Of a stretch of 64,000 bases of DNA, positions 1 to 64,000 are shown piece by piece (the first letter of the stretch is position 1; each line of letters opens with the position of its first letter). The position numbers were made by a program, and so were the translations under genes. Source of the stretch: Microcoleus sp. (GTDB taxonomy: Bacteria; Cyanobacteriota; Cyanobacteriia; Cyanobacteriales; Microcoleaceae); assembly GCA_042408215.1 (NCBI GenBank), contig JAYFMW010000020.1, positions 288,001-352,000 of the forward strand. Direction: 5' to 3'. The notes below the pieces were generated by a model. That model worked only from the letters and a program-made list of their open reading frames with translations, ran no database searches and was not told where the DNA came from.

Positions 1-18
1 ATAAAAAGCTACAATCAG

Positions 19-402
19 CTACAAATTAGCTGTTTCCCGCGATAACTTTGATTCCTCAATCATCGATTCCGACTCACCACCCAAATCACCATCTTCGACA
101 GTAATTCCTAATTTAAAACCCAACGCTTCGAGCAACTCTACAAAACAGTAAATTTCCGAACCTGAACTTGCTGTTAACATTTTATCAAGCCTTTCATGAT
201 ATTGCTTAGCCGAATCCGAAAGAGCATTCATCCTGATTCGAGCCTCAATTACCTTTCTAATTGCATTTCTGAGCAATTCAGGTTCAGCATCTTTCTCTTC
301 CAAGATAGCCTCAAGATACCCAGCAGATTCTTCCGGCTCTTTCAGAGATTCAATGAGGTACTCGCGGTAGCTATCACTCCTAGGCATTTTCACATTGTTC
401 AT
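19..402 (-). CDS. Antitoxin / DNA-binding addiction-module antidote protein (copy 1)
   Basis: SYREYLIESLKEPEESAGYLEAILEE...ELLEALGFKL resembles cyanobacterial addiction-module antidotes; overlaps the end of the upstream RelE-like gene. Confidence 0.75.
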   Translation of the reverse strand: MNNVKMPRSDSYREYLIESLKEPEESAGYLEAILEEKDAEPELLRNAIRKVIEARIRMNALSDSAKQYHERLDKMLTASSGSEIYCFVELLEALGFKLGITVEDGDLGGESESMIEESKLSRETANL

Positions 403-718
403 AATCTTTCCAGTATTCTATAGCTTGTTGAATGTTTTGTGCTTGGGTGCTTTTATCCCCAGCTATGAGGATTACCACAATTGTCAAACCAACTTGTCCG
501 AAATAGACGCGGTAGCCTGGGCCATAATTAATTCTGAGTTCAAAAACTCCTTCTCCCACCGACTTAAAATCTCCGAGATTACCTTGCTCAACTCGGTCAA
601 GCCTAGACTTGATTCTAAATCTAACATTCCGATCGCGCAGGGAATCAAGCCACTCAGTAAATGGCGCTCTACCCTCTGCTGTAGTGTAACGTCGAATTTC
701 CCTGGGTTGTACTTCCAT
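380..718 (-). CDS. Type II toxin, RelE/ParE family (addiction module killer, copy 1)
   Basis: GNLGDFKSVGEGVFELRINYGPGYRVYF...GDKSTQ motif; ATG at 718 preferred over the ORF-track start at 742. Confidence 0.85.
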   Translation of the reverse strand: MEVQPREIRRYTTAEGRAPFTEWLDSLRDRNVRFRIKSRLDRVEQGNLGDFKSVGEGVFELRINYGPGYRVYFGQVGLTIVVILIAGDKSTQAQNIQQAIEYWKDYEQCENA

Positions 719-743
719 AATTTTATCACAGTCGATCGGCAAT

Positions 744-1100
744 TTATATCATAGGGCGATTAAGAGTACATTCAGCAGGCAACTCACTATCTTCCACAGT
801 AATCCCTAATTTAAAACCCAACGCTTCGAGCAACTCTACAAAACAGTAAATTTCCGAACCAGAACTTACTGTTAACATTTTGTCAAGTCTTTCATGATAC
901 TTTTTAGCCGAATCCGAAAGAGCATTCATCCTGATTCGAGCCTCAATTACCTTTCTAATTGCATTTCTGAGCAATTCAGGTTCAGCATCTTTCTCTTCCA
1001 AGATAGCCCCGATAAAATCACCAGCGTGTTCCGCATCTTTCAGAGATTCAATGAGAGACTCGCGGTAGCTATCGCTGGTAGGCATTTTCAGTTGTTTCAT
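744..1100 (-). CDS. Antitoxin / addiction-module antidote (copy 2)
   Basis: Near-identical to 19..402 over most of its length; ATG at 1100 overlaps the toxin end. Confidence 0.75.
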   Translation of the reverse strand: MKQLKMPTSDSYRESLIESLKDAEHAGDFIGAILEEKDAEPELLRNAIRKVIEARIRMNALSDSAKKYHERLDKMLTVSSGSEIYCFVELLEALGFKLGITVEDSELPAECTLNRPMI

Positions 1101-1416
1101 AGTCAGTCGAATACTCCTTCGCTTTGAGAATATCTTGTTCTTGGGTACTTTTATCCCCACCACAGAGCAGAAGCACAATTGTCGTTCCTACTTGTCTAAA
1201 ATAGATCCGGTAGCCAGGGCCGTAATTAATCCTGAGTTCATAGACACCATCTCCCACTGACTTATAATCCCCGAAATTACCGAGACTAACTCGCTCAAGC
1301 CTTGCATCAATCTTAACTTGGGCCTTACCATCTCGTAGAGCATAGTACCACTCTAAGAAAGGAATCCTGCCATCGGGTCGGATATAACGTCGAATTTCCC
1401 TGGCTTGTACTTCCAT
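1069..1416 (-). CDS. Type II toxin, RelE/ParE family (copy 2)
   Basis: GNFGDYKSVGDGVYELRINYGPGYRIYF...LLCGGDKSTQ. Confidence 0.85.
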   Translation of the reverse strand: MEVQAREIRRYIRPDGRIPFLEWYYALRDGKAQVKIDARLERVSLGNFGDYKSVGDGVYELRINYGPGYRIYFRQVGTTIVLLLCGGDKSTQEQDILKAKEYSTDYETTENAYQR

Positions 1417-1560
1417 AATTTTATCGCAGTCGATCGCCAATTTCTATAATAGGGCGATTAGGAGTACATTCAGCAGGCAACTAACTATCGTAGTCAGAAC
1501 ACGATATAATTCAATTGAAACCGGGGAATGTCCGATCGAGCCACCAGAGAATCAATTCCC

Positions 1561-1624
1561 GTAGGGGCGGGTTCACCAACAATTTAAAATCCTGCAAACA
1601 ATCTAAATAAACCCGCCCCCACCC
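1561..1624. repeat. GTAG-type REP-like inverted repeat
   Basis: GTAGGGGCGGGTT...AACCCGCCCCCAC; a related copy lies at 2026-2091 on the other side of the SUI1 gene. Confidence 0.65.
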
Positions 1625-1652
1625 ACAGAAAATCTCCAAACACCAAACTACT

Positions 1653-2021
1653 ATGAGTACATCAAAACCCAAAAACTCCGATACAAATAATCAATCAGGA
1701 AAACGAGTAGTTTACTCCGAATTTGGCAACATAGACAACTCCGCCGCCCTCCAACGAGGCATACAAGAAATCCCCCCAAATCAACAAAACCTCAAAATCG
1801 AAGCATCCCGAAAAGGACGCGGCGGCAAAACAGTTACAGTCATCAGCGGCTTTCAGGGAAAACCCGAAACATTAGCAACTTTAGCAAAACAGCTAAAAGC
1901 CCAATGCGGTACTGGCGGCACTGTCAAAGATCGTGAAATCGAAATTCAAGGCGAACACAAGCAAAAACTCCTCGAAATTATCACAAAATTAGGCTACAAA
2001 GCTAAAATTAGTGGAGGGTAA
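1653..2021 (+). CDS. yciH: Translation initiation factor SUI1/YciH
   Basis: RKGRGGKTVTVISG...LKAQCGTGGTVKD..IEIQGEH motif. Confidence 0.9.
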   Translation: MSTSKPKNSDTNNQSGKRVVYSEFGNIDNSAALQRGIQEIPPNQQNLKIEASRKGRGGKTVTVISGFQGKPETLATLAKQLKAQCGTGGTVKDREIEIQGEHKQKLLEIITKLGYKAKISGG

Positions 2022-2025
2022 ATTA

Positions 2026-2091
2026 GTAGGGCGGGGCGGGTTTATGAGATACTTATTTTTCAACATAGATGGTTGGTAAAATCCGCCCCTA
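2026..2091. repeat. GTAG-type REP-like inverted repeat
   Basis: GGGGCGGGTTT...AAATCCGCCCCTAC. Confidence 0.6.
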
Positions 2092-2155
2092 CATCGCGCA
2101 AATCATACAAAAACCAATCCACCGGAAATGATCTTACCAATTACCGCCGAGTTTA

Positions 2156-2749
2156 ATGTACACTAGACCTTTAGCCCGTTTAATCGAACAATTGCAGCGC
2201 TTACCAGGCATCGGCCCAAAAAGTGCCCAGCGACTCGCTTTGCATATTTTAAAACGACCGGAGGAAGAGGTGCAAGCCCTCGCTCGCTCCTTGGTTGATG
2301 CCAAACAGCAAGTAGGTTTTTGTCAGGTATGTTTTCACTTATCCGCTGAACCTGTTTGCGAAATTTGCCGCAATCCTAACCGCGACGATTCTACTATTTG
2401 TGTAGTATCAGACTCCCGCGATGTTATTGCGTTGGAAAAAACGCGGGAATACAGAGGCAAATATCATGTTATCGGTGGTGTTATCTCGCCGATGGATGGC
2501 ATTGGCCCGGAACAATTGAACATTCAACAATTAGTGCGGCGTGTCAGTCAGCAAAAGATTGAAGAGGTAATTATTGCTATTAGTCCGAGTGTGGAAGGTG
2601 AGACTACTACCCTTTATGTTGGCCGCTTATTGAAACCTTTTACGCGGGTGACGCGAATTGCTTTTGGTTTACCGATGGGGGGAGATTTGGAATATGCTGA
2701 TGAGGTGACTTTGGCTCGCGCTTTGGAGGGAAGGAGGGAGTTGGATTAG
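2156..2749 (+). CDS. recR: Recombination mediator RecR
   Basis: [13 protein letters not shown]hH motif, C4 zinc finger, Toprim region [17 protein letters not shown]. Confidence 0.97.
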
Positions 2750-2862
2750 TTTTGTGATATTATTCGGCGGTTGAAACCGCGTCTACACAAACGAAGTCCG
2801 CCTCCGCGGACTAGGAACAGATAAAAAGTTAAATTAAGCAAAGTTACCGAGAGTGAAAAATC

Positions 2863-4959
2863 ATGGCTACATTCGATCGCCCTTTAACCTACCCCACAAC
2901 GCGCAAAATCGACCAAACCGACGATTACCACGGTGTCCCAGTATCTGACCCCTACAGGTGGCTGGAGGACCCCGACTCTGAGGAAACCCAAGCTTGGGTG
3001 GAAGCCCAAAACCAAGTCACTTTTGGCTACCTCAAGGAAATTCCGGCGCGGGAAAAAATCAAACAGCGACTGACTCAGCTTTGGGATTACGAGAAATATG
3101 GTATACCTTTCAAAGAAGGCGATCGATATTTCTACTACAAGAACGACGGTCTACAAAACCAATCCATACTCTACACTTTAACATCCCTCGATGGCGAACC
3201 GAAAGTATTAATTGACCCCAACACTCTCTCGGAAGATGGCACCGTTGCTTTGGGTGGTATCGCTATTAGCGAAGATGGCAAACTTATGGCCTATGGTTTG
3301 TCAACTTCTGGCTCGGATTGGCAAGAATGGAAAGTCCGTGATGTCGAAACAGGCGCAGATTTATCTGACCATTTAAAGTGGCTCAAATTTTCGGGAGCAT
3401 CTTGGACTCACGACGGGAAAGGCTTTTTTTATAGTCGCTACGACGAACCTAATGAAAAAAGCAAACATGAAGATGTTAACTATTACCAAAAACTGTTTTA
3501 CCATAAGCTAGGCACTCCCCAATCGGAAGATGTCTTAATTTACGATCGCCCTGACCAAAAGGAATGGGGATTTAGTGGTGGCGTTACCGAAGATGGCAAG
3601 TATCTAATTATATCAGTTTGGCTGGGAACTGAAACAAAAAACCTGATTTTCTACAAGGATTTAACCGCACCAGAATCCCCAGTCGTAGAACTAATTAGCG
3701 AATTCGAGGCCGAATACAGCTTTATCGACAATGAAGGCTCTCTTTTCTGGTTTAAAACAGATTTGAATGCACCCCTAGGCCGCATAATTGCGATCGACAC
3801 CAACAACCCCCCTGTATCATCTCTCAGCAGCGCACAAAGTCAAGGGAAATTTACAGAAATTATCCCCGAAGCAGCCGAAACCCTTGGAGGAATTGGCATC
3901 CTCAACAATCAATTTGTCACTTCCTACCTAAAAGATGCCTACACCCAAATTAAAATCTTCAATTTAGATGGCTCTTTCGCGCGACAAATAGCTTTACCCG
4001 GAATCGGTTCGGCGGGAGGATTTGGCGGTAAGCGGCACGAAACCGAAACTTTTTATGCTTATACCAGTTTTACCACGCCTAATACCATTTACAGCTACAA
4101 TATGCTGACAGATGAAAGCAAAATTTATCGCCAGCCCAAGGTAGATTTTAACCCGGATGATTACGAGACAAAACAGGTATTTTATCCCAGCAAAGACGGC
4201 ACGCAAGTACCGATGTTTATTACTCACAAAAAAGGTTTGCAGCTAGATGGTAATAATCCCACATACCTTTATGCTTACGGCGGTTTTGGCATATCCCTAA
4301 CTCCGAGTTTTTCTGTTAGCAGAGTCGTCTGGCTGGAGATGGGTGGAGTTTATGCGATCGCCTGTTTGCGGGGTGGCGGCGAATACGGCGAAGCATGGCA
4401 CCAAGCAGGGACAAAGTTAAACAAGCAAAATGTGTTTGATGACTTTATTGCTGGTGCTGAATGGTTGATAGCAAACAAATACACTCAGCCAGCAAAATTG
4501 GCGATCGCAGGTGGTAGTAATGGCGGCTTATTGGTGGGAGCCTGCATGACTCAGCGGCCGGAATTATTCGGTGCAGCATTGCCGGCTGTCGGTGTTATGG
4601 ATATGTTGCGCTTTCATAAGTTTACCATTGGTTGGGCCTGGACTTCTGAATACGGTTCCCCTGAAAATGCCGAAGAATTTAAAACAATTTACGGCTATTC
4701 TCCCTTGCACAATCTCAAATCGGGTACGGCTTATCCAGCTACAATGATTACAACTGCGGATCATGACGATCGGGTTGTTCCGGCTCATAGTTTCAAGTTT
4801 GCTTCTGCTTTGCAAGAAATGCACGGGGGAGAAAAACCGGTGTTAATTCGCATTGAAACTAAAGCGGGTCATGGTGCTGGAAAACCTACTGCTAAAATCA
4901 TTGAAGAATTGGCTGATGAATGGGCTTTTTTAGTGCGGGAACTCGATATTAACGCTTAG
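2863..4959 (+). CDS. Prolyl oligopeptidase (S9A)
   Basis: DPYRWLED N-terminus, GGSNGG nucleophile, DHDDRV, AGHGAG catalytic His. Confidence 0.95.
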   Translation: MATFDRPLTYPTTRKIDQTDDYHGVPVSDPYRWLEDPDSEETQAWVEAQNQVTFGYLKEIPAREKIKQRLTQLWDYEKYGIPFKEGDRYFYYKNDGLQNQSILYTLTSLDGEPKVLIDPNTLSEDGTVALGGIAISEDGKLMAYGLSTSGSDWQEWKVRDVETGADLSDHLKWLKFSGASWTHDGKGFFYSRYDEPNEKSKHEDVNYYQKLFYHKLGTPQSEDVLIYDRPDQKEWGFSGGVTEDGKYLIISVWLGTETKNLIFYKDLTAPESPVVELISEFEAEYSFIDNEGSLFWFKTDLNAPLGRIIAIDTNNPPVSSLSSAQSQGKFTEIIPEAAETLGGIGILNNQFVTSYLKDAYTQIKIFNLDGSFARQIALPGIGSAGGFGGKRHETETFYAYTSFTTPNTIYSYNMLTDESKIYRQPKVDFNPDDYETKQVFYPSKDGTQVPMFITHKKGLQLDGNNPTYLYAYGGFGISLTPSFSVSRVVWLEMGGVYAIACLRGGGEYGEAWHQAGTKLNKQNVFDDFIAGAEWLIANKYTQPAKLAIAGGSNGGLLVGACMTQRPELFGAALPAVGVMDMLRFHKFTIGWAWTSEYGSPENAEEFKTIYGYSPLHNLKSGTAYPATMITTADHDDRVVPAHSFKFASALQEMHGGEKPVLIRIETKAGHGAGKPTAKIIEELADEWAFLVRELDINA

Positions 4960-5067
4960 ACAGCACGCGCTTGAGGGTGCGATCGACTTATCGTTCAATC
5001 CTCCTAGGGACACGGCTCTTGGCGTGTCCCTACTTATCGTTCAATCCTCCTAGGGACACGGCAATGC

Positions 5068-5266
5068 CCATAGGTGTCAACTTAACGTTAAACCCAGTCA
5101 CAGATTGCTGTTTGACCATTAAGCCTAGATCCCCCCTAGCCCCCCTTAAGAAGGGGGGGACAGGAAGCCTCTTTAAGTCCCCCTTCTTAAGGGGGATTTA
5201 GGGGGATCTAGACTTAGGTAAAAGCGAGAGATACCAAGGGTTTCAGGCTTAAGTTGACACCAATGG
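5068..5266. mobile_element. MITE family B (TIR CCATWGGTGTCAACTTAA), flanked by GC
   Basis: Terminal inverted repeats CCATAGGTGTCAACTTAA / TTAAGTTGACACCAATGG; internal CCCCCTTAAGAAGGGGG palindromes. Confidence 0.75.
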
Positions 5267-5319
5267 GCTCCTGGAGTGTCCCTACTTATCGTTCAATCCT
5301 CGTAGGGACACGGCAATGC

Positions 5320-5538
5320 CCATAGGTGTCAACTTAACGTTAAACCCAGTCACAGATTGCTGTTTGACCATTAAGCCTAGATCCCCCCTAGCCCCCCTTA
5401 AGAAGGGGGGGATAAGAGTTCGATCAAAGTCAACCCCTACTCACACCCTACTCCCTTCTTAAGGGGGATTTAGGGGGATCTAGACTTGGCTATGAACGAG
5501 AGATACCAAGGCTTTCAGGCTTAAGTTGACACCAATAG
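5320..5538. mobile_element. MITE family B, second copy
   Basis: Same TIRs and internal sequence as 5068-5266. Confidence 0.75.
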
Positions 5539-6277
5539 GCACGCGCTTAGTGTCCCTACCGTGTTTCATAACAGCGGGAACTGCTGTAAAAAGATGGTGT
5601 AAAGGGCGATCGCACTTGTTGAATGCAAGGGCGATCGCTCTTTTTTGTCAATGCAATCCTACTCGTAACATATTTATACAATTTGTCAAGTTTTTATTTT
5701 GTTAATTTTTGTCACTTTTAGTTGCCCTTGTGACATTGTTGTGATTTCGCTTCACGCCAAATTATTAGTATCAGTATCACTCTCTGTGATTTTGAGGAAA
5801 TCGATATTTTCAGTATATTTACAGTTAAAACTGTCTGAGCGAGCCTCAATGTGAGCCGAATCAGAACAGTAGTACGAGGGCTATGACCCCATGTTCCTTA
5901 GAAATACCTAAGTAATTTATGATAGAACTTGCGACTGGAAATTATATCATTTTCCCCAATCAGAGAGTGTATCATCGAATACAAAGCCCCTCGTCGCTTA
6001 TTCATCTAGGAGTTGCAGCGATCTGCCACATATCTATATCCCAGGGCGATCGCAGCAATTCCTGTCTAATTATTGCCTCAGATCGCAAATGATAAATATA
6101 CGCAATTATTATTTTAATTTTACAGATATAATTAAACAAAAATTTATCTTCTAATGTTGATCGACATTTATGATCAAAAGGGTTAGCTTAAACCTAGTCA
6201 CTAAATTCACCACCAAAACCAAAAATAACCCCAATCTGTCTCATATGTCAGCCGTAAAAACACGTAAATATATCAAT

Positions 6278-9200
6278 ATGGCCACTACAACCTTGAGAGG
6301 AGCCGGTTCTAAAGTAGAGACCGCTCACCCAAAAAACCTAGCGATTGTTGACTCAAAAGTAGAAAACTACGAGCAGTTGGTTAGGGGAGTTAAACGTGGT
6401 ACAGAAGTAATCCTGCTGGATCCAGCCCGGGATGGAATAGAGCAAATCACCGAAATTTTGGGCGATCGCAGCGGCATCGACAGCATTCACATAGTCTCTC
6501 ACGGCGCACTAGCAGCACTACAACTAGGCTCAACAGAGCTCAATATTCACAACCTAGACACCTACAGCAGCCAATTGCAGCAGTGGGGAAAATCACTTAG
6601 CGAATCCGCCAGCATTCTACTTTATGGCTGTAACATAGCCGCCGGCGAATCTGGTCTGAAATTTGTACAAAAAATCTGGGAATTAACCGGCGCAAATATT
6701 GCCGCTTCCAACAACCTCACAGGAAGTGCAGCATTAGGAGGCGACTGGGAATTAGAAATTGCGATCGGACAAATCAATGGGGAATTAGCCTTTGAAAAAG
6801 AAGTCCTAGAAGGCTACCCATCAGTCCTAGCTACCTTAGTAACTGAAGACTTTAAACAAACAACAGTAATCGGGCCTTGGATCTATGGAACTGCTGGTAC
6901 TTCTGCTAACCCAGGCTTAACCGCAGGTGCCGCGAACAACCCCAACGGCGTTATTCCCAATTTAGGGACTGGCGATCCAGCCGGATCAGGCGCTTTGAGA
7001 TTAACATCAAACACCAAGAGCCAAGCAGCTTTTGTCCTCTACAACAACCCCATCTCTAGCACTGATGGTCTGAGAGTTACCTTTGATTTCTTTTCTTATA
7101 ACATAAGTGCGGACTCTAGTAATAACTTGGGTGCGGATGGCACAAGTTTTTTCCTCATTGACGGAACAGCTACACCAACAAAAGCGGGAGGTTTTGGCGG
7201 CTCTCTTGGCTATGCTCCAAATAATAATACTGCTCAAACTCTCTCTTCAACCGGTATTTCAGGAGGTTATTTAGGTGTCGGGTTAGATGAGTTTGGCGCT
7301 TTTTCTGTCTCTCAACCAGGAACGGGAGGGCGTGTGGGCGGAGACCTGGCGAAACCTGATTCAGTAGCAGTTAGAGGCCGTGAAAGCACAAGTTATAATT
7401 TTTTAACTACAGCTTCTGTTCCCGGTGGGATAGATAATAAAACAAATAACATAAATACAACCATTCGCAGTGATGCTAAAAGAAGCGTCCAAATTACATT
7501 ATTCCCGGCGACTTCAGCAACACCTAACCGTCTCACCGTTGCTGTAAACTTGAACAACAACTTCGACTCGAACAAAAACCCAATATTCGATCCGGGCGAA
7601 ACACTGATCGATATACCAAATTTGGCAACCACAAACGGAGCCGTACCATCTACTTTTAAATTTGGCTTTGCTGCTTCGACAGGCCCAAGTACAAACATTC
7701 ACGAACTTAACAATCTCCTAGTCGAAACTGTAGACACGCCTACACTCACAGCCGACGTTTCCATTGTTAAAAAAGGCCCGCAGGTTGCCGCACTCGGCAG
7801 CACGATTACCTACACTATTGCTGCCACTAATATAGAACTGAGTACCAGCGACGCGAAAGATGTCCTAATTCAAGATATCCTGCCCCCAGGCTTAACAGGA
7901 GTCAGCGTATCCGACGGCGGTACATACAACACTTTAACGCGGACTGTCTCCTGGCCAGTGATTCCGACTCTGGCCAGCGGTGGTAGCGTCACTTACACCA
8001 TCACCGCTATAGCTCCCGCAACACCCACCACCATAACTAACGTCGCTTATAGCAATTCCAGCACTTTCGATCCCGTTCCTGCGAACAACAATAGTTCGCT
8101 ACCAACATCTAAAGCTATAACTACAATAACTGCTGTTGCCGACCTCGCTACCACCAAAACCGGGCCAGCAACGGAAACTGCGGGTAGGACTGTTAGTTAT
8201 ACAATTTCCACAGTCAACAACGGGCCAAACACCGCAGAGAATGTCACAATTACTGACAGCATCATTCCCGATTTAACAATAGTTAGCATATCCGACGGCG
8301 GTACATACAACAACGGGATTGTCACTTTTCCGGCTGTCACCTTAACCGACAAACAGACTGTCAACCGCACCATCAGCTTCATCGCACCCGCAGGTGTCAC
8401 CGTTAGCAACACCGCCAGCAGTAAATCGAGTGCTTTAGACTTAACTCCCAGCAATGACGCTGCTACATTCACCACCACTCTGACACCCAGTGCCGACCTC
8501 GCTACCACCAAAACCGGGCCAGCAACGGAAACTGCGGGTAGGACTGTTAGTTATACAATCACGACACGAAACAACGGGCCAAGCACAGCCGAAAACGTCA
8601 CAATTACTGACAGCATCATTCCCGATTTAACAATAGTTAGCATATCCGACGGCGGTACATACAACAGCGGGACAGGAATAGTCACCTTCCCTCCTGTCAC
8701 CCTAACCAATACAGCCAGCACCACCCGCACCATCAGCTTCATTGCACCCGCAGGTGTCACCGTTAGCAACACCGCCAGCAGTAAATCGAGTGCTTTAGAC
8801 TTAACTCCCAGCAATGACGCTGCTACATTCACCACGACTCTGACACCCAGTGCCGACCTCGCTACCACCAAAACCGGGCCAGCAACGGAAACTGCGGGTA
8901 GGACTGTTAGTTATACAATCACGACACGAAACAACGGGCCAAGCACAGCCGAAAACGTCACAATTACTGACAGCATCATTCCCGATTTAACAATAGTTAG
9001 CATATCCGACGGCGGTACATACAACAGCGGGACAGGAATAGTCACCTTCCCTCCTGTCACCCTAACCAATACAGCCAGCACCACCCGCACCATCAGCTTC
9101 ATTGCACCCGCAGGTGTCACCGTTAGCAACACCGCCAGCAGTAAATCGAGTGCTTTAGACTTAACTCCCAGCAATGACGCTGCTACATTCACCACGACTC

Positions 9201-12200
9201 TGACACCGACACCAACTCCAACACCAACTCCTCCGACACCAACTCCAACACCAACTCCGACACCAACTCCTCCGACACCAACTCCGACACCAACTCCAAC
9301 ACCAACTCCTCCGACACCAACTCCAACACCAACTCCTCCGACACCAACTCCAACACCAACTCCTCCGACACCGACGCCAACTCCGGTCAACCAACCGCCA
9401 GTCACCAACAATGCCAATCTGGCGATCGCGCCCAATAGCAGCGTCCCACTCCCCGGATTGGGAGGAACCGACCCCGACGGCTCCATCGCCTCTTATACAA
9501 TCAACACCCTACCAACCGCAGCCCAAGGAGTCCTATTCTTAGGCAACCCAGCCCAAGGCGGAGTCGCTGTCACCCCCGGTCAAGTCCTGACTCCTGCACA
9601 GATTCAGCAGTTATTTTTCCAGTCCACAGGTACGTTCACCGGAGCCAACTTCAAGTACACCGCTACTGATGACAAAGGTCTCAGCAGTCCTGCATCTGCT
9701 ACTGTATCGGCCTTGCAGCCCGGAGTCAACCAACCGCCGGTGGCGAACAATGTCAATCTGGCGATCGCACCCAATAGCAGCGTCCCACTCACCGGACTCG
9801 GAGGAACCGACCCCGACGGGACGATCGCCTCTTATACAATCGATACTCTGCCAACCGCAGCCCAAGGAGTCCTATTCTTAGGCGACCCAGCCCAAGGCGG
9901 AGTCGCAATCACCCCCGGTCAAGAGCTGACTCCTGCACAAATTAGCCAGTTATTTTTCCAGTCAACAGGTGCGTTCACCGGAGCCAACTTCAACTACAGC
10001 GCTACTGATGACAAAGGTCTCAGCAGTCCTGCGCCTGCGACTATAGCTGCGCTCCTCGCCCCCGCCCCAACACCGACACCAACACCAGCGCCAACTCCGC
10101 TCAACCAACCGCCAGTCACCAACAATGCCAATCTAGCGATCGCGCCCAATAGCAGCGTCCCACTCCCCGGATTGGGAGGAACCGACCCCGACGGCTCCAT
10201 CGCCTCTTATACAATCAACACCCTACCAACCGCAGCCCAAGGAGTCCTATTTTTAGGCGACCCAGCCCAAGGCGGAGTCGCTGTCACCCCCGGTCAAGTC
10301 CTGACTCCTGCACAGATTCAGCAGTTATTTTTCCAGTCCACAGGTACGTTCACCGGAGCCAACTTCAACTACACCGCTACTGATGACAAAGGTCTCAGCA
10401 GTCCTGCATCTGCGACTGTATCGGCCTTGCAGCCCGGAGTCAACCAACCGCCGGTGGCTAACAATGTCAATACGCCGATCGCCCCCAATAGCAGCGTCCC
10501 ACTCACCGGACTCGGAGGAACCGACCCCGACGGGACGATCGCCTCTTATACAATAGATACTCTACCACCCGCAGCCCAAGGAGTCCTATTCTTAGGCGAC
10601 CCAGCCCAAGGCGGAGTCGCTGTCACCCCCGGTCGAGTGCTGACTCCTGCACAGATTAGCCAGTTATTTTTCAAGTCCACAGATGCGTTCACCGGAGCCA
10701 ACTTCAACTACAGCGCTACTGATGACAAAGGTCTCAGCAGTCCTGCGCCTGCGACTATAGCTGCGCTCCTCGCCCCCGCCCCAACACCGACACCAACACC
10801 AGCGCCAACTCCGCTCAACCAACCGCCAGTCACCAACAATGCCAATCTAGCGATCGCGCCCAATAGCAGCGTCCCACTCCCCGGATTGGGAGGAACCGAC
10901 CCCGACGGCTCCATCGCCTCTTATACAATCAACACCCTACCAACCGCAGCCCAAGGAGTCCTATTTTTAGGCGACCCAGCCCAAGGCGGAGTCGCTGTCA
11001 CCCCCGGTCAAGTCCTGACTCCTGCACAGATTCAGCAGTTATTTTTCCAGTCCACAGGTACGTTCACCGGAGCCAACTTCAACTACACCGCTACTGATGA
11101 CAAAGGTCTCAGCAGTCCTGCATCTGCGACTGTATCGGCCTTGCAGCCCGGAGTCAACCAACCGCCGGTGGCTAACAATGTCAATACGCCGATCGCCCCC
11201 AATAGCAGCGTCCCACTCACCGGACTCGGAGGAACCGACCCCGACGGGACGATCGCCTCTTATACAATCGATACTCTGCCAACCGCAGCCCAAGGAGTCC
11301 TATTCTTAGGCGACCCAGCCCAAGGCGGAGTCGCAATCACCCCCGGTCAAGAGCTGACTCCTGCACAAATTAGCCAGTTATTTTTCCAGTCAACAGGTGC
11401 GTTCACCGGAGCCAACTTCAACTACAGCGCTACTGATGACAAAGGTCTCAGCAGTCCTGCGCCTGCGACTATAGCTGCGCTCCTCGCCCCCGCCCCAACA
11501 CCGACACCAACACCAGCGCCAACTCCGCTCAACCAACCGCCAGTCACCAACAATGCCAATCTAGCGATCGCGCCCAATAGCAGCGTCCCACTCCCCGGAT
11601 TGGGAGGAACCGACCCCGACGGCTCCATCGCCTCTTATACAATCAACACCCTACCAACCGCAGCCCAAGGAGTCCTATTTTTAGGCGACCCAGCCCAAGG
11701 CGGAGTCGCTGTCACCCCCGGTCAAGTCCTGACTCCTGCACAGATTCAGCAGTTATTTTTCCAGTCCACAGGTACGTTCACCGGAGCCAACTTCAACTAC
11801 ACCGCTACTGATGACAAAGGTCTCAGCAGTCCTGCATCTGCGACTGTATCGGCCTTGCAGCCCGGAGTCAACCAACCGCCGGTGGCTAACAATGTCAATA
11901 CGCCGATCGCCCCCAATAGCAGCGTCCCACTCACCGGACTCGGAGGAACCGACCCCGACGGGACGATCGCCTCTTATACAATAGATACTCTACCACCCGC
12001 AGCCCAAGGAGTCCTATTCTTAGGCGACCCAGCCCAAGGCGGAGTCGCTGTCACCCCCGGTCGAGTGCTGACTCCTGCACAGATTAGCCAGTTATTTTTC
12101 AAGTCCACAGATGCGTTCACCGGAGCCAACTTCAACTACAGCGCTACTGATGACAAAGGTCTCAGCAGTCCTGCGCCTGCGACTATAGCTGCGCTCCTCG

Positions 12201-15187
12201 CCCCCGCCCCAACACCGACACCAACACCAGCGCCAACTCCGCTCAACCAACCGCCAGTCACCAACAATGCCAATCTAGCGATCGCGCCCAATAGCAGCGT
12301 CCCACTCCCCGGATTGGGAGGAACCGACCCCGACGGCTCCATCGCCTCTTATACAATCAACACCCTACCAACCGCAGCCCAAGGAGTCCTATTTTTAGGC
12401 GACCCAGCCCAAGGCGGAGTCGCTGTCACCCCCGGTCAAGTCCTGACTCCTGCACAGATTCAGCAGTTATTTTTCCAGTCCACAGGTACGTTCACCGGAG
12501 CCAACTTCAACTACACCGCTACTGATGACAAAGGTCTCAGCAGTCCTGCATCTGCGACTGTATCGGCCTTGCAGCCCGGAGTCAACCAACCGCCGGTGGC
12601 TAACAATGTCAATACGCCGATCGCCCCCAATAGCAGCGTCCCACTCACCGGACTCGGAGGAACCGACCCCGACGGGACGATCGCCTCTTATACAATAGAT
12701 ACTCTACCACCCGCAGCCCAAGGAGTCCTATTCTTAGGCGACCCAGCCCAAGGCGGAGTCGCTGTCACCCCCGGTCAAGTCCTGACACCAGCGCAAATTA
12801 GCCAGTTATTTTTCAAGTCCACAGGTACCTTCACCGGAGCCAACTTCAACTACAGCGCTACTGATGACAAAGGTCTCAGCAGTCCTGCGCCTGCGACTAT
12901 AGCTGCGATACCAGCCCCCGCCGCAACACCGACGCCAACACCAGCGCCAACTCCGGCACCTGTTCCGCTGCCGACGACCGCGCCAATTCCGGCACCAGTT
13001 CCGCTGCCAACACCGACGCCCAACCAACCGCCAGTCGCGACTAATGCTAACTTGAGCATTCCGCCGAACAGCAGCACACCAGTAACGGGATTGAGCGCAA
13101 CCGACCCCGACGGGACGATCGCCTCTTACACCATCAACACCCTGCCAACCGCAGACCAAGGACTGCTATTTTTAGGAGATCCAGCCCAAGGCGGAGTCGC
13201 TGTCACCCCCGGTCAAGTCCTGACTCCTGCACAGATTCAGGAATTATTTTTCCAAACGACTGGCAATTTTACCGGAGCTAATTTCACCTACAGCGCCACC
13301 GACAACAGCGGCGCTACCAGTCCTGCTACGGCTACTGTTGCTGTCGCACTTGGGCAGCCAACTCCGACGCCAACGACCGCGCCCATACCAAATCCGGTTC
13401 CCGAACCAGAAACAGACTGTCAGTGTCAGGCTGTTCTGGAAAAACCGGGAATTAACTTTTTGCCACCAACAGAACCGCCTGGGGTTTCCTTTAACAGCCC
13501 AGGCGCACAAGTCGCAGTTGAGGAACAAACTCTTAAAGGAACCAATGGTAACGACTCCATTCAGGGTAGCAACGCTAACGAAAAAATCATCGGTTTTCAA
13601 GGCCGTGACCTACTTTTAGGTGAAGGTGGCGCAGACGAAATTCACGGCGACGAAGACAACGACACCATTTTTGGCGACATCGGCACGGATATTGTTTACG
13701 GCGGCGACAACAACGATTTAATATTCGCCGGGAAAGACAATGACTGGATTGCTGGTGAATTAGGCTCCGATACCATTTTGGGCGATCGAGGTGCGGATAC
13801 GATTCTCGGAGACACCGGGCTGAACAACTCCCAGAGTCCTAACGATGCTCGCGATTTGATCTTCGGAGGCGACGGTGCAGACGTCATCAACGGTAACGAG
13901 GGCGACGATACCATTCATGCCGGCAAAGGTAACGATATTGCCCTCGGAGGTAAAAACAATGACCTCATCTGGGGCGAACTCGGCTCCGATACTCTGTTGG
14001 GCGGTACAGAAGACGACAGCTTATTTGGCGGAAACCCCGACAAGAGTGTCAGCGACGCCCAGGGACGCGACTTGCTGTACGGAGGTTTCGGCAACGACTT
14101 GCTCAGTGGCCAAGAAAACGAGGATACGCTGATTGGAGGCAAAGATCGCGATCGCGTTTACGGAGGCAAAGGTAATGACCTAATTTTTGGTCAATTAGGC
14201 TCCGATACCCTCTACGGCGGCGAAGGTATTGATACCATCCTCGGTGACAGTGGCAGTTCCAACTCAGTTGGTGATGCTGTTGAACAAGACTTCATCTTTG
14301 GTGGCACCGGTGGGGACTCGATCGCCGGCGGCAACGGCGATGATACCGTGCTAGCAGGTAAGGGCAACGATGGCGTTTGGGGCGGCAAAGATAACGACTT
14401 GATTTGGGGCGAACTCGGTAACGATACCCTTACCGGGGACAGTGGCGACGACACCCTGTACGGCGGGGTTCGAGGTTTAGTGAAAGATGCCGACGGAAAG
14501 GACTTGCTCTTTGGCAATATCGGTTCTGACTTATTATTCGGTGACGAAGCTGACGATACTCTCAGTGGCGGTAAGGGCAATGATTCCCTGTACGGGGGCA
14601 AGGGTAACGACCTCATCAACGGAGACAGCGAGGACGACTTAATTTACGGCGGTGATGGCAACGATGAGCTCTGCGGCGGCGAGGGCAACGATACCATCTA
14701 TGGCGATCGCGCAGATAACAAGGGCGTCCCAGTGGCTGCGGCCGGCCAGCAAGATTGCATCAACGGCGGTGCTGGTAATGACCTAATCTACGGCAACGAA
14801 GGGGAAGATACGCTCAACGGCGATGCTGGTAACGATACCTTGATTGGCGGTAAAGACAACGACATTCTGTTTGGAGGCGAAGGAGATGACTGGCTGTTTG
14901 GAGGCTTGGGTGACAATACTTTATCTGGAGGTGCCGGAAGCGATCAATTTATCTTGAGTGCTGGGAACGGCTCGAATACCATTCTTAACTTCCAGGTTGG
15001 CATCGATCAATTTGTGTTGACCGGTGGGCTGAGTTTCGAGCAGTTGCAACTCACCCCAACCCAGAACGGTACATTGCTGCGAATAGCAGGCACCGGGCAA
15101 GTTTTAGCGGACTTTGTAGGGGCCTCCGGTGCGATCGGCTCCTCTGATTTCCGATCGAATCTCTTGTCACCAACAAAATGGGTTTGA
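6278..15187 (+). CDS. Giant repetitive RTX adhesin / surface protein (DUF4347, lectin-like domain, DUF11 repeats, Pro/Thr linkers, Ig/cadherin-like repeats, Ca-binding RTX repeats)
   Basis: IHIVSHG...LLYGCNIA...GGDWELE (DUF4347); FKFGFAASTG (legume-lectin-like); ADLATTKTG repeats; NQPPV..TDPDG repeats; many GGxGxD nonapeptides. The ORF opens at 6170; the ATG at 6278 is an inferred start. Confidence 0.85.
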   Translation: MATTTLRGAGSKVETAHPKNLAIVDSKVENYEQLVRGVKRGTEVILLDPARDGIEQITEILGDRSGIDSIHIVSHGALAALQLGSTELNIHNLDTYSSQLQQWGKSLSESASILLYGCNIAAGESGLKFVQKIWELTGANIAASNNLTGSAALGGDWELEIAIGQINGELAFEKEVLEGYPSVLATLVTEDFKQTTVIGPWIYGTAGTSANPGLTAGAANNPNGVIPNLGTGDPAGSGALRLTSNTKSQAAFVLYNNPISSTDGLRVTFDFFSYNISADSSNNLGADGTSFFLIDGTATPTKAGGFGGSLGYAPNNNTAQTLSSTGISGGYLGVGLDEFGAFSVSQPGTGGRVGGDLAKPDSVAVRGRESTSYNFLTTASVPGGIDNKTNNINTTIRSDAKRSVQITLFPATSATPNRLTVAVNLNNNFDSNKNPIFDPGETLIDIPNLATTNGAVPSTFKFGFAASTGPSTNIHELNNLLVETVDTPTLTADVSIVKKGPQVAALGSTITYTIAATNIELSTSDAKDVLIQDILPPGLTGVSVSDGGTYNTLTRTVSWPVIPTLASGGSVTYTITAIAPATPTTITNVAYSNSSTFDPVPANNNSSLPTSKAITTITAVADLATTKTGPATETAGRTVSYTISTVNNGPNTAENVTITDSIIPDLTIVSISDGGTYNNGIVTFPAVTLTDKQTVNRTISFIAPAGVTVSNTASSKSSALDLTPSNDAATFTTTLTPSADLATTKTGPATETAGRTVSYTITTRNNGPSTAENVTITDSIIPDLTIVSISDGGTYNSGTGIVTFPPVTLTNTASTTRTISFIAPAGVTVSNTASSKSSALDLTPSNDAATFTTTLTPSADLATTKTGPATETAGRTVSYTITTRNNGPSTAENVTITDSIIPDLTIVSISDGGTYNSGTGIVTFPPVTLTNTASTTRTISFIAPAGVTVSNTASSKSSALDLTPSNDAATFTTTLTPTPTPTPTPPTPTPTPTPTPTPPTPTPTPTPTPTPPTPTPTPTPPTPTPTPTPPTPTPTPVNQPPVTNNANLAIAPNSSVPLPGLGGTDPDGSIASYTINTLPTAAQGVLFLGNPAQGGVAVTPGQVLTPAQIQQLFFQSTGTFTGANFKYTATDDKGLSSPASATVSALQPGVNQPPVANNVNLAIAPNSSVPLTGLGGTDPDGTIASYTIDTLPTAAQGVLFLGDPAQGGVAITPGQELTPAQISQLFFQSTGAFTGANFNYSATDDKGLSSPAPATIAALLAPAPTPTPTPAPTPLNQPPVTNNANLAIAPNSSVPLPGLGGTDPDGSIASYTINTLPTAAQGVLFLGDPAQGGVAVTPGQVLTPAQIQQLFFQSTGTFTGANFNYTATDDKGLSSPASATVSALQPGVNQPPVANNVNTPIAPNSSVPLTGLGGTDPDGTIASYTIDTLPPAAQGVLFLGDPAQGGVAVTPGRVLTPAQISQLFFKSTDAFTGANFNYSATDDKGLSSPAPATIAALLAPAPTPTPTPAPTPLNQPPVTNNANLAIAPNSSVPLPGLGGTDPDGSIASYTINTLPTAAQGVLFLGDPAQGGVAVTPGQVLTPAQIQQLFFQSTGTFTGANFNYTATDDKGLSSPASATVSALQPGVNQPPVANNVNTPIAPNSSVPLTGLGGTDPDGTIASYTIDTLPTAAQGVLFLGDPAQGGVAITPGQELTPAQISQLFFQSTGAFTGANFNYSATDDKGLSSPAPATIAALLAPAPTPTPTPAPTPLNQPPVTNNANLAIAPNSSVPLPGLGGTDPDGSIASYTINTLPTAAQGVLFLGDPAQGGVAVTPGQVLTPAQIQQLFFQSTGTFTGANFNYTATDDKGLSSPASATVSALQPGVNQPPVANNVNTPIAPNSSVPLTGLGGTDPDGTIASYTIDTLPPAAQGVLFLGDPAQGGVAVTPGRVLTPAQISQLFFKSTDAFTGANFNYSATDDKGLSSPAPATIAALLAPAPTPTPTPAPTPLNQPPVTNNANLAIAPNSSVPLPGLGGTDPDGSIASYTINTLPTAAQGVLFLGDPAQGGVAVTPGQVLTPAQIQQLFFQSTGTFTGANFNYTATDDKGLSSPASATVSALQPGVNQPPVANNVNTPIAPNSSVPLTGLGGTDPDGTIASYTIDTLPPAAQGVLFLGDPAQGGVAVTPGQVLTPAQISQLFFKSTGTFTGANFNYSATDDKGLSSPAPATIAAIPAPAATPTPTPAPTPAPVPLPTTAPIPAPVPLPTPTPNQPPVATNANLSIPPNSSTPVTGLSATDPDGTIASYTINTLPTADQGLLFLGDPAQGGVAVTPGQVLTPAQIQELFFQTTGNFTGANFTYSATDNSGATSPATATVAVALGQPTPTPTTAPIPNPVPEPETDCQCQAVLEKPGINFLPPTEPPGVSFNSPGAQVAVEEQTLKGTNGNDSIQGSNANEKIIGFQGRDLLLGEGGADEIHGDEDNDTIFGDIGTDIVYGGDNNDLIFAGKDNDWIAGELGSDTILGDRGADTILGDTGLNNSQSPNDARDLIFGGDGADVINGNEGDDTIHAGKGNDIALGGKNNDLIWGELGSDTLLGGTEDDSLFGGNPDKSVSDAQGRDLLYGGFGNDLLSGQENEDTLIGGKDRDRVYGGKGNDLIFGQLGSDTLYGGEGIDTILGDSGSSNSVGDAVEQDFIFGGTGGDSIAGGNGDDTVLAGKGNDGVWGGKDNDLIWGELGNDTLTGDSGDDTLYGGVRGLVKDADGKDLLFGNIGSDLLFGDEADDTLSGGKGNDSLYGGKGNDLINGDSEDDLIYGGDGNDELCGGEGNDTIYGDRADNKGVPVAAAGQQDCINGGAGNDLIYGNEGEDTLNGDAGNDTLIGGKDNDILFGGEGDDWLFGGLGDNTLSGGAGSDQFILSAGNGSNTILNFQVGIDQFVLTGGLSFEQLQLTPTQNGTLLRIAGTGQVLADFVGASGAIGSSDFRSNLLSPTKWV
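8139..9210 (+). repeat. Three ~360-nt tandem DUF11-type coding repeats
   Basis: Units 2 and 3 are essentially identical at DNA level. Confidence 0.85.
9387..13340 (+). repeat. 714-nt tandem coding repeats (five A+B pairs plus one diverged unit)
   Basis: Identical antisense ORFs recur at 9994, 10708, 11422 and 12136 (period 714). Confidence 0.9.
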
Positions 15188-15567
15188 AGCCCCGTCCTTA
15201 TAGGACGGCTTTAATTGTAAAACTTTGTTGCAATATCAAATATCTTGTGCTAAATAGCTGAGAATTTAGAAAAGCAAGTAAGAACAACCATCTACGTGTT
15301 GAAACGATATCAAAAGGTGAGACTCCTGGGTTGGATCGCTCCTCGGCAATGCCGAGCCTGTCCAAACACGTAATAGTGAATCGTTGAGCGTACCTAACTG
15401 GATTATTGGTGGACTCAGAAAGCAATCTAAAAACAAAAGTAAGCGCAACTGCAATACTTCTCGTACCAGTAGTTGTTTCGAGCGTGTAGAGGTGATTTGA
15501 CAGCGCCTTTAAGACTCAAATTGTGGTCTTAATAATCTCCGTGGCGTTGATTCCCGGAGAGTGTCAA
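15171..15567 (+). mobile_element. Non-autonomous ORF-less IS200/IS605 derivative (E1) with putative ncRNA core
   Basis: Target TCAC, left-end hairpin CCGTCC-TTATA-GGACGG, right-end hairpin ending GTGTCAA, tnpB-like tail remnant (CRGDLTAPLRLKLWS*). Confidence 0.75.
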
Positions 15568-15608
15568 AATAGGGTTAGCATTGGGGACTTTCGTCCCCAA
15601 AATCCTAC

Positions 15609-16295
15609 TTATAATTGCTTTCGCAAAAACAGTCGCCGCGGCTGTCCCAAAAGCCAATTACTCCAATGTCCATCCACTTGTTCCAAGCGATAGCCAGCCT
15701 GATAGTATAACTGTCGCGCTGCGTGATTATTTTCCAGAACGTGGAGGTAAATCTCATCAAATCCCCACTCTCGCGCAGTCTTCTCGCAGTTGCTGAGCAA
15801 CTCTTGAGCAACCCCCAGCCGCCGATACTCCGGGTGAACTGCTAAATTCGACAAATAAGGATAGTCCAAACTTGGTAGTTCCCAAGGGAGGCGAGAACGG
15901 AGGGCCATTTCTACGGTTCCGGCTAAACACTCGGCCCGGTTCGATCGATATTTATGTGTCCCATCCTCCATCGATGGTTCGACTGCGTTGATCCTGAGCG
16001 TATTCGAAGGACTCAGGATAAACGCAGTCGTTGGGCTCACCAAGCATCGCATCTCTACAACTAAGCAAATATAATGCTCCGACCCAGAACGGAGTCGATT
16101 TTTTAAATCTTCGTAAATACCCAACCGCAACACCGGATACAACCAATCCACAAACCCCTCACCAGAGTGAAAGCTGAGGGCCAGCAGATCGGCTAGCAGT
16201 GCCAGATCCTTAGACGCAGCCACCCGAACCGAAAAGCCAGAGCTGTCGGGGGTTGTTTGGTGGTGGGAGGTTGAGGGAAAAAAAGAAGGATTCAC
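15609..16295 (-). CDS. GNAT family N-acetyltransferase
   Basis: YLSNLAVHPEYRRLGVA..LL, LHVLENNHAARQLY. Confidence 0.9.
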   Translation of the reverse strand: MNPSFFPSTSHHQTTPDSSGFSVRVAASKDLALLADLLALSFHSGEGFVDWLYPVLRLGIYEDLKNRLRSGSEHYICLVVEMRCLVSPTTAFILSPSNTLRINAVEPSMEDGTHKYRSNRAECLAGTVEMALRSRLPWELPSLDYPYLSNLAVHPEYRRLGVAQELLSNCEKTAREWGFDEIYLHVLENNHAARQLYYQAGYRLEQVDGHWSNWLLGQPRRLFLRKQL

Positions 16296-16526
16296 AATTC
16301 CTTGCCGCTATATTGATTTTTTTTGTACAGACAGCCAGCCAGCCCAGTCAAAGGCTTAAAGATCAGTGCGCAAGATATCAGATATATCTCACTCTACCAC
16401 TGGTCGAACGACCCAGATTCCCACTTTTTTTTGCCAGCCCACCCCGCACTCTCGCCTGTCAGGAAAAAAGTAAGGGAAAAAAGCATCGAACCTTCAGGGA
16501 CGGGGATTCTTGTTTCAAAGATAGTC

Positions 16527-16575
16527 TATAGCACTTCTGTGTTAAATGAGATATTTAACACAGAAGTGCTATAGC
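16527..16575. repeat. Perfect 22-bp-arm palindrome (fused IS630-type MITE ends)
   Basis: CTATAGCACTTCTGTGTTAAAT-GAGAT-ATTTAACACAGAAGTGCTATAG. Confidence 0.7.
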
Positions 16576-16950
16576 GGTTTTATGAATGAAGTGAGGTACA
16601 GGAGGCAATTGGCAATTCACTTCTCTGAAAAGGAAACATCTATACTTCGACTACGCGAGCGTACAAGTGCCCTATGCCCTATGCCCTATGCCCCATCTTT
16701 GTTATTTGTTATTTGTTATTTGTTAGTTGACGGTTGACTGTTGACGGTTGACTGTTGACTGTTGAGTTTCTTCATTCCCAATGCCCTATGCCCAATGCCC
16801 CATGCCCTATGCCCTATGCCCCATGCCCTATGCCCAATGCCCCATGCCCAATGCCCAATGCCCTATGCCCTATGCCCTATGCCCTATGCCCAATGCCCTA
16901 TGCCCCATGCCCTATGCCCATGAGCACCTCCAGAAACCTGAGAAAGGCTA
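16572..16950. mobile_element. MITE family A (IS630/Tc1-like ends, TA-flanked) with STRR cargo
   Basis: TAGCGG...GTGAGGTAC and CACCTC...TGAGAAAGGCTA ends; interior (TGCCCYA)n, (TTATTTG)n and (GTTGACT)n. Confidence 0.6.
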
Positions 16951-17785
16951 TATATTCTCAACTAACCTGTAAGGTTCAAGGGTTTACCAATCACCGAAAA
17001 CAGTGCAAACAGATTAAATAAACTCGCCGATACCACTCGAAAATTATTTATTAAGAATGGTGCAAAATCTGAGCGATCGTCAATCTTTAAAAATGATTAT
17101 TTGTTGTATTGGCTTGAGCTTAAATTCGTAATTTAAGTTAAACATTTTGTTTCTTCTTTACCTACAGTCAGGGCTAGTCTTACCAAATAGACAACCATTT
17201 TCCTGTGTTGGCTATAGGAGCAGCGGCTGACTTAAGTCAGGGAATGCCCTCTGGTTTTTCGTAGTTGACATCTAGAGCGCTGGGCGAGCGTCGGAACAAC
17301 CTCGATCGACAATTCCTCACTAGCCTTATACTTTGTTACCAAGGACTCAGACAATCTCGATCGAGCTATGTGGCCGGTTTCCAGAGAGTACATCCCTGGT
17401 TAAGATTAACAGATGGATGCTCTCGCTTGCGGTAAAACACCCCAGTAATTGGCAATTTCAGGTCTGTAGGAGGCACAAAAGATGCGGATGATGGGGAAAA
17501 GACAGCAAGTCTCAGTCAAATAGTACAGCTAATTGGGTGACTCGCACAGACGCCTCCCTAGTCTGTGAATATCATTAATAATTGGGGTGTACCACAGAAA
17601 ACTGTGAATCAGAAGAATTCCGAATCGAGAACGGGTAGGTGAAATCAAGGTTTATCTTTGGTGCTGGCTAATTCACAACAACTTCAGATTGACGAACTCT
17701 TGTGACTTAAGCAATTGAAACAGGTAAATTCTTCCAAAATCAGACCGATTAAATTGAACAATCCCCAGGCACAGGAGAGCGGTGG

Positions 17786-20700
17786 ATGAATTCCCAAGAA
17801 AATCCTAAACTAAAAATTCTGGTCGTTGATGATGAACCGGATAACCTCGACTTGCTTTACCGCACCTTCCATCGGGAATACAAAGTGCTCAGGGCTGAAT
17901 CAGGCCCCGCCGCCCTAGAAATTTTGGCTAGATCAGGCGAAGTTGCTGTGATTATCTCGGATCAGCGAATGCCTAAAATGAGCGGTACGGAGTTTCTGAG
18001 TCTGACGGCGGCTCAGTACCCAGACGTGATCCGAATTATTTTAACTGGCTATACGGATGTTGAAGATTTAGTCGAAGCTATTAATGCTGGCAAAGTATTC
18101 AAATATGTTACCAAGCCTTGGGATGCTGAATCACTCAGAGCTCTTGTCCGTCAAGCGGTTGAAACTCACAATCTCCTGAAAGCCCGTACCAATGAACTGC
18201 GTAGGGCCCTCAGCCAAGAATCGCTGCTTTATGCTGTTACCAATACTATCCGATCGGCTCCCAACTACCAGCAGATGCTGCAAAGAATTGTGGAAACAGT
18301 CGGCCAGATGTTTGAGGTCAGTTGCTGTCTGCTGCGGCCGTTCCAAGATGGCTCTGTGGCAGATGAATGGTTCATCTACCAAGGTGCTGAAACGAAACGG
18401 CAAGATGCCGATGGTGTCTCGGAGGGCATCATGTCGCCAGATTTGCTGTCGCTGTTGGTCTGGGAAACTATGGAGGTGGAGGTGATTCAAGATGCCCAAA
18501 CGGACGATCGAGTTTTAAACTGGGAAAATGACCAGCGCTCGGAGGCTTACCGGGCTGCGAAGATCCGCTCTAGCTTAATCGTACCGCTGTTTTATCAACG
18601 GGAACTGATGGCAGTCTTGGCGCTGCACTCCTTCGAGCAGCCACGCCAATGGCAAGACCACGAGGTACAGTTGGTGACTACGGTGGCTGACCAAGCGGCT
18701 TTGGCACTTTCTCAAGCCCGGGCTTACGAACAGGTGCGGGCACTGGCAAAGCGCGAAGCTCTAGTTAATACTATTACTACGGCGATTCGATCGAGCCTCG
18801 ACCCCCAAAATATTTTTGCGGCGATTACTGAACAACTGGGACAAGCTCTACAAGTTGACGGCTGCGCGCTATCTCTGTGGACAGAAGACGACGAGTACGT
18901 CCAATGCGTGGGACTCTACGAAGCGACTAGCGATGCTGTTTCTGTACAAGAGGATTTTAACAGTCCGGGGATACTCCTTGTGACTCCCAGTATTGAGCAA
19001 GGGAATACCAGCGATCAAAGCAGCCCTCGCGCCTGGGTTTTGGCCCATTCTTCCCTACCGCAGTCTTTGGTGCCGATTCAAGGTAATCCGGTTTTACGGC
19101 AAGTTATGATGTCGAAACAGCCGGTGGTGATTGAAGACCTGGACGATCGCCCCGATCTAAATGTTACAGAAGTGCAACTGCGATCGCCCGCCCGCGCCCT
19201 GTTAGTCGTCCCCTTGCTCTGTGACGGCAAAATCATCGGCAGTATTTCCCTGCGCCAAAATACCCATACCCGCCGCTGGCAACCCTCAGAAATTGACCTG
19301 GCTCAAATAGTCGCAACTCAAGCTGCTCTGGCAGTACAGCAGTCCCGCCTCTACCAAACTACCAGACAACAGGCAGAACGGCTGCTAGAAGCCGATCGAC
19401 TCAAAACCGAGTTTTTCCAAAATATCTCTCACGAATTCCGCACACCCCTAACTCTGACCATCGGGCCTTTAGAGTCCGCCTGCGCCCGCCAAGAAGATTT
19501 GCCCTATGCACAAGCGGCCATCGCTCTTCGCAATTCCCGCCGCTTGCTGCGTTTGGTAAATCAACTGCTGGACTTGCAGCGGCTGGATGCCGGACGGATG
19601 CAGCCGAGTTTTCGCCCCTGCGATTTGGTGGGTTTCTGTTACTCTACCGCAGAGTCGTTCCGCGCCTACTGCGAGAAAAAAGGCCTGCATTTAATTACTC
19701 AATTACAAGACAGTCCTTTACTCTATTTGGATATTGAAAGATTTGACAAAGTTCTCTATAACCTGCTATCGAATGCGGTCAAATTTACGCCAGAAGGTGG
19801 AAGCATTACGCTGAAAGTCCAACCCGCTGGCGCTCACTGTTTGCTGCAAGTTAAAGATACCGGCATTGGCATTCGCACCGAACAAATTCCCTATTTGTTT
19901 GAGCGTTTCCGCCAAGCTGAGGGCTCTACCAACCGTTCCTACGAAGGCAGCGGTTTAGGTTTGGCACTGGTAAAGGAATTAGTGGAACTGCACGGCGGTC
20001 AAGTTTCGGTGGAGTCGGTTTATGGTGAAGGCTCTACTTTTACGGTTTGGCTGCACGTCGGTTCGACTCACTTACCTCCTGAACAGGTGCTGGAAATACC
20101 GGCGGAGTTTCACTCATCGAAAGCTGCGGTGGAATTGGCTGATGTGGAAGCCGATTTGTCTGATGCTGAATTTGCCTCTGAGAGTTTTGAGGGGATCAAT
20201 CCTGTAAGTTCAGAAACAGTCGTTGGCACTGTTTTGGTGGTTGACGACAATCCCGATTTGCGCTTCTATGTGTCGGGAATTCTGCGAGATTCCGGCTTTG
20301 CGGTTTTGCTGGCCCGCAACGGGGAGGAAGGATTTGCGGTGGCAAAAAACCGCCTCCCAGATTTGATTGTGACAGATTTAATGATGCCTTTGGTTTCTGG
20401 TTTGGATTTGATCAAGATGCTCCGAGAGGATGAGGAATTGAAAGGAACTCCGGTAATTTTGCTGACGGCTAAAGCTGATGAAGATACTCGAATAGAAGGG
20501 GTAGTACGGGGAGCTGATGCTTATTTGTCTAAGCCTTTTAACGATCGAGAATTATTAGCAGAAGTGCGGAATTTGATCGCCCTCAAACAAAATGAACGCC
20601 GGGTGCAGCAGTTGAATACTTATTTAACTGAGTCGGTGCTGCGCCGATTTTTGCCACCGGCGATGGTGAAGGCGGCGGCGGCGGGAGATTTGGCGCTGGA

Positions 20701-21289
20701 TTTGCGCCCGGAACCGCGATTAATTACTATTTTGTTTAGCGATATTGTCGGTTTTACTGAAATGGCAAATACGCTGAGATCGCGCCGGGTGGCTGAGTTG
20801 TTGAATGAATATTTGGCCGCGATGACAAAGGCGATTTTTGACAGTGGCGGTACGGTGGACAAGTTTGTCGGAGATGCGGTAATGGCAATATTTGGAGCGC
20901 CGGAGGAACTGAGTCCCAACGAGCAGGTGCGCCGTGCTGTGGCGGCTGCAAAGCAAATGCTGCTATCCCTGAAGGAGCTTAACAAGGGCTGGATTGAGCA
21001 GGGAATCGTTGGGGAGAATGGCGTGCCTCCGGTGCGGTTTCGCTGCGGTATTCATCAGGGTACTGCTGTGGTGGGGATGTTTGGCGGCCCGGAGCGATCG
21101 GACTATACTGCGATCGGACCGAGCGTGAATATTGCGGCCCGCTTGCAAGAGGTTGCGGAACCGAATAGTGTGCTGATTTCGGCGGCGGTTGCAGATTATG
21201 TTGAGGAGGATCGAATTGTTAAATATAAGTCGCTGCAACTGAAGGGAATTGATGAAACAGTATTGACTTTTGTACTTAATTGTGATTAG
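17786..21289 (+). CDS. cyaC: Hybrid adenylate cyclase CyaC (REC-GAF-GAF-HisKA/HATPase-REC-class III cyclase)
   Basis: Domain order is typical of cyanobacterial CyaC; SHEFRTPL, FSDIVGFT, DKFVGDAVM, NIAARLQ. Confidence 0.88.
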   Translation: MNSQENPKLKILVVDDEPDNLDLLYRTFHREYKVLRAESGPAALEILARSGEVAVIISDQRMPKMSGTEFLSLTAAQYPDVIRIILTGYTDVEDLVEAINAGKVFKYVTKPWDAESLRALVRQAVETHNLLKARTNELRRALSQESLLYAVTNTIRSAPNYQQMLQRIVETVGQMFEVSCCLLRPFQDGSVADEWFIYQGAETKRQDADGVSEGIMSPDLLSLLVWETMEVEVIQDAQTDDRVLNWENDQRSEAYRAAKIRSSLIVPLFYQRELMAVLALHSFEQPRQWQDHEVQLVTTVADQAALALSQARAYEQVRALAKREALVNTITTAIRSSLDPQNIFAAITEQLGQALQVDGCALSLWTEDDEYVQCVGLYEATSDAVSVQEDFNSPGILLVTPSIEQGNTSDQSSPRAWVLAHSSLPQSLVPIQGNPVLRQVMMSKQPVVIEDLDDRPDLNVTEVQLRSPARALLVVPLLCDGKIIGSISLRQNTHTRRWQPSEIDLAQIVATQAALAVQQSRLYQTTRQQAERLLEADRLKTEFFQNISHEFRTPLTLTIGPLESACARQEDLPYAQAAIALRNSRRLLRLVNQLLDLQRLDAGRMQPSFRPCDLVGFCYSTAESFRAYCEKKGLHLITQLQDSPLLYLDIERFDKVLYNLLSNAVKFTPEGGSITLKVQPAGAHCLLQVKDTGIGIRTEQIPYLFERFRQAEGSTNRSYEGSGLGLALVKELVELHGGQVSVESVYGEGSTFTVWLHVGSTHLPPEQVLEIPAEFHSSKAAVELADVEADLSDAEFASESFEGINPVSSETVVGTVLVVDDNPDLRFYVSGILRDSGFAVLLARNGEEGFAVAKNRLPDLIVTDLMMPLVSGLDLIKMLREDEELKGTPVILLTAKADEDTRIEGVVRGADAYLSKPFNDRELLAEVRNLIALKQNERRVQQLNTYLTESVLRRFLPPAMVKAAAAGDLALDLRPEPRLITILFSDIVGFTEMANTLRSRRVAELLNEYLAAMTKAIFDSGGTVDKFVGDAVMAIFGAPEELSPNEQVRRAVAAAKQMLLSLKELNKGWIEQGIVGENGVPPVRFRCGIHQGTAVVGMFGGPERSDYTAIGPSVNIAARLQEVAEPNSVLISAAVADYVEEDRIVKYKSLQLKGIDETVLTFVLNCD

Positions 21290-21440
21290 TCATTAGTCAT
21301 TAGTCATTAGTCATTAGTCATTAGTCATTAGTCATTAGTCATTGGTCATTGGTCATTGGGAATGGGGAATTGGGTTATTGGGAATTCGTAATTCGTAATT
21401 CGTCATTCGTAATTCGTAATTCGTCATTAGTCATTAGTTA
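21286..21440. repeat. STRR heptamer arrays (TAGTCAT)n, (GGGAATT)n, (TTCGTAA)n
   Basis: Read directly from the sequence. Confidence 0.9.
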
Positions 21441-21489
21441 GATAGAGTCCGAGCGCTCGCTTATATTTATTGTTGAGTGCGAGTGATTG

Positions 21490-21533
21490 TTGAGTGCGAG
21501 CTTCTAGCTCGCGAGCTAGAAGCTCGCACTCAA
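21490..21533. repeat. Perfect 44-bp palindrome with no loop
   Basis: TTGAGTGCGAGCTTCTAGCTCG|CGAGCTAGAAGCTCGCACTCAA. Confidence 0.9.
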
Positions 21534-21703
21534 ATGATAACTGATTAACCGGACATGATATTATTGGTTACTTGCTACCAATGCCCAATGCCCGATTCCC
21601 AATGCCCGATTCCCAATTCCCAATTCCCAATTCCCAATTCCCAATTCCCAATTCCCAATGCCCAATTCCCAATTCCCAATTCCCCATTCCCAATATTTTA
21701 AAA

Positions 21704-22564
21704 GTGACAAAAACTACTAACAAAAAAGACGGTAAATCTTCAGACTATCCCTTTGACGGTTTATCTTTAGACGATCGCAATCCCGACTTCATTAAACTTA
21801 TGCTGCCGCTGTGGGAGTGGCTGTACCGCTACTATTTTCGCGTACAAAGCGACGGCTGGCAAAACGTCCCCGCCAGCGGAAAAATGCTGATTGTCGGTTC
21901 TCACAACGGAGGAATGGCGACTCCTGATATGTTTATGTTCCTATACGAATGGTTCCGCAGGTACGGCACGGAACGGTTGGCCTACGGATTGATGCACCCG
22001 ACGGTGTGGAAAGTTTCTCCTGATCTTGCTAGCATGGCAGTTCAGTGCGGTGCAGTCAAGGCGCATCCAAAAATGGCGATCGCAGCTTTGCGAAAAAATG
22101 CGCCAGTTCTCGTCTATCCAGGTGGCGCACAAGATACTTTTCGTCCCTATCACTTGCGACATAAAATTTACTTTGCTGGACGTCAGGGATTTATCAAGTT
22201 AGCGCTGCGAGAAGAAGTGCCAATTGTGCCAATTATTTCTACCGGTTCTCACGATACTTTGATGGTACTTGGAGATTTTTACGAACAAGCAAAGCAATTG
22301 CACTCCTTGGGGATGCCGTGGTTATTGGGTGTCGATCCGGTGGTATTTCCGATATATTTAGGATTACCTTGGGGTGTGGGTATTGGGCCTTTGCCGCATC
22401 TACCTTTGCCGGTGCAAATTCGGACTCGCGTGTGTGCGCCTATTGTATTTGAGAGGTACGGTGCGGAGGCTGCGCGCGATCGAGATTATGTGGATGCTTG
22501 TTTCGATCGAGTTACAACTGAAATGCAATTGGAATTAGATCGTTTAGCCTCGGAAATAGTTTGA
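21704..22564 (+). CDS. Lysophospholipid/glycerol acyltransferase (PlsC/DAGAT-like)
   Basis: GSHNGG..PD, YPGG, GFIKLA motifs; GTG start at 21704 (the upstream ORF extension is translated CCCAATT STRR). Confidence 0.85.
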
Positions 22565-22604
22565 ATCAATAAAATAAGGGCGATCGCTGTTTAGGTATGA
22601 TATA

Positions 22605-22917
22605 TAGCATTTCTCAGTTGAGTGAAGTACAGATATAGAGTAGGGACACGGCTCCGTGCCCATTGGTGTGAACTTAAAACTAAAACCTTTGAGAAATCGG
22701 GGTTTTATGCCAAGTCTAGATCCCCCTAAATCCCCCTTAAGAAGGGGGACTTTGAGAAGATTCTTGTCCCCCCCTTCTTAAGGGGGGTTAGGGGGGATCG
22801 GGCTTTAATGTTCAAACAGCAGACAGGTAGTACGTTTGACGTTAAGTTGACACGAAGAAGGGCTCTTGGAGTGTCCCTACTGCCGTATCCTGTATGTCAT
22901 CCGATTGAAAACTGCTA
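22605..22917. mobile_element. Nested element: MITE-A containing a REP hairpin that contains MITE-B
   Basis: TAGCATTTCTCA...TGAAAACTGCTA ends; REP at 22640-22880; MITE-B at 22660-22861. Confidence 0.7.
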
Positions 22918-22969
22918 TAATAGAAATACCTCGACTGAAATCATCCAAAATTAACATTCTGGAAAGCCA

Positions 22970-23581
22970 ATGATTGCCGATCGCACCCACAATTATATCT
23001 CCCCGGAAGAGTATCTGAAGTTAGAAGAACTCAGTCCCCTCAAACATGAGTATATTCAGGGAGAAATCTATGCAAGGGCTGATGCAAATGATGCTCATGT
23101 GACGGTTGCGGGCAACTTATCTGCTCTTTTGAGAAATCATGTTCGGGGTAGCGGCTGTCGTGTTTATATGTCTGACATGAAAGCTAGGATTGAATCTAAG
23201 AATATTTACTACTATCCCGACGTGATGGTAACGTGCGATGAACGGGACAAGGCTTTTCAATCTTTTAAAAGATATCCTTGTTTAATTGTTGAGGTTTTAT
23301 CAAAAGGTACTGAAGGATTCGATCGGGGTGATAAGTTTGCTGACTATCAAGAATTAGAAACGCTTCAAGAGTATGTGTTAATTAGCCAAAAACGTGAGCG
23401 GGTAGAGTGTTTCCGTCGCAATGCTGAAGGGTTGTGGGTTTTGTATTCCTATACTCAAGGCAGCGAAATTCACTTGGCTAGCGTAGATTTTCGCACGGGT
23501 ATTGATGCTATTTATGAGGATGTCATTTTTACTAAGGAAGATTCAGAAGCAGATATTGATGAACTGCGATCTAGGGGATAG
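22970..23581 (+). CDS. Uma2 family (DUF820) putative endonuclease
   Basis: HEYIQGEIY, YYYPDVMV, LIVEVLS, DRGDKF..Y, LQEYVLISQ. Confidence 0.92.
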   Translation: MIADRTHNYISPEEYLKLEELSPLKHEYIQGEIYARADANDAHVTVAGNLSALLRNHVRGSGCRVYMSDMKARIESKNIYYYPDVMVTCDERDKAFQSFKRYPCLIVEVLSKGTEGFDRGDKFADYQELETLQEYVLISQKRERVECFRRNAEGLWVLYSYTQGSEIHLASVDFRTGIDAIYEDVIFTKEDSEADIDELRSRG

Positions 23582-23672
23582 ATTGAAAATGCGATCGCGC
23601 CTCGCTTAGGAAGGGCGCTCTTGATGTAAGGTTATGGTAAACTGAATTGCAAGTATCCTATATAATTAGTTA

Positions 23673-24035
23673 ATGAGTGGCATTAACCGTGAACTAACAC
23701 CAGATCCAAGAACCAGTTTATTTGACAAACATCTTCCAGAAACGCCACAGGTACAAAGACTGCTGAGAAAAGAAGGAAAAGCTCATGTATTTAATGACAG
23801 AGCCACAATGAATTTAGTGATACAAGCTATTATAGATAGAGGAGAGCTTACAGGGATTCAGGATGAAATCGATGACTACGATCGCTACGGGCTATACTTT
23901 GATTATCCTATAGGTTATCAAATCAGATCCGACGACAGTCACATCCCGCTGTATTACGCAGAAATTAAAATCATCAAAGGAACCGATAATTACCATGTTA
24001 TCCCCCGCACAAAACCTCGTCGAACAAATCAATGA
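23673..24035 (+). CDS. Hypothetical protein (DUF6972-like, possible toxin-type domain)
   Basis: Clean 120-aa ORF with DKHLP, HVFND and YHVIPRT motifs; family recalled rather than verified. Confidence 0.6.
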   Translation: MSGINRELTPDPRTSLFDKHLPETPQVQRLLRKEGKAHVFNDRATMNLVIQAIIDRGELTGIQDEIDDYDRYGLYFDYPIGYQIRSDDSHIPLYYAEIKIIKGTDNYHVIPRTKPRRTNQ

Positions 24036-24252
24036 TTGGGACTTTATCGAGTTGTGGGTAGATCCGATTGTTTTCCCGCCTCGGATTCTGATGTTAGTGG
24101 GTGACAAAAATAGTAAGTGTTGTATTTACGATCCATCGGCTAACTACAAACTGCTGTTTTTAAGTTCAAGTTACGATCAGGCTCACTCGTGGCTACTCGA
24201 AGATGAATATGAGCGAGTTGATGGTAGACTTTTAGCCTCGGAAATAGTTTGA
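23995..24252 (+). CDS. Small acidic hypothetical protein coupled to the upstream gene (start uncertain)
   Basis: Overlaps the upstream stop; WLLEDEYERV motif. Confidence 0.55.
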   Translation: MLSPAQNLVEQINDWDFIELWVDPIVFPPRILMLVGDKNSKCCIYDPSANYKLLFLSSSYDQAHSWLLEDEYERVDGRLLASEIV

Positions 24253-24321
24253 ATCAATAAAATAAGGGCGATCGCGCCTTATGTCAGGAAGGGCGATCGC
24301 ACTATCCTCAAACTTCAGTCA

Positions 24322-24720
24322 TTACTTAAATCTTGGAATCCGAATCTGAAAACGCTTGTCATTATTATTTCCTGGTTGCCAGTCCTTATCATCAATAGAT
24401 GATGGCTGATTGCGAATGTTTATCACACAGTGTCGGTTATTAAGGTGTGCCCAGATATGCCAAGTATTCCTTTCAACATTTTCGTTAAAAATTCCTTCCT
24501 GCCTAAGAGCGCGAAAATTTTCTTTACAGGTGAAATCGGCTTGCTCTTGAGTCATACCGGCAAAACCATTTAAACCAGTGATGAAGACAAATTCATGTGC
24601 TTCGTAAGCTATTGCTTCATGATTGCTTTCTTTCCCTAAGTTTATATTCAAACAAATACAAACTGTTGAAAGAAATAGCATGAGTCCCAGCCATTTATTT
24701 CCCAGAGAATGTTTTGCCAT
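24322..24720 (-). CDS. Hypothetical secreted protein
   Basis: Hydrophobic N-terminal signal (WLGLMLFLSTVCICL); G-rich RBS before the ATG at 24720. Confidence 0.6.
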   Translation of the reverse strand: MAKHSLGNKWLGLMLFLSTVCICLNINLGKESNHEAIAYEAHEFVFITGLNGFAGMTQEQADFTCKENFRALRQEGIFNENVERNTWHIWAHLNNRHCVINIRNQPSSIDDKDWQPGNNNDKRFQIRIPRFK

Positions 24721-24861
24721 TGAACCCCCTAAAGTTACTAGCATTAATAAAATGGTTGATTTGGAAACAGAGAAGAGGTGGAAGATATTATAAATTACAC
24801 TAATGCACCTATTCTACCAAACACAATTATATCTCAACCAATATTTTTTTAAAATTTTAAA

Positions 24862-24946
24862 ACGTCATAAAGTGTCATCAATTATTGTTGCTTTTTTAAT
24901 AAAATGTCAGATTTTGTCATCTACGTCATAAAATGTCAGATATAAT
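24862..24946. promoter_or_regulatory. Phased (T/C)GTCA direct repeats ending at a TATAAT -10 box
   Basis: GTCA at 24864, 24874, 24906, 24916, 24925 and 24935; TATAAT at 24941. Confidence 0.55.
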
Positions 24947-24974
24947 CCAGTCATCCCCTACCTTTACTATACCG

Positions 24975-26372
24975 ATGGACGTTCAAGAAGTCTTGAGATT
25001 TGCCGACAACATGGTTTTCGCCAAAACGGGAGAACACTTGGACGATCTGCAAAAAGCTATCCTCCTGGGTGCATGGAAAGGTCAAAAATACTCTCAAATC
25101 GCAGAAACATCATACTGTAGCGAAGGTCATATCAGAAATATCGCATCAAAATTATGGAAGCGTTTATCAAATGTATTAGATGAAGATGTAACTCAATCGA
25201 ATTTACGCTCTGCACTTGAGAGACGACAATTATTCATCGTATCATCAAATTTTGGGAATGATTTTCTACACATTGGTAACGTCAATGTTTGTACAGATAC
25301 CCAACCTCCCGAAGTTCCAAAAGATCGATCGCCCTCAACCCCCACCTCAGACACATCCAAACCCCAAACCAGACTAGACTTAGCAGACGCACCTCATATT
25401 TCATCATTGTCCGATCGCACATCCGAACTCGCCACCCTCGAAAAATGGATCGTCCAACAAAAGTGCAACATCGCAGCAATATTAGGAATAAGCGGCCTTG
25501 GCAAAACCGCACTTTCCCTCCACCTCATCCAAAAAATTCAGCATAACTTTGAATACGTCATCTGGCGAAGTCTCCGCCACTCCCCACCCTTAGAAACCAC
25601 CCTAAAAAATCTCCTAAAATTTCTCTTAAATAAACCAGAAATCGAACTCCCTACCAGCATCCCAGAGCGAATTTCCCTGTTAATGGAATATCTGGGAAAA
25701 AACCGCTGTCTCATTATCCTCGACGACGTGCAAACCATTCTCAGCAGCGGACAACTAGCAGGAAATTACCGCCCAGAATGCGAAAATTACAGCATCCTCT
25801 TCAGACAAATCGGAGAAACAACCCACAACAGTTGCTTAATCCTCAATAGTTGGGAACCTCCCAGAGAAATTACCGCCTTAAAAGGTGAAAATTCACCAGT
25901 TCGCACCTTACAACTCAAAGGCATAAGTGCAACTGCTACCGAAATTTTCCGACAAAAAAGTTTACTCAATCCCGAAAAATGGGAAAACCTAATTAACGCC
26001 TACCGAGGTAATCCATTGTGGTTAAAAATAGTCGCCGCCACCATTCAAGAAATATTCCGAGGAAGGGTTGCAGAATTTTTGAAATATGATATGCTATTCT
26101 TAGGGGAAGAATTGGCAGCAACTTTGCACCCGCAGATAAATCGTTTGTCAGAATTAGAGAAAAAGCTAATCTCCCAGCTCAGCCGCGAAGCAAATTCAGT
26201 TTCCATAGAGCAATTGCTACAAGATGCCGATTTATCGCCCTCGGAGTTATTCGATGGGCTGCAATCTTTGGGTAGGCGATCGCTCGTGGAAACTGAGGAA
26301 CAGGAAAATGAAACTCTATTCAATCTTTGTCCTGTGGTGAGACAATATGTGATCTTAAATCCAGTGAATTAG
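24975..26372 (+). CDS. HTH + NB-ARC (STAND) ATPase without C-terminal sensor repeats
   Basis: N-terminal LDDLQKAIL..W.GQKYSQIAE HTH; Walker A GISGLGKT; Walker B LIILDD; GNPLWL. Start 24975 inferred (ORF opens at 24933). Confidence 0.85.
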   Translation: MDVQEVLRFADNMVFAKTGEHLDDLQKAILLGAWKGQKYSQIAETSYCSEGHIRNIASKLWKRLSNVLDEDVTQSNLRSALERRQLFIVSSNFGNDFLHIGNVNVCTDTQPPEVPKDRSPSTPTSDTSKPQTRLDLADAPHISSLSDRTSELATLEKWIVQQKCNIAAILGISGLGKTALSLHLIQKIQHNFEYVIWRSLRHSPPLETTLKNLLKFLLNKPEIELPTSIPERISLLMEYLGKNRCLIILDDVQTILSSGQLAGNYRPECENYSILFRQIGETTHNSCLILNSWEPPREITALKGENSPVRTLQLKGISATATEIFRQKSLLNPEKWENLINAYRGNPLWLKIVAATIQEIFRGRVAEFLKYDMLFLGEELAATLHPQINRLSELEKKLISQLSREANSVSIEQLLQDADLSPSELFDGLQSLGRRSLVETEEQENETLFNLCPVVRQYVILNPVN

Positions 26373-26401
26373 CCACGATATCTGTAGGGACAGGGAAATG
26401 C

Positions 26402-26640
26402 CCATTGGTGACAACTTAAGACTGAAAGCCTTGGAATCTCTCGTTTTTAGCTGAGTCTAGATCCCCCTAAATCCCCCTTAAGAAGGGGGACTTTGATAAA
26501 TTTTCTTGTCCCCCCCTTAAGAAGGGGGACTTTGATAAATTTTCTTGTCCCCCCCTTCTTAAGGGGGGTTAGGGGGGATCTGGCCTTAATAGTCAAACAG
26601 CATTCTCTGACTGGGTTTGACGTTAAGTTGACACCAATGG
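26402..26640. mobile_element. MITE family B
   Basis: CCATTGGTGACAACTTAA / TTAAGTTGACACCAATGG, flanked by GC, inside a GTAGGGACA REP. Confidence 0.75.
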
Positions 26641-26647
26641 GCATTCT

Positions 26648-26922
26648 CGTTTCCCTACCATTTTGAGGAGACGGCATTGCCGTTTCCCTACCATTTTGAG
26701 GAGACGGAAATGCCGTTTCCCTACCATTTTGAGGAGACGGCAATGCCGTTTCCCTACCATTTTGAGGAGACGGAAATGCCGTTTCCCTACCATTTTGAGG
26801 ACACGGCAATGCCGTTTCCCTACTATTTTGAGGAGACGGAAATGCCGTTTCCCTACCATTTTGAGGAGACGGCAATGCCGTTTCCCTACTATTTTGAGGA
26901 GACGGCATTGCCGTTTCCCTAC
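26648..26922. repeat. Tandem 33-bp REP-hairpin array (~8 copies)
   Basis: Unit CCGTTTCCCTACCATTTTGAGGAGACGGMAATG. Confidence 0.9.
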
Positions 26923-26947
26923 CCGCAGCGATGATTTAATATGAAAT

Positions 26948-27523
26948 ATGAATACTTCTGAACCTTCATTAAATAAAACAGAATTAAGACGATCGCTCCT
27001 TCAAACCCGCAAATCCCTATCACCAGAAGCATGGAGAGAAAAGAGCGATCGCATCTGCAACCACCTACAAAACTCGCCGCTATTCACCCAAGCAAAAACA
27101 GTCCTATCCTACTTCAGTTGTCGCCAAGAACCTGATTTAAGTCTATTATTTACCACCCCTAAAAAATGGGGATTTCCCCGCTGTGTCGGCAAAGACCTCT
27201 CCTGGCACATCTGGCAGCCCGGAGATGCTTTACATACCGGCATCTATGGCATTCTCGAACCACTGCCTGATGCTCCTAAAATAGACCATTCAGAGGTAGA
27301 TTTAATCCTTGTACCAGCCGTAGGTTGCGATTTGCGCGGCTATCGTTTGGGTTACGGCGGCGGCTATTATGACAGAATGTTGAGTAAAGCTGAGTGGGAA
27401 TCAAAAGTTGCGATCGGCATGATCTTTGAATTTGCCTCGATCGCCCAACTCCCTGTTGACTCCTGGGATCAACCGCTGCACGGCATTTGTACAGAAAGCG
27501 GTCATCTAAAATCTACAATCTAA
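26948..27523 (+). CDS. 5-formyltetrahydrofolate cyclo-ligase
   Basis: KTELRR, DLILVPAVG.D.RGYRLGYGGGYYDR. Confidence 0.93.
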   Translation: MNTSEPSLNKTELRRSLLQTRKSLSPEAWREKSDRICNHLQNSPLFTQAKTVLSYFSCRQEPDLSLLFTTPKKWGFPRCVGKDLSWHIWQPGDALHTGIYGILEPLPDAPKIDHSEVDLILVPAVGCDLRGYRLGYGGGYYDRMLSKAEWESKVAIGMIFEFASIAQLPVDSWDQPLHGICTESGHLKSTI

Positions 27524-27536
27524 AATCCAAAATACT

Positions 27537-28310
27537 ATGGCCGCACGCTACGTTCGAGTTCAAACAGCACAAGGACAAATCCATTACGGTTTACTGCAAC
27601 TGAGCCGCAGCGTTCAGGTACTTGATGCACCTCCCTGGTTGAAAGGACAACCCACTGACTTGGAAATCCCACCAGATACTTACCAAATTCTCGCCCCTTG
27701 CTCTCCCAGCAAAATTATAGCCGTCGGCAAAAATTACAGCGACCACGCCGCCGAAATGGGAGGTTCCGTACCTGAAGAACCGCTACTTTTTTTCAAGCCT
27801 CCCACGGCTGTGATTCCCACAGGTAGGGCGATTCGCTATCCGCATCAGTCCGAGAGAGTAGACTACGAGGGAGAATTGGCCCTGGTCATTGGCGAACATT
27901 GCAGTCAGTGCACTCCAGAACAAGCGCAGGGCAAAATTTGGGGTTATACGATCGCCAATGACATCACAGCCAGAGATTTGCAAAAGCGCGACAACCAGTG
28001 GGTGCGGGCGAAAGGTTTCGATACATTTTGTCCCCTTGGGCCTTGGATTGTCCGCGAATTGAGTCCCGCTGCACAATTGCAGACTTTTGTCAATGATAGC
28101 GATCGCCCGGTACAATCCGATCGCATCGATCGCATGGTATTTTCCCCAGATTTTCTCGTCTCTTACATCAGTCAAATCATGACTCTAATTCCCGGTGATG
28201 TAATCCTGACTGGAACCCCGCAAGGAGTAGGGCCGCTGCAAATAGGCGATCGAGTCCGCATTGAAATAGAAGGTATTGGCAGTCTTGAAAATACAGTTAT
28301 TAGTCATTAG
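27537..28310 (+). CDS. Fumarylacetoacetate hydrolase family protein
   Basis: GKNY..HAAE, DYEGEL, NDITARDLQ, KGFDTFCPLGP, GDVILTGTP. Confidence 0.93.
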   Translation: MAARYVRVQTAQGQIHYGLLQLSRSVQVLDAPPWLKGQPTDLEIPPDTYQILAPCSPSKIIAVGKNYSDHAAEMGGSVPEEPLLFFKPPTAVIPTGRAIRYPHQSERVDYEGELALVIGEHCSQCTPEQAQGKIWGYTIANDITARDLQKRDNQWVRAKGFDTFCPLGPWIVRELSPAAQLQTFVNDSDRPVQSDRIDRMVFSPDFLVSYISQIMTLIPGDVILTGTPQGVGPLQIGDRVRIEIEGIGSLENTVISH

Positions 28311-28750
28311 TCATCAGTCATTAGTCATGTTAGTCTGTTAGTTGTTAGTCATTAGTCATTAGTCATTAGTCATGTTAGTTGTTAGTCATTAGTCATCAGT
28401 CATTAGTTGTTAGTCAGCCTTCAATTATTGATTTGAATTATTAGTCAGCCGTCAATTGTGAGTCATTAGTTATTACCAACAACCTAACCAACCTACATTG
28501 GCTTCAAAGACAACTAACTAATGACTGCTAACTAATGACTGCTGACTAATGACTGCTAACTAATGACTGCTGACTAATGACTAATGACTGCTAACTAATG
28601 ACTGCTGACTAATGACTGCTAACTAATGACTGCTGACTAATGACTAATGACTGCTAACTAATGACTGCTAACTAATGACTGCTGACTAATGACTAATGAC
28701 TGCTAACTAATGACTGCTGACTAATGACTGCTGACTAATGACTAATGACT
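28300..28750. repeat. Mirror-oriented STRR arrays, (TAGTCAT)n then (ATGACTA)n, between convergent genes
   Basis: Read directly from the sequence. Confidence 0.85.
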
Positions 28751-29222
28751 ACCGAACCTGCATATAAACCGCATCCGAAATCGGAGGAATCTCTGCATAA
28801 CGTCCCAATGACGATTGAACGATCGCATAAATAAATGCAGCCAAAACGCCCAAAAACACCATGTTATACAAAGTTTGTGCAATAAATGCGATTTGAAAGG
28901 CATTGCGTAAAATCGGCAAAACCAGGCCGCACAACATCAAAACAATGTCTAAAAGAATCGCCTGCATCGCATTAAAGCGAATGAAGTGACTAATGTTTTC
29001 GTTTCTAACCACCCCTAAATACAGGGCAAAGAAAATCACCAAGCTAGCGAAGGGCAAACTATAAATTTGCATCAAGGGAGCTAGGGGTATCAACAACAGT
29101 TGGAGGACAGGAAACTGTCGAAATAGAAACTGGCCAAACGCCAGCCCGTCAATTAGGGGGAGCAAATAAGGCAAACAAGCAAAAATCCGGTCTGAAACAG
29201 TTGTAGAGCCGCGCCAAGTCAT
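28749..29222 (-). CDS. Tic20/Ycf60 family membrane protein
   Basis: DRIFACLPYLLPL, VVRNENISHFIRFNAMQAILLDI, YAEIP.ISDAVYMQ. Confidence 0.9.
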   Translation of the reverse strand: MTWRGSTTVSDRIFACLPYLLPLIDGLAFGQFLFRQFPVLQLLLIPLAPLMQIYSLPFASLVIFFALYLGVVRNENISHFIRFNAMQAILLDIVLMLCGLVLPILRNAFQIAFIAQTLYNMVFLGVLAAFIYAIVQSSLGRYAEIPPISDAVYMQVR

Positions 29223-29282
29223 AATGAACTCTCCTGAGTCGATCGACTAACTATCAATTCCCATTAAATTCAGGATAACGCA

Positions 29283-30631
29283 TTGACACTCCTGGGCCTG
29301 AAGGCGTGAGGATTCTTAGTTCTTAGACCGGACTTAAATCAAGAACATTGCTGCACCCGATCCAGAGATCCAATCTCCCTAAGCGTTTACGATCTTTCTT
29401 GGATCGAAGTTCCGACGTGCCCCGTCGTACCTATCCCGCGATTAAGGATATTAATTGCGGCATTATGATCTCTATCCATCTCGCACCCACACTGACAAGC
29501 ATGGGTTCGAGTGGATAGAGATTTTTTAACGACTTCCCCGCAATTACTGCATTCTTGACTGGTGTATGTAGGATTTACCGCAATGGTAATCCGACCAAAC
29601 ACTTTCCCAAAGTATTCTAAGAACACTCTGAACTGATACCAAGAAGCATCGCTGATTGACTTGGCCAGACAATGATTTTTCACCAGGTTAGACACTCTCA
29701 AATCGACCTAAACTACTACGTCGTTTGACGTGATTACGCACCTTGCCAATTTGATAGCATGGTCTTTACGCTGTCTACTTATTTTGAGATGTCGCTTACC
29801 TAAAATCACTCTGGCTTTGCGGCGATTTGACCCACCCTTGACTTTCCGGCTTACAAGACGCCCGGCACGTTTTAACCGCGTTTCACCTCTACGCAGAAAT
29901 CTAGGGTTAGGAGCCGTTTCGCCATTTGAATCAGTATAAAACTCTTTCAATCCCACATCTAATCCAATTGTTTTTCCTGTCATTGGAGCGGTTTCCAGTC
30001 TATCTACAGAGATGCAAAACTGGACGTAATATCCATCTGCTCGTTTAACCAACCGTACCCGCTTAATTTGGTCTGGTTGATAGAAATTTAAGTCGCGAGT
30101 ACCTTTTAACTTCAGTCTACCAATTCCACACTTATCGGTAAAGGTGATTGATTTCCTATCTTCCGAGAGCTTCCAAGAATTAGTTTTGTACTCAACAGAA
30201 CGACAGTCTTTCTGGAATTTAGGAAACCCAACTTTTTTACCTTTGATGCCTTTTTTAACATTATCGTAAAAGCGGGAAATACTAGCCCATGCTCTTTCTG
30301 CACTAGCCTGCCTGGCCATCGCACCTAACTTATTGGCAAAGTCAAATTCAGACGCCCAAATCGCACAATACTTAGAAAGATCGAGCCAAGATTTAGCGCC
30401 ACCGTCCATCAGTCGTGCGAATCGATTTGTTGCGAATGAATTGACCAATTCTAATCGCTTCATTGACCGCCTGAAACTGACATGGTTTTGCGTAAGCCTT
30501 GAATTCGAGAACAAGCATCTTCTTTTCCTCCTGTTCCTATGATAACACATTTATCATAGGAATGCCTGACTTCCTCTAAAAATATGGAGAAAGTCCCCCT
30601 AGAAGGGAGAGGCTCTAACCCCAATTTTCTG
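29283..30631 (-). mobile_element. IS200/IS605-family (IS1341-type, tnpB only) element
   Basis: Minus strand: target CTAC, left-end hairpin after AGAG, right end GAAT-hairpin-TCAA. Confidence 0.85.
29387..30518 (-). pseudogene. tnpB: TnpB pseudogene
   Basis: MLVLEFKAY start at 30518, GLDVGLK RuvC-I, zinc finger and DRDHNAAINI. Frameshift near 30410; in-frame TAG at 29708-29710 where YEDL (RuvC-II) is expected. Confidence 0.88.
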
Positions 30632-30718
30632 GTAGCAGGGTTTGTGTTCCGACTCGCCCGGCGGAATTTGCCCACTCAGAGCGGAGTAGATTCAGGGGGT
30701 ACTTATATCAAGTCGGGT

Positions 30719-31496
30719 GTGCGATTCGTTTAGCCTAAATGGATAGGTTCTCCTATCCAGGGACGGTTAGCCTGACTCCGCTGCGAGTTAGTGATAACTG
30801 ATTACACTTCTGGGTGAGACGTTAAGTCAAGTCCCAGTCCGCAGGTGCAGCGGTAAAAGCATATCCCCTATTTTGTTAGGTAGCAACTAACAGGATAAAG
30901 CGGGGATAAAAGGCAGAAAGACTCTTAGCCAAATGGAGTAGCTGTCGAGCCAGAACATATGCGTAGCGAAAGCAAAAATGTGTCTGAACCACCGTTATGA
31001 TAGATGGTCAAATGGCTGATAGACCAAGCCAAAAGGCAAGGATAGGGCATAAGCAATTATCGGATTGACTTATCAGCACTGCCCAAAAAACCCGGTGGAA
31101 AGCATTACGCTGTCATGTTCAACCAATGTGTAATCGGAACGAAGTAAAGCTCTCACAGCCCTTAAAAATAAGTAGGTTGCTAGCCGTAAGCTGTGAGTGT
31201 GAGGGATGGTTGCAGAAGCTAAAGCTCTGCTGTAATAGCAGAGATCTGCTGACAGCGCCCGGTGGTGTAAAAGATTGAGACTGAGTAACCCTTTAAAAGC
31301 CTAATGCCACAGAAAAATCTGATGGTGGGATGTAGGGGTAAAAGGAAAACTATCAAGCGGTATAAATCATCTCGTGATGCGATCGTACTGTATCCATAAC
31401 CAGGATTACATCACTCAGGAGCCGTGTGCGGTGAAAGTCGCAAGCACGGTTTTGTAGGAGAGATGGTGGGGGACACTCTGCCATCGACTCTCTAAC
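30719..31496 (+). ncRNA. ORF-less group II intron (IIB / chloroplast-like)
   Basis: 5' GTGCGATTCG; domain V GAGCCGTGTGCGGTGAAAGTCGCAAGCACGGTTT; domain VI hairpin ending AAC; EBS1 ACCCGG (31090) pairs with IBS1 TCGGGT; no RT ORF. Confidence 0.88.
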
Positions 31497-31596
31497 TAAA
31501 TAGTCACCATGCCCAATTCCCAATGCCCCATGCCCCATGCCCAATGCCTCATGCCCCATGCCCCATGCCCCATGCCCCATGCCCCATGCCCGATGA

Positions 31597-31794
31597 TTAT
31601 TTAATATTAGCGATCGTGAAGCCCATTTGACACTCGTACCGATCGGGCAAATTTTCCGTAGGTTTGCTAACCGGATGGCCACAACGGAGCTCTCCACCAC
31701 TCCAGCGCGGTTGGCCAGTGCGATCGGCCAGCAAACAACCTTGGCAAACACACTGAGGGGCAAGCATCTGATTTTCCATTAAAATGACTAACAT
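31597..31794 (-). CDS. Small Cys-rich conserved cyanobacterial protein (65 aa)
   Basis: MLVILMENQ...VCQGCLLAD..GQPRW...LRCG...YECQMGF. Confidence 0.7.
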   Translation of the reverse strand: MLVILMENQMLAPQCVCQGCLLADRTGQPRWSGGELRCGHPVSKPTENLPDRYECQMGFTIANIK

Positions 31795-31967
31795 TTGATA
31801 CCTCCGGCAGGTTTCATACCAGTGATTACATTGTATGTCAGGACTTTGGAACAAAGAGCTTAACCTGAACACAATGTAATATTTATGTCAATGGGGCGAA
31901 ATCCGTAGTATCTTAAAAGATCGCAAATTCCCAATCCCCAATTTCTGAAGAGGTTGATTATTGTGAC

Positions 31968-32107
31968 CAAGAATTTCTTGGTGGTACAAGCCCCCGGATC
32001 GATCCGTGGAATCAATCCTTGCATCTAAAATCTCAAATTCTCAAGCCCCCGACTCGATCCGTGGGGTCAATCCAAAATCCAAAATCCAAAATCTAAAATC
32101 TAAAATC
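31968..32107 (+). repeat. Palindrome-associated mini-element (IS200/605-like ends) with (AAAATCY)n
   Basis: TGAC|CAAGAATTTCTTG.TGGTACAAGCCCC..GGAT..ATCCGTGG; second copy at 52018. Confidence 0.55.
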
Positions 32108-32109
32108 GA

Positions 32110-33393
32110 ATGACGGACTCTAACTTAGAATTTCTTGCCAAAACCGATCCGCTAATTTCCGATTTGATCGGGCAAGAACTCCAGCGCCAGCGAGATCATC
32201 TAGAGCTCATCGCCAGCGAAAACTTTACCTCGGCGGCGGTAATGGCAGCTCAAGGCTCTGTGCTGACAAATAAGTACGCCGAAGGATTACCAGGGAAACG
32301 CTACTACGGCGGCTGCGAATTTATTGACGGCATCGAGCAAATCGCGATCGACCGCGCCAAACAGCTATTTGGAGCAGCCCACGCCAACGTCCAGCCCCAC
32401 TCCGGCGCTCAAGCCAACTTTGCGGTGTTTTTGAGCTTGCTAGAGCCTGGGGACGGAATTATGGGCATGGATTTGTCCCACGGCGGACACTTAACCCACG
32501 GCTCACCGGTCAACGTATCCGGCAAATGGTTCAAAGCTTTTCACTACGGTGTCAGCAAAGAAACAGAACAGTTAGACTACGACGAAATTTTGGCACTGGC
32601 CAAAGAAAATCGACCGAAATTGCTAATTTGCGGCTACTCAGCTTATTCGCGAATTATCGACTTTGAGAAATTTAGAGCGATCGCCGACGAAATCGGGGCC
32701 TATCTGCTCGCCGACATCGCCCACATCGCCGGTTTGGTAGCCACAGGCCACCACCCCAGCCCGCTTCAACACTGTCATGCAGTCACCACTACCACTCACA
32801 AAACCCTGCGCGGGCCCAGAGGCGGTTTGATTTTGACAAATGACCCGGAACTTGGCAAAAAGTTCGACAAAGCAGTGTTTCCTGGTACTCAGGGCGGGCC
32901 TTTGGAACACGTCATTGCTGGTAAAGCAGTAGCTTTCGGCGAAGCATTAAAGCCAGAATTTAAAACTTATTCTGGTCAAGTAATTGAAAATGCGCGGGCT
33001 TTAGCTGCACAGTTGCAACAGCGGGGTTTGAAACTGGTTTCTGGTGGCACGGACAATCATTTAATGCTAGTTGATTTGCGATCGGTCAACATGACAGGCA
33101 AGCGAGCCGACCAATTAGTCAGCGGTGTGAATATTACAGCTAATAAAAATACCGTGCCTTTCGATCCTGCATCGCCCTTTGTTACCAGCGGTTTGAGACT
33201 TGGTTCGGCAGCGATGACAACCAGGGGAATGGGAACTACAGAATTTACCGAGATTGGTAATATTATTGCCGATCGACTGTTAAATCCTGAAGATGAAAGC
33301 GTTGCAGCCGAGTGCCTCCGACGGGTAGCAGCACTGTGCTCGCGCTTCCCCTTATATCCGCACCTGTACTCGAAAGTGCCGGCCTTGGCCTAA
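32110..33393 (+). CDS. glyA: Serine hydroxymethyltransferase
   Basis: [36 protein letters not shown]. Confidence 0.98.
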
Positions 33394-33867
33394 TTGTCCT
33401 GATCGGTGATGGGGAATTGGTAGTTGTGTGTAGACAGGTAAAGGGGTAAAACAGTAGGAGAATTTTGAGTGTTGCTTGCTGGCTTTTGGCTTCCGGTTTT
33501 TACTAAAGATCTTGGTCGCAGGGGCAGTTTTAATCAATAATATTTGTCGGGTGGGGCGAATTCGATCGCAGATATTTGTCGGTAGCGAAAGTTCTCGATC
33601 GACCAGCCCCTTTCGAGGGATAAAAAAAAATCCCCGCTCGATTAATAAATTAATTAGTCTCGATCGCCAGTTGTCAATAAACTGCTGTTAATTAGAGAGC
33701 GATCGGTAAAAAAAACATCACGAGCCGATCGCAACTAGCAACTCACAACTCTCCGGCGAACTTACCCCCAGTCGCTATTCAAAGATGTTTCCTTGTGACA
33801 AGCCATCTAAAATGTAGTAGACTCTGCCTCAAACCCTAATTGCCCGACACTACTTTACTAATTTCAG

Positions 33868-34923
33868 ATGCCTCACCATCTGTTTTACCACCTACTAGCC
33901 TTTATCGTTTCGGCGATCGTCGTCCTCTGGAGTACGCCAATAGTCAAAAAAATTGGTCTCAAGAGCGGGCGAGTCGATCGACCTGGCGATCGCAAAGTCC
34001 ACAAGCGCCCGATGGTACGCTTGGGAGGAGTCTCCATCTTTCTCGGCACTATCATTGCCCTCCTAATTGTCTGGCTCTCAGGAGGCTTCATCGATGCTAG
34101 CGGACAAGTTCTCAATCCCAAAGACGAATACGAAATTTGGGGAGTCACCCTCGGCGGCATCGGATTCTTCCTCATCGGTTTAGCAGACGATTTATTTTCG
34201 CTCTCGGCCTTAAAACGCTTGCTGATGCAAATTGGCGTATCCAGCATCGCTTGGTACGCGGGCGTACAAATTGAGTTTCTCACAGTTCCCTCCCTGGGGC
34301 TGACAGATCTGGGCTGGCTGAGTTTGCCAATTACCGTAATTTGGCTCGTCGGTATGGCCAACGCCATCAACTGGATTGATGGTTTGGACGGTTTAGCTGC
34401 TGGAGTTTCAGGGATTGCAGCAGTTGTGATGCTGATTGTCAGTCTGTCGATGAACCAACCAGCGGCGGCCCTGATTGCAGCAGCCTTAGCTGGCGGGACC
34501 TTGGGATTTCTGCGTTACAACTTCAATCCGGCTCAAATCTTTATGGGAGATGGAGGCGCTTATTTTATCGGCTTTACTCTCGCCGGAGTTGGAGTGATTG
34601 GGTTAGTTAAAACTACGGCTATAACTTCTGTATTGCTACCATATTTAATTTTAGCTGTACCGATTTTAGATATGTCCGCAGTAATTCTCGATCGACTCCG
34701 CAACGGCAAATCCCCGTTTATTGCTGACAAACGCCACCTCCACCACCGACTGCTAAATGCAGGATTATCCCATCGATTTGCGGTTTTGTTTATTTACGCT
34801 CTGACGCTGTGGGTGGGAAGTTTAGCCCTAGCTTTTTCGATTCCCAGCGGCATAATTTACGCCTTGGGAGCCACAAGTTTGCTGGGATACGCTAGCTGGA
34901 AAGTTTGGAGGCACGCTCGATAG
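33868..34923 (+). CDS. MraY/WecA-family glycosyltransferase (UDP-GlcNAc:undecaprenyl-P transferase)
   Basis: GLADD, NAINWIDGLDGLA, IFMGDGG, DKRHLHHRL. Confidence 0.92.
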   Translation: MPHHLFYHLLAFIVSAIVVLWSTPIVKKIGLKSGRVDRPGDRKVHKRPMVRLGGVSIFLGTIIALLIVWLSGGFIDASGQVLNPKDEYEIWGVTLGGIGFFLIGLADDLFSLSALKRLLMQIGVSSIAWYAGVQIEFLTVPSLGLTDLGWLSLPITVIWLVGMANAINWIDGLDGLAAGVSGIAAVVMLIVSLSMNQPAAALIAAALAGGTLGFLRYNFNPAQIFMGDGGAYFIGFTLAGVGVIGLVKTTAITSVLLPYLILAVPILDMSAVILDRLRNGKSPFIADKRHLHHRLLNAGLSHRFAVLFIYALTLWVGSLALAFSIPSGIIYALGATSLLGYASWKVWRHAR

Positions 34924-35405
34924 TCATTAGTCATTAGTCATTAGTTGTTAGTCATTAGTCAGTAGTCAGTAGTCATTAGTCATTAGTCATTAGTCAATAG
35001 TCAGTAGTCATTAGTCAGTAGTCATTAGTCAGTAGTCATTAGTCAGTAGTCATTAGTCATTAGTCATTAGTTGTGAGTTGTGAGTTGTTGGTTGTGAGTC
35101 ATTAGTTGTGAGTTGTTGGTTGTTAGTTGTTTGTTCTAATCACCAAGGCCCAATGCTTTTCGGCCCAATTGCCAATGCCCAATTGCCAATGCCCCATGCC
35201 CAATGCCCAATTGCCAATGCCCAATGCTTTTCGGCCCAAGTTGTTAGTCATTAGTTGTTAGTCATTAGTTGTTAGTTGTTGGTTGTTAGTTGTTGGTTGT
35301 TAGTTGTTGGTTCTAATCACCAATGCCCAATGCCCGATGCCCGATGCCCAATGCCCGATGCCCAATTGCCCAATCCAAAATCCAAAATCCAAAATCTAAA
35401 ATCAA
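34921..35405. repeat. Mixed STRR heptamer arrays
   Basis: (TAGTCAT)n, (TTGTTAG)n, (CCCAATG)n and (AAAATCC)n. Confidence 0.85.
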
Positions 35406-35410
35406 ATCGA

Positions 35411-36667
35411 ATGGTTGCTGAAATTATTTGTGTTGGCACTGAATTGCTGTTAGGCGATATTCTCAATAGCAATTCTCAGTTTTTAGCCAAGGAGTTAGCT
35501 AGTTTGGGAATTCCTCACTACTATCAAACAGTGGTGGGGGATAATCCCGATCGCATTAAACAGGTGTTAGAAATAGCTGTAGGGCGATCGCAACTACTGT
35601 TGTTTACAGGAGGCCTCGGCCCGACACCAGACGACCTCACCGTCGAAACTATCGCCGATTTTTTTGGCGTTCCCCTAATCGAAAGGCCGGAAATTATCGC
35701 CGACATCGAACAAAAATTTGCTCAGCGGGGGCGCACCATGAGCCCCAGCAACCGCAAACAAGCTTTAATTCCCGAAGGTGCGGATATTTTGCCCAACCGC
35801 AGCGGTTCTGCACCGGGGATTATTTGGCAGCCGATTCCCAACGTGACAGTGATGACATTTCCCGGCGTACCGGCGGAAATGCACTTGATGTGGCGAGAAA
35901 CCGCCGTTTCTTACCTGAAAAATAAGGGATGGTGCTGTGGAACTATTTACAGCCGCACATTGAAATTTTGGGGCATTGCTGAGTCGGCCCTCGCTGAAAA
36001 AGTAGATGATTTTCTCAATTTAACTAATCCTACTGTTGCTCCCTACGCCAATCATGGCGAGGTCAAACTGCGAATTTCGGCTCGCGCTGAATCGGAAGCA
36101 TCGGCGAAAAACTTGATTGAGCCGATCGAACAACAGTTGCGACAAATCGCCGGTTTAGACTGTTACGGTGCTGATACCGATACCCTCGCTTCTACTGTCG
36201 GCCAATTGTTACTCGATCGCGGGGAAACTCTCAGCGTAGCTGAATCCTGCACGGGAGGAGGATTGGGGGCGATGCTGACTGCTGTTGCCGGCAGTTCGGG
36301 CTACTTTTTGGGCGGGGTGATTTCCTATGACGATCGGGTGAAGGAAAAATTATTGGGTGTCAAGCCGGAAGATTTAAGCGAATATGGTGCTGTCAGCCAC
36401 CAAGTGGCAAAACAAATGGCCGCAGTCGTGCGATCGAGCCTTAACACCAGTTGGGGATTGAGCATTACAGGTATTGCTGGGCCTGGAGGTGCCACTGACG
36501 CTAAACCTGTCGGACTGGTTTATATCGGTTTAGCGGCGCCAAATGGCGATTCCCACAGTTTTGAATACCGCTTCGGCGATGCGCGAGGCCGCGATTGGAT
36601 TAGAAATCTCAGTATTTGTACGGCTCTCGATCGACTCCGCCGGTATGCGATCGAAGAGTATTGTTGA
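35411..36667 (+). CDS. cinA: Competence/damage-inducible protein A (CinA with PncC domain)
   Basis: AEIICVGTELLLG, GGLGPTPDDLT, AESCTGG, SITGIAGPGG; start ATG 35411. Confidence 0.93.
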   Translation: MVAEIICVGTELLLGDILNSNSQFLAKELASLGIPHYYQTVVGDNPDRIKQVLEIAVGRSQLLLFTGGLGPTPDDLTVETIADFFGVPLIERPEIIADIEQKFAQRGRTMSPSNRKQALIPEGADILPNRSGSAPGIIWQPIPNVTVMTFPGVPAEMHLMWRETAVSYLKNKGWCCGTIYSRTLKFWGIAESALAEKVDDFLNLTNPTVAPYANHGEVKLRISARAESEASAKNLIEPIEQQLRQIAGLDCYGADTDTLASTVGQLLLDRGETLSVAESCTGGGLGAMLTAVAGSSGYFLGGVISYDDRVKEKLLGVKPEDLSEYGAVSHQVAKQMAAVVRSSLNTSWGLSITGIAGPGGATDAKPVGLVYIGLAAPNGDSHSFEYRFGDARGRDWIRNLSICTALDRLRRYAIEEYC

Positions 36668-36977
36668 CCAAAGGCTATAAAATATCAAGCGAATTGTCAA
36701 TTGTCAATAGTTAAAAACGATCTTAAGATTTATTTAATGTTCTTCATTCCGAAAGAGTGCGGCAATTTTCGGCTTTCCTCTTGATTATCTGTAAAGATTC
36801 GTTATGATAATAAGGTAAGACTGATTTGCAAATACACTGACTCTCTCCGTTGCTCAAAACAACATCCCGAGAGAAAGCAGGTTTGACTCTGGCTTTCAAA
36901 GTTGGGCTTGCTTATTTTCAGAGATTTCACCGTCGGTTCAGAAATCAAGACCATAAAAAAAAGGAGCTATCCGTTCA

Positions 36978-37115
36978 ATGGAAGACATTGAAAAGGTGCT
37001 GGAACAAATTAAAGAATGGGTTCGCAAGCTGATAGAAGGACTGCTGAATCCAGATGCTCAACCGGAACTGGAACCTATTCCGATTCCAGTCAACCAACCG
37101 AGATATCGCCGGTAG
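36978..37115 (+). CDS. Small 45-aa protein not in the ORF track (MEDIEKVLEQIKEWVRKLIEGLLNPDAQPELEPIPIPVNQPRYRR)
   Basis: AAGGAG upstream; amphipathic helix followed by a PIPIPV tail. Confidence 0.65.
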   Translation: MEDIEKVLEQIKEWVRKLIEGLLNPDAQPELEPIPIPVNQPRYRR

Positions 37116-37213
37116 TCTGGACTGGATTTGAGGTTTGAGACTTGAGATTTGAAACTGGTTCTAAACCTAAAATCAAAACTCTCAATACTTTTGTTGCGCT
37201 GGAATTTTGAAAA

Positions 37214-37654
37214 TTGTTAAATATCCTGGTACTGCACGGCCCTAATCTAAATCTATTGGGTCAGCGAGAACCTGGAATGTATGGTTCTGCAACTTTAAAT
37301 GAGATCAACAATTTGCTAGAGCAAGAAGCGGACTTGCTCCGGGTGAAAGTCTCAATCCAGCAGTCTAATCACGAAGGAGTCTTGGTGGATTCCATTCACT
37401 CGATGTTAGGGCACCATCAAGGTTTGTTGATTAATGCTGGAGCTTATACTCATACGAGTGTGGCAATTAGGGATGCGATCGCAGCGGTGAATCTCCCTGC
37501 GGTAGAAGTTCATCTGAGCAACATTTATCGGCGGGAAGCTTTTCGGCACCACTCGTTTATAGCAGCGGTGGCGATCGGGCAAATCAGCGGTTTTGGCTCA
37601 GATAGTTATCGCCTAGGGCTGCAAGCTCTAGTTAGTCACTTGAAGAAAAATTAA
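37214..37654 (+). CDS. aroQ: Type II 3-dehydroquinate dehydratase
   Basis: [45 protein letters not shown]. Confidence 0.96.
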
Positions 37655-37954
37655 AAATTTACCGATGATGGCGATCGTCGGATGAGGGTGGGTTTTTTGA
37701 TGAAGAAGCCAGCCCTTATATGTTTGGGCTTAATTCAAAGTAAACAGATTTCAAAAATATAGCCGGAACTGGAAGGAAAAAGGAAGAAGGAAGAAGCAAG
37801 AACACGGATTTTGACACGGATACACGGATTAATTATCGAGGGTGAGTCAGAAGTCAGATGTTGAAGGAAGAAGGAAGAAGTCGATGCGATCGGGCAATTC
37901 CCCGCAAGGGTTTCAGGAATTAATAAGGTCTGGTGGAACCTGGTTGCTATAAGA

Positions 37955-38041
37955 AATAACCAACAACAAATAACAAATAACAAATAACAAATAACAAATA
38001 ACAAATAACAAATAACAAATAACAAATAACAAATAACAAAT
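37955..38041. repeat. STRR (TAACAAA)n
   Basis: About 11 tandem copies directly before the next ATG. Confidence 0.9.
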
Positions 38042-39187
38042 ATGCGCCATTCCCTGTTAAGCAAGTTTCAAGGAGTCTTACTGGGCTCGGCTTTAGGAGA
38101 CTTGATCGGCGATCGATGCCAAAGCCAACTCCTGGGTATTTCCCCACAAACAGCAGAATTGTGGCCGATTGTCAAGCTGACTAAACACCAAAAGTTGCCG
38201 CTAAATGGGAGGATGTCGGAATTGAAGTCTGTGAATGGCAAAGTCCAAATTGGCAAAAACTCATCCGAGTGCGGGAGGCTTGCTGTTGCTTGTGCTAAAA
38301 GTTTAATTCGGTGCAATGGTTTAGATTTAAAAGATTGGCGTGACACTTGGGAAGTATTTGCCTCCTCAGAACATTACCAGCAGCAGATTGCGGAATGTCA
38401 AAGCATACTGCACCCTGGTGAAGCTGCGGTGGCTGCGTTACCAGCAGCTATGTTTTTTCATGAAAATCAAGCCAAGTTGCGAGAAAAACTCATGCTCGCG
38501 ACAGAGGTGTGGCAGAACCAAAACGCGCCAGAATGGGAAACAGGAGTTTTAGCAGTAGGATACGCGATCGCCCGATCGCTCAAAGACAAACTTGACCCCG
38601 CCACAGCAATTGTGAACACAATTACTTACCTGGGAACCGATAATGCCTTAACAGAGCTGCTTTCCCAAGTACAAATGCTATTAGAACAGGAAGCCGATTT
38701 AGAAAGAGCCGTAAATCACCTCTGCAAGAGCGGAACAGCTTGGCAAACAAGGCAGAGTGAGGGTGAAAAAAAATCACAAACAAACTCAATTGTCAACCCT
38801 ACAAGTTTCATCCCGATCGCGATCGCTTTTTACTGCTTTCTGAGCACCCCAGAAGACTTGCGGTTGTCCGTGGTCCGGGCTGCGCGGTGTGGTGCTGGGC
38901 AATTAACCTGTGCTCTGACGGGAGCTTTGTCTGGAGCGTACAACGGTACTGTCGCGATTCCCGTAGAATGGCGACAGGCAATCTCGGCTGGGGTTGAATG
39001 CCTGGTGCTAGATGAGGGTGGAGAGTCCTCGGTCTGGGGAACCAGCAGTGATGGGAAAATTGTAGAGTTAGCAAATAACCTGTTTGCTGTTTGGGCTGGA
39101 GTTTACACTCCCTGCGACGGCGCGCGATCGGCAGCCCGGTTTCCGGTGGTGACAGCACCTTATGTAATTAGACCGCATAAAATATAA
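38042..39187 (+). CDS. ADP-ribosylglycohydrolase-like protein (degenerate motifs)
   Basis: KFQGVLLGSALGD..G N-terminus; ALTGALSGAYNG..AIP.EW. Confidence 0.75.
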   Translation: MRHSLLSKFQGVLLGSALGDLIGDRCQSQLLGISPQTAELWPIVKLTKHQKLPLNGRMSELKSVNGKVQIGKNSSECGRLAVACAKSLIRCNGLDLKDWRDTWEVFASSEHYQQQIAECQSILHPGEAAVAALPAAMFFHENQAKLREKLMLATEVWQNQNAPEWETGVLAVGYAIARSLKDKLDPATAIVNTITYLGTDNALTELLSQVQMLLEQEADLERAVNHLCKSGTAWQTRQSEGEKKSQTNSIVNPTSFIPIAIAFYCFLSTPEDLRLSVVRAARCGAGQLTCALTGALSGAYNGTVAIPVEWRQAISAGVECLVLDEGGESSVWGTSSDGKIVELANNLFAVWAGVYTPCDGARSAARFPVVTAPYVIRPHKI

Positions 39188-39382
39188 ATTTGTGAGATTT
39201 TAAGTAGGGATAAATCCAGATTCAAACTGGAATTGAAGCAAAAATAGGTCGAAGTTTTATAGAGGTTGGCAAACCAGCAATTAACAATTAACCAGGGGAA
39301 TGGGAGGGAGAGGGATAATTAACAATAAAAAAATCAAAATTAAAGATTGGGATGGAAAGGAAAGCAGAAGTAGAACCAAGAG

Positions 39383-39504
39383 AGGGCAGGGCAATGCCGA
39401 TGCCCCTAGGTCTGAGGGCACGGCAATGCCGATGCCCCTAGGTCTGAGGGCACGGCAATGCCGATGCCCCTACGGGTCGGGCACGGCAATGCCGATGCCC
39501 CTAC
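39383..39504. repeat. Tandem ~32-bp REP-hairpin array (4 copies)
   Basis: GGGCACGGCAATGCCGATGCCCCTA units. Confidence 0.85.
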
Positions 39505-39536
39505 GGCTGAATAAAAGTCATATATCTTCGACATAA

Positions 39537-42137
39537 ATGAATACGCTCTCCTCGTTGATGCGGCAGATTGAGCAGCTAGGGCCTGCGCGCTCGCTGCGGC
39601 AACACATTGCTAAGATGCACAATCGTGGCATGAAAGCAGATCCCGATCGCCCTGGCGGGAGTCTCCTGAACGGTTGGCTGCGCTCGACCTCCGCTCGACT
39701 TGATAGTTTTACTCCTTCTCAAAGTAAAACTTCCAAATCGTACCTCAAAAATCCAGCTCGTTCCCCCCTATTGCTGCTGATAGCAGTAGTTTCCCTCAGC
39801 AGCACTCTTGGGCACCGCTTCTATAACCAGCCGAAACTGGATGTGGGAACCTTATCTCCTCAAACGATTAAGGCACCACGGACGGCAAGCATTGCGGATT
39901 ACAAAACGACAGAAGAGCAGCGGACAACTGCGCGGATAGGGGCTGTAGCGATCTTGAGGCTCGATCCGGCGGTCGATCGCCAAATCGATCGAGAATTGCA
40001 ACTATTTTTGCAACAGGGCAACGAAATGCGCTCTGCTGCTGGATCGTTTCCGTTGGTGTCCTCTTCGATCCTCTCAACGGCGGTTCAGCTTTACCTGCGG
40101 GGCTGTGCGGAGTGGGAGTGGCGATCGATTTTGGCGCAAGTAGGTGACGACGGTGCAACTTCTGGGCGGTTGAGTTGGGAGTCGCCGGGAACTCCTGCAC
40201 AGACGGGGAACCAATCTCAGCAGGATGCTGTGGCTCAACTGCAAGCTTACAGTCGATCGGTCTCTTCATCAGAATTCAAAAGCCTGACAGACAGTATCGA
40301 CTTAGCTCGCAGGCGCTATCTCAATACTTTGGATGCTATGGCCAAACAATCAGTTTCCGGGTACGGACTAATTTACGATACTTCGCTGTTTGATTTGTCC
40401 GATGCAGCTTGGCAAGAAACCCAAACGGGTATCAGTTTGGCGGCAAAAATGATGCTGGCTCAAGGTATCCCCCAGGGGTTGCCGAAAGAGGTTTTGAAGG
40501 AAGCGGCGAGACTGCAAGTCAGGGAGCGAGTGCCTTCTGTTTCCCAAGCTTTGGCGGTTGAGGCTTTAACGGCGATTTTGCAGCCAAATCTGGTTAGAGA
40601 TCCCGAGGGAACCAAACAGCTAGCTGAATTGGCTGCGAAAAAGGTGAAACCGGTGACGATCGTCGTGGAGCAAGGCGAGACAATTGTGGCAGAAGGAGAG
40701 ATCATTTCTGGGCAAGATTTCGTGTTGCTGGATTATTTTGGTTTAAGCAGGCGGGGAGTGAATTGGCTGGGGCTGGCGGGGTTTGTGTGCTTAGTCGGTG
40801 GGGCCATTGCGATCGTACTGCTGGTAGAGAGGCATTACCGCTTGCGCCGGAGAGATCATTTGCTGCTGTTGTTGTTGACTTTGAGCGCGCCGGTGCTGGT
40901 GAGTTTGGGGCTGCCTTGGACGAGTTTGCCCGCGATCGGCATATTAGCCGGTGGCTTCTACGGTTCGGCGGTGGGAGTGACTGTGGTGGGGCTGCTGTCG
41001 GTGGTGCTACCCATTGGCTTGGAACTTGACTTGATCCATTTGGTGGCTAGCGCGGCGGCGGGATTGCTGGGTGCTTTCATGTCGGGGCGGCTGCGATCGC
41101 GCGAGGAATTGGCTCTTTTGGGCGTGGCGATCGGCTTGACTCAGAGCATGATTTATCTCCTGGGGACTTTAATTGCCAGCGCTGCTTCGGGTTCAATTTG
41201 GTACGTTTTGCTCGGTAGCGTGGGTTCCCAAGGTTTAGCCGGTTTGGCTTGGAGTGTTGTGGCGATCGGCTTGAGCCCTTATTTAGAACACGTTTTTGAT
41301 TTGATTACACCGATCCGACTGGCGGAATTGGCCAATCCCAACCGCCCGCTGTTGAAGAAGTTGGCAGCAGAGGCTCCGGGGACTTTTCAGCACACGCTGT
41401 TTGTGGCTAGTTTAGCGGAGGCGGCGGCGCGGGAACTCGGCTGCAATGTGGAGCTGGTCAGGACTGGGACATTATACCACGATATTGGAAAAATGCACGA
41501 TCCGATCGGATTTTGCGAGAATCAAATGGGCGGCGTCAATAAACATGATGAAATGAATGACCCTTGGGCGAGTGCTGATCTGATTAAAAAGCACGTTAGC
41601 GAAGGGTTGGTGATGGCGCGCAAGCATCGATTACCTAAAACGATTCAGGCATTTATCCCGGAACACCAAGGAACAATGTTGATCGCGTATTTCTATCACC
41701 AAGCGCTGCAAAGTGTTGCTCAAGAGGCTGCTCAAGAAGCTGCTCAAGAAGCTGCTCAAGAAGCTGCTCAAGAAACAGCAGATTTAAAGAATACTTTAAC
41801 CGATGCTGAAAGTCCAAAATTGAAATTTAAAACTCGTGAAGTGAGGGAGGAGGATTTTCGTTATGACGGGCCAATTCCGCAGTCGCGGGAAACGGGGATT
41901 TTGATGGTGGCGGATTCTTGTGAGGCGGCTTTGCGATCGCTCAAGGATGCCACCCATGAAGAGGCTTTGAACATGGTTAATAAGATTTTGAGGGCTCGCT
42001 GGCAGGATAATCAGTTGATTGATTCGGGTTTAACGCGGGAGGATATGGCTCTAATTGCGGAGATTTTTGTGCGGGTTTGGGAACAGTTCAATCATAAGCG
42101 TATTGCTTATCCTAGTGCGGTTTTTACTTCTAGATAA
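39537..42137 (+). CDS. 7TM-HD (HDIG) family metal-dependent phosphohydrolase, PgpH-like
   Basis: APGTFQH, YHDIGK, KKHV.EG, EHQGT, FRYDGP.PQSRE, ADSCEAA; seven hydrophobic segments. Confidence 0.9.
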   Translation: MNTLSSLMRQIEQLGPARSLRQHIAKMHNRGMKADPDRPGGSLLNGWLRSTSARLDSFTPSQSKTSKSYLKNPARSPLLLLIAVVSLSSTLGHRFYNQPKLDVGTLSPQTIKAPRTASIADYKTTEEQRTTARIGAVAILRLDPAVDRQIDRELQLFLQQGNEMRSAAGSFPLVSSSILSTAVQLYLRGCAEWEWRSILAQVGDDGATSGRLSWESPGTPAQTGNQSQQDAVAQLQAYSRSVSSSEFKSLTDSIDLARRRYLNTLDAMAKQSVSGYGLIYDTSLFDLSDAAWQETQTGISLAAKMMLAQGIPQGLPKEVLKEAARLQVRERVPSVSQALAVEALTAILQPNLVRDPEGTKQLAELAAKKVKPVTIVVEQGETIVAEGEIISGQDFVLLDYFGLSRRGVNWLGLAGFVCLVGGAIAIVLLVERHYRLRRRDHLLLLLLTLSAPVLVSLGLPWTSLPAIGILAGGFYGSAVGVTVVGLLSVVLPIGLELDLIHLVASAAAGLLGAFMSGRLRSREELALLGVAIGLTQSMIYLLGTLIASAASGSIWYVLLGSVGSQGLAGLAWSVVAIGLSPYLEHVFDLITPIRLAELANPNRPLLKKLAAEAPGTFQHTLFVASLAEAAARELGCNVELVRTGTLYHDIGKMHDPIGFCENQMGGVNKHDEMNDPWASADLIKKHVSEGLVMARKHRLPKTIQAFIPEHQGTMLIAYFYHQALQSVAQEAAQEAAQEAAQEAAQETADLKNTLTDAESPKLKFKTREVREEDFRYDGPIPQSRETGILMVADSCEAALRSLKDATHEEALNMVNKILRARWQDNQLIDSGLTREDMALIAEIFVRVWEQFNHKRIAYPSAVFTSR

Positions 42138-42208
42138 GGGGAATTTGGATGGAAAGAGGTTTTTAACCGCAGATGAACGCGGATAAACGCAGATTTTTGA
42201 TGTTGATT

Positions 42209-43075
42209 TTATCCTTTAACTCCGGTGGCTGTTTCTGTGGGTACAATGTATTTTTGCAATATCAAAAATAGTCCTAAAACTGGTACAATGGAAATAATGG
42301 AACCCGCCGCAACTAAACGCCAATCTAAGGAAAAGGTCCCGGCTAAATTGGCGACTCCTAGGGGTAATGTGTAATATTCTGGTCTGTCTAAAACTAGCAG
42401 CGGCCACAAAAAGTCGCTCCAAGAACCGATAAATACGAAAATTCCTAATGTGACTAATGCTGGCTGAATTGCTGGAATCATTATGTGCCACCAAATGCCT
42501 AGTTCGCTACAGCCGTCGATGCGGGCTGCTTCTTCTAGTTCTTTGGGAACTGCGAGGAATGCTTGCCGCAATAAAAATATGCCGAAGGCTGATGCTAATC
42601 CGGGAAAGATTACGCCTAAATAACTATTTTTTAGTCCTAGTTGTACTGTCAATACATATAGGGGAATCATCACGATTTGGAAGGGAATCATGATTGTGGA
42701 AATGATGGTAATTAATATGGCTTCGCGGCCGCGAAAGTTGCTCCGGGCTAATGGATAAGCTGCTAGGGCACAAAACAGGACGTTGATGCTAACTGTGAGG
42801 GTGGCGATGAGGGTGCTGTTGAATAGGTAGCGCCCGAAGGGGTTGGTTTGCCAAACTTTGATGAAGTTTTGCAGGGTTGGCTGTTGTGGCCAAAGTTGCG
42901 GGGGAAATTGAAAGATGTTTTCGGTTGGGGATTTGAGGGAGGTGCTGAGCAGCCACAACAAGGGGAATAGCATTAAAAGGGCGATCGCACTCATGATGCT
43001 GTATGTCCACAGGGTTTTCCACTGGGAGGGAGTCGTGTTTGGGGAATTTGGTTTTTTTGTTTTGAAATTGTTCAT
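42209..43075 (-). CDS. Carbohydrate ABC transporter permease
   Basis: ELEEAARIDG EAA motif, WSDFLWPL; ATG at 43075. Confidence 0.92.
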   Translation of the reverse strand: MNNFKTKKPNSPNTTPSQWKTLWTYSIMSAIALLMLFPLLWLLSTSLKSPTENIFQFPPQLWPQQPTLQNFIKVWQTNPFGRYLFNSTLIATLTVSINVLFCALAAYPLARSNFRGREAILITIISTIMIPFQIVMIPLYVLTVQLGLKNSYLGVIFPGLASAFGIFLLRQAFLAVPKELEEAARIDGCSELGIWWHIMIPAIQPALVTLGIFVFIGSWSDFLWPLLVLDRPEYYTLPLGVANLAGTFSLDWRLVAAGSIISIVPVLGLFLILQKYIVPTETATGVKG

Positions 43076-43080
43076 AAAAA

Positions 43081-43468
43081 TAATACGGGATGCGGGCAAC
43101 GAGCGAGTCTAAAGACCTGAGAGGGAAGCGACTCGTGCGGTTTTAACCGCCGTGGTATTGAAAATGTGCTAGAATTTGAGTTGTGAGTAAGAACAAAAAC
43201 ATCTACGTGTTGAAACATCCTAGTATCGGAGAAATCCCAGCAACTTAGTACACAAGAGTGAGAGTTAACACAAAAAGAGCGGTGGGATGGCTGGATGTTG
43301 AGCGTACCGTGTCTTGGCTTAGTGATGGATTCTGAAAGCATTGGAGACAAAAGTAGCTAGTAACTATCGCTTGACGATTGGTGACTAAGTAGACGGCGTT
43401 TGACGGCCGTAGCGAGAGTTTTACTCTGTCAGCAGAATCGAGCGTGTCTTTAGACCTGAGAGTGTCAA
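43081..43468 (+). mobile_element. Non-autonomous ORF-less IS200/IS605 derivative (E2) with putative ncRNA core; left boundary approximate
   Basis: Similar subterminal hairpins GAGCGAGTCTAAAGACCTGAGAG (43101) and GAGCGTGTCTTTAGACCTGAGAG (43440); GAAT...TCAA right end; core blocks shared with E1. Confidence 0.7.
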
Positions 43469-43534
43469 CTTTGGGATATGATTGTAAGTCCTTGCTTCGC
43501 GAGAAGCCTTGTTGTCCATAAGGGGATTTTTGGC

Positions 43535-43870
43535 ATGAAACCGTTTATTTACGAAACAATGTACATTCTGCGCCCAGATATGGGTGAAGAAATGACCGAT
43601 CAGGCGATCGCGAAATATCAAACTATTTTGCGCGATCAAGGTGCTGAAAATATCGAAACTCAGCACCGCGGCAAGCGTCGTTTGGCTTATGAAATCGGCA
43701 AGCACCGGGACGGAGTATACGTTCAAATGAACTATACAGCTCCTGGCGCTGCAATTTTTCCCCTGGAGCGCGCGATGCGTCTGAGCGAGGATGTGATTCG
43801 CTATTTGACGATCAAGCAAGATGTGCCTGATGCTCCTGATGCTGAGCCGGAAGCGGTAGCAGCCGAGTAG
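43535..43870 (+). CDS. rpsF: 30S ribosomal protein S6
   Basis: [29 protein letters not shown]. Confidence 0.97.
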
Positions 43871-43934
43871 GTTCTGGAGTTTGTAGTGAGGACTTCAGTC
43901 CTCTCTTAAAGCTTTTTACTCGTTACCCGGCTCT

Positions 43935-44140
43935 ACCAATTTGTGACAACTTAAGACGAAACCCACAATAAATGTCGCTTTTAGACGGAATCTAGATCCC
44001 CCTCGCATCCCCCTTGATAAGGGGAGTAGGGGTTGACTTTAAGAATATTTCTGGTTCCCCCCTTATTAAGGGGGGTTAGGGGGGATCGAGATTTCGGTAC
44101 AAACAAGAGAGACGTTCTAACCTTAAATTTTCACCAATCG
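43935..44140. mobile_element. MITE family B-like element (degenerate)
   Basis: TGACAACTTAAG start; internal CCCCCTTATTAAGGGGGG palindromes. Confidence 0.55.
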
Positions 44141-44168
44141 GCAGAGCCTGGTAAAAACCAGAAAAACC

Positions 44169-44915
44169 TTAATCCGAGCTTAAAAATTCCAAGTAATTAT
44201 TAGTTAACTCTTTGACTGCTAACTCGTAAAATTGCTGGCCATGTTCGGGAGTTGCTAAGGCGGGATTAGATCCCATTCTACCGTCGGGAAATCGGCGGCG
44301 AAAGTCGGCGGCACTGTATATTTTGTGCCCGGAAGCAACTTCTTCTGAAAGTGGAGCTTGTTTGATTGCTTCTGGATAAAGATATTGAGTTAAGGCGACT
44401 TCGCTGGGTGTGGCGTGGGAACCTTCTTGGTTTCCGTACAATTCTTTGGCTAGTTTGTACACGGAGCCGCACATAAACCAATTGCCGATTTGACACTGGA
44501 TTCGATCGCCATTCGGTAGATTCAAATCGGATAAGTGGGCGTAAGTCTCGGAAAATGCTGCTTTCATCGTCGCAATATTGCCACCGTGACCGTTAATAAA
44601 GAAATATTTCTCAAATCCCGATTTTGCCAAAGATGTGATATAATCTCTGATTACCAAGATCATGGTTTGTGGGCGCAGGCTGATTGTGCCGGGAAAACCG
44701 GTGTGGTGCAGGGCCATTCCGACATTAATTGTGGGGCCGACTAAGGCATTGGCAGCTTCGCCGACAGCGCGGGCGATCGCAAGAGCTGCAATTGCGTCAG
44801 TCCCGATTAAGCCAGTTGGCCCGTGTTGTTCGGTGGAACCGATCGGGATAATTATGCCGCGGGAACTCTCTAGATAAGTTTCTACCTCCGGCCAGGTACT
44901 CAAGTGCAGCAACAT
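44169..44915 (-). CDS. Creatininase family protein
   Basis: PIGSTEQHGP..LIGTD, NGHGGN, HATPSE. Confidence 0.92.
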   Translation of the reverse strand: MLLHLSTWPEVETYLESSRGIIIPIGSTEQHGPTGLIGTDAIAALAIARAVGEAANALVGPTINVGMALHHTGFPGTISLRPQTMILVIRDYITSLAKSGFEKYFFINGHGGNIATMKAAFSETYAHLSDLNLPNGDRIQCQIGNWFMCGSVYKLAKELYGNQEGSHATPSEVALTQYLYPEAIKQAPLSEEVASGHKIYSAADFRRRFPDGRMGSNPALATPEHGQQFYELAVKELTNNYLEFLSSD

Positions 44916-45065
44916 TATAGGCAGTTTACAGATTTTTTACTTACAAACTCGATCGTAGCCGGCCCTTGCAGAAAATAGACTTTAGGCCAAACTTATTATT
45001 TTATGCTTAAACAAAGCTCTAAATTGCGATCGCCACTTTACCGTTGTATTACTTAACTTTAATAA

Positions 45066-45106
45066 TTTAACCACTTAATTACCAAAGCTTTACCTTTTAA
45101 TAACCT
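45066..45106 (+). promoter_or_regulatory. Putative Pho-box-like direct repeats (4 units, 11-bp period)
   Basis: TTTAACCA, AATTACCA, CTTTACCT and AATAACCT at 45066, 45077, 45088 and 45099. Confidence 0.55.
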
Positions 45107-45179
45107 TTTAAGAGTAAGATAACAACCATCTCCCTATAGATTGGGTATAACCTGGTCAATTAAAAGTGGGCAATGTTTG

Positions 45180-45365
45180 ATGAAATTAACACCAACCCCT
45201 AAACATGACCAGGCTTCTGACGCTTGGACACAAGCAGGCTGCGCGGCTCCGGCCACTGCTCTACGGCTGTATTCCTTACAGGAGCAAGTAGCAAAGATAG
45301 AGCGCGTATCTGTTGGATGGACAGGCGAAGGATATAAAGCGATAATCGAAACGGCGATCGTATAA
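45180..45365 (+). CDS. Possible small protein upstream of the response regulator
   Basis: 61-aa ORF (…VSVGWTGEGY…) between the repeats and the regulator. Confidence 0.35.
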   Translation: MKLTPTPKHDQASDAWTQAGCAAPATALRLYSLQEQVAKIERVSVGWTGEGYKAIIETAIV

Positions 45366-45452
45366 AGTGCGATCGCGGTATGAAGAGTGCCTTAGCTACT
45401 GAACAAGGCATCTCTCACTAGCTACAAACAAACATCACTACCACTGATATTT

Positions 45453-46193
45453 ATGTCTTCTGCTGAGTTAAGCGAAAGTCCTTCAAGGCCTGCTGTTGGA
45501 CAAGCAGGCCGGATATTGTTACTAGAAGGTGAAGACTTGTTGCGGGAAATGCTAGCTTTAGCCCTTAAAGAACAGGGCTATGAGGTGGTGGTTACTAGCG
45601 ACGGGCGCAACGCCCTGCCTTCTTTCCCAGGTTCTTTATCGTACCACAGCGATTTTGGCTTCAACCTGTTAATTATGGATTCAATTAACGGTTTGGATCT
45701 GTGTCGAATGTTACGACATCAAGGAAATCCCGTACCTATTTTGATTATCGGTGCGAGGGGAAGTGCAAATAATTGTGCTTTTTACTTAGAAGCAGGCTCG
45801 GATGATTATCTCACCAAGCCTTTTGGAATGAGGGAATTTATCGCTCGCTGTCGAGCTTTGATGCGCCGCCAGCGCTTGGGTACGTTGCCTTCTCCGGTGA
45901 TGTTGCAGTATAAAAGCATAACTCTGTATCCCGAAGAATGTCGAGTGCTGGTTCGCGGCATAGAAGTAAAATTTTCTCCCAAACAATTTCGCTTGCTAGA
46001 ACTTTTTATGAGTTATCCCCGCCGAGTTTGGTCTCGCGATCAGTTGCTGGAAAAAATTTGGGGGCAAGATTTTATCGGAGACAGCAAAACTGTTGATGTT
46101 CACATCCGCTGGCTGCGCGAAAAGTTAGAAATCGAACCCAGTAAACCGGAATATATTATTACAGTGCGGGGGTTTGGCTATCGGTTTGGCTAA
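45453..46193 (+). CDS. OmpR/PhoB (SphR-like) response regulator with atypical receiver
   Basis: RVWSRDQLLEKIWG.DFIGDSKTVDVHIRWLREKLE...TVRGFGYRF winged helix. Confidence 0.88.
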   Translation: MSSAELSESPSRPAVGQAGRILLLEGEDLLREMLALALKEQGYEVVVTSDGRNALPSFPGSLSYHSDFGFNLLIMDSINGLDLCRMLRHQGNPVPILIIGARGSANNCAFYLEAGSDDYLTKPFGMREFIARCRALMRRQRLGTLPSPVMLQYKSITLYPEECRVLVRGIEVKFSPKQFRLLELFMSYPRRVWSRDQLLEKIWGQDFIGDSKTVDVHIRWLREKLEIEPSKPEYIITVRGFGYRFG

Positions 46194-46263
46194 TAATTTC
46201 GATCCTGAGTTGAGAGTTGTCGGTAAAAACTGATAACTCTCAACTTTCAATGATACTGATATA

Positions 46264-46361
46264 TAGCCTTTCTCAGTAACAGTGCGGTACGCATAGGGCA
46301 TAGGGCATAGGGCATAGGGCATAGGGCATAGGGCATACCTCACAACGCTTGAGAACCGCTA
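46264..46361. mobile_element. MITE family A with (GCATAGG)n cargo
   Basis: TAGCCTTTCTCA...TGAGAACCGCTA, flanked by TA. Confidence 0.7.
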
Positions 46362-46734
46362 TACTGATTAACTAGAGCGAGGGAACGGGCTGGCGATCGC
46401 CATAAATTAGCCATTTAGCTTAAAATATTTTATACCAATTTAATGGGTCGTTGCATAGATCTCGATCCCCCTCGCATCCCCCTTAATAAGGGAGTAGGGT
46501 GTGAGTAGGGGGTGACGAAAGAGCAGAATCTTGTTCCCCCCTTATTAAGGGGGGTTAGGGGGGATCAGATTCTACGGGGCCTCATAAAAAACTGGTATTA
46601 GATATATTCCTAATGCGATCGCTCCGGCAACGATACAAAATGTTACATTACTTCAAACATCAGGTTGCTCTCAAATCAGAAAGGTGCAAGATGTCGGTCT
46701 AAACCCCAGATGTCTCAGTAAAGAAATCGCACTC

Positions 46735-47790
46735 ATGCTCATCAAATCTCAAGGCCACGCATTTAGCTCAATCTGGGACACCATCAAACATCGCTTTCCG
46801 ACATTCTTAGCTTTGTGTGCCCTCGGTTTGTGCTTCAGCTTAAGCTTAGCATCCTGCCAGCAAATTAAGTCGATCGATGGCGCTGCTGCACTTGTTAACA
46901 ACAAAGAATCAGCCACCTCAAAATTAGTACGAATTGGCTATCAACCTTTCGGAACACCGCCACTATTGAAAGCCAGAGGAACCTTAGAAAAACGCCTACA
47001 ACCCCTAGGAATTAATGTAGAGTGGATGTCATTTCCGGCAGGCCCGCCCATCCTCAAAGCAATGAAAGAAGGAAAAGTTGACATCGGATTTGTGGGCGGA
47101 ATACCGACGGCGTTTGCTCAAGCAGAAGAGCAACCTTTCGTCTATGTTGCCAATGCCGAACCCAATGCCCAAAGCATTGGGATTCTGGTGCCAGAAAACT
47201 CGCCAATTCGGAATTTCGCTGACCTCAAAGGGAAGAAAATTGCTTTTACTAAAAAATCAGCAGCACACTACCTTTTGATTCAAGCACTTTTGAAAGCAAA
47301 TTTAACCCTAGACTCCGTGCAGCAAGTCTATTTAACTCCGCCAGAAGGTCAAGCCGCCTTTGAGCAAAAACAGATAGATGCTTGGGTTGTTTGGAACCCA
47401 TTTTTAGCTCAAATTCAAACGAAAATGCCCGTTCGCATTCTGGCTGACGGCGGAGGTTTGACGCAGAATTTAAATTTCTATGTGGCGACTAGCGATTTTG
47501 CTAACAACAATGCCAATACTGTCAAAATAGTTATTCAAGAAATGCAGCAAGCCGGAATTTGGGGAAGCCAAAATCTCGATGAAGTTGCCAGAATGATTGC
47601 GAAGAGTGCAAAGCTGGAACTTGCGACAATGCAAAAAGTCAACGAATCAGCGACTTACGGCGTACAAGCGATTCAAGATAGAGCGATTGAAGAACAGCAG
47701 CGCACTGCTGAAACCTTTTTCCGGTTGGGTTTGCTACCGCAGCGAATTTGGGTAGAAGATGCTGTCTGGAAAGAAGAATTAATCGATTAG
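46735..47790 (+). CDS. SsuA/NrtA-like solute-binding lipoprotein
   Basis: LASC lipobox, VRIGYQ, FPAGPP, DLKGKKIA, IDAWVVWNP. Confidence 0.85.
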   Translation: MLIKSQGHAFSSIWDTIKHRFPTFLALCALGLCFSLSLASCQQIKSIDGAAALVNNKESATSKLVRIGYQPFGTPPLLKARGTLEKRLQPLGINVEWMSFPAGPPILKAMKEGKVDIGFVGGIPTAFAQAEEQPFVYVANAEPNAQSIGILVPENSPIRNFADLKGKKIAFTKKSAAHYLLIQALLKANLTLDSVQQVYLTPPEGQAAFEQKQIDAWVVWNPFLAQIQTKMPVRILADGGGLTQNLNFYVATSDFANNNANTVKIVIQEMQQAGIWGSQNLDEVARMIAKSAKLELATMQKVNESATYGVQAIQDRAIEEQQRTAETFFRLGLLPQRIWVEDAVWKEELID

Positions 47791-47800
47791 AAAAAATGCT

Positions 47801-50419
47801 ATGAATCAATTTAAATTTAATCAGTTGAAACCTCAAATTTTCTCGATCGGCAATCAACTGCGCTACGGTTTAGTTGCTATTTTTGTCTTCACTCTTCTGC
47901 TAGGGGGGAGTACCTTAACCTATCTCAGTTTTCGAGAACAAGTCAAACAGACAAAGCAGCTTCAGTCACAGCGATCGCAAGCCGCCGCTAACAGAATTAG
48001 TGCTGCTTTAGATAATTTGCAGCGCCAGCTCAATTTTTTCTCGGACTTGCGCGGTTTTAGCAATTTTACTTCGGAAAACCAGCGCACTATTCTGGAAGGA
48101 TTGGCTAACAGCAATAGCGCCTACACATTGGTGGGAATTTTAAACAATAAAGGTCAAGTTTTGCAGGCGATGTCTCCCTACGAACCAGTCTCGCCTTCCA
48201 CCTTGAGTTTAGAGCAAATAGCGATCGATTCGCCTCAGTTTTTGCAGAAACTCAGTAGCGGTCAAAATTATGTCAGTCCCGTGACAGTTGACCCCAAAGT
48301 CGGTCTCCCTGTCGCGACATTAGCGGTACCGATTCGCAATTTACAAAATGAGTTTGCCGGAGTATTATTTGCTCGAATCAATTTAATTTTTTTAGCACAA
48401 ATTACTGACAAAACTCAAGTCGGTAACACAGGCTACAGCTACGTTCTCGATAATCGATCGGTTTTAATTGCCAAACAAGGCAGCGATCCTAATAATTTTC
48501 AACTTCAAAACCTCAAAGATCTTCCTTTTGTACAAAATTTATTGAATTTATCGCGCCTTCCAGGAAGTCAACCTGTGGTTGTTTATCGAGGCTTAAACGG
48601 TGAAGAAGTGATCGGAACCGCTACTCTCGTGCGGCGGGTGCGGTGGTTGGTGGTGGTGGAATTACCAACAGCAGAAGCTTACGCTCCTGTGGGCCAGATG
48701 ATCTTAGTAATGGGTGGCGCGACGGCGGCGGCCGGGATTTTAGCAGTGGGTTTGGGAATTGCTTTTTCTCAGTCAATTACTAGGCCTTTAAAATCTTTAA
48801 AAGATGCAGCAATCAAGATGAGCGGCGGACTGTTTGACACGAGAGTTAATATTACTGCGGCTAACGAATTGGGAGAACTTGCTCAGTCTTTTAACAGTAT
48901 GGCGAGTCAACTGCAAGAATCCTTTGAAACTTTAGAGTACAAAGTGCAACAACGCACTGCTGAATTAGCCGTAGCTAGAGACAAAGCTGAGGTAGCAAAT
49001 CAGGCTAAGAGCTCTTTTCTGGCAAATATGAGTCACGAATTGCGCTCGCCCCTCAACGCCATCCTCGGCTTTTCCCAAATCATGGCTCGCAGCCAAACCT
49101 TACCTCCTGAACATCAAGAAAATCTCGGCATTATTAACCGCAGTGGCGAACATTTGCTATCATTAATTAATCAAGTTTTAGATTTGTCTAAAATTGAAGC
49201 GGGGCGGACTGTTATTACCGATACAAACTTCGATTTGTATCGTTTGCTAGACGATATCGCAGATATGTTTCAGCTCAAAGCTGATGACAAAAAGCTGCAT
49301 TTATTAGTAGAATATACCTCCGAGCTACCCCGCTACGTTCGCACCGATGAAGTTAAATTGCGCCAAGTTTTAATTAACTTGCTGAACAATGCGATTAAAT
49401 TTACTGAAGAAGGAGGCGTTTCTGTTGTCGCAGGAATTCCCAAGACTTCGTTTCAGGGTGAAAGTCAAGCTGTTAGCGCTCAAAGATTAGTCATAGTATT
49501 TGAAATTGCTGATACAGGTGCAGGTATTGCCCCAGAGGAATTAGACAGCGTTTTTCAAGCCTTCGTACAATCAGAAACAGGCAAACAATCTCAAGAAGGT
49601 ACGGGTTTGGGACTGCCCATTAGTCGCAAGTTTGTACAACTAATGGGTGGGGACATTAGGGTGAATTCTCAAGTGGGAAAAGGCACTAATTTTAAGTTTG
49701 ATATTAAAGTTAATGTAGTTGATGCTTCTGAGTTGTCAGGGAAGCAGCAAACACAACAGGTTATCGCTTTAGAACCAAATCAACCGCAGTATAGAATTTT
49801 AATTGTAGATGACAAACCGCTGAACCGCCTACTGCTGGTTAAACTGCTTTCTCCTCTCGGTTTTGAAGTCAAAGAAGCTTGGGATGGTAAAGAGGCGATC
49901 GCAATTGCGGATGAATGGGAACCGCACTTAATCTGGATGGACATGAGAATGCCTGTTATGGACGGTTACACAGCCACCAAACACATCAAAGCCACCGTTA
50001 AAGGGCAGGCTACCGCGATTATTGCCCTGACTGCTAGCAGTTTAGAAGAAGAAAAAGCAATGCTAATATCCGCTGGCTGCGATGATTTTATACGCAAGCC
50101 TTTTCGGGAACAAGATATTTTTGCTGCGATGAATAAACATATAGGTGTTCGTTACATCTACGATGAGAAGCAGAACATCAATCCCTCAGCTAAAACAGAT
50201 ATTCAAGATGTCTTGAACATCTCCAATTTGGCGGCAGTGCCTACTGAATTGTTGAATAACTTAGAACAGGCTGTCAGCGTTTCCGACATGACACAAACTG
50301 ACAATTCGATTCAGGAAATCTGCAATTACAGTCCCAGCCTAGGGTCGGCATTGGCGGCCTTGGCAAATGATTTTGATTATGGTAAAATAGTAAGCTTAAT
50401 TCACAATATCAAAAAATAA
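47801..50419 (+). CDS. Hybrid sensor histidine kinase (Cache-HAMP-HisKA-HATPase-REC)
   Basis: Two TM segments, HAMP ELGELAQSFN, SHELRSPL, GTGLGL, WMDMRMP. Confidence 0.92.
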   Translation: MNQFKFNQLKPQIFSIGNQLRYGLVAIFVFTLLLGGSTLTYLSFREQVKQTKQLQSQRSQAAANRISAALDNLQRQLNFFSDLRGFSNFTSENQRTILEGLANSNSAYTLVGILNNKGQVLQAMSPYEPVSPSTLSLEQIAIDSPQFLQKLSSGQNYVSPVTVDPKVGLPVATLAVPIRNLQNEFAGVLFARINLIFLAQITDKTQVGNTGYSYVLDNRSVLIAKQGSDPNNFQLQNLKDLPFVQNLLNLSRLPGSQPVVVYRGLNGEEVIGTATLVRRVRWLVVVELPTAEAYAPVGQMILVMGGATAAAGILAVGLGIAFSQSITRPLKSLKDAAIKMSGGLFDTRVNITAANELGELAQSFNSMASQLQESFETLEYKVQQRTAELAVARDKAEVANQAKSSFLANMSHELRSPLNAILGFSQIMARSQTLPPEHQENLGIINRSGEHLLSLINQVLDLSKIEAGRTVITDTNFDLYRLLDDIADMFQLKADDKKLHLLVEYTSELPRYVRTDEVKLRQVLINLLNNAIKFTEEGGVSVVAGIPKTSFQGESQAVSAQRLVIVFEIADTGAGIAPEELDSVFQAFVQSETGKQSQEGTGLGLPISRKFVQLMGGDIRVNSQVGKGTNFKFDIKVNVVDASELSGKQQTQQVIALEPNQPQYRILIVDDKPLNRLLLVKLLSPLGFEVKEAWDGKEAIAIADEWEPHLIWMDMRMPVMDGYTATKHIKATVKGQATAIIALTASSLEEEKAMLISAGCDDFIRKPFREQDIFAAMNKHIGVRYIYDEKQNINPSAKTDIQDVLNISNLAAVPTELLNNLEQAVSVSDMTQTDNSIQEICNYSPSLGSALAALANDFDYGKIVSLIHNIKK

Positions 50420-50437
50420 TTTAAATGGATAAAAAAT

Positions 50438-51910
50438 ATGATTCAAAAAAGTGCGATCGACCAACCAACCAACCCACCAACAGCCAACATTCTCGCCAAC
50501 ATTCTAGTAGTTGACGACACCCCAGCTAATTTGCGCCTTCTGGCTGGAATCTTAACAGAACAAGGATATACTGTTAGACCTGCACGGGATGGAAATCAGG
50601 CGTTGTCAATTGCCGAAAAGATTCCTGTGGATTTAATTTTGCTAGACATTAATATGCCCTTAATGGACGGTTATCAAGTCTGCGAAAAACTCAAATCCCA
50701 GGAAGGAACTCGCGACATACCCGTGATTTTTATCAGCGCTTTGAGTGACGTACTCGATAAAGTCAAAGCTTTTAGCGTTGGCGGAGTAGATTATATTACA
50801 AAACCTTTTCAAGTAGAAGAAGTTTTGGCCCGCGTCGCCACTCACTTGAAGTTACAATATTTGCAAAACAATCTGCAATCCAGAAATCAAGAATTAGCAC
50901 AAACTAATCAAAAATTAAAGGCCACCTTTCTCGAACTGAAAGCTACTCAAAAAGAACTGATTCATTCCGAAAAAATGGCTGCTTTGGGACAATTAATCGC
51001 AGGTATTGCCCACGAAGTTAATACTCCTTTGGGGGCAATACGCTCCTCAGTGGGAAACATTCTTAAGTTTTTGAATCATACTTTAGAACAGTTGCCGACA
51101 ATATTTATATCTTTATCTCCAGTAGAAAGACAAGATTTTTTAGCTTTACTGAATAGGTCTCTCCAACAGAAATCTCATTTATCCGCTAAAGAAGAGCGCA
51201 AGTTTAAAAGAGCATTAATTAGTGAATTGGAAGCTCAGCAAATTGAAAATTCTGAGGATTTTGCTGATACCTTTGTGGACATGAGGATTTATGACGAAAT
51301 TAATGCTTTTCTGCCCTTGTTAAAAAGACAGGACGGTTTATCTATTTTAGAACTCGCCTATAAAATTTCTGGACTGCAAAGAGGGATGCAAACAATCGAA
51401 ACAGCGGCCGATAGGGCGGCAAAAGTAGTGTTTGCCCTAAAATCTTACGCCCGCTATGACTATTCCGGCAAAAAGAGTCTAGCCAACATAACTGAGGGTA
51501 TCGAAACTGTGTTGACCCTTTATCGCAATCAAATCAAACAGGGGGTGAATGTAGTTCAGAACTATGCAGAATTGCCACCTGTACTCTGCTATCCCGACGA
51601 ACTAAATCAGGTGTGGACAAATCTCGTCCACAATGCTTTGCAAGCTATGGACGGTCAAGGTTCTTTAACCATAGATGTAACTCAGGAAGAAGAGCAAGTA
51701 AAGATTAGCATGACTGACAGTGGCAAGGGGATACCACCAGAAATTAAACCGAAAATATTTGAGCCTTTTTTTACTACAAAATCTTTAGGAGAAGGTAGCG
51801 GTTTAGGTCTTCATATTGTTAAACAAATAATTGACAAACATCAGGGTATAATAGAAGTAGAATCAATTCCGGGTCAAACCACATTTACGGTTTATCTACC
51901 GATGAATTAA
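50438..51910 (+). CDS. REC-histidine kinase
   Basis: LLDINMP; AGIAHEVNTPL; NQVWTNLVHNA; GSGLGL. Confidence 0.92.
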   Translation: MIQKSAIDQPTNPPTANILANILVVDDTPANLRLLAGILTEQGYTVRPARDGNQALSIAEKIPVDLILLDINMPLMDGYQVCEKLKSQEGTRDIPVIFISALSDVLDKVKAFSVGGVDYITKPFQVEEVLARVATHLKLQYLQNNLQSRNQELAQTNQKLKATFLELKATQKELIHSEKMAALGQLIAGIAHEVNTPLGAIRSSVGNILKFLNHTLEQLPTIFISLSPVERQDFLALLNRSLQQKSHLSAKEERKFKRALISELEAQQIENSEDFADTFVDMRIYDEINAFLPLLKRQDGLSILELAYKISGLQRGMQTIETAADRAAKVVFALKSYARYDYSGKKSLANITEGIETVLTLYRNQIKQGVNVVQNYAELPPVLCYPDELNQVWTNLVHNALQAMDGQGSLTIDVTQEEEQVKISMTDSGKGIPPEIKPKIFEPFFTTKSLGEGSGLGLHIVKQIIDKHQGIIEVESIPGQTTFTVYLPMN

Positions 51911-52017
51911 CAGCAATTTTGGTATAAAAACATACCTGCTTCTGACTTCTGACGAAGGTCTCACGCTCGATAATTAATCCCTGTATCCGTGTCAAAATCC
52001 TGGTTCTGACTTCTGAC

Positions 52018-52150
52018 CAAGAATTTCTTGATGGTACAAGCCCCGGATTTATCCGTGGAATCAATCCAAAATCGAAAATCGAAAATCCTCAAGAAAGAGC
52101 ATTTATCCGTGGGGTAAATCTAAAATCTAAAATCTAAAATCTAAAATCGA
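52018..52150 (+). repeat. Second copy of the TGAC-preceded palindromic mini-element
   Basis: Matches 31968-32107. Confidence 0.55.
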
Positions 52151-52173
52151 TTGACTTCTACACCCCAATAAAA

Positions 52174-52593
52174 ATGTCTAAACCAATAATTTTGTGTGTT
52201 GACGATGAAAAAGCTGTGTTGCAAAGTCTCAAGGCTCAACTCAAGTCAGCTTTTGGCAATCAATATTATTATGAAATGGCCGAAAATGGTAATGATGCCC
52301 TAGAATTACTTGAAGAATTCAGCGAAGATGAAATTCAAGTTATTGTCATTGTATCTGATTGGTTAATGCCGGGAATGAAAGGGGACGAACTTCTCGTTCG
52401 CATTCATCAAAAGTTCCCCAATATTGTGAAAGTGATGCTCACAGGTCAAGCTGACGAAGCTGCAATAGAAAGAGCGAAATCCGAGGCTAACCTCTATCGC
52501 TGCTTGCATAAACCTTGGTCGGAATCCGAGTTGGTAGAAACAATTAATTCTGGATTGGATAAACATGAAAAAGCAGGTGATTATCTGCGTTGA
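52174..52593 (+). CDS. Single-domain response regulator
   Basis: CVDDE, SDWLMP, LTG, KPW. Confidence 0.92.
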   Translation: MSKPIILCVDDEKAVLQSLKAQLKSAFGNQYYYEMAENGNDALELLEEFSEDEIQVIVIVSDWLMPGMKGDELLVRIHQKFPNIVKVMLTGQADEAAIERAKSEANLYRCLHKPWSESELVETINSGLDKHEKAGDYLR

Positions 52594-54709
52594 TGACGAG
52601 CAAACTGTACTCAGAAGTCTGAAAGCAGAACTCAAAGAAGTAATCAGCAGTGAGTGTCGGATCGAAATTGCTGAATCGGCGCAAGATGCCTTAGAAATAA
52701 TGGAAGAGTTGCTCCAATATGGGTACGAAATACCTATGATTATTTCTGACTATATTATGCCGGAAATGAAGGGAGATGAACTCTTAAGGCGCGTTCACGT
52801 AATTTGTCCTAAAACTATCAAGGTGATGTTGACTGGTCAGGCAAATATTGAAGGGGTTAGCAATGCGATTAATTCTGCTAATCTGTACCGTTATATCGCG
52901 AAACCTTGGCAAAGTCAAGACTTAAAAATGACTGTGGCAGAAGCGATTTTGAGCTATGTTCAGGAGCAACAAATAGCTGAAAAAAATGCGAAAATTCAGG
53001 AGATGAATCAGGATTTGGAACGATTAAACCGCGAACAAGCCGCACTGATTGAGAAACTTCATGAAAGAGAAAGTCGCTGGATGCAGTTTTTGGAAGCAAT
53101 GCCGGTAGCAGTGTCAGTTATAAATGTCGAAGGTCAAGTTGATTATACTAATCAAAAGGCTCAGGAATTGTTGGGAAAAGGGTTTGTGCCGCACACCTCC
53201 ACGGAACAATTATCAGAAGTTTATCAAATTTATCAAACAGGGACAAATCAGGAGTACCCAGTAGATGATTTGCCAGTGATTCGGGCACTGAGGGGGGAAC
53301 GCGCTACGGCTGATGATGTGGAAATTCATCAAGGAGATCAGATTGTTGCTCTAGAGTGTTGGGCTACGCCTATTTATGATGGTCAAGGAGATATTTTATA
53401 TGCGATTTGGGCTTTTATTGATATTACAGAAAGGAAGCAGGTAGCCGACGCACTTTTGCAAGCCGAACAGAAATACCGCCACATTTTTGAAAATGCGATT
53501 GAAGGCATTTTTCAAACTGCACATGACGGTAGTTTTATTAGTGTTAATCAGGCTTTAGCGCAAATTTATGGCTATGATTCGCCTGAAGATTTAAAGGCAA
53601 GTTTGACTAACATTCAAGAGCAATTATATGTCAATCCGAGCCGCTGCATCGAGTTGAGCGAGTTAATCCAACACTCTGGCGAAGTGTCTGATTTCGAGTC
53701 TGAAGTTTACCGCAAAGATGGCAGCACGATCTGGATTAGCGAGAATGCGCGGGCTGTCTGCGATGTGAAGGGGGAAGTAATTTATTATCAAGGCTTTGTT
53801 GAAGATATTACGCATCGCAAATTAGCGGAAAATCAGCGGCTCAGTTTGACGACTGAATTGTTTCAAGTAAACCAAGCTTTTTCGCGGTTTGTGCCGCGTC
53901 AGTTTCTGCAACTTTTGGGTAAACAAAGTATTGTTGATGTGGAGTTAGGCGATCAAGTGCAGCAGGAAATGTCGATTTTATTTGCTGACATTCGCGACTT
54001 CACTGCTCTCAGCGAAACCATGAATCCGGAACAGAATTTTAAATTTATTAATGCGTTTTTGTCGCGGATGGAACCGGCGATTATAGACAATAAAGGTTTT
54101 ATTGATAAATATATTGGCGATGCAATTATGGCGCTGTTTAGCGCTGGTGCTGACGATGCTGTTAAAGCGGGAATTGCGATGCTGCAACGTCTGGTTGAGT
54201 ATAATCGACACCGGATTAGTAGTGGCTATGTACCTATTAAAATTGGGATTGGAATCAATGCGGGCGCTTTGATGCTGGGGACAGTTGGGGGGGAAAGTCG
54301 GATGGATGGAACGGTGATTGGCGATGTGGTGAATTTAGCGGCGCGGGTGGAAAGTTTGACGAAATTTTATGGGGTTTCGATGTTAATTACTCATCCGACT
54401 TTTTTAGAGTTGAACGAACCTATATATGCCCTACGCCCGATCGATCGCGTTCAAGTTAAGGGCAAATCTGAATTCGTAATGGTTTATGAAGTTTTTGAGG
54501 CAGATTCTTCGCAGGTGAAAGAGGAAAAGTTGGCAACTTCTCAGGTATTTTTAGGAGGATTGCATCAATATATGTTAGGAAAATTTGCGGAATCGGAAAA
54601 ACTTTTTAGTGAGTGTTTGCGTCACAGCCCGCTGGATAATGTGGCTCAACTTTACTTGCAGCGCTGTCAGCATCTAAGAGAGCGCTCGCTCGCTCGTTTG
54701 ATTAGTTGA
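52565..54709 (+). CDS. REC-PAS-PAS adenylate/guanylate cyclase
   Basis: SDYIMP receiver, two PAS/PAC domains, FADIRDFT, DKYIGDAIM, NLAARVE. Confidence 0.9.
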   Translation: MKKQVIICVDDEQTVLRSLKAELKEVISSECRIEIAESAQDALEIMEELLQYGYEIPMIISDYIMPEMKGDELLRRVHVICPKTIKVMLTGQANIEGVSNAINSANLYRYIAKPWQSQDLKMTVAEAILSYVQEQQIAEKNAKIQEMNQDLERLNREQAALIEKLHERESRWMQFLEAMPVAVSVINVEGQVDYTNQKAQELLGKGFVPHTSTEQLSEVYQIYQTGTNQEYPVDDLPVIRALRGERATADDVEIHQGDQIVALECWATPIYDGQGDILYAIWAFIDITERKQVADALLQAEQKYRHIFENAIEGIFQTAHDGSFISVNQALAQIYGYDSPEDLKASLTNIQEQLYVNPSRCIELSELIQHSGEVSDFESEVYRKDGSTIWISENARAVCDVKGEVIYYQGFVEDITHRKLAENQRLSLTTELFQVNQAFSRFVPRQFLQLLGKQSIVDVELGDQVQQEMSILFADIRDFTALSETMNPEQNFKFINAFLSRMEPAIIDNKGFIDKYIGDAIMALFSAGADDAVKAGIAMLQRLVEYNRHRISSGYVPIKIGIGINAGALMLGTVGGESRMDGTVIGDVVNLAARVESLTKFYGVSMLITHPTFLELNEPIYALRPIDRVQVKGKSEFVMVYEVFEADSSQVKEEKLATSQVFLGGLHQYMLGKFAESEKLFSECLRHSPLDNVAQLYLQRCQHLRERSLARLIS

Positions 54710-54880
54710 CTGTTGACTAGACATCTCGGAAAAATAAAAGATGGCGTAGGAGTGCGATCGCGCGAGGGAAAGGGAGGGTGAAGCATTGGGGCAGAAAATC
54801 ACAGGTTTTCTCCATGCTTTGTGGCCCAAATGCTTCACCCCGGAATCTGTAAAAAAGCGTGAGCTTATTTGTTGAAATTG

Positions 54881-56197
54881 TTAATAAGTCCAGGTTTGTA
54901 AAACTTTGCCGGTTAATTTTTGCCCGAACCAAGGCGTATTTGCCGATCGCGACTTCAGACTTTGCCCTCCAACAGTCCAAGTCATTTGCGGGTCGAATAA
55001 AATTAGCTCAGCAGGCAGTCCTGGTGCAGCGGTGGCGGGGGTTTGTCCGAGACAAAGGGCCGGCTGCGTGCTCAGAACTCGCCACAGTTCTAAGGCCGAA
55101 AATTCGCCGGTTTCTACTAATCGTTGCCAGAGTAAAGGCAAGGCTAATTCTAAGCCGATCGCCCCTGGGGGAGCATCAGCAAAAGCCACGGTTTTGTCTT
55201 CATAAGTATGGGGAGTGTGGTCGATCGCGATCGCATCTATTACCCCATCTTTCACAGCTTGAATCAGCGCTAATTGGTCGGATTGATTGCCCAGCGGCGG
55301 TGACAAACGCAAATTCGGATCGTAAGGGAACAAAGCAGGAACAGCATTTTTCCCTGCAATCACCTCACCTGAATTGCCGGCAAGTGCCTCTACATTCAGC
55401 AGCAAGTGCATCCAAGTTACACTCGCAGTCACTGGTAAACCCCGCGCTTTGGCATCTCGAATCAATTCGACACTGCGGGCACAAGAAACACGCATAATGT
55501 GAACTGGAGTTCCCACAGTTGTTACTAATTCCAGCAAAGCCGCTAAAGCCGAAGTTTCTGCACTCGCGGGAATTCCCGGTAAGCCTAAGCGAATCGAAAC
55601 TGCACCCTCTCTGGCGATGCCATTTCCAGCCAAAGTTCGATCGCAGGGCCACAAAGCCACCGACTTACCCAAAGGCTGAATATACTCCAACAAACGTCTC
55701 ACCAGAGCCGGATTAGATAGCGGTAAACCGTCTGTAAAACCGACGATCGCAGACCCGGCCAATTCCCCCAACTCGGCCATCTGTTGGCCTTTAACGCCCG
55801 CTGTGAGAGCGCCCCAGAAATACAAGCGGGGTAGGGAGGGGGAGAAATTGCGGATATTTTGTTGCAATAGGGCTAAACCGGCTAAATTGTCGATCGCAGG
55901 GGAGGTATCCGGTAAAATCGCCACGCGGGTAAAACCGCCAGCAGCAGCAGCCTGCATTAAAGATTCTAGGGTTTCGCGATCCTCAAAACCCGGTTCCCCG
56001 CTGTGACTGTAAATATCAGTTAGCCCAGGCCCTAAAATTAGCCCCCGACAATCTCGCACTTTGGTGTCAGTGGGAAACTCGGATATTTGCTCTTGTATTG
56101 CTTTGATGTTACCTTTGGCAATTAGAACATCGGCGGTGCGATCGCTTTTTGAAACTGGATCTAGCACCCGTACATTTTGCAGCAGTTCGCTACTCAT
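54881..56197 (-). CDS. pyrC: Dihydroorotase (cyanobacterial PyrC-like)
   Basis: HSGEPGFEDRETL, GGFT, PPLG, DAIAIDHTPH; start MSSELLQ at 56197 (the upstream extension is repeat DNA). Confidence 0.85.
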   Translation of the reverse strand: MSSELLQNVRVLDPVSKSDRTADVLIAKGNIKAIQEQISEFPTDTKVRDCRGLILGPGLTDIYSHSGEPGFEDRETLESLMQAAAAGGFTRVAILPDTSPAIDNLAGLALLQQNIRNFSPSLPRLYFWGALTAGVKGQQMAELGELAGSAIVGFTDGLPLSNPALVRRLLEYIQPLGKSVALWPCDRTLAGNGIAREGAVSIRLGLPGIPASAETSALAALLELVTTVGTPVHIMRVSCARSVELIRDAKARGLPVTASVTWMHLLLNVEALAGNSGEVIAGKNAVPALFPYDPNLRLSPPLGNQSDQLALIQAVKDGVIDAIAIDHTPHTYEDKTVAFADAPPGAIGLELALPLLWQRLVETGEFSALELWRVLSTQPALCLGQTPATAAPGLPAELILFDPQMTWTVGGQSLKSRSANTPWFGQKLTGKVLQTWTY

Positions 56198-56416
56198 AAG
56201 AAGAAGGTTCGGCAACGGATTCTGTAACGGATTTAACGGATGGATGGAAGATGATTGAACCGCGAAGACGCGAAGGACACGAAGAAAGTTCGGCAACGGA
56301 TTTTGTAACGGATTTAACGGATGTAACGGATTGATGGAAGAAGGAAGAAGCAAGTGGTAAGGTGCTTAGGTTGCACCCTACATATAGAGCTTTTGCTAAA
56401 CTTAATTCTGTTTTAC

Positions 56417-57772
56417 TTACAGTGCTCCGGCGGCTGTTTGGTCAAAAACGCCGGCGCTTAAATGAGTTGTGACGTTCATTGCTTGCAATACGGGCAAACC
56501 TTCGGGGCCGTGGGGGTAGTCAATTACGCTAACAGCGCCGTTTCCTTGTTTGAATTTCCAGAAATGTTTTGGTTCTAAACCGAACAGATGGCAGAGAATT
56601 GCTTTGTTTATGGCGTCGTGGGCGACGACTATTCCAGTACCAGAAACCGATTTTACAATGTCTTGCCAAGATGCGATCGCTCTTTGCCAAACTTGTTGTA
56701 AATTTTCCCCTTCCGGCATTTGCACGGTTTCAGGAGTTGTTTTCCATTCTTCGAGCAAACCTGGATAGGATGCTTCTATTTCTGATTCAAATTTTCCTTC
56801 CCAAAGTCCGTGACTGATTTCTCTCAATTCATGGCGTAGTTCCAGTTGCAAACCGGTGTGATATTTGAGAATAATTTCGGCAGTTTCTTTCGGGCGCAGC
56901 ATCGAACTGCTGATGGCAAAATCCAATTTTATATCCTTCAGCAATTCTGCTGCCTTGCGGGATTGTTCGCGACCATTATCGTTGAGAGGTACGTCTATTT
57001 GTCCTTGAAATTTGCCGGCTCGGTTCCAGTCTGTTTCGCCGTGACGTACCAGCAATAAGCGCGGGCCGCGATTCCCATCTCTCGGTTTTGGGAAAATTTC
57101 TCCGGTGTGGGCTGTTAAATTCAGTGATTCTAATTGAACTGCAATTTTCGGTTTCTGCTCATCGTTAGAAACAGGAGAAGTTCCAAAATTAATGACGCTA
57201 ATTCCGCAATTTGATTGCTGAATTGATTGATAGTAAGCGGGGGAAACTTCGGATGCTGTAGCGATGAGGGCGCGGTTTATGCCGTTGTGGGCTACTACTA
57301 GGATTGTGCCGGAACTGTGGCGGGATAATAGTTCTTGCCAAAAAAATCTAGCGTTAGCAAAAAGTGCTACTACCGGAAAGTGTTCGATTTCTCCTTCCTT
57401 TGATGGGAGTTTCATGGCAAATTTGTCTGGCTGTTGCTGCCAAATGCGGTATGCTTCTGGAAATTGGTCGATCGCATCTTGGCGGAGCATTCCTTCCCAC
57501 AGAGGCAAATCGATTTCCATCAATTGATCTGTTGGTTGGAGTTGTGGCGGATTTGTCAAGCGCGAAACGATAATTTCTGCTGTTTCTTTGGCTCGTTGCA
57601 GGGGGCTGCTGTAGGCTGCATCAAAGGTGATACTGCTGAGTGTGTCGCCGACTTGTCTGGCGGCGGTGCGGCCTGCTTCTGTCAAAATTGATTTATCCAA
57701 ACGGCCTTGGATGCGACGTTGGAGATTGTAGGTGCTTTGGCCGTGACGGACTAAGATAACGCGAGTAGTCAT
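56417..57772 (-). CDS. Tandem histidine phosphatase (phosphoglycerate mutase) family protein
   Basis: Two RHG motifs (LVRHGQS and LVRHGET). Confidence 0.92.
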   Translation of the reverse strand: MTTRVILVRHGQSTYNLQRRIQGRLDKSILTEAGRTAARQVGDTLSSITFDAAYSSPLQRAKETAEIIVSRLTNPPQLQPTDQLMEIDLPLWEGMLRQDAIDQFPEAYRIWQQQPDKFAMKLPSKEGEIEHFPVVALFANARFFWQELLSRHSSGTILVVAHNGINRALIATASEVSPAYYQSIQQSNCGISVINFGTSPVSNDEQKPKIAVQLESLNLTAHTGEIFPKPRDGNRGPRLLLVRHGETDWNRAGKFQGQIDVPLNDNGREQSRKAAELLKDIKLDFAISSSMLRPKETAEIILKYHTGLQLELRHELREISHGLWEGKFESEIEASYPGLLEEWKTTPETVQMPEGENLQQVWQRAIASWQDIVKSVSGTGIVVAHDAINKAILCHLFGLEPKHFWKFKQGNGAVSVIDYPHGPEGLPVLQAMNVTTHLSAGVFDQTAAGAL

Positions 57773-57957
57773 TCGATTTTAGATTTTAGATTTTAGATTT
57801 TAGATTTAGCCTGCGGTTGAATTTCGGGGCTTCAGCGGTTGAAAAAGATGAGCCAGTAGAAATTTTACCAGTTCCGGGGATGCGATCGGCTGCAACCGCC
57901 TATCATAAGAGACGGAACAGACTTAGGTACGGATTCGCGCGGGACGGAAAATCGAGG

Positions 57958-59556
57958 ATGACATTAAAGCGGATATTTTTAGGTATTTTAACAGCGATCG
58001 CGATCGCCTTGGTCGGTTTGTCTTTACTTGCTAGCTGGAATGAGCCACAAATTCAAAGTCGGCTGGAACTTTATCAGACAAATCTGCTGCTTCATGCTTC
58101 GGAGTGGCTAGGGGAAAATAATTCTAGTTCTAATTTAACTTCAGCTCGCAACAGTATTGTCGGTTCCGAGCCTGTAAATACGGCTTTGACGCAGTATCAA
58201 GAGGCGCGAGCATCGACTCAGAAAACTCTCGCCACAACTCAAGCACAATTTAAACAACTTCAAGCTCCCACCGCCTCCGGCTCTGTTGATGTTGCTCCAC
58301 AAAAGCTAAATTTGGCTCAAAGTAAGGCTCTGGAAGAGTCTCTTCAAAAGTTGTCAGGGCTGCTCAGCGAACTTGACTTGCGGGTGGGAATTTTGCAGGT
58401 AAGTAGCGGAAAAACTAATCAGGCGCTCAACACTTGGCAAGATTTGGTCGATCGAGATGATACTCAAATTAATGCCGTGACTGCGGCTGAAACTGCTGAG
58501 GTTTTAATCGGAATTTGGAGCAATCCGGCTCAACTTTTGCCGGATGCGGAATCGAACATTCAAAAGTCTTTGGATGGTTGGTTTCGCTATCGTGTTCTGG
58601 CTCAACTTTACAATTTGCAAGAACGTTCTCAGGAGCTTTTGTCGCTGCAATTGGCCGAGCAAGTAATGGCTGAACAAGCTGTCGAAAAATTGGCGATTGT
58701 GATTGGCATTCCGGGGATCGGAATTTGTATTGGCACGGTTTTGCTGGTTGGTTTGACTGTGCAGTGGCTGTTCCAGCGTCAGCAGTTAGATACAGCAGAT
58801 TCGGGGCCGCTGTTGGCGCGAAATGCGGGATTGAATTGGGATGTGCCTTGGGATGGGGAAATTGTTTGGCAGGTACTTGTGGTCGGCTTTTTCTTTGTGG
58901 GACAAATCTTGATACCTTTATTATTGCCGCTTTTTTTGGCTGTTTTCAAGCTAAATCCTGCTAGTTTTGACCCGCGTAGCAAGGCTTTTTATATCTTGGC
59001 TACTTATCTATTGCTGTCGGCGGGTGGACTTTCGGTATTGTATTTTTCTGTGAGGTCTTTTTTGCCTTTACCTGAAGGTTGGTTTCGGATTAATTGGCGG
59101 GGAAATTGGTTTTTTTGGGGTTTGGGTGGCTATTTTGTGGCTTTGCCTTTGGTGGTTTTGGTGTCGCTGATCAATCAGCAGTTTTGGCAGGGACAAGGTG
59201 GCAGTAATCCGATTTTGCCGATCGTTTTGGATGGTAGGGATGGGATGGCTTTGGCGGTGTTTTTCGGCACTGCGGCGATCGCGGCTCCGGTTTTTGAGGA
59301 AATCGTGTTTCGGGGCTTTCTGCTGCCTTCTCTGACTCGCTATTTGCCTGTTTGGGGGGCGATCGGAGCTTCGGCTTTGTTGTTTGCTGTGGCTCACTTG
59401 AATGTGTCTGAGGTTTTGCCTTTGGCGACTTTGGGGGCGGTTTTGGGGTTTGTTTACACGCGATCGCGCAATCTCCTTGCTCCGATGCTCCTTCATAGTC
59501 TCTGGAATAGTGGCACTCTCCTGAGTCTGTTTCTTTTGGGCAGTGGCGCGAGTTAA
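57958..59556 (+). CDS. CPBP (CAAX/Abi) family intramembrane metalloprotease
   Basis: APVFEEIVFRGFL, FAVAH, HSLWN; start ATG 57958. Confidence 0.9.
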   Translation: MTLKRIFLGILTAIAIALVGLSLLASWNEPQIQSRLELYQTNLLLHASEWLGENNSSSNLTSARNSIVGSEPVNTALTQYQEARASTQKTLATTQAQFKQLQAPTASGSVDVAPQKLNLAQSKALEESLQKLSGLLSELDLRVGILQVSSGKTNQALNTWQDLVDRDDTQINAVTAAETAEVLIGIWSNPAQLLPDAESNIQKSLDGWFRYRVLAQLYNLQERSQELLSLQLAEQVMAEQAVEKLAIVIGIPGIGICIGTVLLVGLTVQWLFQRQQLDTADSGPLLARNAGLNWDVPWDGEIVWQVLVVGFFFVGQILIPLLLPLFLAVFKLNPASFDPRSKAFYILATYLLLSAGGLSVLYFSVRSFLPLPEGWFRINWRGNWFFWGLGGYFVALPLVVLVSLINQQFWQGQGGSNPILPIVLDGRDGMALAVFFGTAAIAAPVFEEIVFRGFLLPSLTRYLPVWGAIGASALLFAVAHLNVSEVLPLATLGAVLGFVYTRSRNLLAPMLLHSLWNSGTLLSLFLLGSGAS

Positions 59557-59666
59557 AGTCCGTAGTTGTAAATAATTGTTAATTAGCCTTGCTTTTTTTC
59601 GCAAGTTGAGGCACGACGAACGGCAATTCGATCGGCCTCAAATCTCAAATCTAAAATAGATTGATT

Positions 59667-60104
59667 ATGTCAAACGAGAAATTCTGGATTTCGGCCCTGG
59701 GATTGGATATCGGTTTGAAACGTGTCGGCATCGCTGGCTGTGACGGTACTGGTTTAATTGCTACAGGGATTACTACTCTGGTCCGATCGTCCTTCGATCG
59801 AGACATCGCCGATCTGCGACAACTGGTGCAACAGCGAGGAGTGAAAATTTTGGTGGCGGGCTTACCTTACTCGATGAGCTCAGAGTTGGGCGCTCAAGCC
59901 CGACAGGTGCAGAAATATGCCTCCCGCGTCGCGATCGCCTTAGATCTTCCTTTAGAGTACGTGGACGAGCGCCTGACTTCTGTTAACGCAGAGGAATTGA
60001 TCCAAGCAGCAGGGATTTCGCCGTCGCGAAATAAGGGTTTGATCGATCGCAAAGCAGCGGCTCTGATTTTACAGCGGTGGTTGGACGAAAGGAGGCAAAA
60101 ATAG
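59667..60104 (+). CDS. ruvX: RuvX/YqgF Holliday-junction-resolvase-like nuclease
   Basis: LGLDIG.KRVGIA, VAGLP, VDERLTS, IDRKAAALILQ. Confidence 0.93.
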   Translation: MSNEKFWISALGLDIGLKRVGIAGCDGTGLIATGITTLVRSSFDRDIADLRQLVQQRGVKILVAGLPYSMSSELGAQARQVQKYASRVAIALDLPLEYVDERLTSVNAEELIQAAGISPSRNKGLIDRKAAALILQRWLDERRQK

Positions 60105-60284
60105 TCAATAGTCATTAACCAAGGAATTTATCAGGAAATTTGGGTTTAAAACCCCGTCCTTCTAGGACGGATTTTCTTGATTTTGGATAGAGGATTTTAA
60201 AACCATGCAACCACTATGAATATGAGTTGACATATTTTACCGAATCAGCTAAGATAGATATACAAACTAATTTAAATATATCAC

Positions 60285-61611
60285 ATGAAGTTAAGGTATC
60301 GCTATCGAATCTACCCAACCAACCGACAAAAATGGCAATTAGCCAAATTGTTTGGTTGTTGTCGCGTAGTTTGGAACGATGCTCTAGCTTTTTGCCAGGA
60401 ACAGTATAAAAAAGGGGAGAAAAAACCGTCACATAATGAGTTAAGCAAAATGCTTACTCAAGCAAAGAAAACTGAGGAAAAAGAATGGTTAACATCCGTT
60501 TCGAGCATACCTTTACAGCAAATCTTAAAAGATTTAGACCAGGCTTATTCTAACTTTTTTAACTCCTGTAAAGGTCAACGCAAAGGACAAAAAGTTAAGT
60601 CACCTAGATTTAAGAAACGCAAATCCAAGCAATCAGCAAGATTTACTGAGAATGGATTCCAGCTAAGAGAAAACCGACAAATATACTTACCTAAAATAGG
60701 TGAAATTGAAGTAATTTGGAGTAAGGAATTACCAGCAACACCATCATCAGCAACAATTATTAAAGATAGTGCTGACAGATATTTTGTGAGTTTTATCTTT
60801 GAAGTTAATCCAGAACAATTACCTAAAAATGATAATTGTGTAGGGATAGATTTAGGAATCACAGATTTTGCAACTTTAAGTAATGGTGAAAGAATCACAT
60901 CTCCTAAACCTTTAAAGAAAAAAATGAACCGGTTAAGGAAATTACAGCGTCATCTTTCTCGGAAACAAAAAGGAAGTAAAAGAAGAGAAATAGCTAGAAA
61001 GAAATTAGCTAAACTTCACGCTAAAATTTCTGATACAAGAACAGATGTTATCCATAAGTTGTCAACTAAAATTATTCGCGAAAACCAAACAATAGTTTTA
61101 GAAGATTTGAATGTTTCAGGGATGATGAAAAATCGAAAATTGTCCCGTGCTATTTCTGATTTAGGCTGGCGAAGTTTGAGAACTACGTTAGAGGCTAAAT
61201 CAATCATGTACGGGCGGGATTTTCAAGTCATCAGTAGATGGGAAGCAACAAGCCAAAAATGTTCTTGTTGTGGTTTTAATGGTGGTAAAAAGGAACTTTC
61301 TGTAAGGGAATGGACTTGTCTTAATTGTGGGGAAATCCATGATAGAGATATAAATGCTGCCATAAATATAGCGGTTCTCAAAAAAGTGAGGTATGCCCAC
61401 GGAACCCTATGCCCTATGCCCCATGCCCCATGCCCTATGCCCAGTCGTACCTCATCTTTCTGAGAAAGGCTATATATTAGTCGCTGGTGGGCAATCAGAG
61501 ACTTTAAACGGATGTCGGAGGAAAAGTAAGACTGTCCCTAAAAAGATAGCAATTTCCAGTGAAGCGTCAACCCACCAAAAGGATAAGTTTGAGCAATTAA
61601 GCTTGTTCTAG
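60285..61611 (+). pseudogene. tnpB: TnpB disrupted by a MITE right after DRDINAAINI
   Basis: YRIYPT, GIDLG, VLEDLNV, zinc finger, DRD.NAA; the native tail LVAGGQSETLNG...LSLF* resumes after the 106-bp insertion. Confidence 0.9.
61369..61472. mobile_element. MITE family A (104 bp) with TA target duplication
   Basis: Removing the element plus one TA restores AAT ATA TTA GTC in frame. Confidence 0.85.
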
Positions 61612-61780
61612 CAGGAATCCCCGTACCTTCAGGTCGGGGAGGATGTCAAATGCGTAGTAGCTGAACAAAGGCGTGATATTCTAGTTGTGCAAGTTTGCTA
61701 CGCACACCTGTAACCGTTAAGACACGGTAGAAAATTCCCCAGTCAACTCGGTACTGAAGAAGGAAAATAAGATACAAGCG

Positions 61781-62356
61781 ATGTCCTCATCCCCATACCG
61801 CAAACAGAATGGCAAATCCGACGAAGTTTCCGTCACCCTGACAGACGAAGTTGGGCGATCGCTCACTTGCAACATAGAACATTCTATGGACGTAGAAGGT
61901 CAAGAATACGCTTTGCTGCTTCCGATCGACTCGCCAGTAGAAATTTTTACTTGGCACGGAGACGACGCCGACGAAGCCGCAATTCCTGTAGAAGACGAGA
62001 CCGAAATTGATAAAATTTTTGATACTGCTAGAGTTGTCCTGCAAGAGCAGAACTTGACGCTCCGGCGCACGGCTGTAACGCTGACTGTGGTTGGCGACTT
62101 GCCGGAATTTCCCGAAGAGGATATGGTTCCAGATGCCGATTCGGATGAAGAGTCGGATTTCGAGGAACTGATGTGGCTGACTAGCTTCTACCACGAAGAA
62201 CAGGAATATGCCATTTATACGCCTCTCGACCCGTTCTTTATTTTGGCTCGAATAAATGATGACGGTCAGCCAGAATTGCTCTCGGAAGAAGAGTTTCAAA
62301 GGCTGGAACCGCTGTTGCCAATGCTCGAAGACCAGTTCTTTGATGAACTCGAATAG
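61781..62356 (+). CDS. DUF3727 domain protein
   Basis: Acidic protein with VTLTDE.GRSL.C, YALLLP.D and Y.IYTPLDP; conserved position between ruvX and mltG. Confidence 0.8.
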   Translation: MSSSPYRKQNGKSDEVSVTLTDEVGRSLTCNIEHSMDVEGQEYALLLPIDSPVEIFTWHGDDADEAAIPVEDETEIDKIFDTARVVLQEQNLTLRRTAVTLTVVGDLPEFPEEDMVPDADSDEESDFEELMWLTSFYHEEQEYAIYTPLDPFFILARINDDGQPELLSEEEFQRLEPLLPMLEDQFFDELE

Positions 62357-62590
62357 ATCTTAATTTAGGTTAGAAGGCAGAAGGCAAAAGGCAGATTTTT
62401 TTAGTAATTTATCAAAAAAATCAACGGTCTATGCGATCGACACTTGTCGATATTGCGACTTCTGTCTTCACACTTAGGTCTGTGAATTCAGCCTTGGAAA
62501 GGGCTTGTATCCACAAATTTTCGGTCATCAATCTCAGGTCATTAGTCATTACTCGTTAGTTAACTGACAGGATATCGAGGACAACTGACA

Positions 62591-63715
62591 ATGAAGAAAG
62601 AACAACTTACAAAAGGCAACCCGCGCGAGGTGCGAAAAGCTCCTCCGCAAGTCTCGAAATGGTTGTTTTATCTGGCGTTGCTGCCGGCAATTTGGGGGGT
62701 TTGCGCTTGGCAAGGTTGGGCTTGGTGGAGCTGGGCTTCTGCACCGCCGAAAGTAGCAGCCCCAGACAGTGCCTCGGTAGAGGAAGCTGCTGTTGCGATC
62801 CAAATCCCTGATGGTACTTCCAGTCAAAAAATCGGGCGGGATTTGGAGGCGGCGGGCTTAATTCGATCGGCGGGAGCATGGAATATGTGGGCTCGCTGGC
62901 TGACGATGCAAAACCGCGAGGGAGGGTTTAAAGCAGGGACTTACCAATTGTCTCCGACTCAGCCACTCAGCGCCGTTGCTGACAAAATTTGGAAGGGTGA
63001 AGTCATACAGCAAAGTTTCACAATTCCAGAAGGGTGGTCACTCAAACAAATGAGCGCTTATTTTGAAGGGCAAGGTTTTTTCCCGGCTCAGGAGTTTATG
63101 GCGGCGGTGAGTCAAGTTCCTTACGCTCAATACCCTTGGCTACCGAGTGGGTTGCCTCATTTGGAAGGGTTTTTGTACCCGGATACTTATCAGCTAGACG
63201 GTGATAGAATTACTCCTCAAGCTGCGATCGAACAAATGCTCAGCCGTTTCGAGCAGAAAGCTTTGCCAGTCTATCAAAAAAATCAGAATAAAACGAAGCT
63301 GGATCTCAAAGAATGGGTGACTTTGGCGAGTATTGTAGAAAAAGAGGCTGTGGTTGCGGGCGAGCGCAATCGCATTTCAGGGGTGTTCAACAACCGTCTG
63401 AAGAAGGGTATGCCGTTGGGATCTGACCCGACAGTTGAATATGCTCTCGGTATCAGGCAAACTAAGGAGAAACCTTTGACTTTTAAGCAGGTGGAAACGC
63501 CTTCTCCTTACAATACTTATATCAATGTAGGACTACCACCAACTCCGATCGCAGCTCCGGGAATAGCAAGTTTGGAGGCGACTCTGACTCCAGAAAATAC
63601 AGAATATCTGTATTTTATGGCTCGATATGACGGCACTCACATTTTCAGCCGCACTCAGGCCGAACACGATGCTGCTGTGGCTCAAGTTGACCAAAAAGTG
63701 CGATCGGGTCAATAA
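62591..63715 (+). CDS. mltG: Endolytic transglycosylase MltG
   Basis: TIPEG, LEGFLYPDTY, LASIVEKE, SPYNTY..GLPPTPI. Confidence 0.95.
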   Translation: MKKEQLTKGNPREVRKAPPQVSKWLFYLALLPAIWGVCAWQGWAWWSWASAPPKVAAPDSASVEEAAVAIQIPDGTSSQKIGRDLEAAGLIRSAGAWNMWARWLTMQNREGGFKAGTYQLSPTQPLSAVADKIWKGEVIQQSFTIPEGWSLKQMSAYFEGQGFFPAQEFMAAVSQVPYAQYPWLPSGLPHLEGFLYPDTYQLDGDRITPQAAIEQMLSRFEQKALPVYQKNQNKTKLDLKEWVTLASIVEKEAVVAGERNRISGVFNNRLKKGMPLGSDPTVEYALGIRQTKEKPLTFKQVETPSPYNTYINVGLPPTPIAAPGIASLEATLTPENTEYLYFMARYDGTHIFSRTQAEHDAAVAQVDQKVRSGQ

Positions 63716-63929
63716 CCGAATCTGAGACAATGGGTAATTGGTAATGGGTAATTGGTAATTGGTAATCGGTAATCGGTAATCGGTAATCGGTAATCAAAAA
63801 GTGAAAAAATAAAATGCGTTATTTTAAGTTTTACCTTTTTACTTGAAAGTCAATTCTCAATGCCCAATGCCCAATCCTTTTCGGCCCAATTCCCAATTCC
63901 CAATTAACAATTATCAATTACTAATATTT

Positions 63930-64000
63930 ATGTCTTGGGGTAAACTACTACAGCCTGACTTAGTTCTCGGTACTGCGATCGTGAATTTAACGGCTGATAT
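63930..64000 (+). CDS. 5' fragment of YqeG-like HAD IIIA phosphatase (runs off the window)
   Basis: MSWGKLLQPDLVL...; usual neighbour of mltG in cyanobacteria. Confidence 0.55.
   Translation, partial: MSWGKLLQPDLVLGTAIVNLTAD

What the first reader, a model, noticed from the sequence alone, without database searches (positions are those of the whole stretch)
15171..43468. Two ORF-less IS200/IS605 elements share a conserved non-coding core: candidate stand-alone TnpB guide-RNA (omega/reRNA) cassettes
Seen: E1 (15171-15567) and E2 (~43081-43468) are both ~390 bp, have no ORF and end in a hairpin followed by GTGTCAA. Their left ends are different, yet they share ordered blocks: a TGTGCTA(A/G)A promoter-like motif, AGTAAGAACAA..CATCTACGTGTTGAAAC, GTTGAGCGTACC, TGGA(C/T)TC(A/T)GAAAGCA, ACAAAAGTA and TTTGAC(A/G)GC. 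In E1, TACGTGTT (~15294) can pair with AACACGTA (~15365) around a CTCGGC-AAT-GCCGAG hairpin. The last ~120 nt look like the 3' tail of cyanobacterial tnpB genes (KVSAT...CRGDLTAPLRLKLWS* in E1; KVASN...RRRLTAVARV in E2). Established: the TnpB guide scaffold overlaps the tnpB 3' end and the right end, and the flanking DNA serves as guide. Inference: these are promoter-driven RNA-only elements that load a TnpB in trans, with an extra ~200-nt conserved 5' RNA module of unknown function, and the module has been captured by two IS end types.
Basis: partly seen in the sequence, partly recalled or inferred. Interest (0 to 1): 0.85.

Follow-up and report, generated by a model that had tools for sequence, protein, structure and literature searches.

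The report
Gene-less transposons carrying remodelled guide RNA
Both stretches are small gene-less jumping elements, common in filamentous cyanobacteria, that appear to transcribe a guide RNA for a TnpB nuclease encoded elsewhere, with a tightly folded front domain that seems to be a rebuilt version of an RNA structure normally hidden inside the tnpB coding sequence.

Summary
E1 (15171-15567) and E2 (43076-43468) are ORF-less IS200/IS605 elements, each with a precise empty-site allele. They are 2 of 22 copies in this genome, and the family recurs across several cyanobacterial families.

Layout: left end, extended -10 promoter (56/67; control 0/67), ~150-nt 5' RNA domain, tnpB-tail omega-RNA with pseudoknot, right end. 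The 5' domain is strongly covarying (18/30 pairs), has a T-loop with a tertiary pair, and has no Rfam match.

Its blocks map in order onto tnpB codons from RuvC-II to RKV (significant in 3 of 4 settings; plain alignments not significant). tnpB genes keep the same T-loop hairpin under strong silent-site constraint.

Best reading: trans-acting guide cassettes whose 5' domain was freed from coding constraint and helps stabilise or load the RNA. TnpB binding and the transcript are untested. This scan earlier noted PATE-type cassettes in other genomes, but not this domain.

The parts
15167..15170 (+). E1 transposon-adjacent motif TCAC (outside the element)
   Evidence: retained at the empty site in G152:C616
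15171..15567 (+). E1, ORF-less IS200/IS605 element (PATE-like)
   Evidence: copies at 99% and 95% in other flanks; empty site
15189..15209 (+). E1 left-end hairpin; it also supplies the stop of the upstream 3005-aa ORF at 15187
   Evidence: this left-end type recurs at more than 100 places in the genome
15228..15256 (+). E1 candidate promoter (TTGCAA, 17 nt, TG-n-TAAATA); weaker than the family consensus
   Evidence: read from sequence; not called by the generic scan; inference
15276..15424 (+). E1 5' RNA domain (helices P0-P5)
   Evidence: CM 120 bits; covariation
15315..15327 (+). E1 T-loop-type hairpin, counterpart of the tnpB G-E-K-P codons
15435..15567 (+). E1 omega-RNA scaffold from the tnpB tail (stem 1, pseudoknot loop 15497-15501 pairing with the 3' end, right-end hairpin 15537-15559, TCAA)
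15568..15585 (+). E1 predicted guide (flank); no TAM+10-nt match elsewhere in the genome
   Evidence: guide length inferred from known TnpB systems
43072..43075 (+). E2 transposon-adjacent motif TCAT (outside the element)
   Evidence: joint 43075->43469 in run X6
43076..43468 (+). E2, ORF-less IS200/IS605 element
   Evidence: copies at 99.5%, 98.7% and 94%; empty-site contig
43167..43175 (+). E2 extended -10 promoter (TG-n-TAGAAT); start site predicted near 43182
   Evidence: family-wide 56 of 67 against 0 of 67 in a control window
43185..43340 (+). E2 5' RNA domain
   Evidence: CM 123 bits
43227..43239 (+). E2 T-loop-type hairpin
43349..43468 (+). E2 omega-RNA scaffold matching the tail of MGVQQ-type tnpB (pseudoknot loop 43400-43404)
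43469..43486 (+). E2 predicted guide (flank); target is the empty site only

Best explanation
E1 and E2 are non-autonomous IS200/IS605 elements reduced to an RNA gene. TnpA from an autonomous relative moves them (inferred). An extended -10 promoter just inside the left end drives a ~290-330-nt RNA that runs through the right end into the flank (promoter shown by conservation; transcript inferred). The 3' ~130 nt is the omega-RNA of a zinc-finger-less cyanobacterial TnpB clade (MFGCQQ/MGVQQ/MYAVQ N-termini). It should load a TnpB made elsewhere, cut the empty site, and so restore the element by recombination (inferred from known systems). The 5' ~150 nt is an independently folded domain with a T-loop locked by a tertiary pair (shown by covariation). 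It most likely descends from an RNA structure that tnpB mRNA carries inside its RuvC-II-to-RuvC-III codons. Once the ORF was lost, the domain was compacted and rewired. Its likeliest job is to protect the protein-free RNA from decay and/or help TnpB recognise and process it, so that an RNA with no protein of its own can capture TnpB in trans (inferred, about even odds).
For: Mobility: exact empty sites; 22 copies with about 7-8 left ends. Constant layout: 115 of 122 domain hits are followed directly by the tail, none lies inside a tnpB element, and 5 of the 7 exceptions are at contig or locus ends; 60 of 62 in metagenome loci. Promoter: 56/67 against 0/67. Structure: 92.6% of cells paired, 18/30 pairs with both-side changes, 0/500 shuffles, slid controls 26-47%; tertiary pair CG31/UA25. 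Tail pseudoknot: variable pair kept in 54/54 ORF-less copies (CG36, UA12, AU4, UG2) although the frame is broken. Partners: left end and tail co-match the same tnpB element for several subfamilies, and intact TnpB and TnpA ORFs exist. Origin: blocks map in order to ETEESY, PKxGEKP (rank 1 of ~1140 positions), GLYR (rank 1) and LINAD; the anchored statistic beats 0/300, 1/300 and 0/300 column shuffles in three settings. In 45 tnpB sequences the GEKP Gly is GGY in 43/43 and the Lys AAA in 44/44. 7 of the 8 most constrained silent sites of 236 lie in the last 61 codons (25 genes). A 6-bp helix closes the hairpin in two clade-specific registers. Sister family B is a direct remnant of the same codons (0/200 shuffles). 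Free omega-RNA is degraded without TnpB in ISDra2 (PMC10097598 section 7).
Against: Plain profile-profile alignment of the domain to tnpB is not significant (20.5 against 16.4 +/- 3.1). Pairwise alignments land in the expected region in 1 of 63 cases against 2 of 63 shuffled. The CM finds nothing convincing in 7 tnpB loci (best 12.5 bits). The anchored test failed in 1 of 4 settings (39/300), and its anchor was chosen after I saw the similarity. Family C showed no significant tnpB similarity. The tnpB sequences are related, so codon counts overstate. Single-copy elements with no 5' domain exist, so the domain is not needed for such an element to exist. In ISDra2 the equivalent 5' region is dispensable and trimmed off. 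RNA evidence is contigs only, with no strand, start or level. The invariance of some columns is partly built in by the search pattern. E1's promoter is non-consensus and its exact partner is not pinned down.
Confidence: 0.6

Rival explanations
1. The 5' domain is a foreign structured RNA (riboswitch-like, ribozyme, or intron/host RNA fragment) captured between the ends, with a function independent of TnpB.
For: Plain alignments to tnpB are not significant. T-loops with bulge pairing also occur in AdoCbl and FMN riboswitches (PMC2258182). The domain and tail share no covarying helix and reassort (Spearman 0.34). One copy sits on a different tail type (L030).
Against: No Rfam family matches. It was never found outside IS605 elements. 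The same hairpin lies at the same distance from RKV in tnpB mRNA (-128 against an expected -130), under silent-site constraint.
Confidence: 0.2
2. The RNA is a decoy or regulator: it binds TnpB, or another factor, and damps nuclease activity or sequesters it, rather than directing homing for its own element.
For: A segment of AmaTnpB mRNA next to RuvC-II inhibits cleavage (PMC10278001 section 12), and the domain begins at the RuvC-II codons. The RNA-only copies are numerous.
Against: The tail keeps a full scaffold with pseudoknot. Left end, TAM and tail track cognate families. No cross-domain pairing that could misfold the scaffold was found.
Confidence: 0.12
3. They are inert MITE-like deletion relics; the apparent conservation reflects shared descent and copying by TnpA, not RNA function.
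For: Old orthologous copies decay. Multi-copy kin inflate counts.
Against: Compensatory changes including G-U pairs and a tertiary pair; a position-fixed promoter; the pseudoknot is kept outside the hairpin that TnpA needs; conservation across families.
Confidence: 0.08

Closest known systems
PATE-like ORF-less IS200/IS605 elements encoding omega-RNAs (G. stearothermophilus; Meers et al., bioRxiv 10.1101/2023.03.14.532601, passages read)
   Same: No ORF, both ends, mobilised in trans, omega-RNA proposed to be used by a TnpB from another element.
   Different: Here there is a conserved own promoter and a ~150-nt covarying 5' domain kept across cyanobacterial families and swapped among many end types; the passages read describe no such domain.
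Standalone omega-RNAs that work in trans (summarised in Altae-Tran et al. 2023, PMC10691335, passages)
   Same: Mobilised guide RNAs without an effector or transposase in the same genome as effector loci; role called unknown.
   Different: This family is tied to one zinc-finger-less TnpB clade and carries an extra folded domain; function in trans is untested here.
ISDra2 TnpB omega-RNA/reRNA (Nakagawa et al. 2023, PMC10097598, passages and section 7)
   Same: Scaffold overlaps the tnpB 3' end, has a pseudoknot with the 3' end, and takes its guide from the flank; the primary RNA extends into RuvC codons.
   Different: In ISDra2 the 5' part is disordered, dispensable and trimmed, and the authors conclude that functional gene and RNA regions barely overlap. 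Here the corresponding codons are under RNA-level constraint, and RNA-only elements keep a folded version.
Type II T-loop with bulge pairing in AdoCbl and FMN riboswitches (Barrick and Breaker 2007, PMC2258182, passages)
   Same: Two closing G-C pairs, a 5-nt loop and a 2-nt 3' bulge that pairs at long range.
   Different: Motif-level likeness only; no Rfam match, no downstream regulated gene, first loop base often A.

Membership tests
IS200/IS605 non-autonomous element (PATE) | Subterminal hairpins at both ends; right end finishing in TCAA | tested here: met
IS200/IS605 non-autonomous element (PATE) | Insertion 3' of a 4-nt motif, no target duplication, precise empty site | tested here: met
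   E1; E2
IS200/IS605 non-autonomous element (PATE) | No ORF; copies in unrelated flanks | tested here: met
IS200/IS605 non-autonomous element (PATE) | Cognate TnpA with the same left end in the genome | tested here: inconclusive
   Intact tnpA ORFs behind E2-type left ends at C13 and C30; not established for the E1 left end
IS200/IS605 non-autonomous element (PATE) | Excision and integration by TnpA | not testable with these tools
   needs an assay
Standalone TnpB omega-RNA | Scaffold homologous to a tnpB 3' tail, with pseudoknot to the 3' end | tested here: met
Standalone TnpB omega-RNA | Catalytically intact TnpB with the same TAM and a matching tail in the genome | tested here: met
   E2: C17:184824 and C30:397855 (TCAT). 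E1: candidate C30:459961 (TCAC), modest tail match. D-E-D residues read from the sequences; NF040570 hits
Standalone TnpB omega-RNA | Transcribed across the right end | tested here: inconclusive
   Promoter 56/67; RNA-library contigs cover the element, but no strand, start or level
Standalone TnpB omega-RNA | Binds TnpB and guides cleavage in trans | not testable with these tools
   needs RIP and cleavage assays
HEARO / IscB omega-RNA (RF02033) | Match to the HEARO model | tested here: not met
   the only HEARO hit is a separate neighbouring element in L012
IStron (group I intron plus IS) | Group I intron core, 3' terminal G, insertion in genes | tested here: not met
   No Rfam intron hit; ends in TCAA; copies mostly intergenic
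AdoCbl / FMN riboswitch | Rfam match and a regulated downstream gene | tested here: not met
   always followed by the omega-RNA tail
Type V-U2 / CRISPR-associated TnpB | Repeat-spacer array beside the element or its TnpB | tested here: inconclusive
   No array in the loci printed; GTTGAAAC is part of a helix here; PADLOC gives only weak Cas12f-type hits; no systematic array search was run

The most novel reading that the evidence does not exclude
This TnpB clade has a second, hidden RNA domain written into its RuvC codons that is needed for guide biogenesis or loading. Cyanobacterial RNA-only elements have repeatedly freed and optimised that domain (families A and B, perhaps C and D) to out-compete the tnpB mRNA for TnpB. 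They would be RNA parasites of a transposon, and natural, pre-optimised guide scaffolds.
Probability: 0.35. Interest if true: 0.85.

Novelty: new variant of a known kind. Interest (0 to 1): 0.63.

Why it matters
Gene-less omega-RNA elements are known, but their role is described as unknown. Free omega-RNA is reported to be degraded without TnpB, which leaves open how a guide made in trans survives and gets loaded. This family offers a concrete candidate answer: a conserved, covarying 5' domain, present in hundreds of natural variants, that can be deleted or mutated.

If the origin is right, it is also a clear case of an RNA structure escaping from inside a protein-coding gene. It would contradict, for this clade, the view that functional tnpB and omega-RNA regions do not overlap. 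In practice, codon-optimising these TnpBs or trimming their guides could remove a functional element, and the freed domain may give more stable guide scaffolds.

Tried and rejected
Rfam: no family at gathering score over E1 or E2 and none below E=10 that fits (for E1; for 20 loci; for 9 loci of other ORF-less families).

Single-sequence folding: no better than shuffles (z 0.21 and 0.68), so the structure rests on covariation.

Generic promoter scan: nothing at the expected place, because it needs a -35 box.

Elsewhere: the domain pattern had 0 hits in viral contigs; E2's domain had no match in plasmids. 21 of the loci L021-L163 had no HMM match, mostly non-cyanobacterial chance pattern hits, and were dropped. 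57 of 119 metagenome loci were dropped likewise.

A long guide downstream of an intact tnpB: not seen in 122 hits.

Homology by plain alignment: not significant, and the CM found nothing in tnpB loci. Family C against tnpB: not significant. Cognate tnpB for family D: none among 20 hits.

Cross-pairing between domain and tail: three 5-bp candidates, with at most 1 compensatory cell.

Self-targeting: no TAM+10-nt match for either guide.

Link to the group II intron of the window: its 5 copies sit in other targets.

V-U2 identity of the TnpB clade: not shown; no PDB relative by sequence.

Uncovered parts in the RNA contigs (left end; the 5' domain in X6) prove nothing.

Recalled resemblances to Cas12k tracrRNA, hammerhead and group IIC intron domain I were tested only through Rfam, and were dropped.

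Literature: 9 full-text searches found no description of this domain. Most subscription journals and all supplements were not seen. My recollection that PMC10640517 covers MITE guides was not confirmed.
Full report
Observation. The window is G000:C20:288001-352000. E1 has copies at 99% and 95% identity, and E2 at 99.5%, 98.7% and 94%, all in unrelated flanks. An iterated nucleotide HMM gave 26 hits, 22 near full length; a covariance model gave 22. The ends are fixed by empty sites. In G152:C616 the E1 left flank ending in TCAC runs straight into the right flank. A contig of run X6 joins 43075 to 43469 with no overlap. So E1 = 15171-15567 and E2 = 43076-43468, with no target duplication, as expected for IS200/IS605 elements.

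Distribution. One exact-pattern scan of species genomes stopped at its limit with 113 stretches. The 80 titles shown are mostly Microcoleus, Nostoc, Scytonema, Calothrix, Dolichospermum and Tychonema. The CM found matches in 14 of 151 phylum genomes, counting G000 and scoring only 19 candidates per genome. Of 122 HMM hits in loci L021-L163 (three of them G000 duplicates), 115 are followed directly by the tail. Five end at a contig or locus edge, one is interrupted by another ORF, and one (L030) carries a different tail type. None lies inside a tnpB element. In metagenome loci the count is 60 of 62. All 18 CM loci printed, including weak ones, have the same layout; some are decayed orthologous copies.

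Promoter and transcript. TG-n-TAnnnT lies just before the domain in 56 of 67 distinct copies, and in 0 of 67 windows 60 nt further upstream. E2 fits; E1 has a weaker variant. Fourteen RNA runs hold 44-64% of the sampled words. In the four laid, all contigs, the element's RNA part is covered: depth 361 in X1 and 85 in X7, against 45 and 31 for the downstream gene. The upstream flank is at 0-8. The element is multi-copy and contigs give no strand, start or level, so this is a weak hint only.

The 3' part. 44 of 103 tail hits in the genome are ends of tnpB genes of one clade; the tail starts at the RKV codons after the last RuvC aspartate. Three tested proteins hit NF040570. In ORF-less copies the tnpB frame is broken, yet stems and the pseudoknot persist. 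Its five pairs are kept in 54/55, 54/55, 55/55, 51/55 and 54/54 copies, the last as CG36, UA12, AU4 and UG2. Left end and tail point to the same tnpB family for several subfamilies: C5:345546 with C14:68914, C20:243840 with C3:428589, C30:559681 with C20:35179, and the E2 group with the MGVQQ elements, two of which have an intact tnpA. For E1 the best left-end match is C6:122239 (TAM read as TTAC), while C30:459961 shares the TCAC TAM and a similar tail, so its partner is less certain. Neither guide has a TAM+10-nt match elsewhere, so the target is the empty site, in line with the homing model of Meers et al. (passages).

The 5' domain. On 63 distinct sequences, a 30-pair structure has 92.6% of cells paired and 18 pairs with changes on both sides. 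None of 500 shuffles reach this, and slid controls give 26-47%. The structure was derived from this alignment, and the search pattern fixed some columns. It contains a hairpin with two closing G-C pairs, a 5-nt loop and a 2-nt bulge whose second base covaries with a junction base (CG31/UA25). This fits the type II T-loop described in PMC2258182 (passages). Rfam has no match. The domain does not pair with the tail and reassorts with tails and left ends (Spearman 0.34 and 0.19).

Origin. A sister ORF-less family, B (16 copies), carries a short leader that is plainly the tnpB codons V-G-E-K-P-D-N-W-Q-P-S-G (0 of 200 shuffles), and it forms the same hairpin. Scanning 18-column blocks of the domain along a 1161-column tnpB profile put the T-loop block at GEKP (rank 1, 2 nt from the collinear expectation), the P2 block at GLYR (rank 1), and the 5' and 3' blocks at ETEESY and LINAD (rank 2). 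The summed statistic beat all 46 shifted anchors and 0/300, 1/300 and 0/300 column shuffles in three settings. It failed in the fourth (39/300). Against this, unanchored profile and pairwise alignments were not significant, and the CM found nothing in tnpB loci. Independent support comes from tnpB itself. In 45 sequences the GEKP glycine is GGY in 43 of 43 (background 46%), the lysine AAA in 44 of 44 (63%), the next glycine GGG in 27 of 28, and the GLYR arginine CGN in 37 of 38. Across 236 sites of 25 full genes, 7 of the 8 most constrained silent sites fall in the last 61 codons. A 6-bp helix closes the hairpin in two registers that follow two subclades: 180/192 and 68/78 cells paired, against 38/78 and 102/192 crosswise. 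The hairpin pattern fits 38 of 45 coding copies and 56 of 63 domains. These sequences are kin, so the counts overstate. I put descent from tnpB at about 0.7.

Mechanism. Shown: mobility footprints, promoter conservation, two separately folded RNA domains, matching partners. Inferred: transcription, TnpA mobilisation, TnpB loading in trans and homing. For the 5' domain I favour protection and loading of the protein-free RNA. ISDra2 omega-RNA is undetectable without TnpB (section 7 of PMC10097598), and TnpB normally cuts its guide out of its own mRNA (PMC10278001 passages), an advantage that an RNA-only element lacks. Against necessity: single-copy elements with promoter and tail alone exist, and the ISDra2 5' region is dispensable. 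An inhibitory role, like the RuvC-II-adjacent segment of AmaTnpB mRNA (section 12), is a rival.

Comparison and verdict. PATE-like elements and standalone omega-RNAs are described, and this scan has filed several as ordinary. The elements meet the testable features of that class. What I did not find in nine literature searches, Rfam or the scan's notes is the conserved 5' domain or its hidden counterpart in tnpB codons. Supplements and most subscription journals were not seen. Other papers seen: passages of PMC6293099, PMC3610870, PMC13565253, PMC10640517 and bioRxiv 10.1101/2023.11.20.567912; none describes this domain in the passages shown. Verdict: new variant of a known kind, interest 0.63.

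Noticed in passing
window 30719-31496 (+): ORF-less 778-nt group II intron (Rfam RF00029 at 31417-31493); 5 copies at 99.9-100% in the genome, four in a shared target ending CAATTC(C/T)GGT, this one in a variant site.
   Followed up: partly
run X1, contig joined at window 43189: A group II intron 3' end is joined to the start of the 5' domain, suggesting an intron insertion or reverse splicing into a copy of this element (one contig).
   Followed up: partly
G000:C5:299391 (-) and relatives (L183, L192-L221): Family D: another ORF-less IS605 family (20 hits, none with tnpB) with promoter, a different ~150-nt leader containing a conserved GGYGGCGAAAACC motif, and the tail of another TnpB clade; matches in 19 of 151 order genomes.
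   Followed up: partly
G000:C3:436994, C1:90967, C6:423249, C6:849497, C20:566907, C30:313526: Further ORF-less families with their own leaders: B (16 copies), C (16 by motif count), E (5), F (3) and others.
   Followed up: partly
window 43060-43490: E2 sits inside what reads as a promoter (TTGAAA, 16 nt, TATGAT in the empty allele) of the downstream gene, which I recognise from memory as rpsF; the predicted guide covers that -10 box, and RNA contigs run from the element into the gene.
   Followed up: no
window 6170-15187 (+): A 3005-aa ORF with glycine-rich RTX-like repeats near its end (recalled label); E1's left end supplies its stop codon.
   Followed up: no
   Followed up: no
L145, L155, L156 and L146, L163: Decayed copies at the same locus in different Microcoleus-genus genomes, i.e. 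old vertical inheritance with erosion.
   Followed up: no
L030:1690-2205: The 5' domain joined to a different, F-like tail in a Rhizonema genome.
   Followed up: partly
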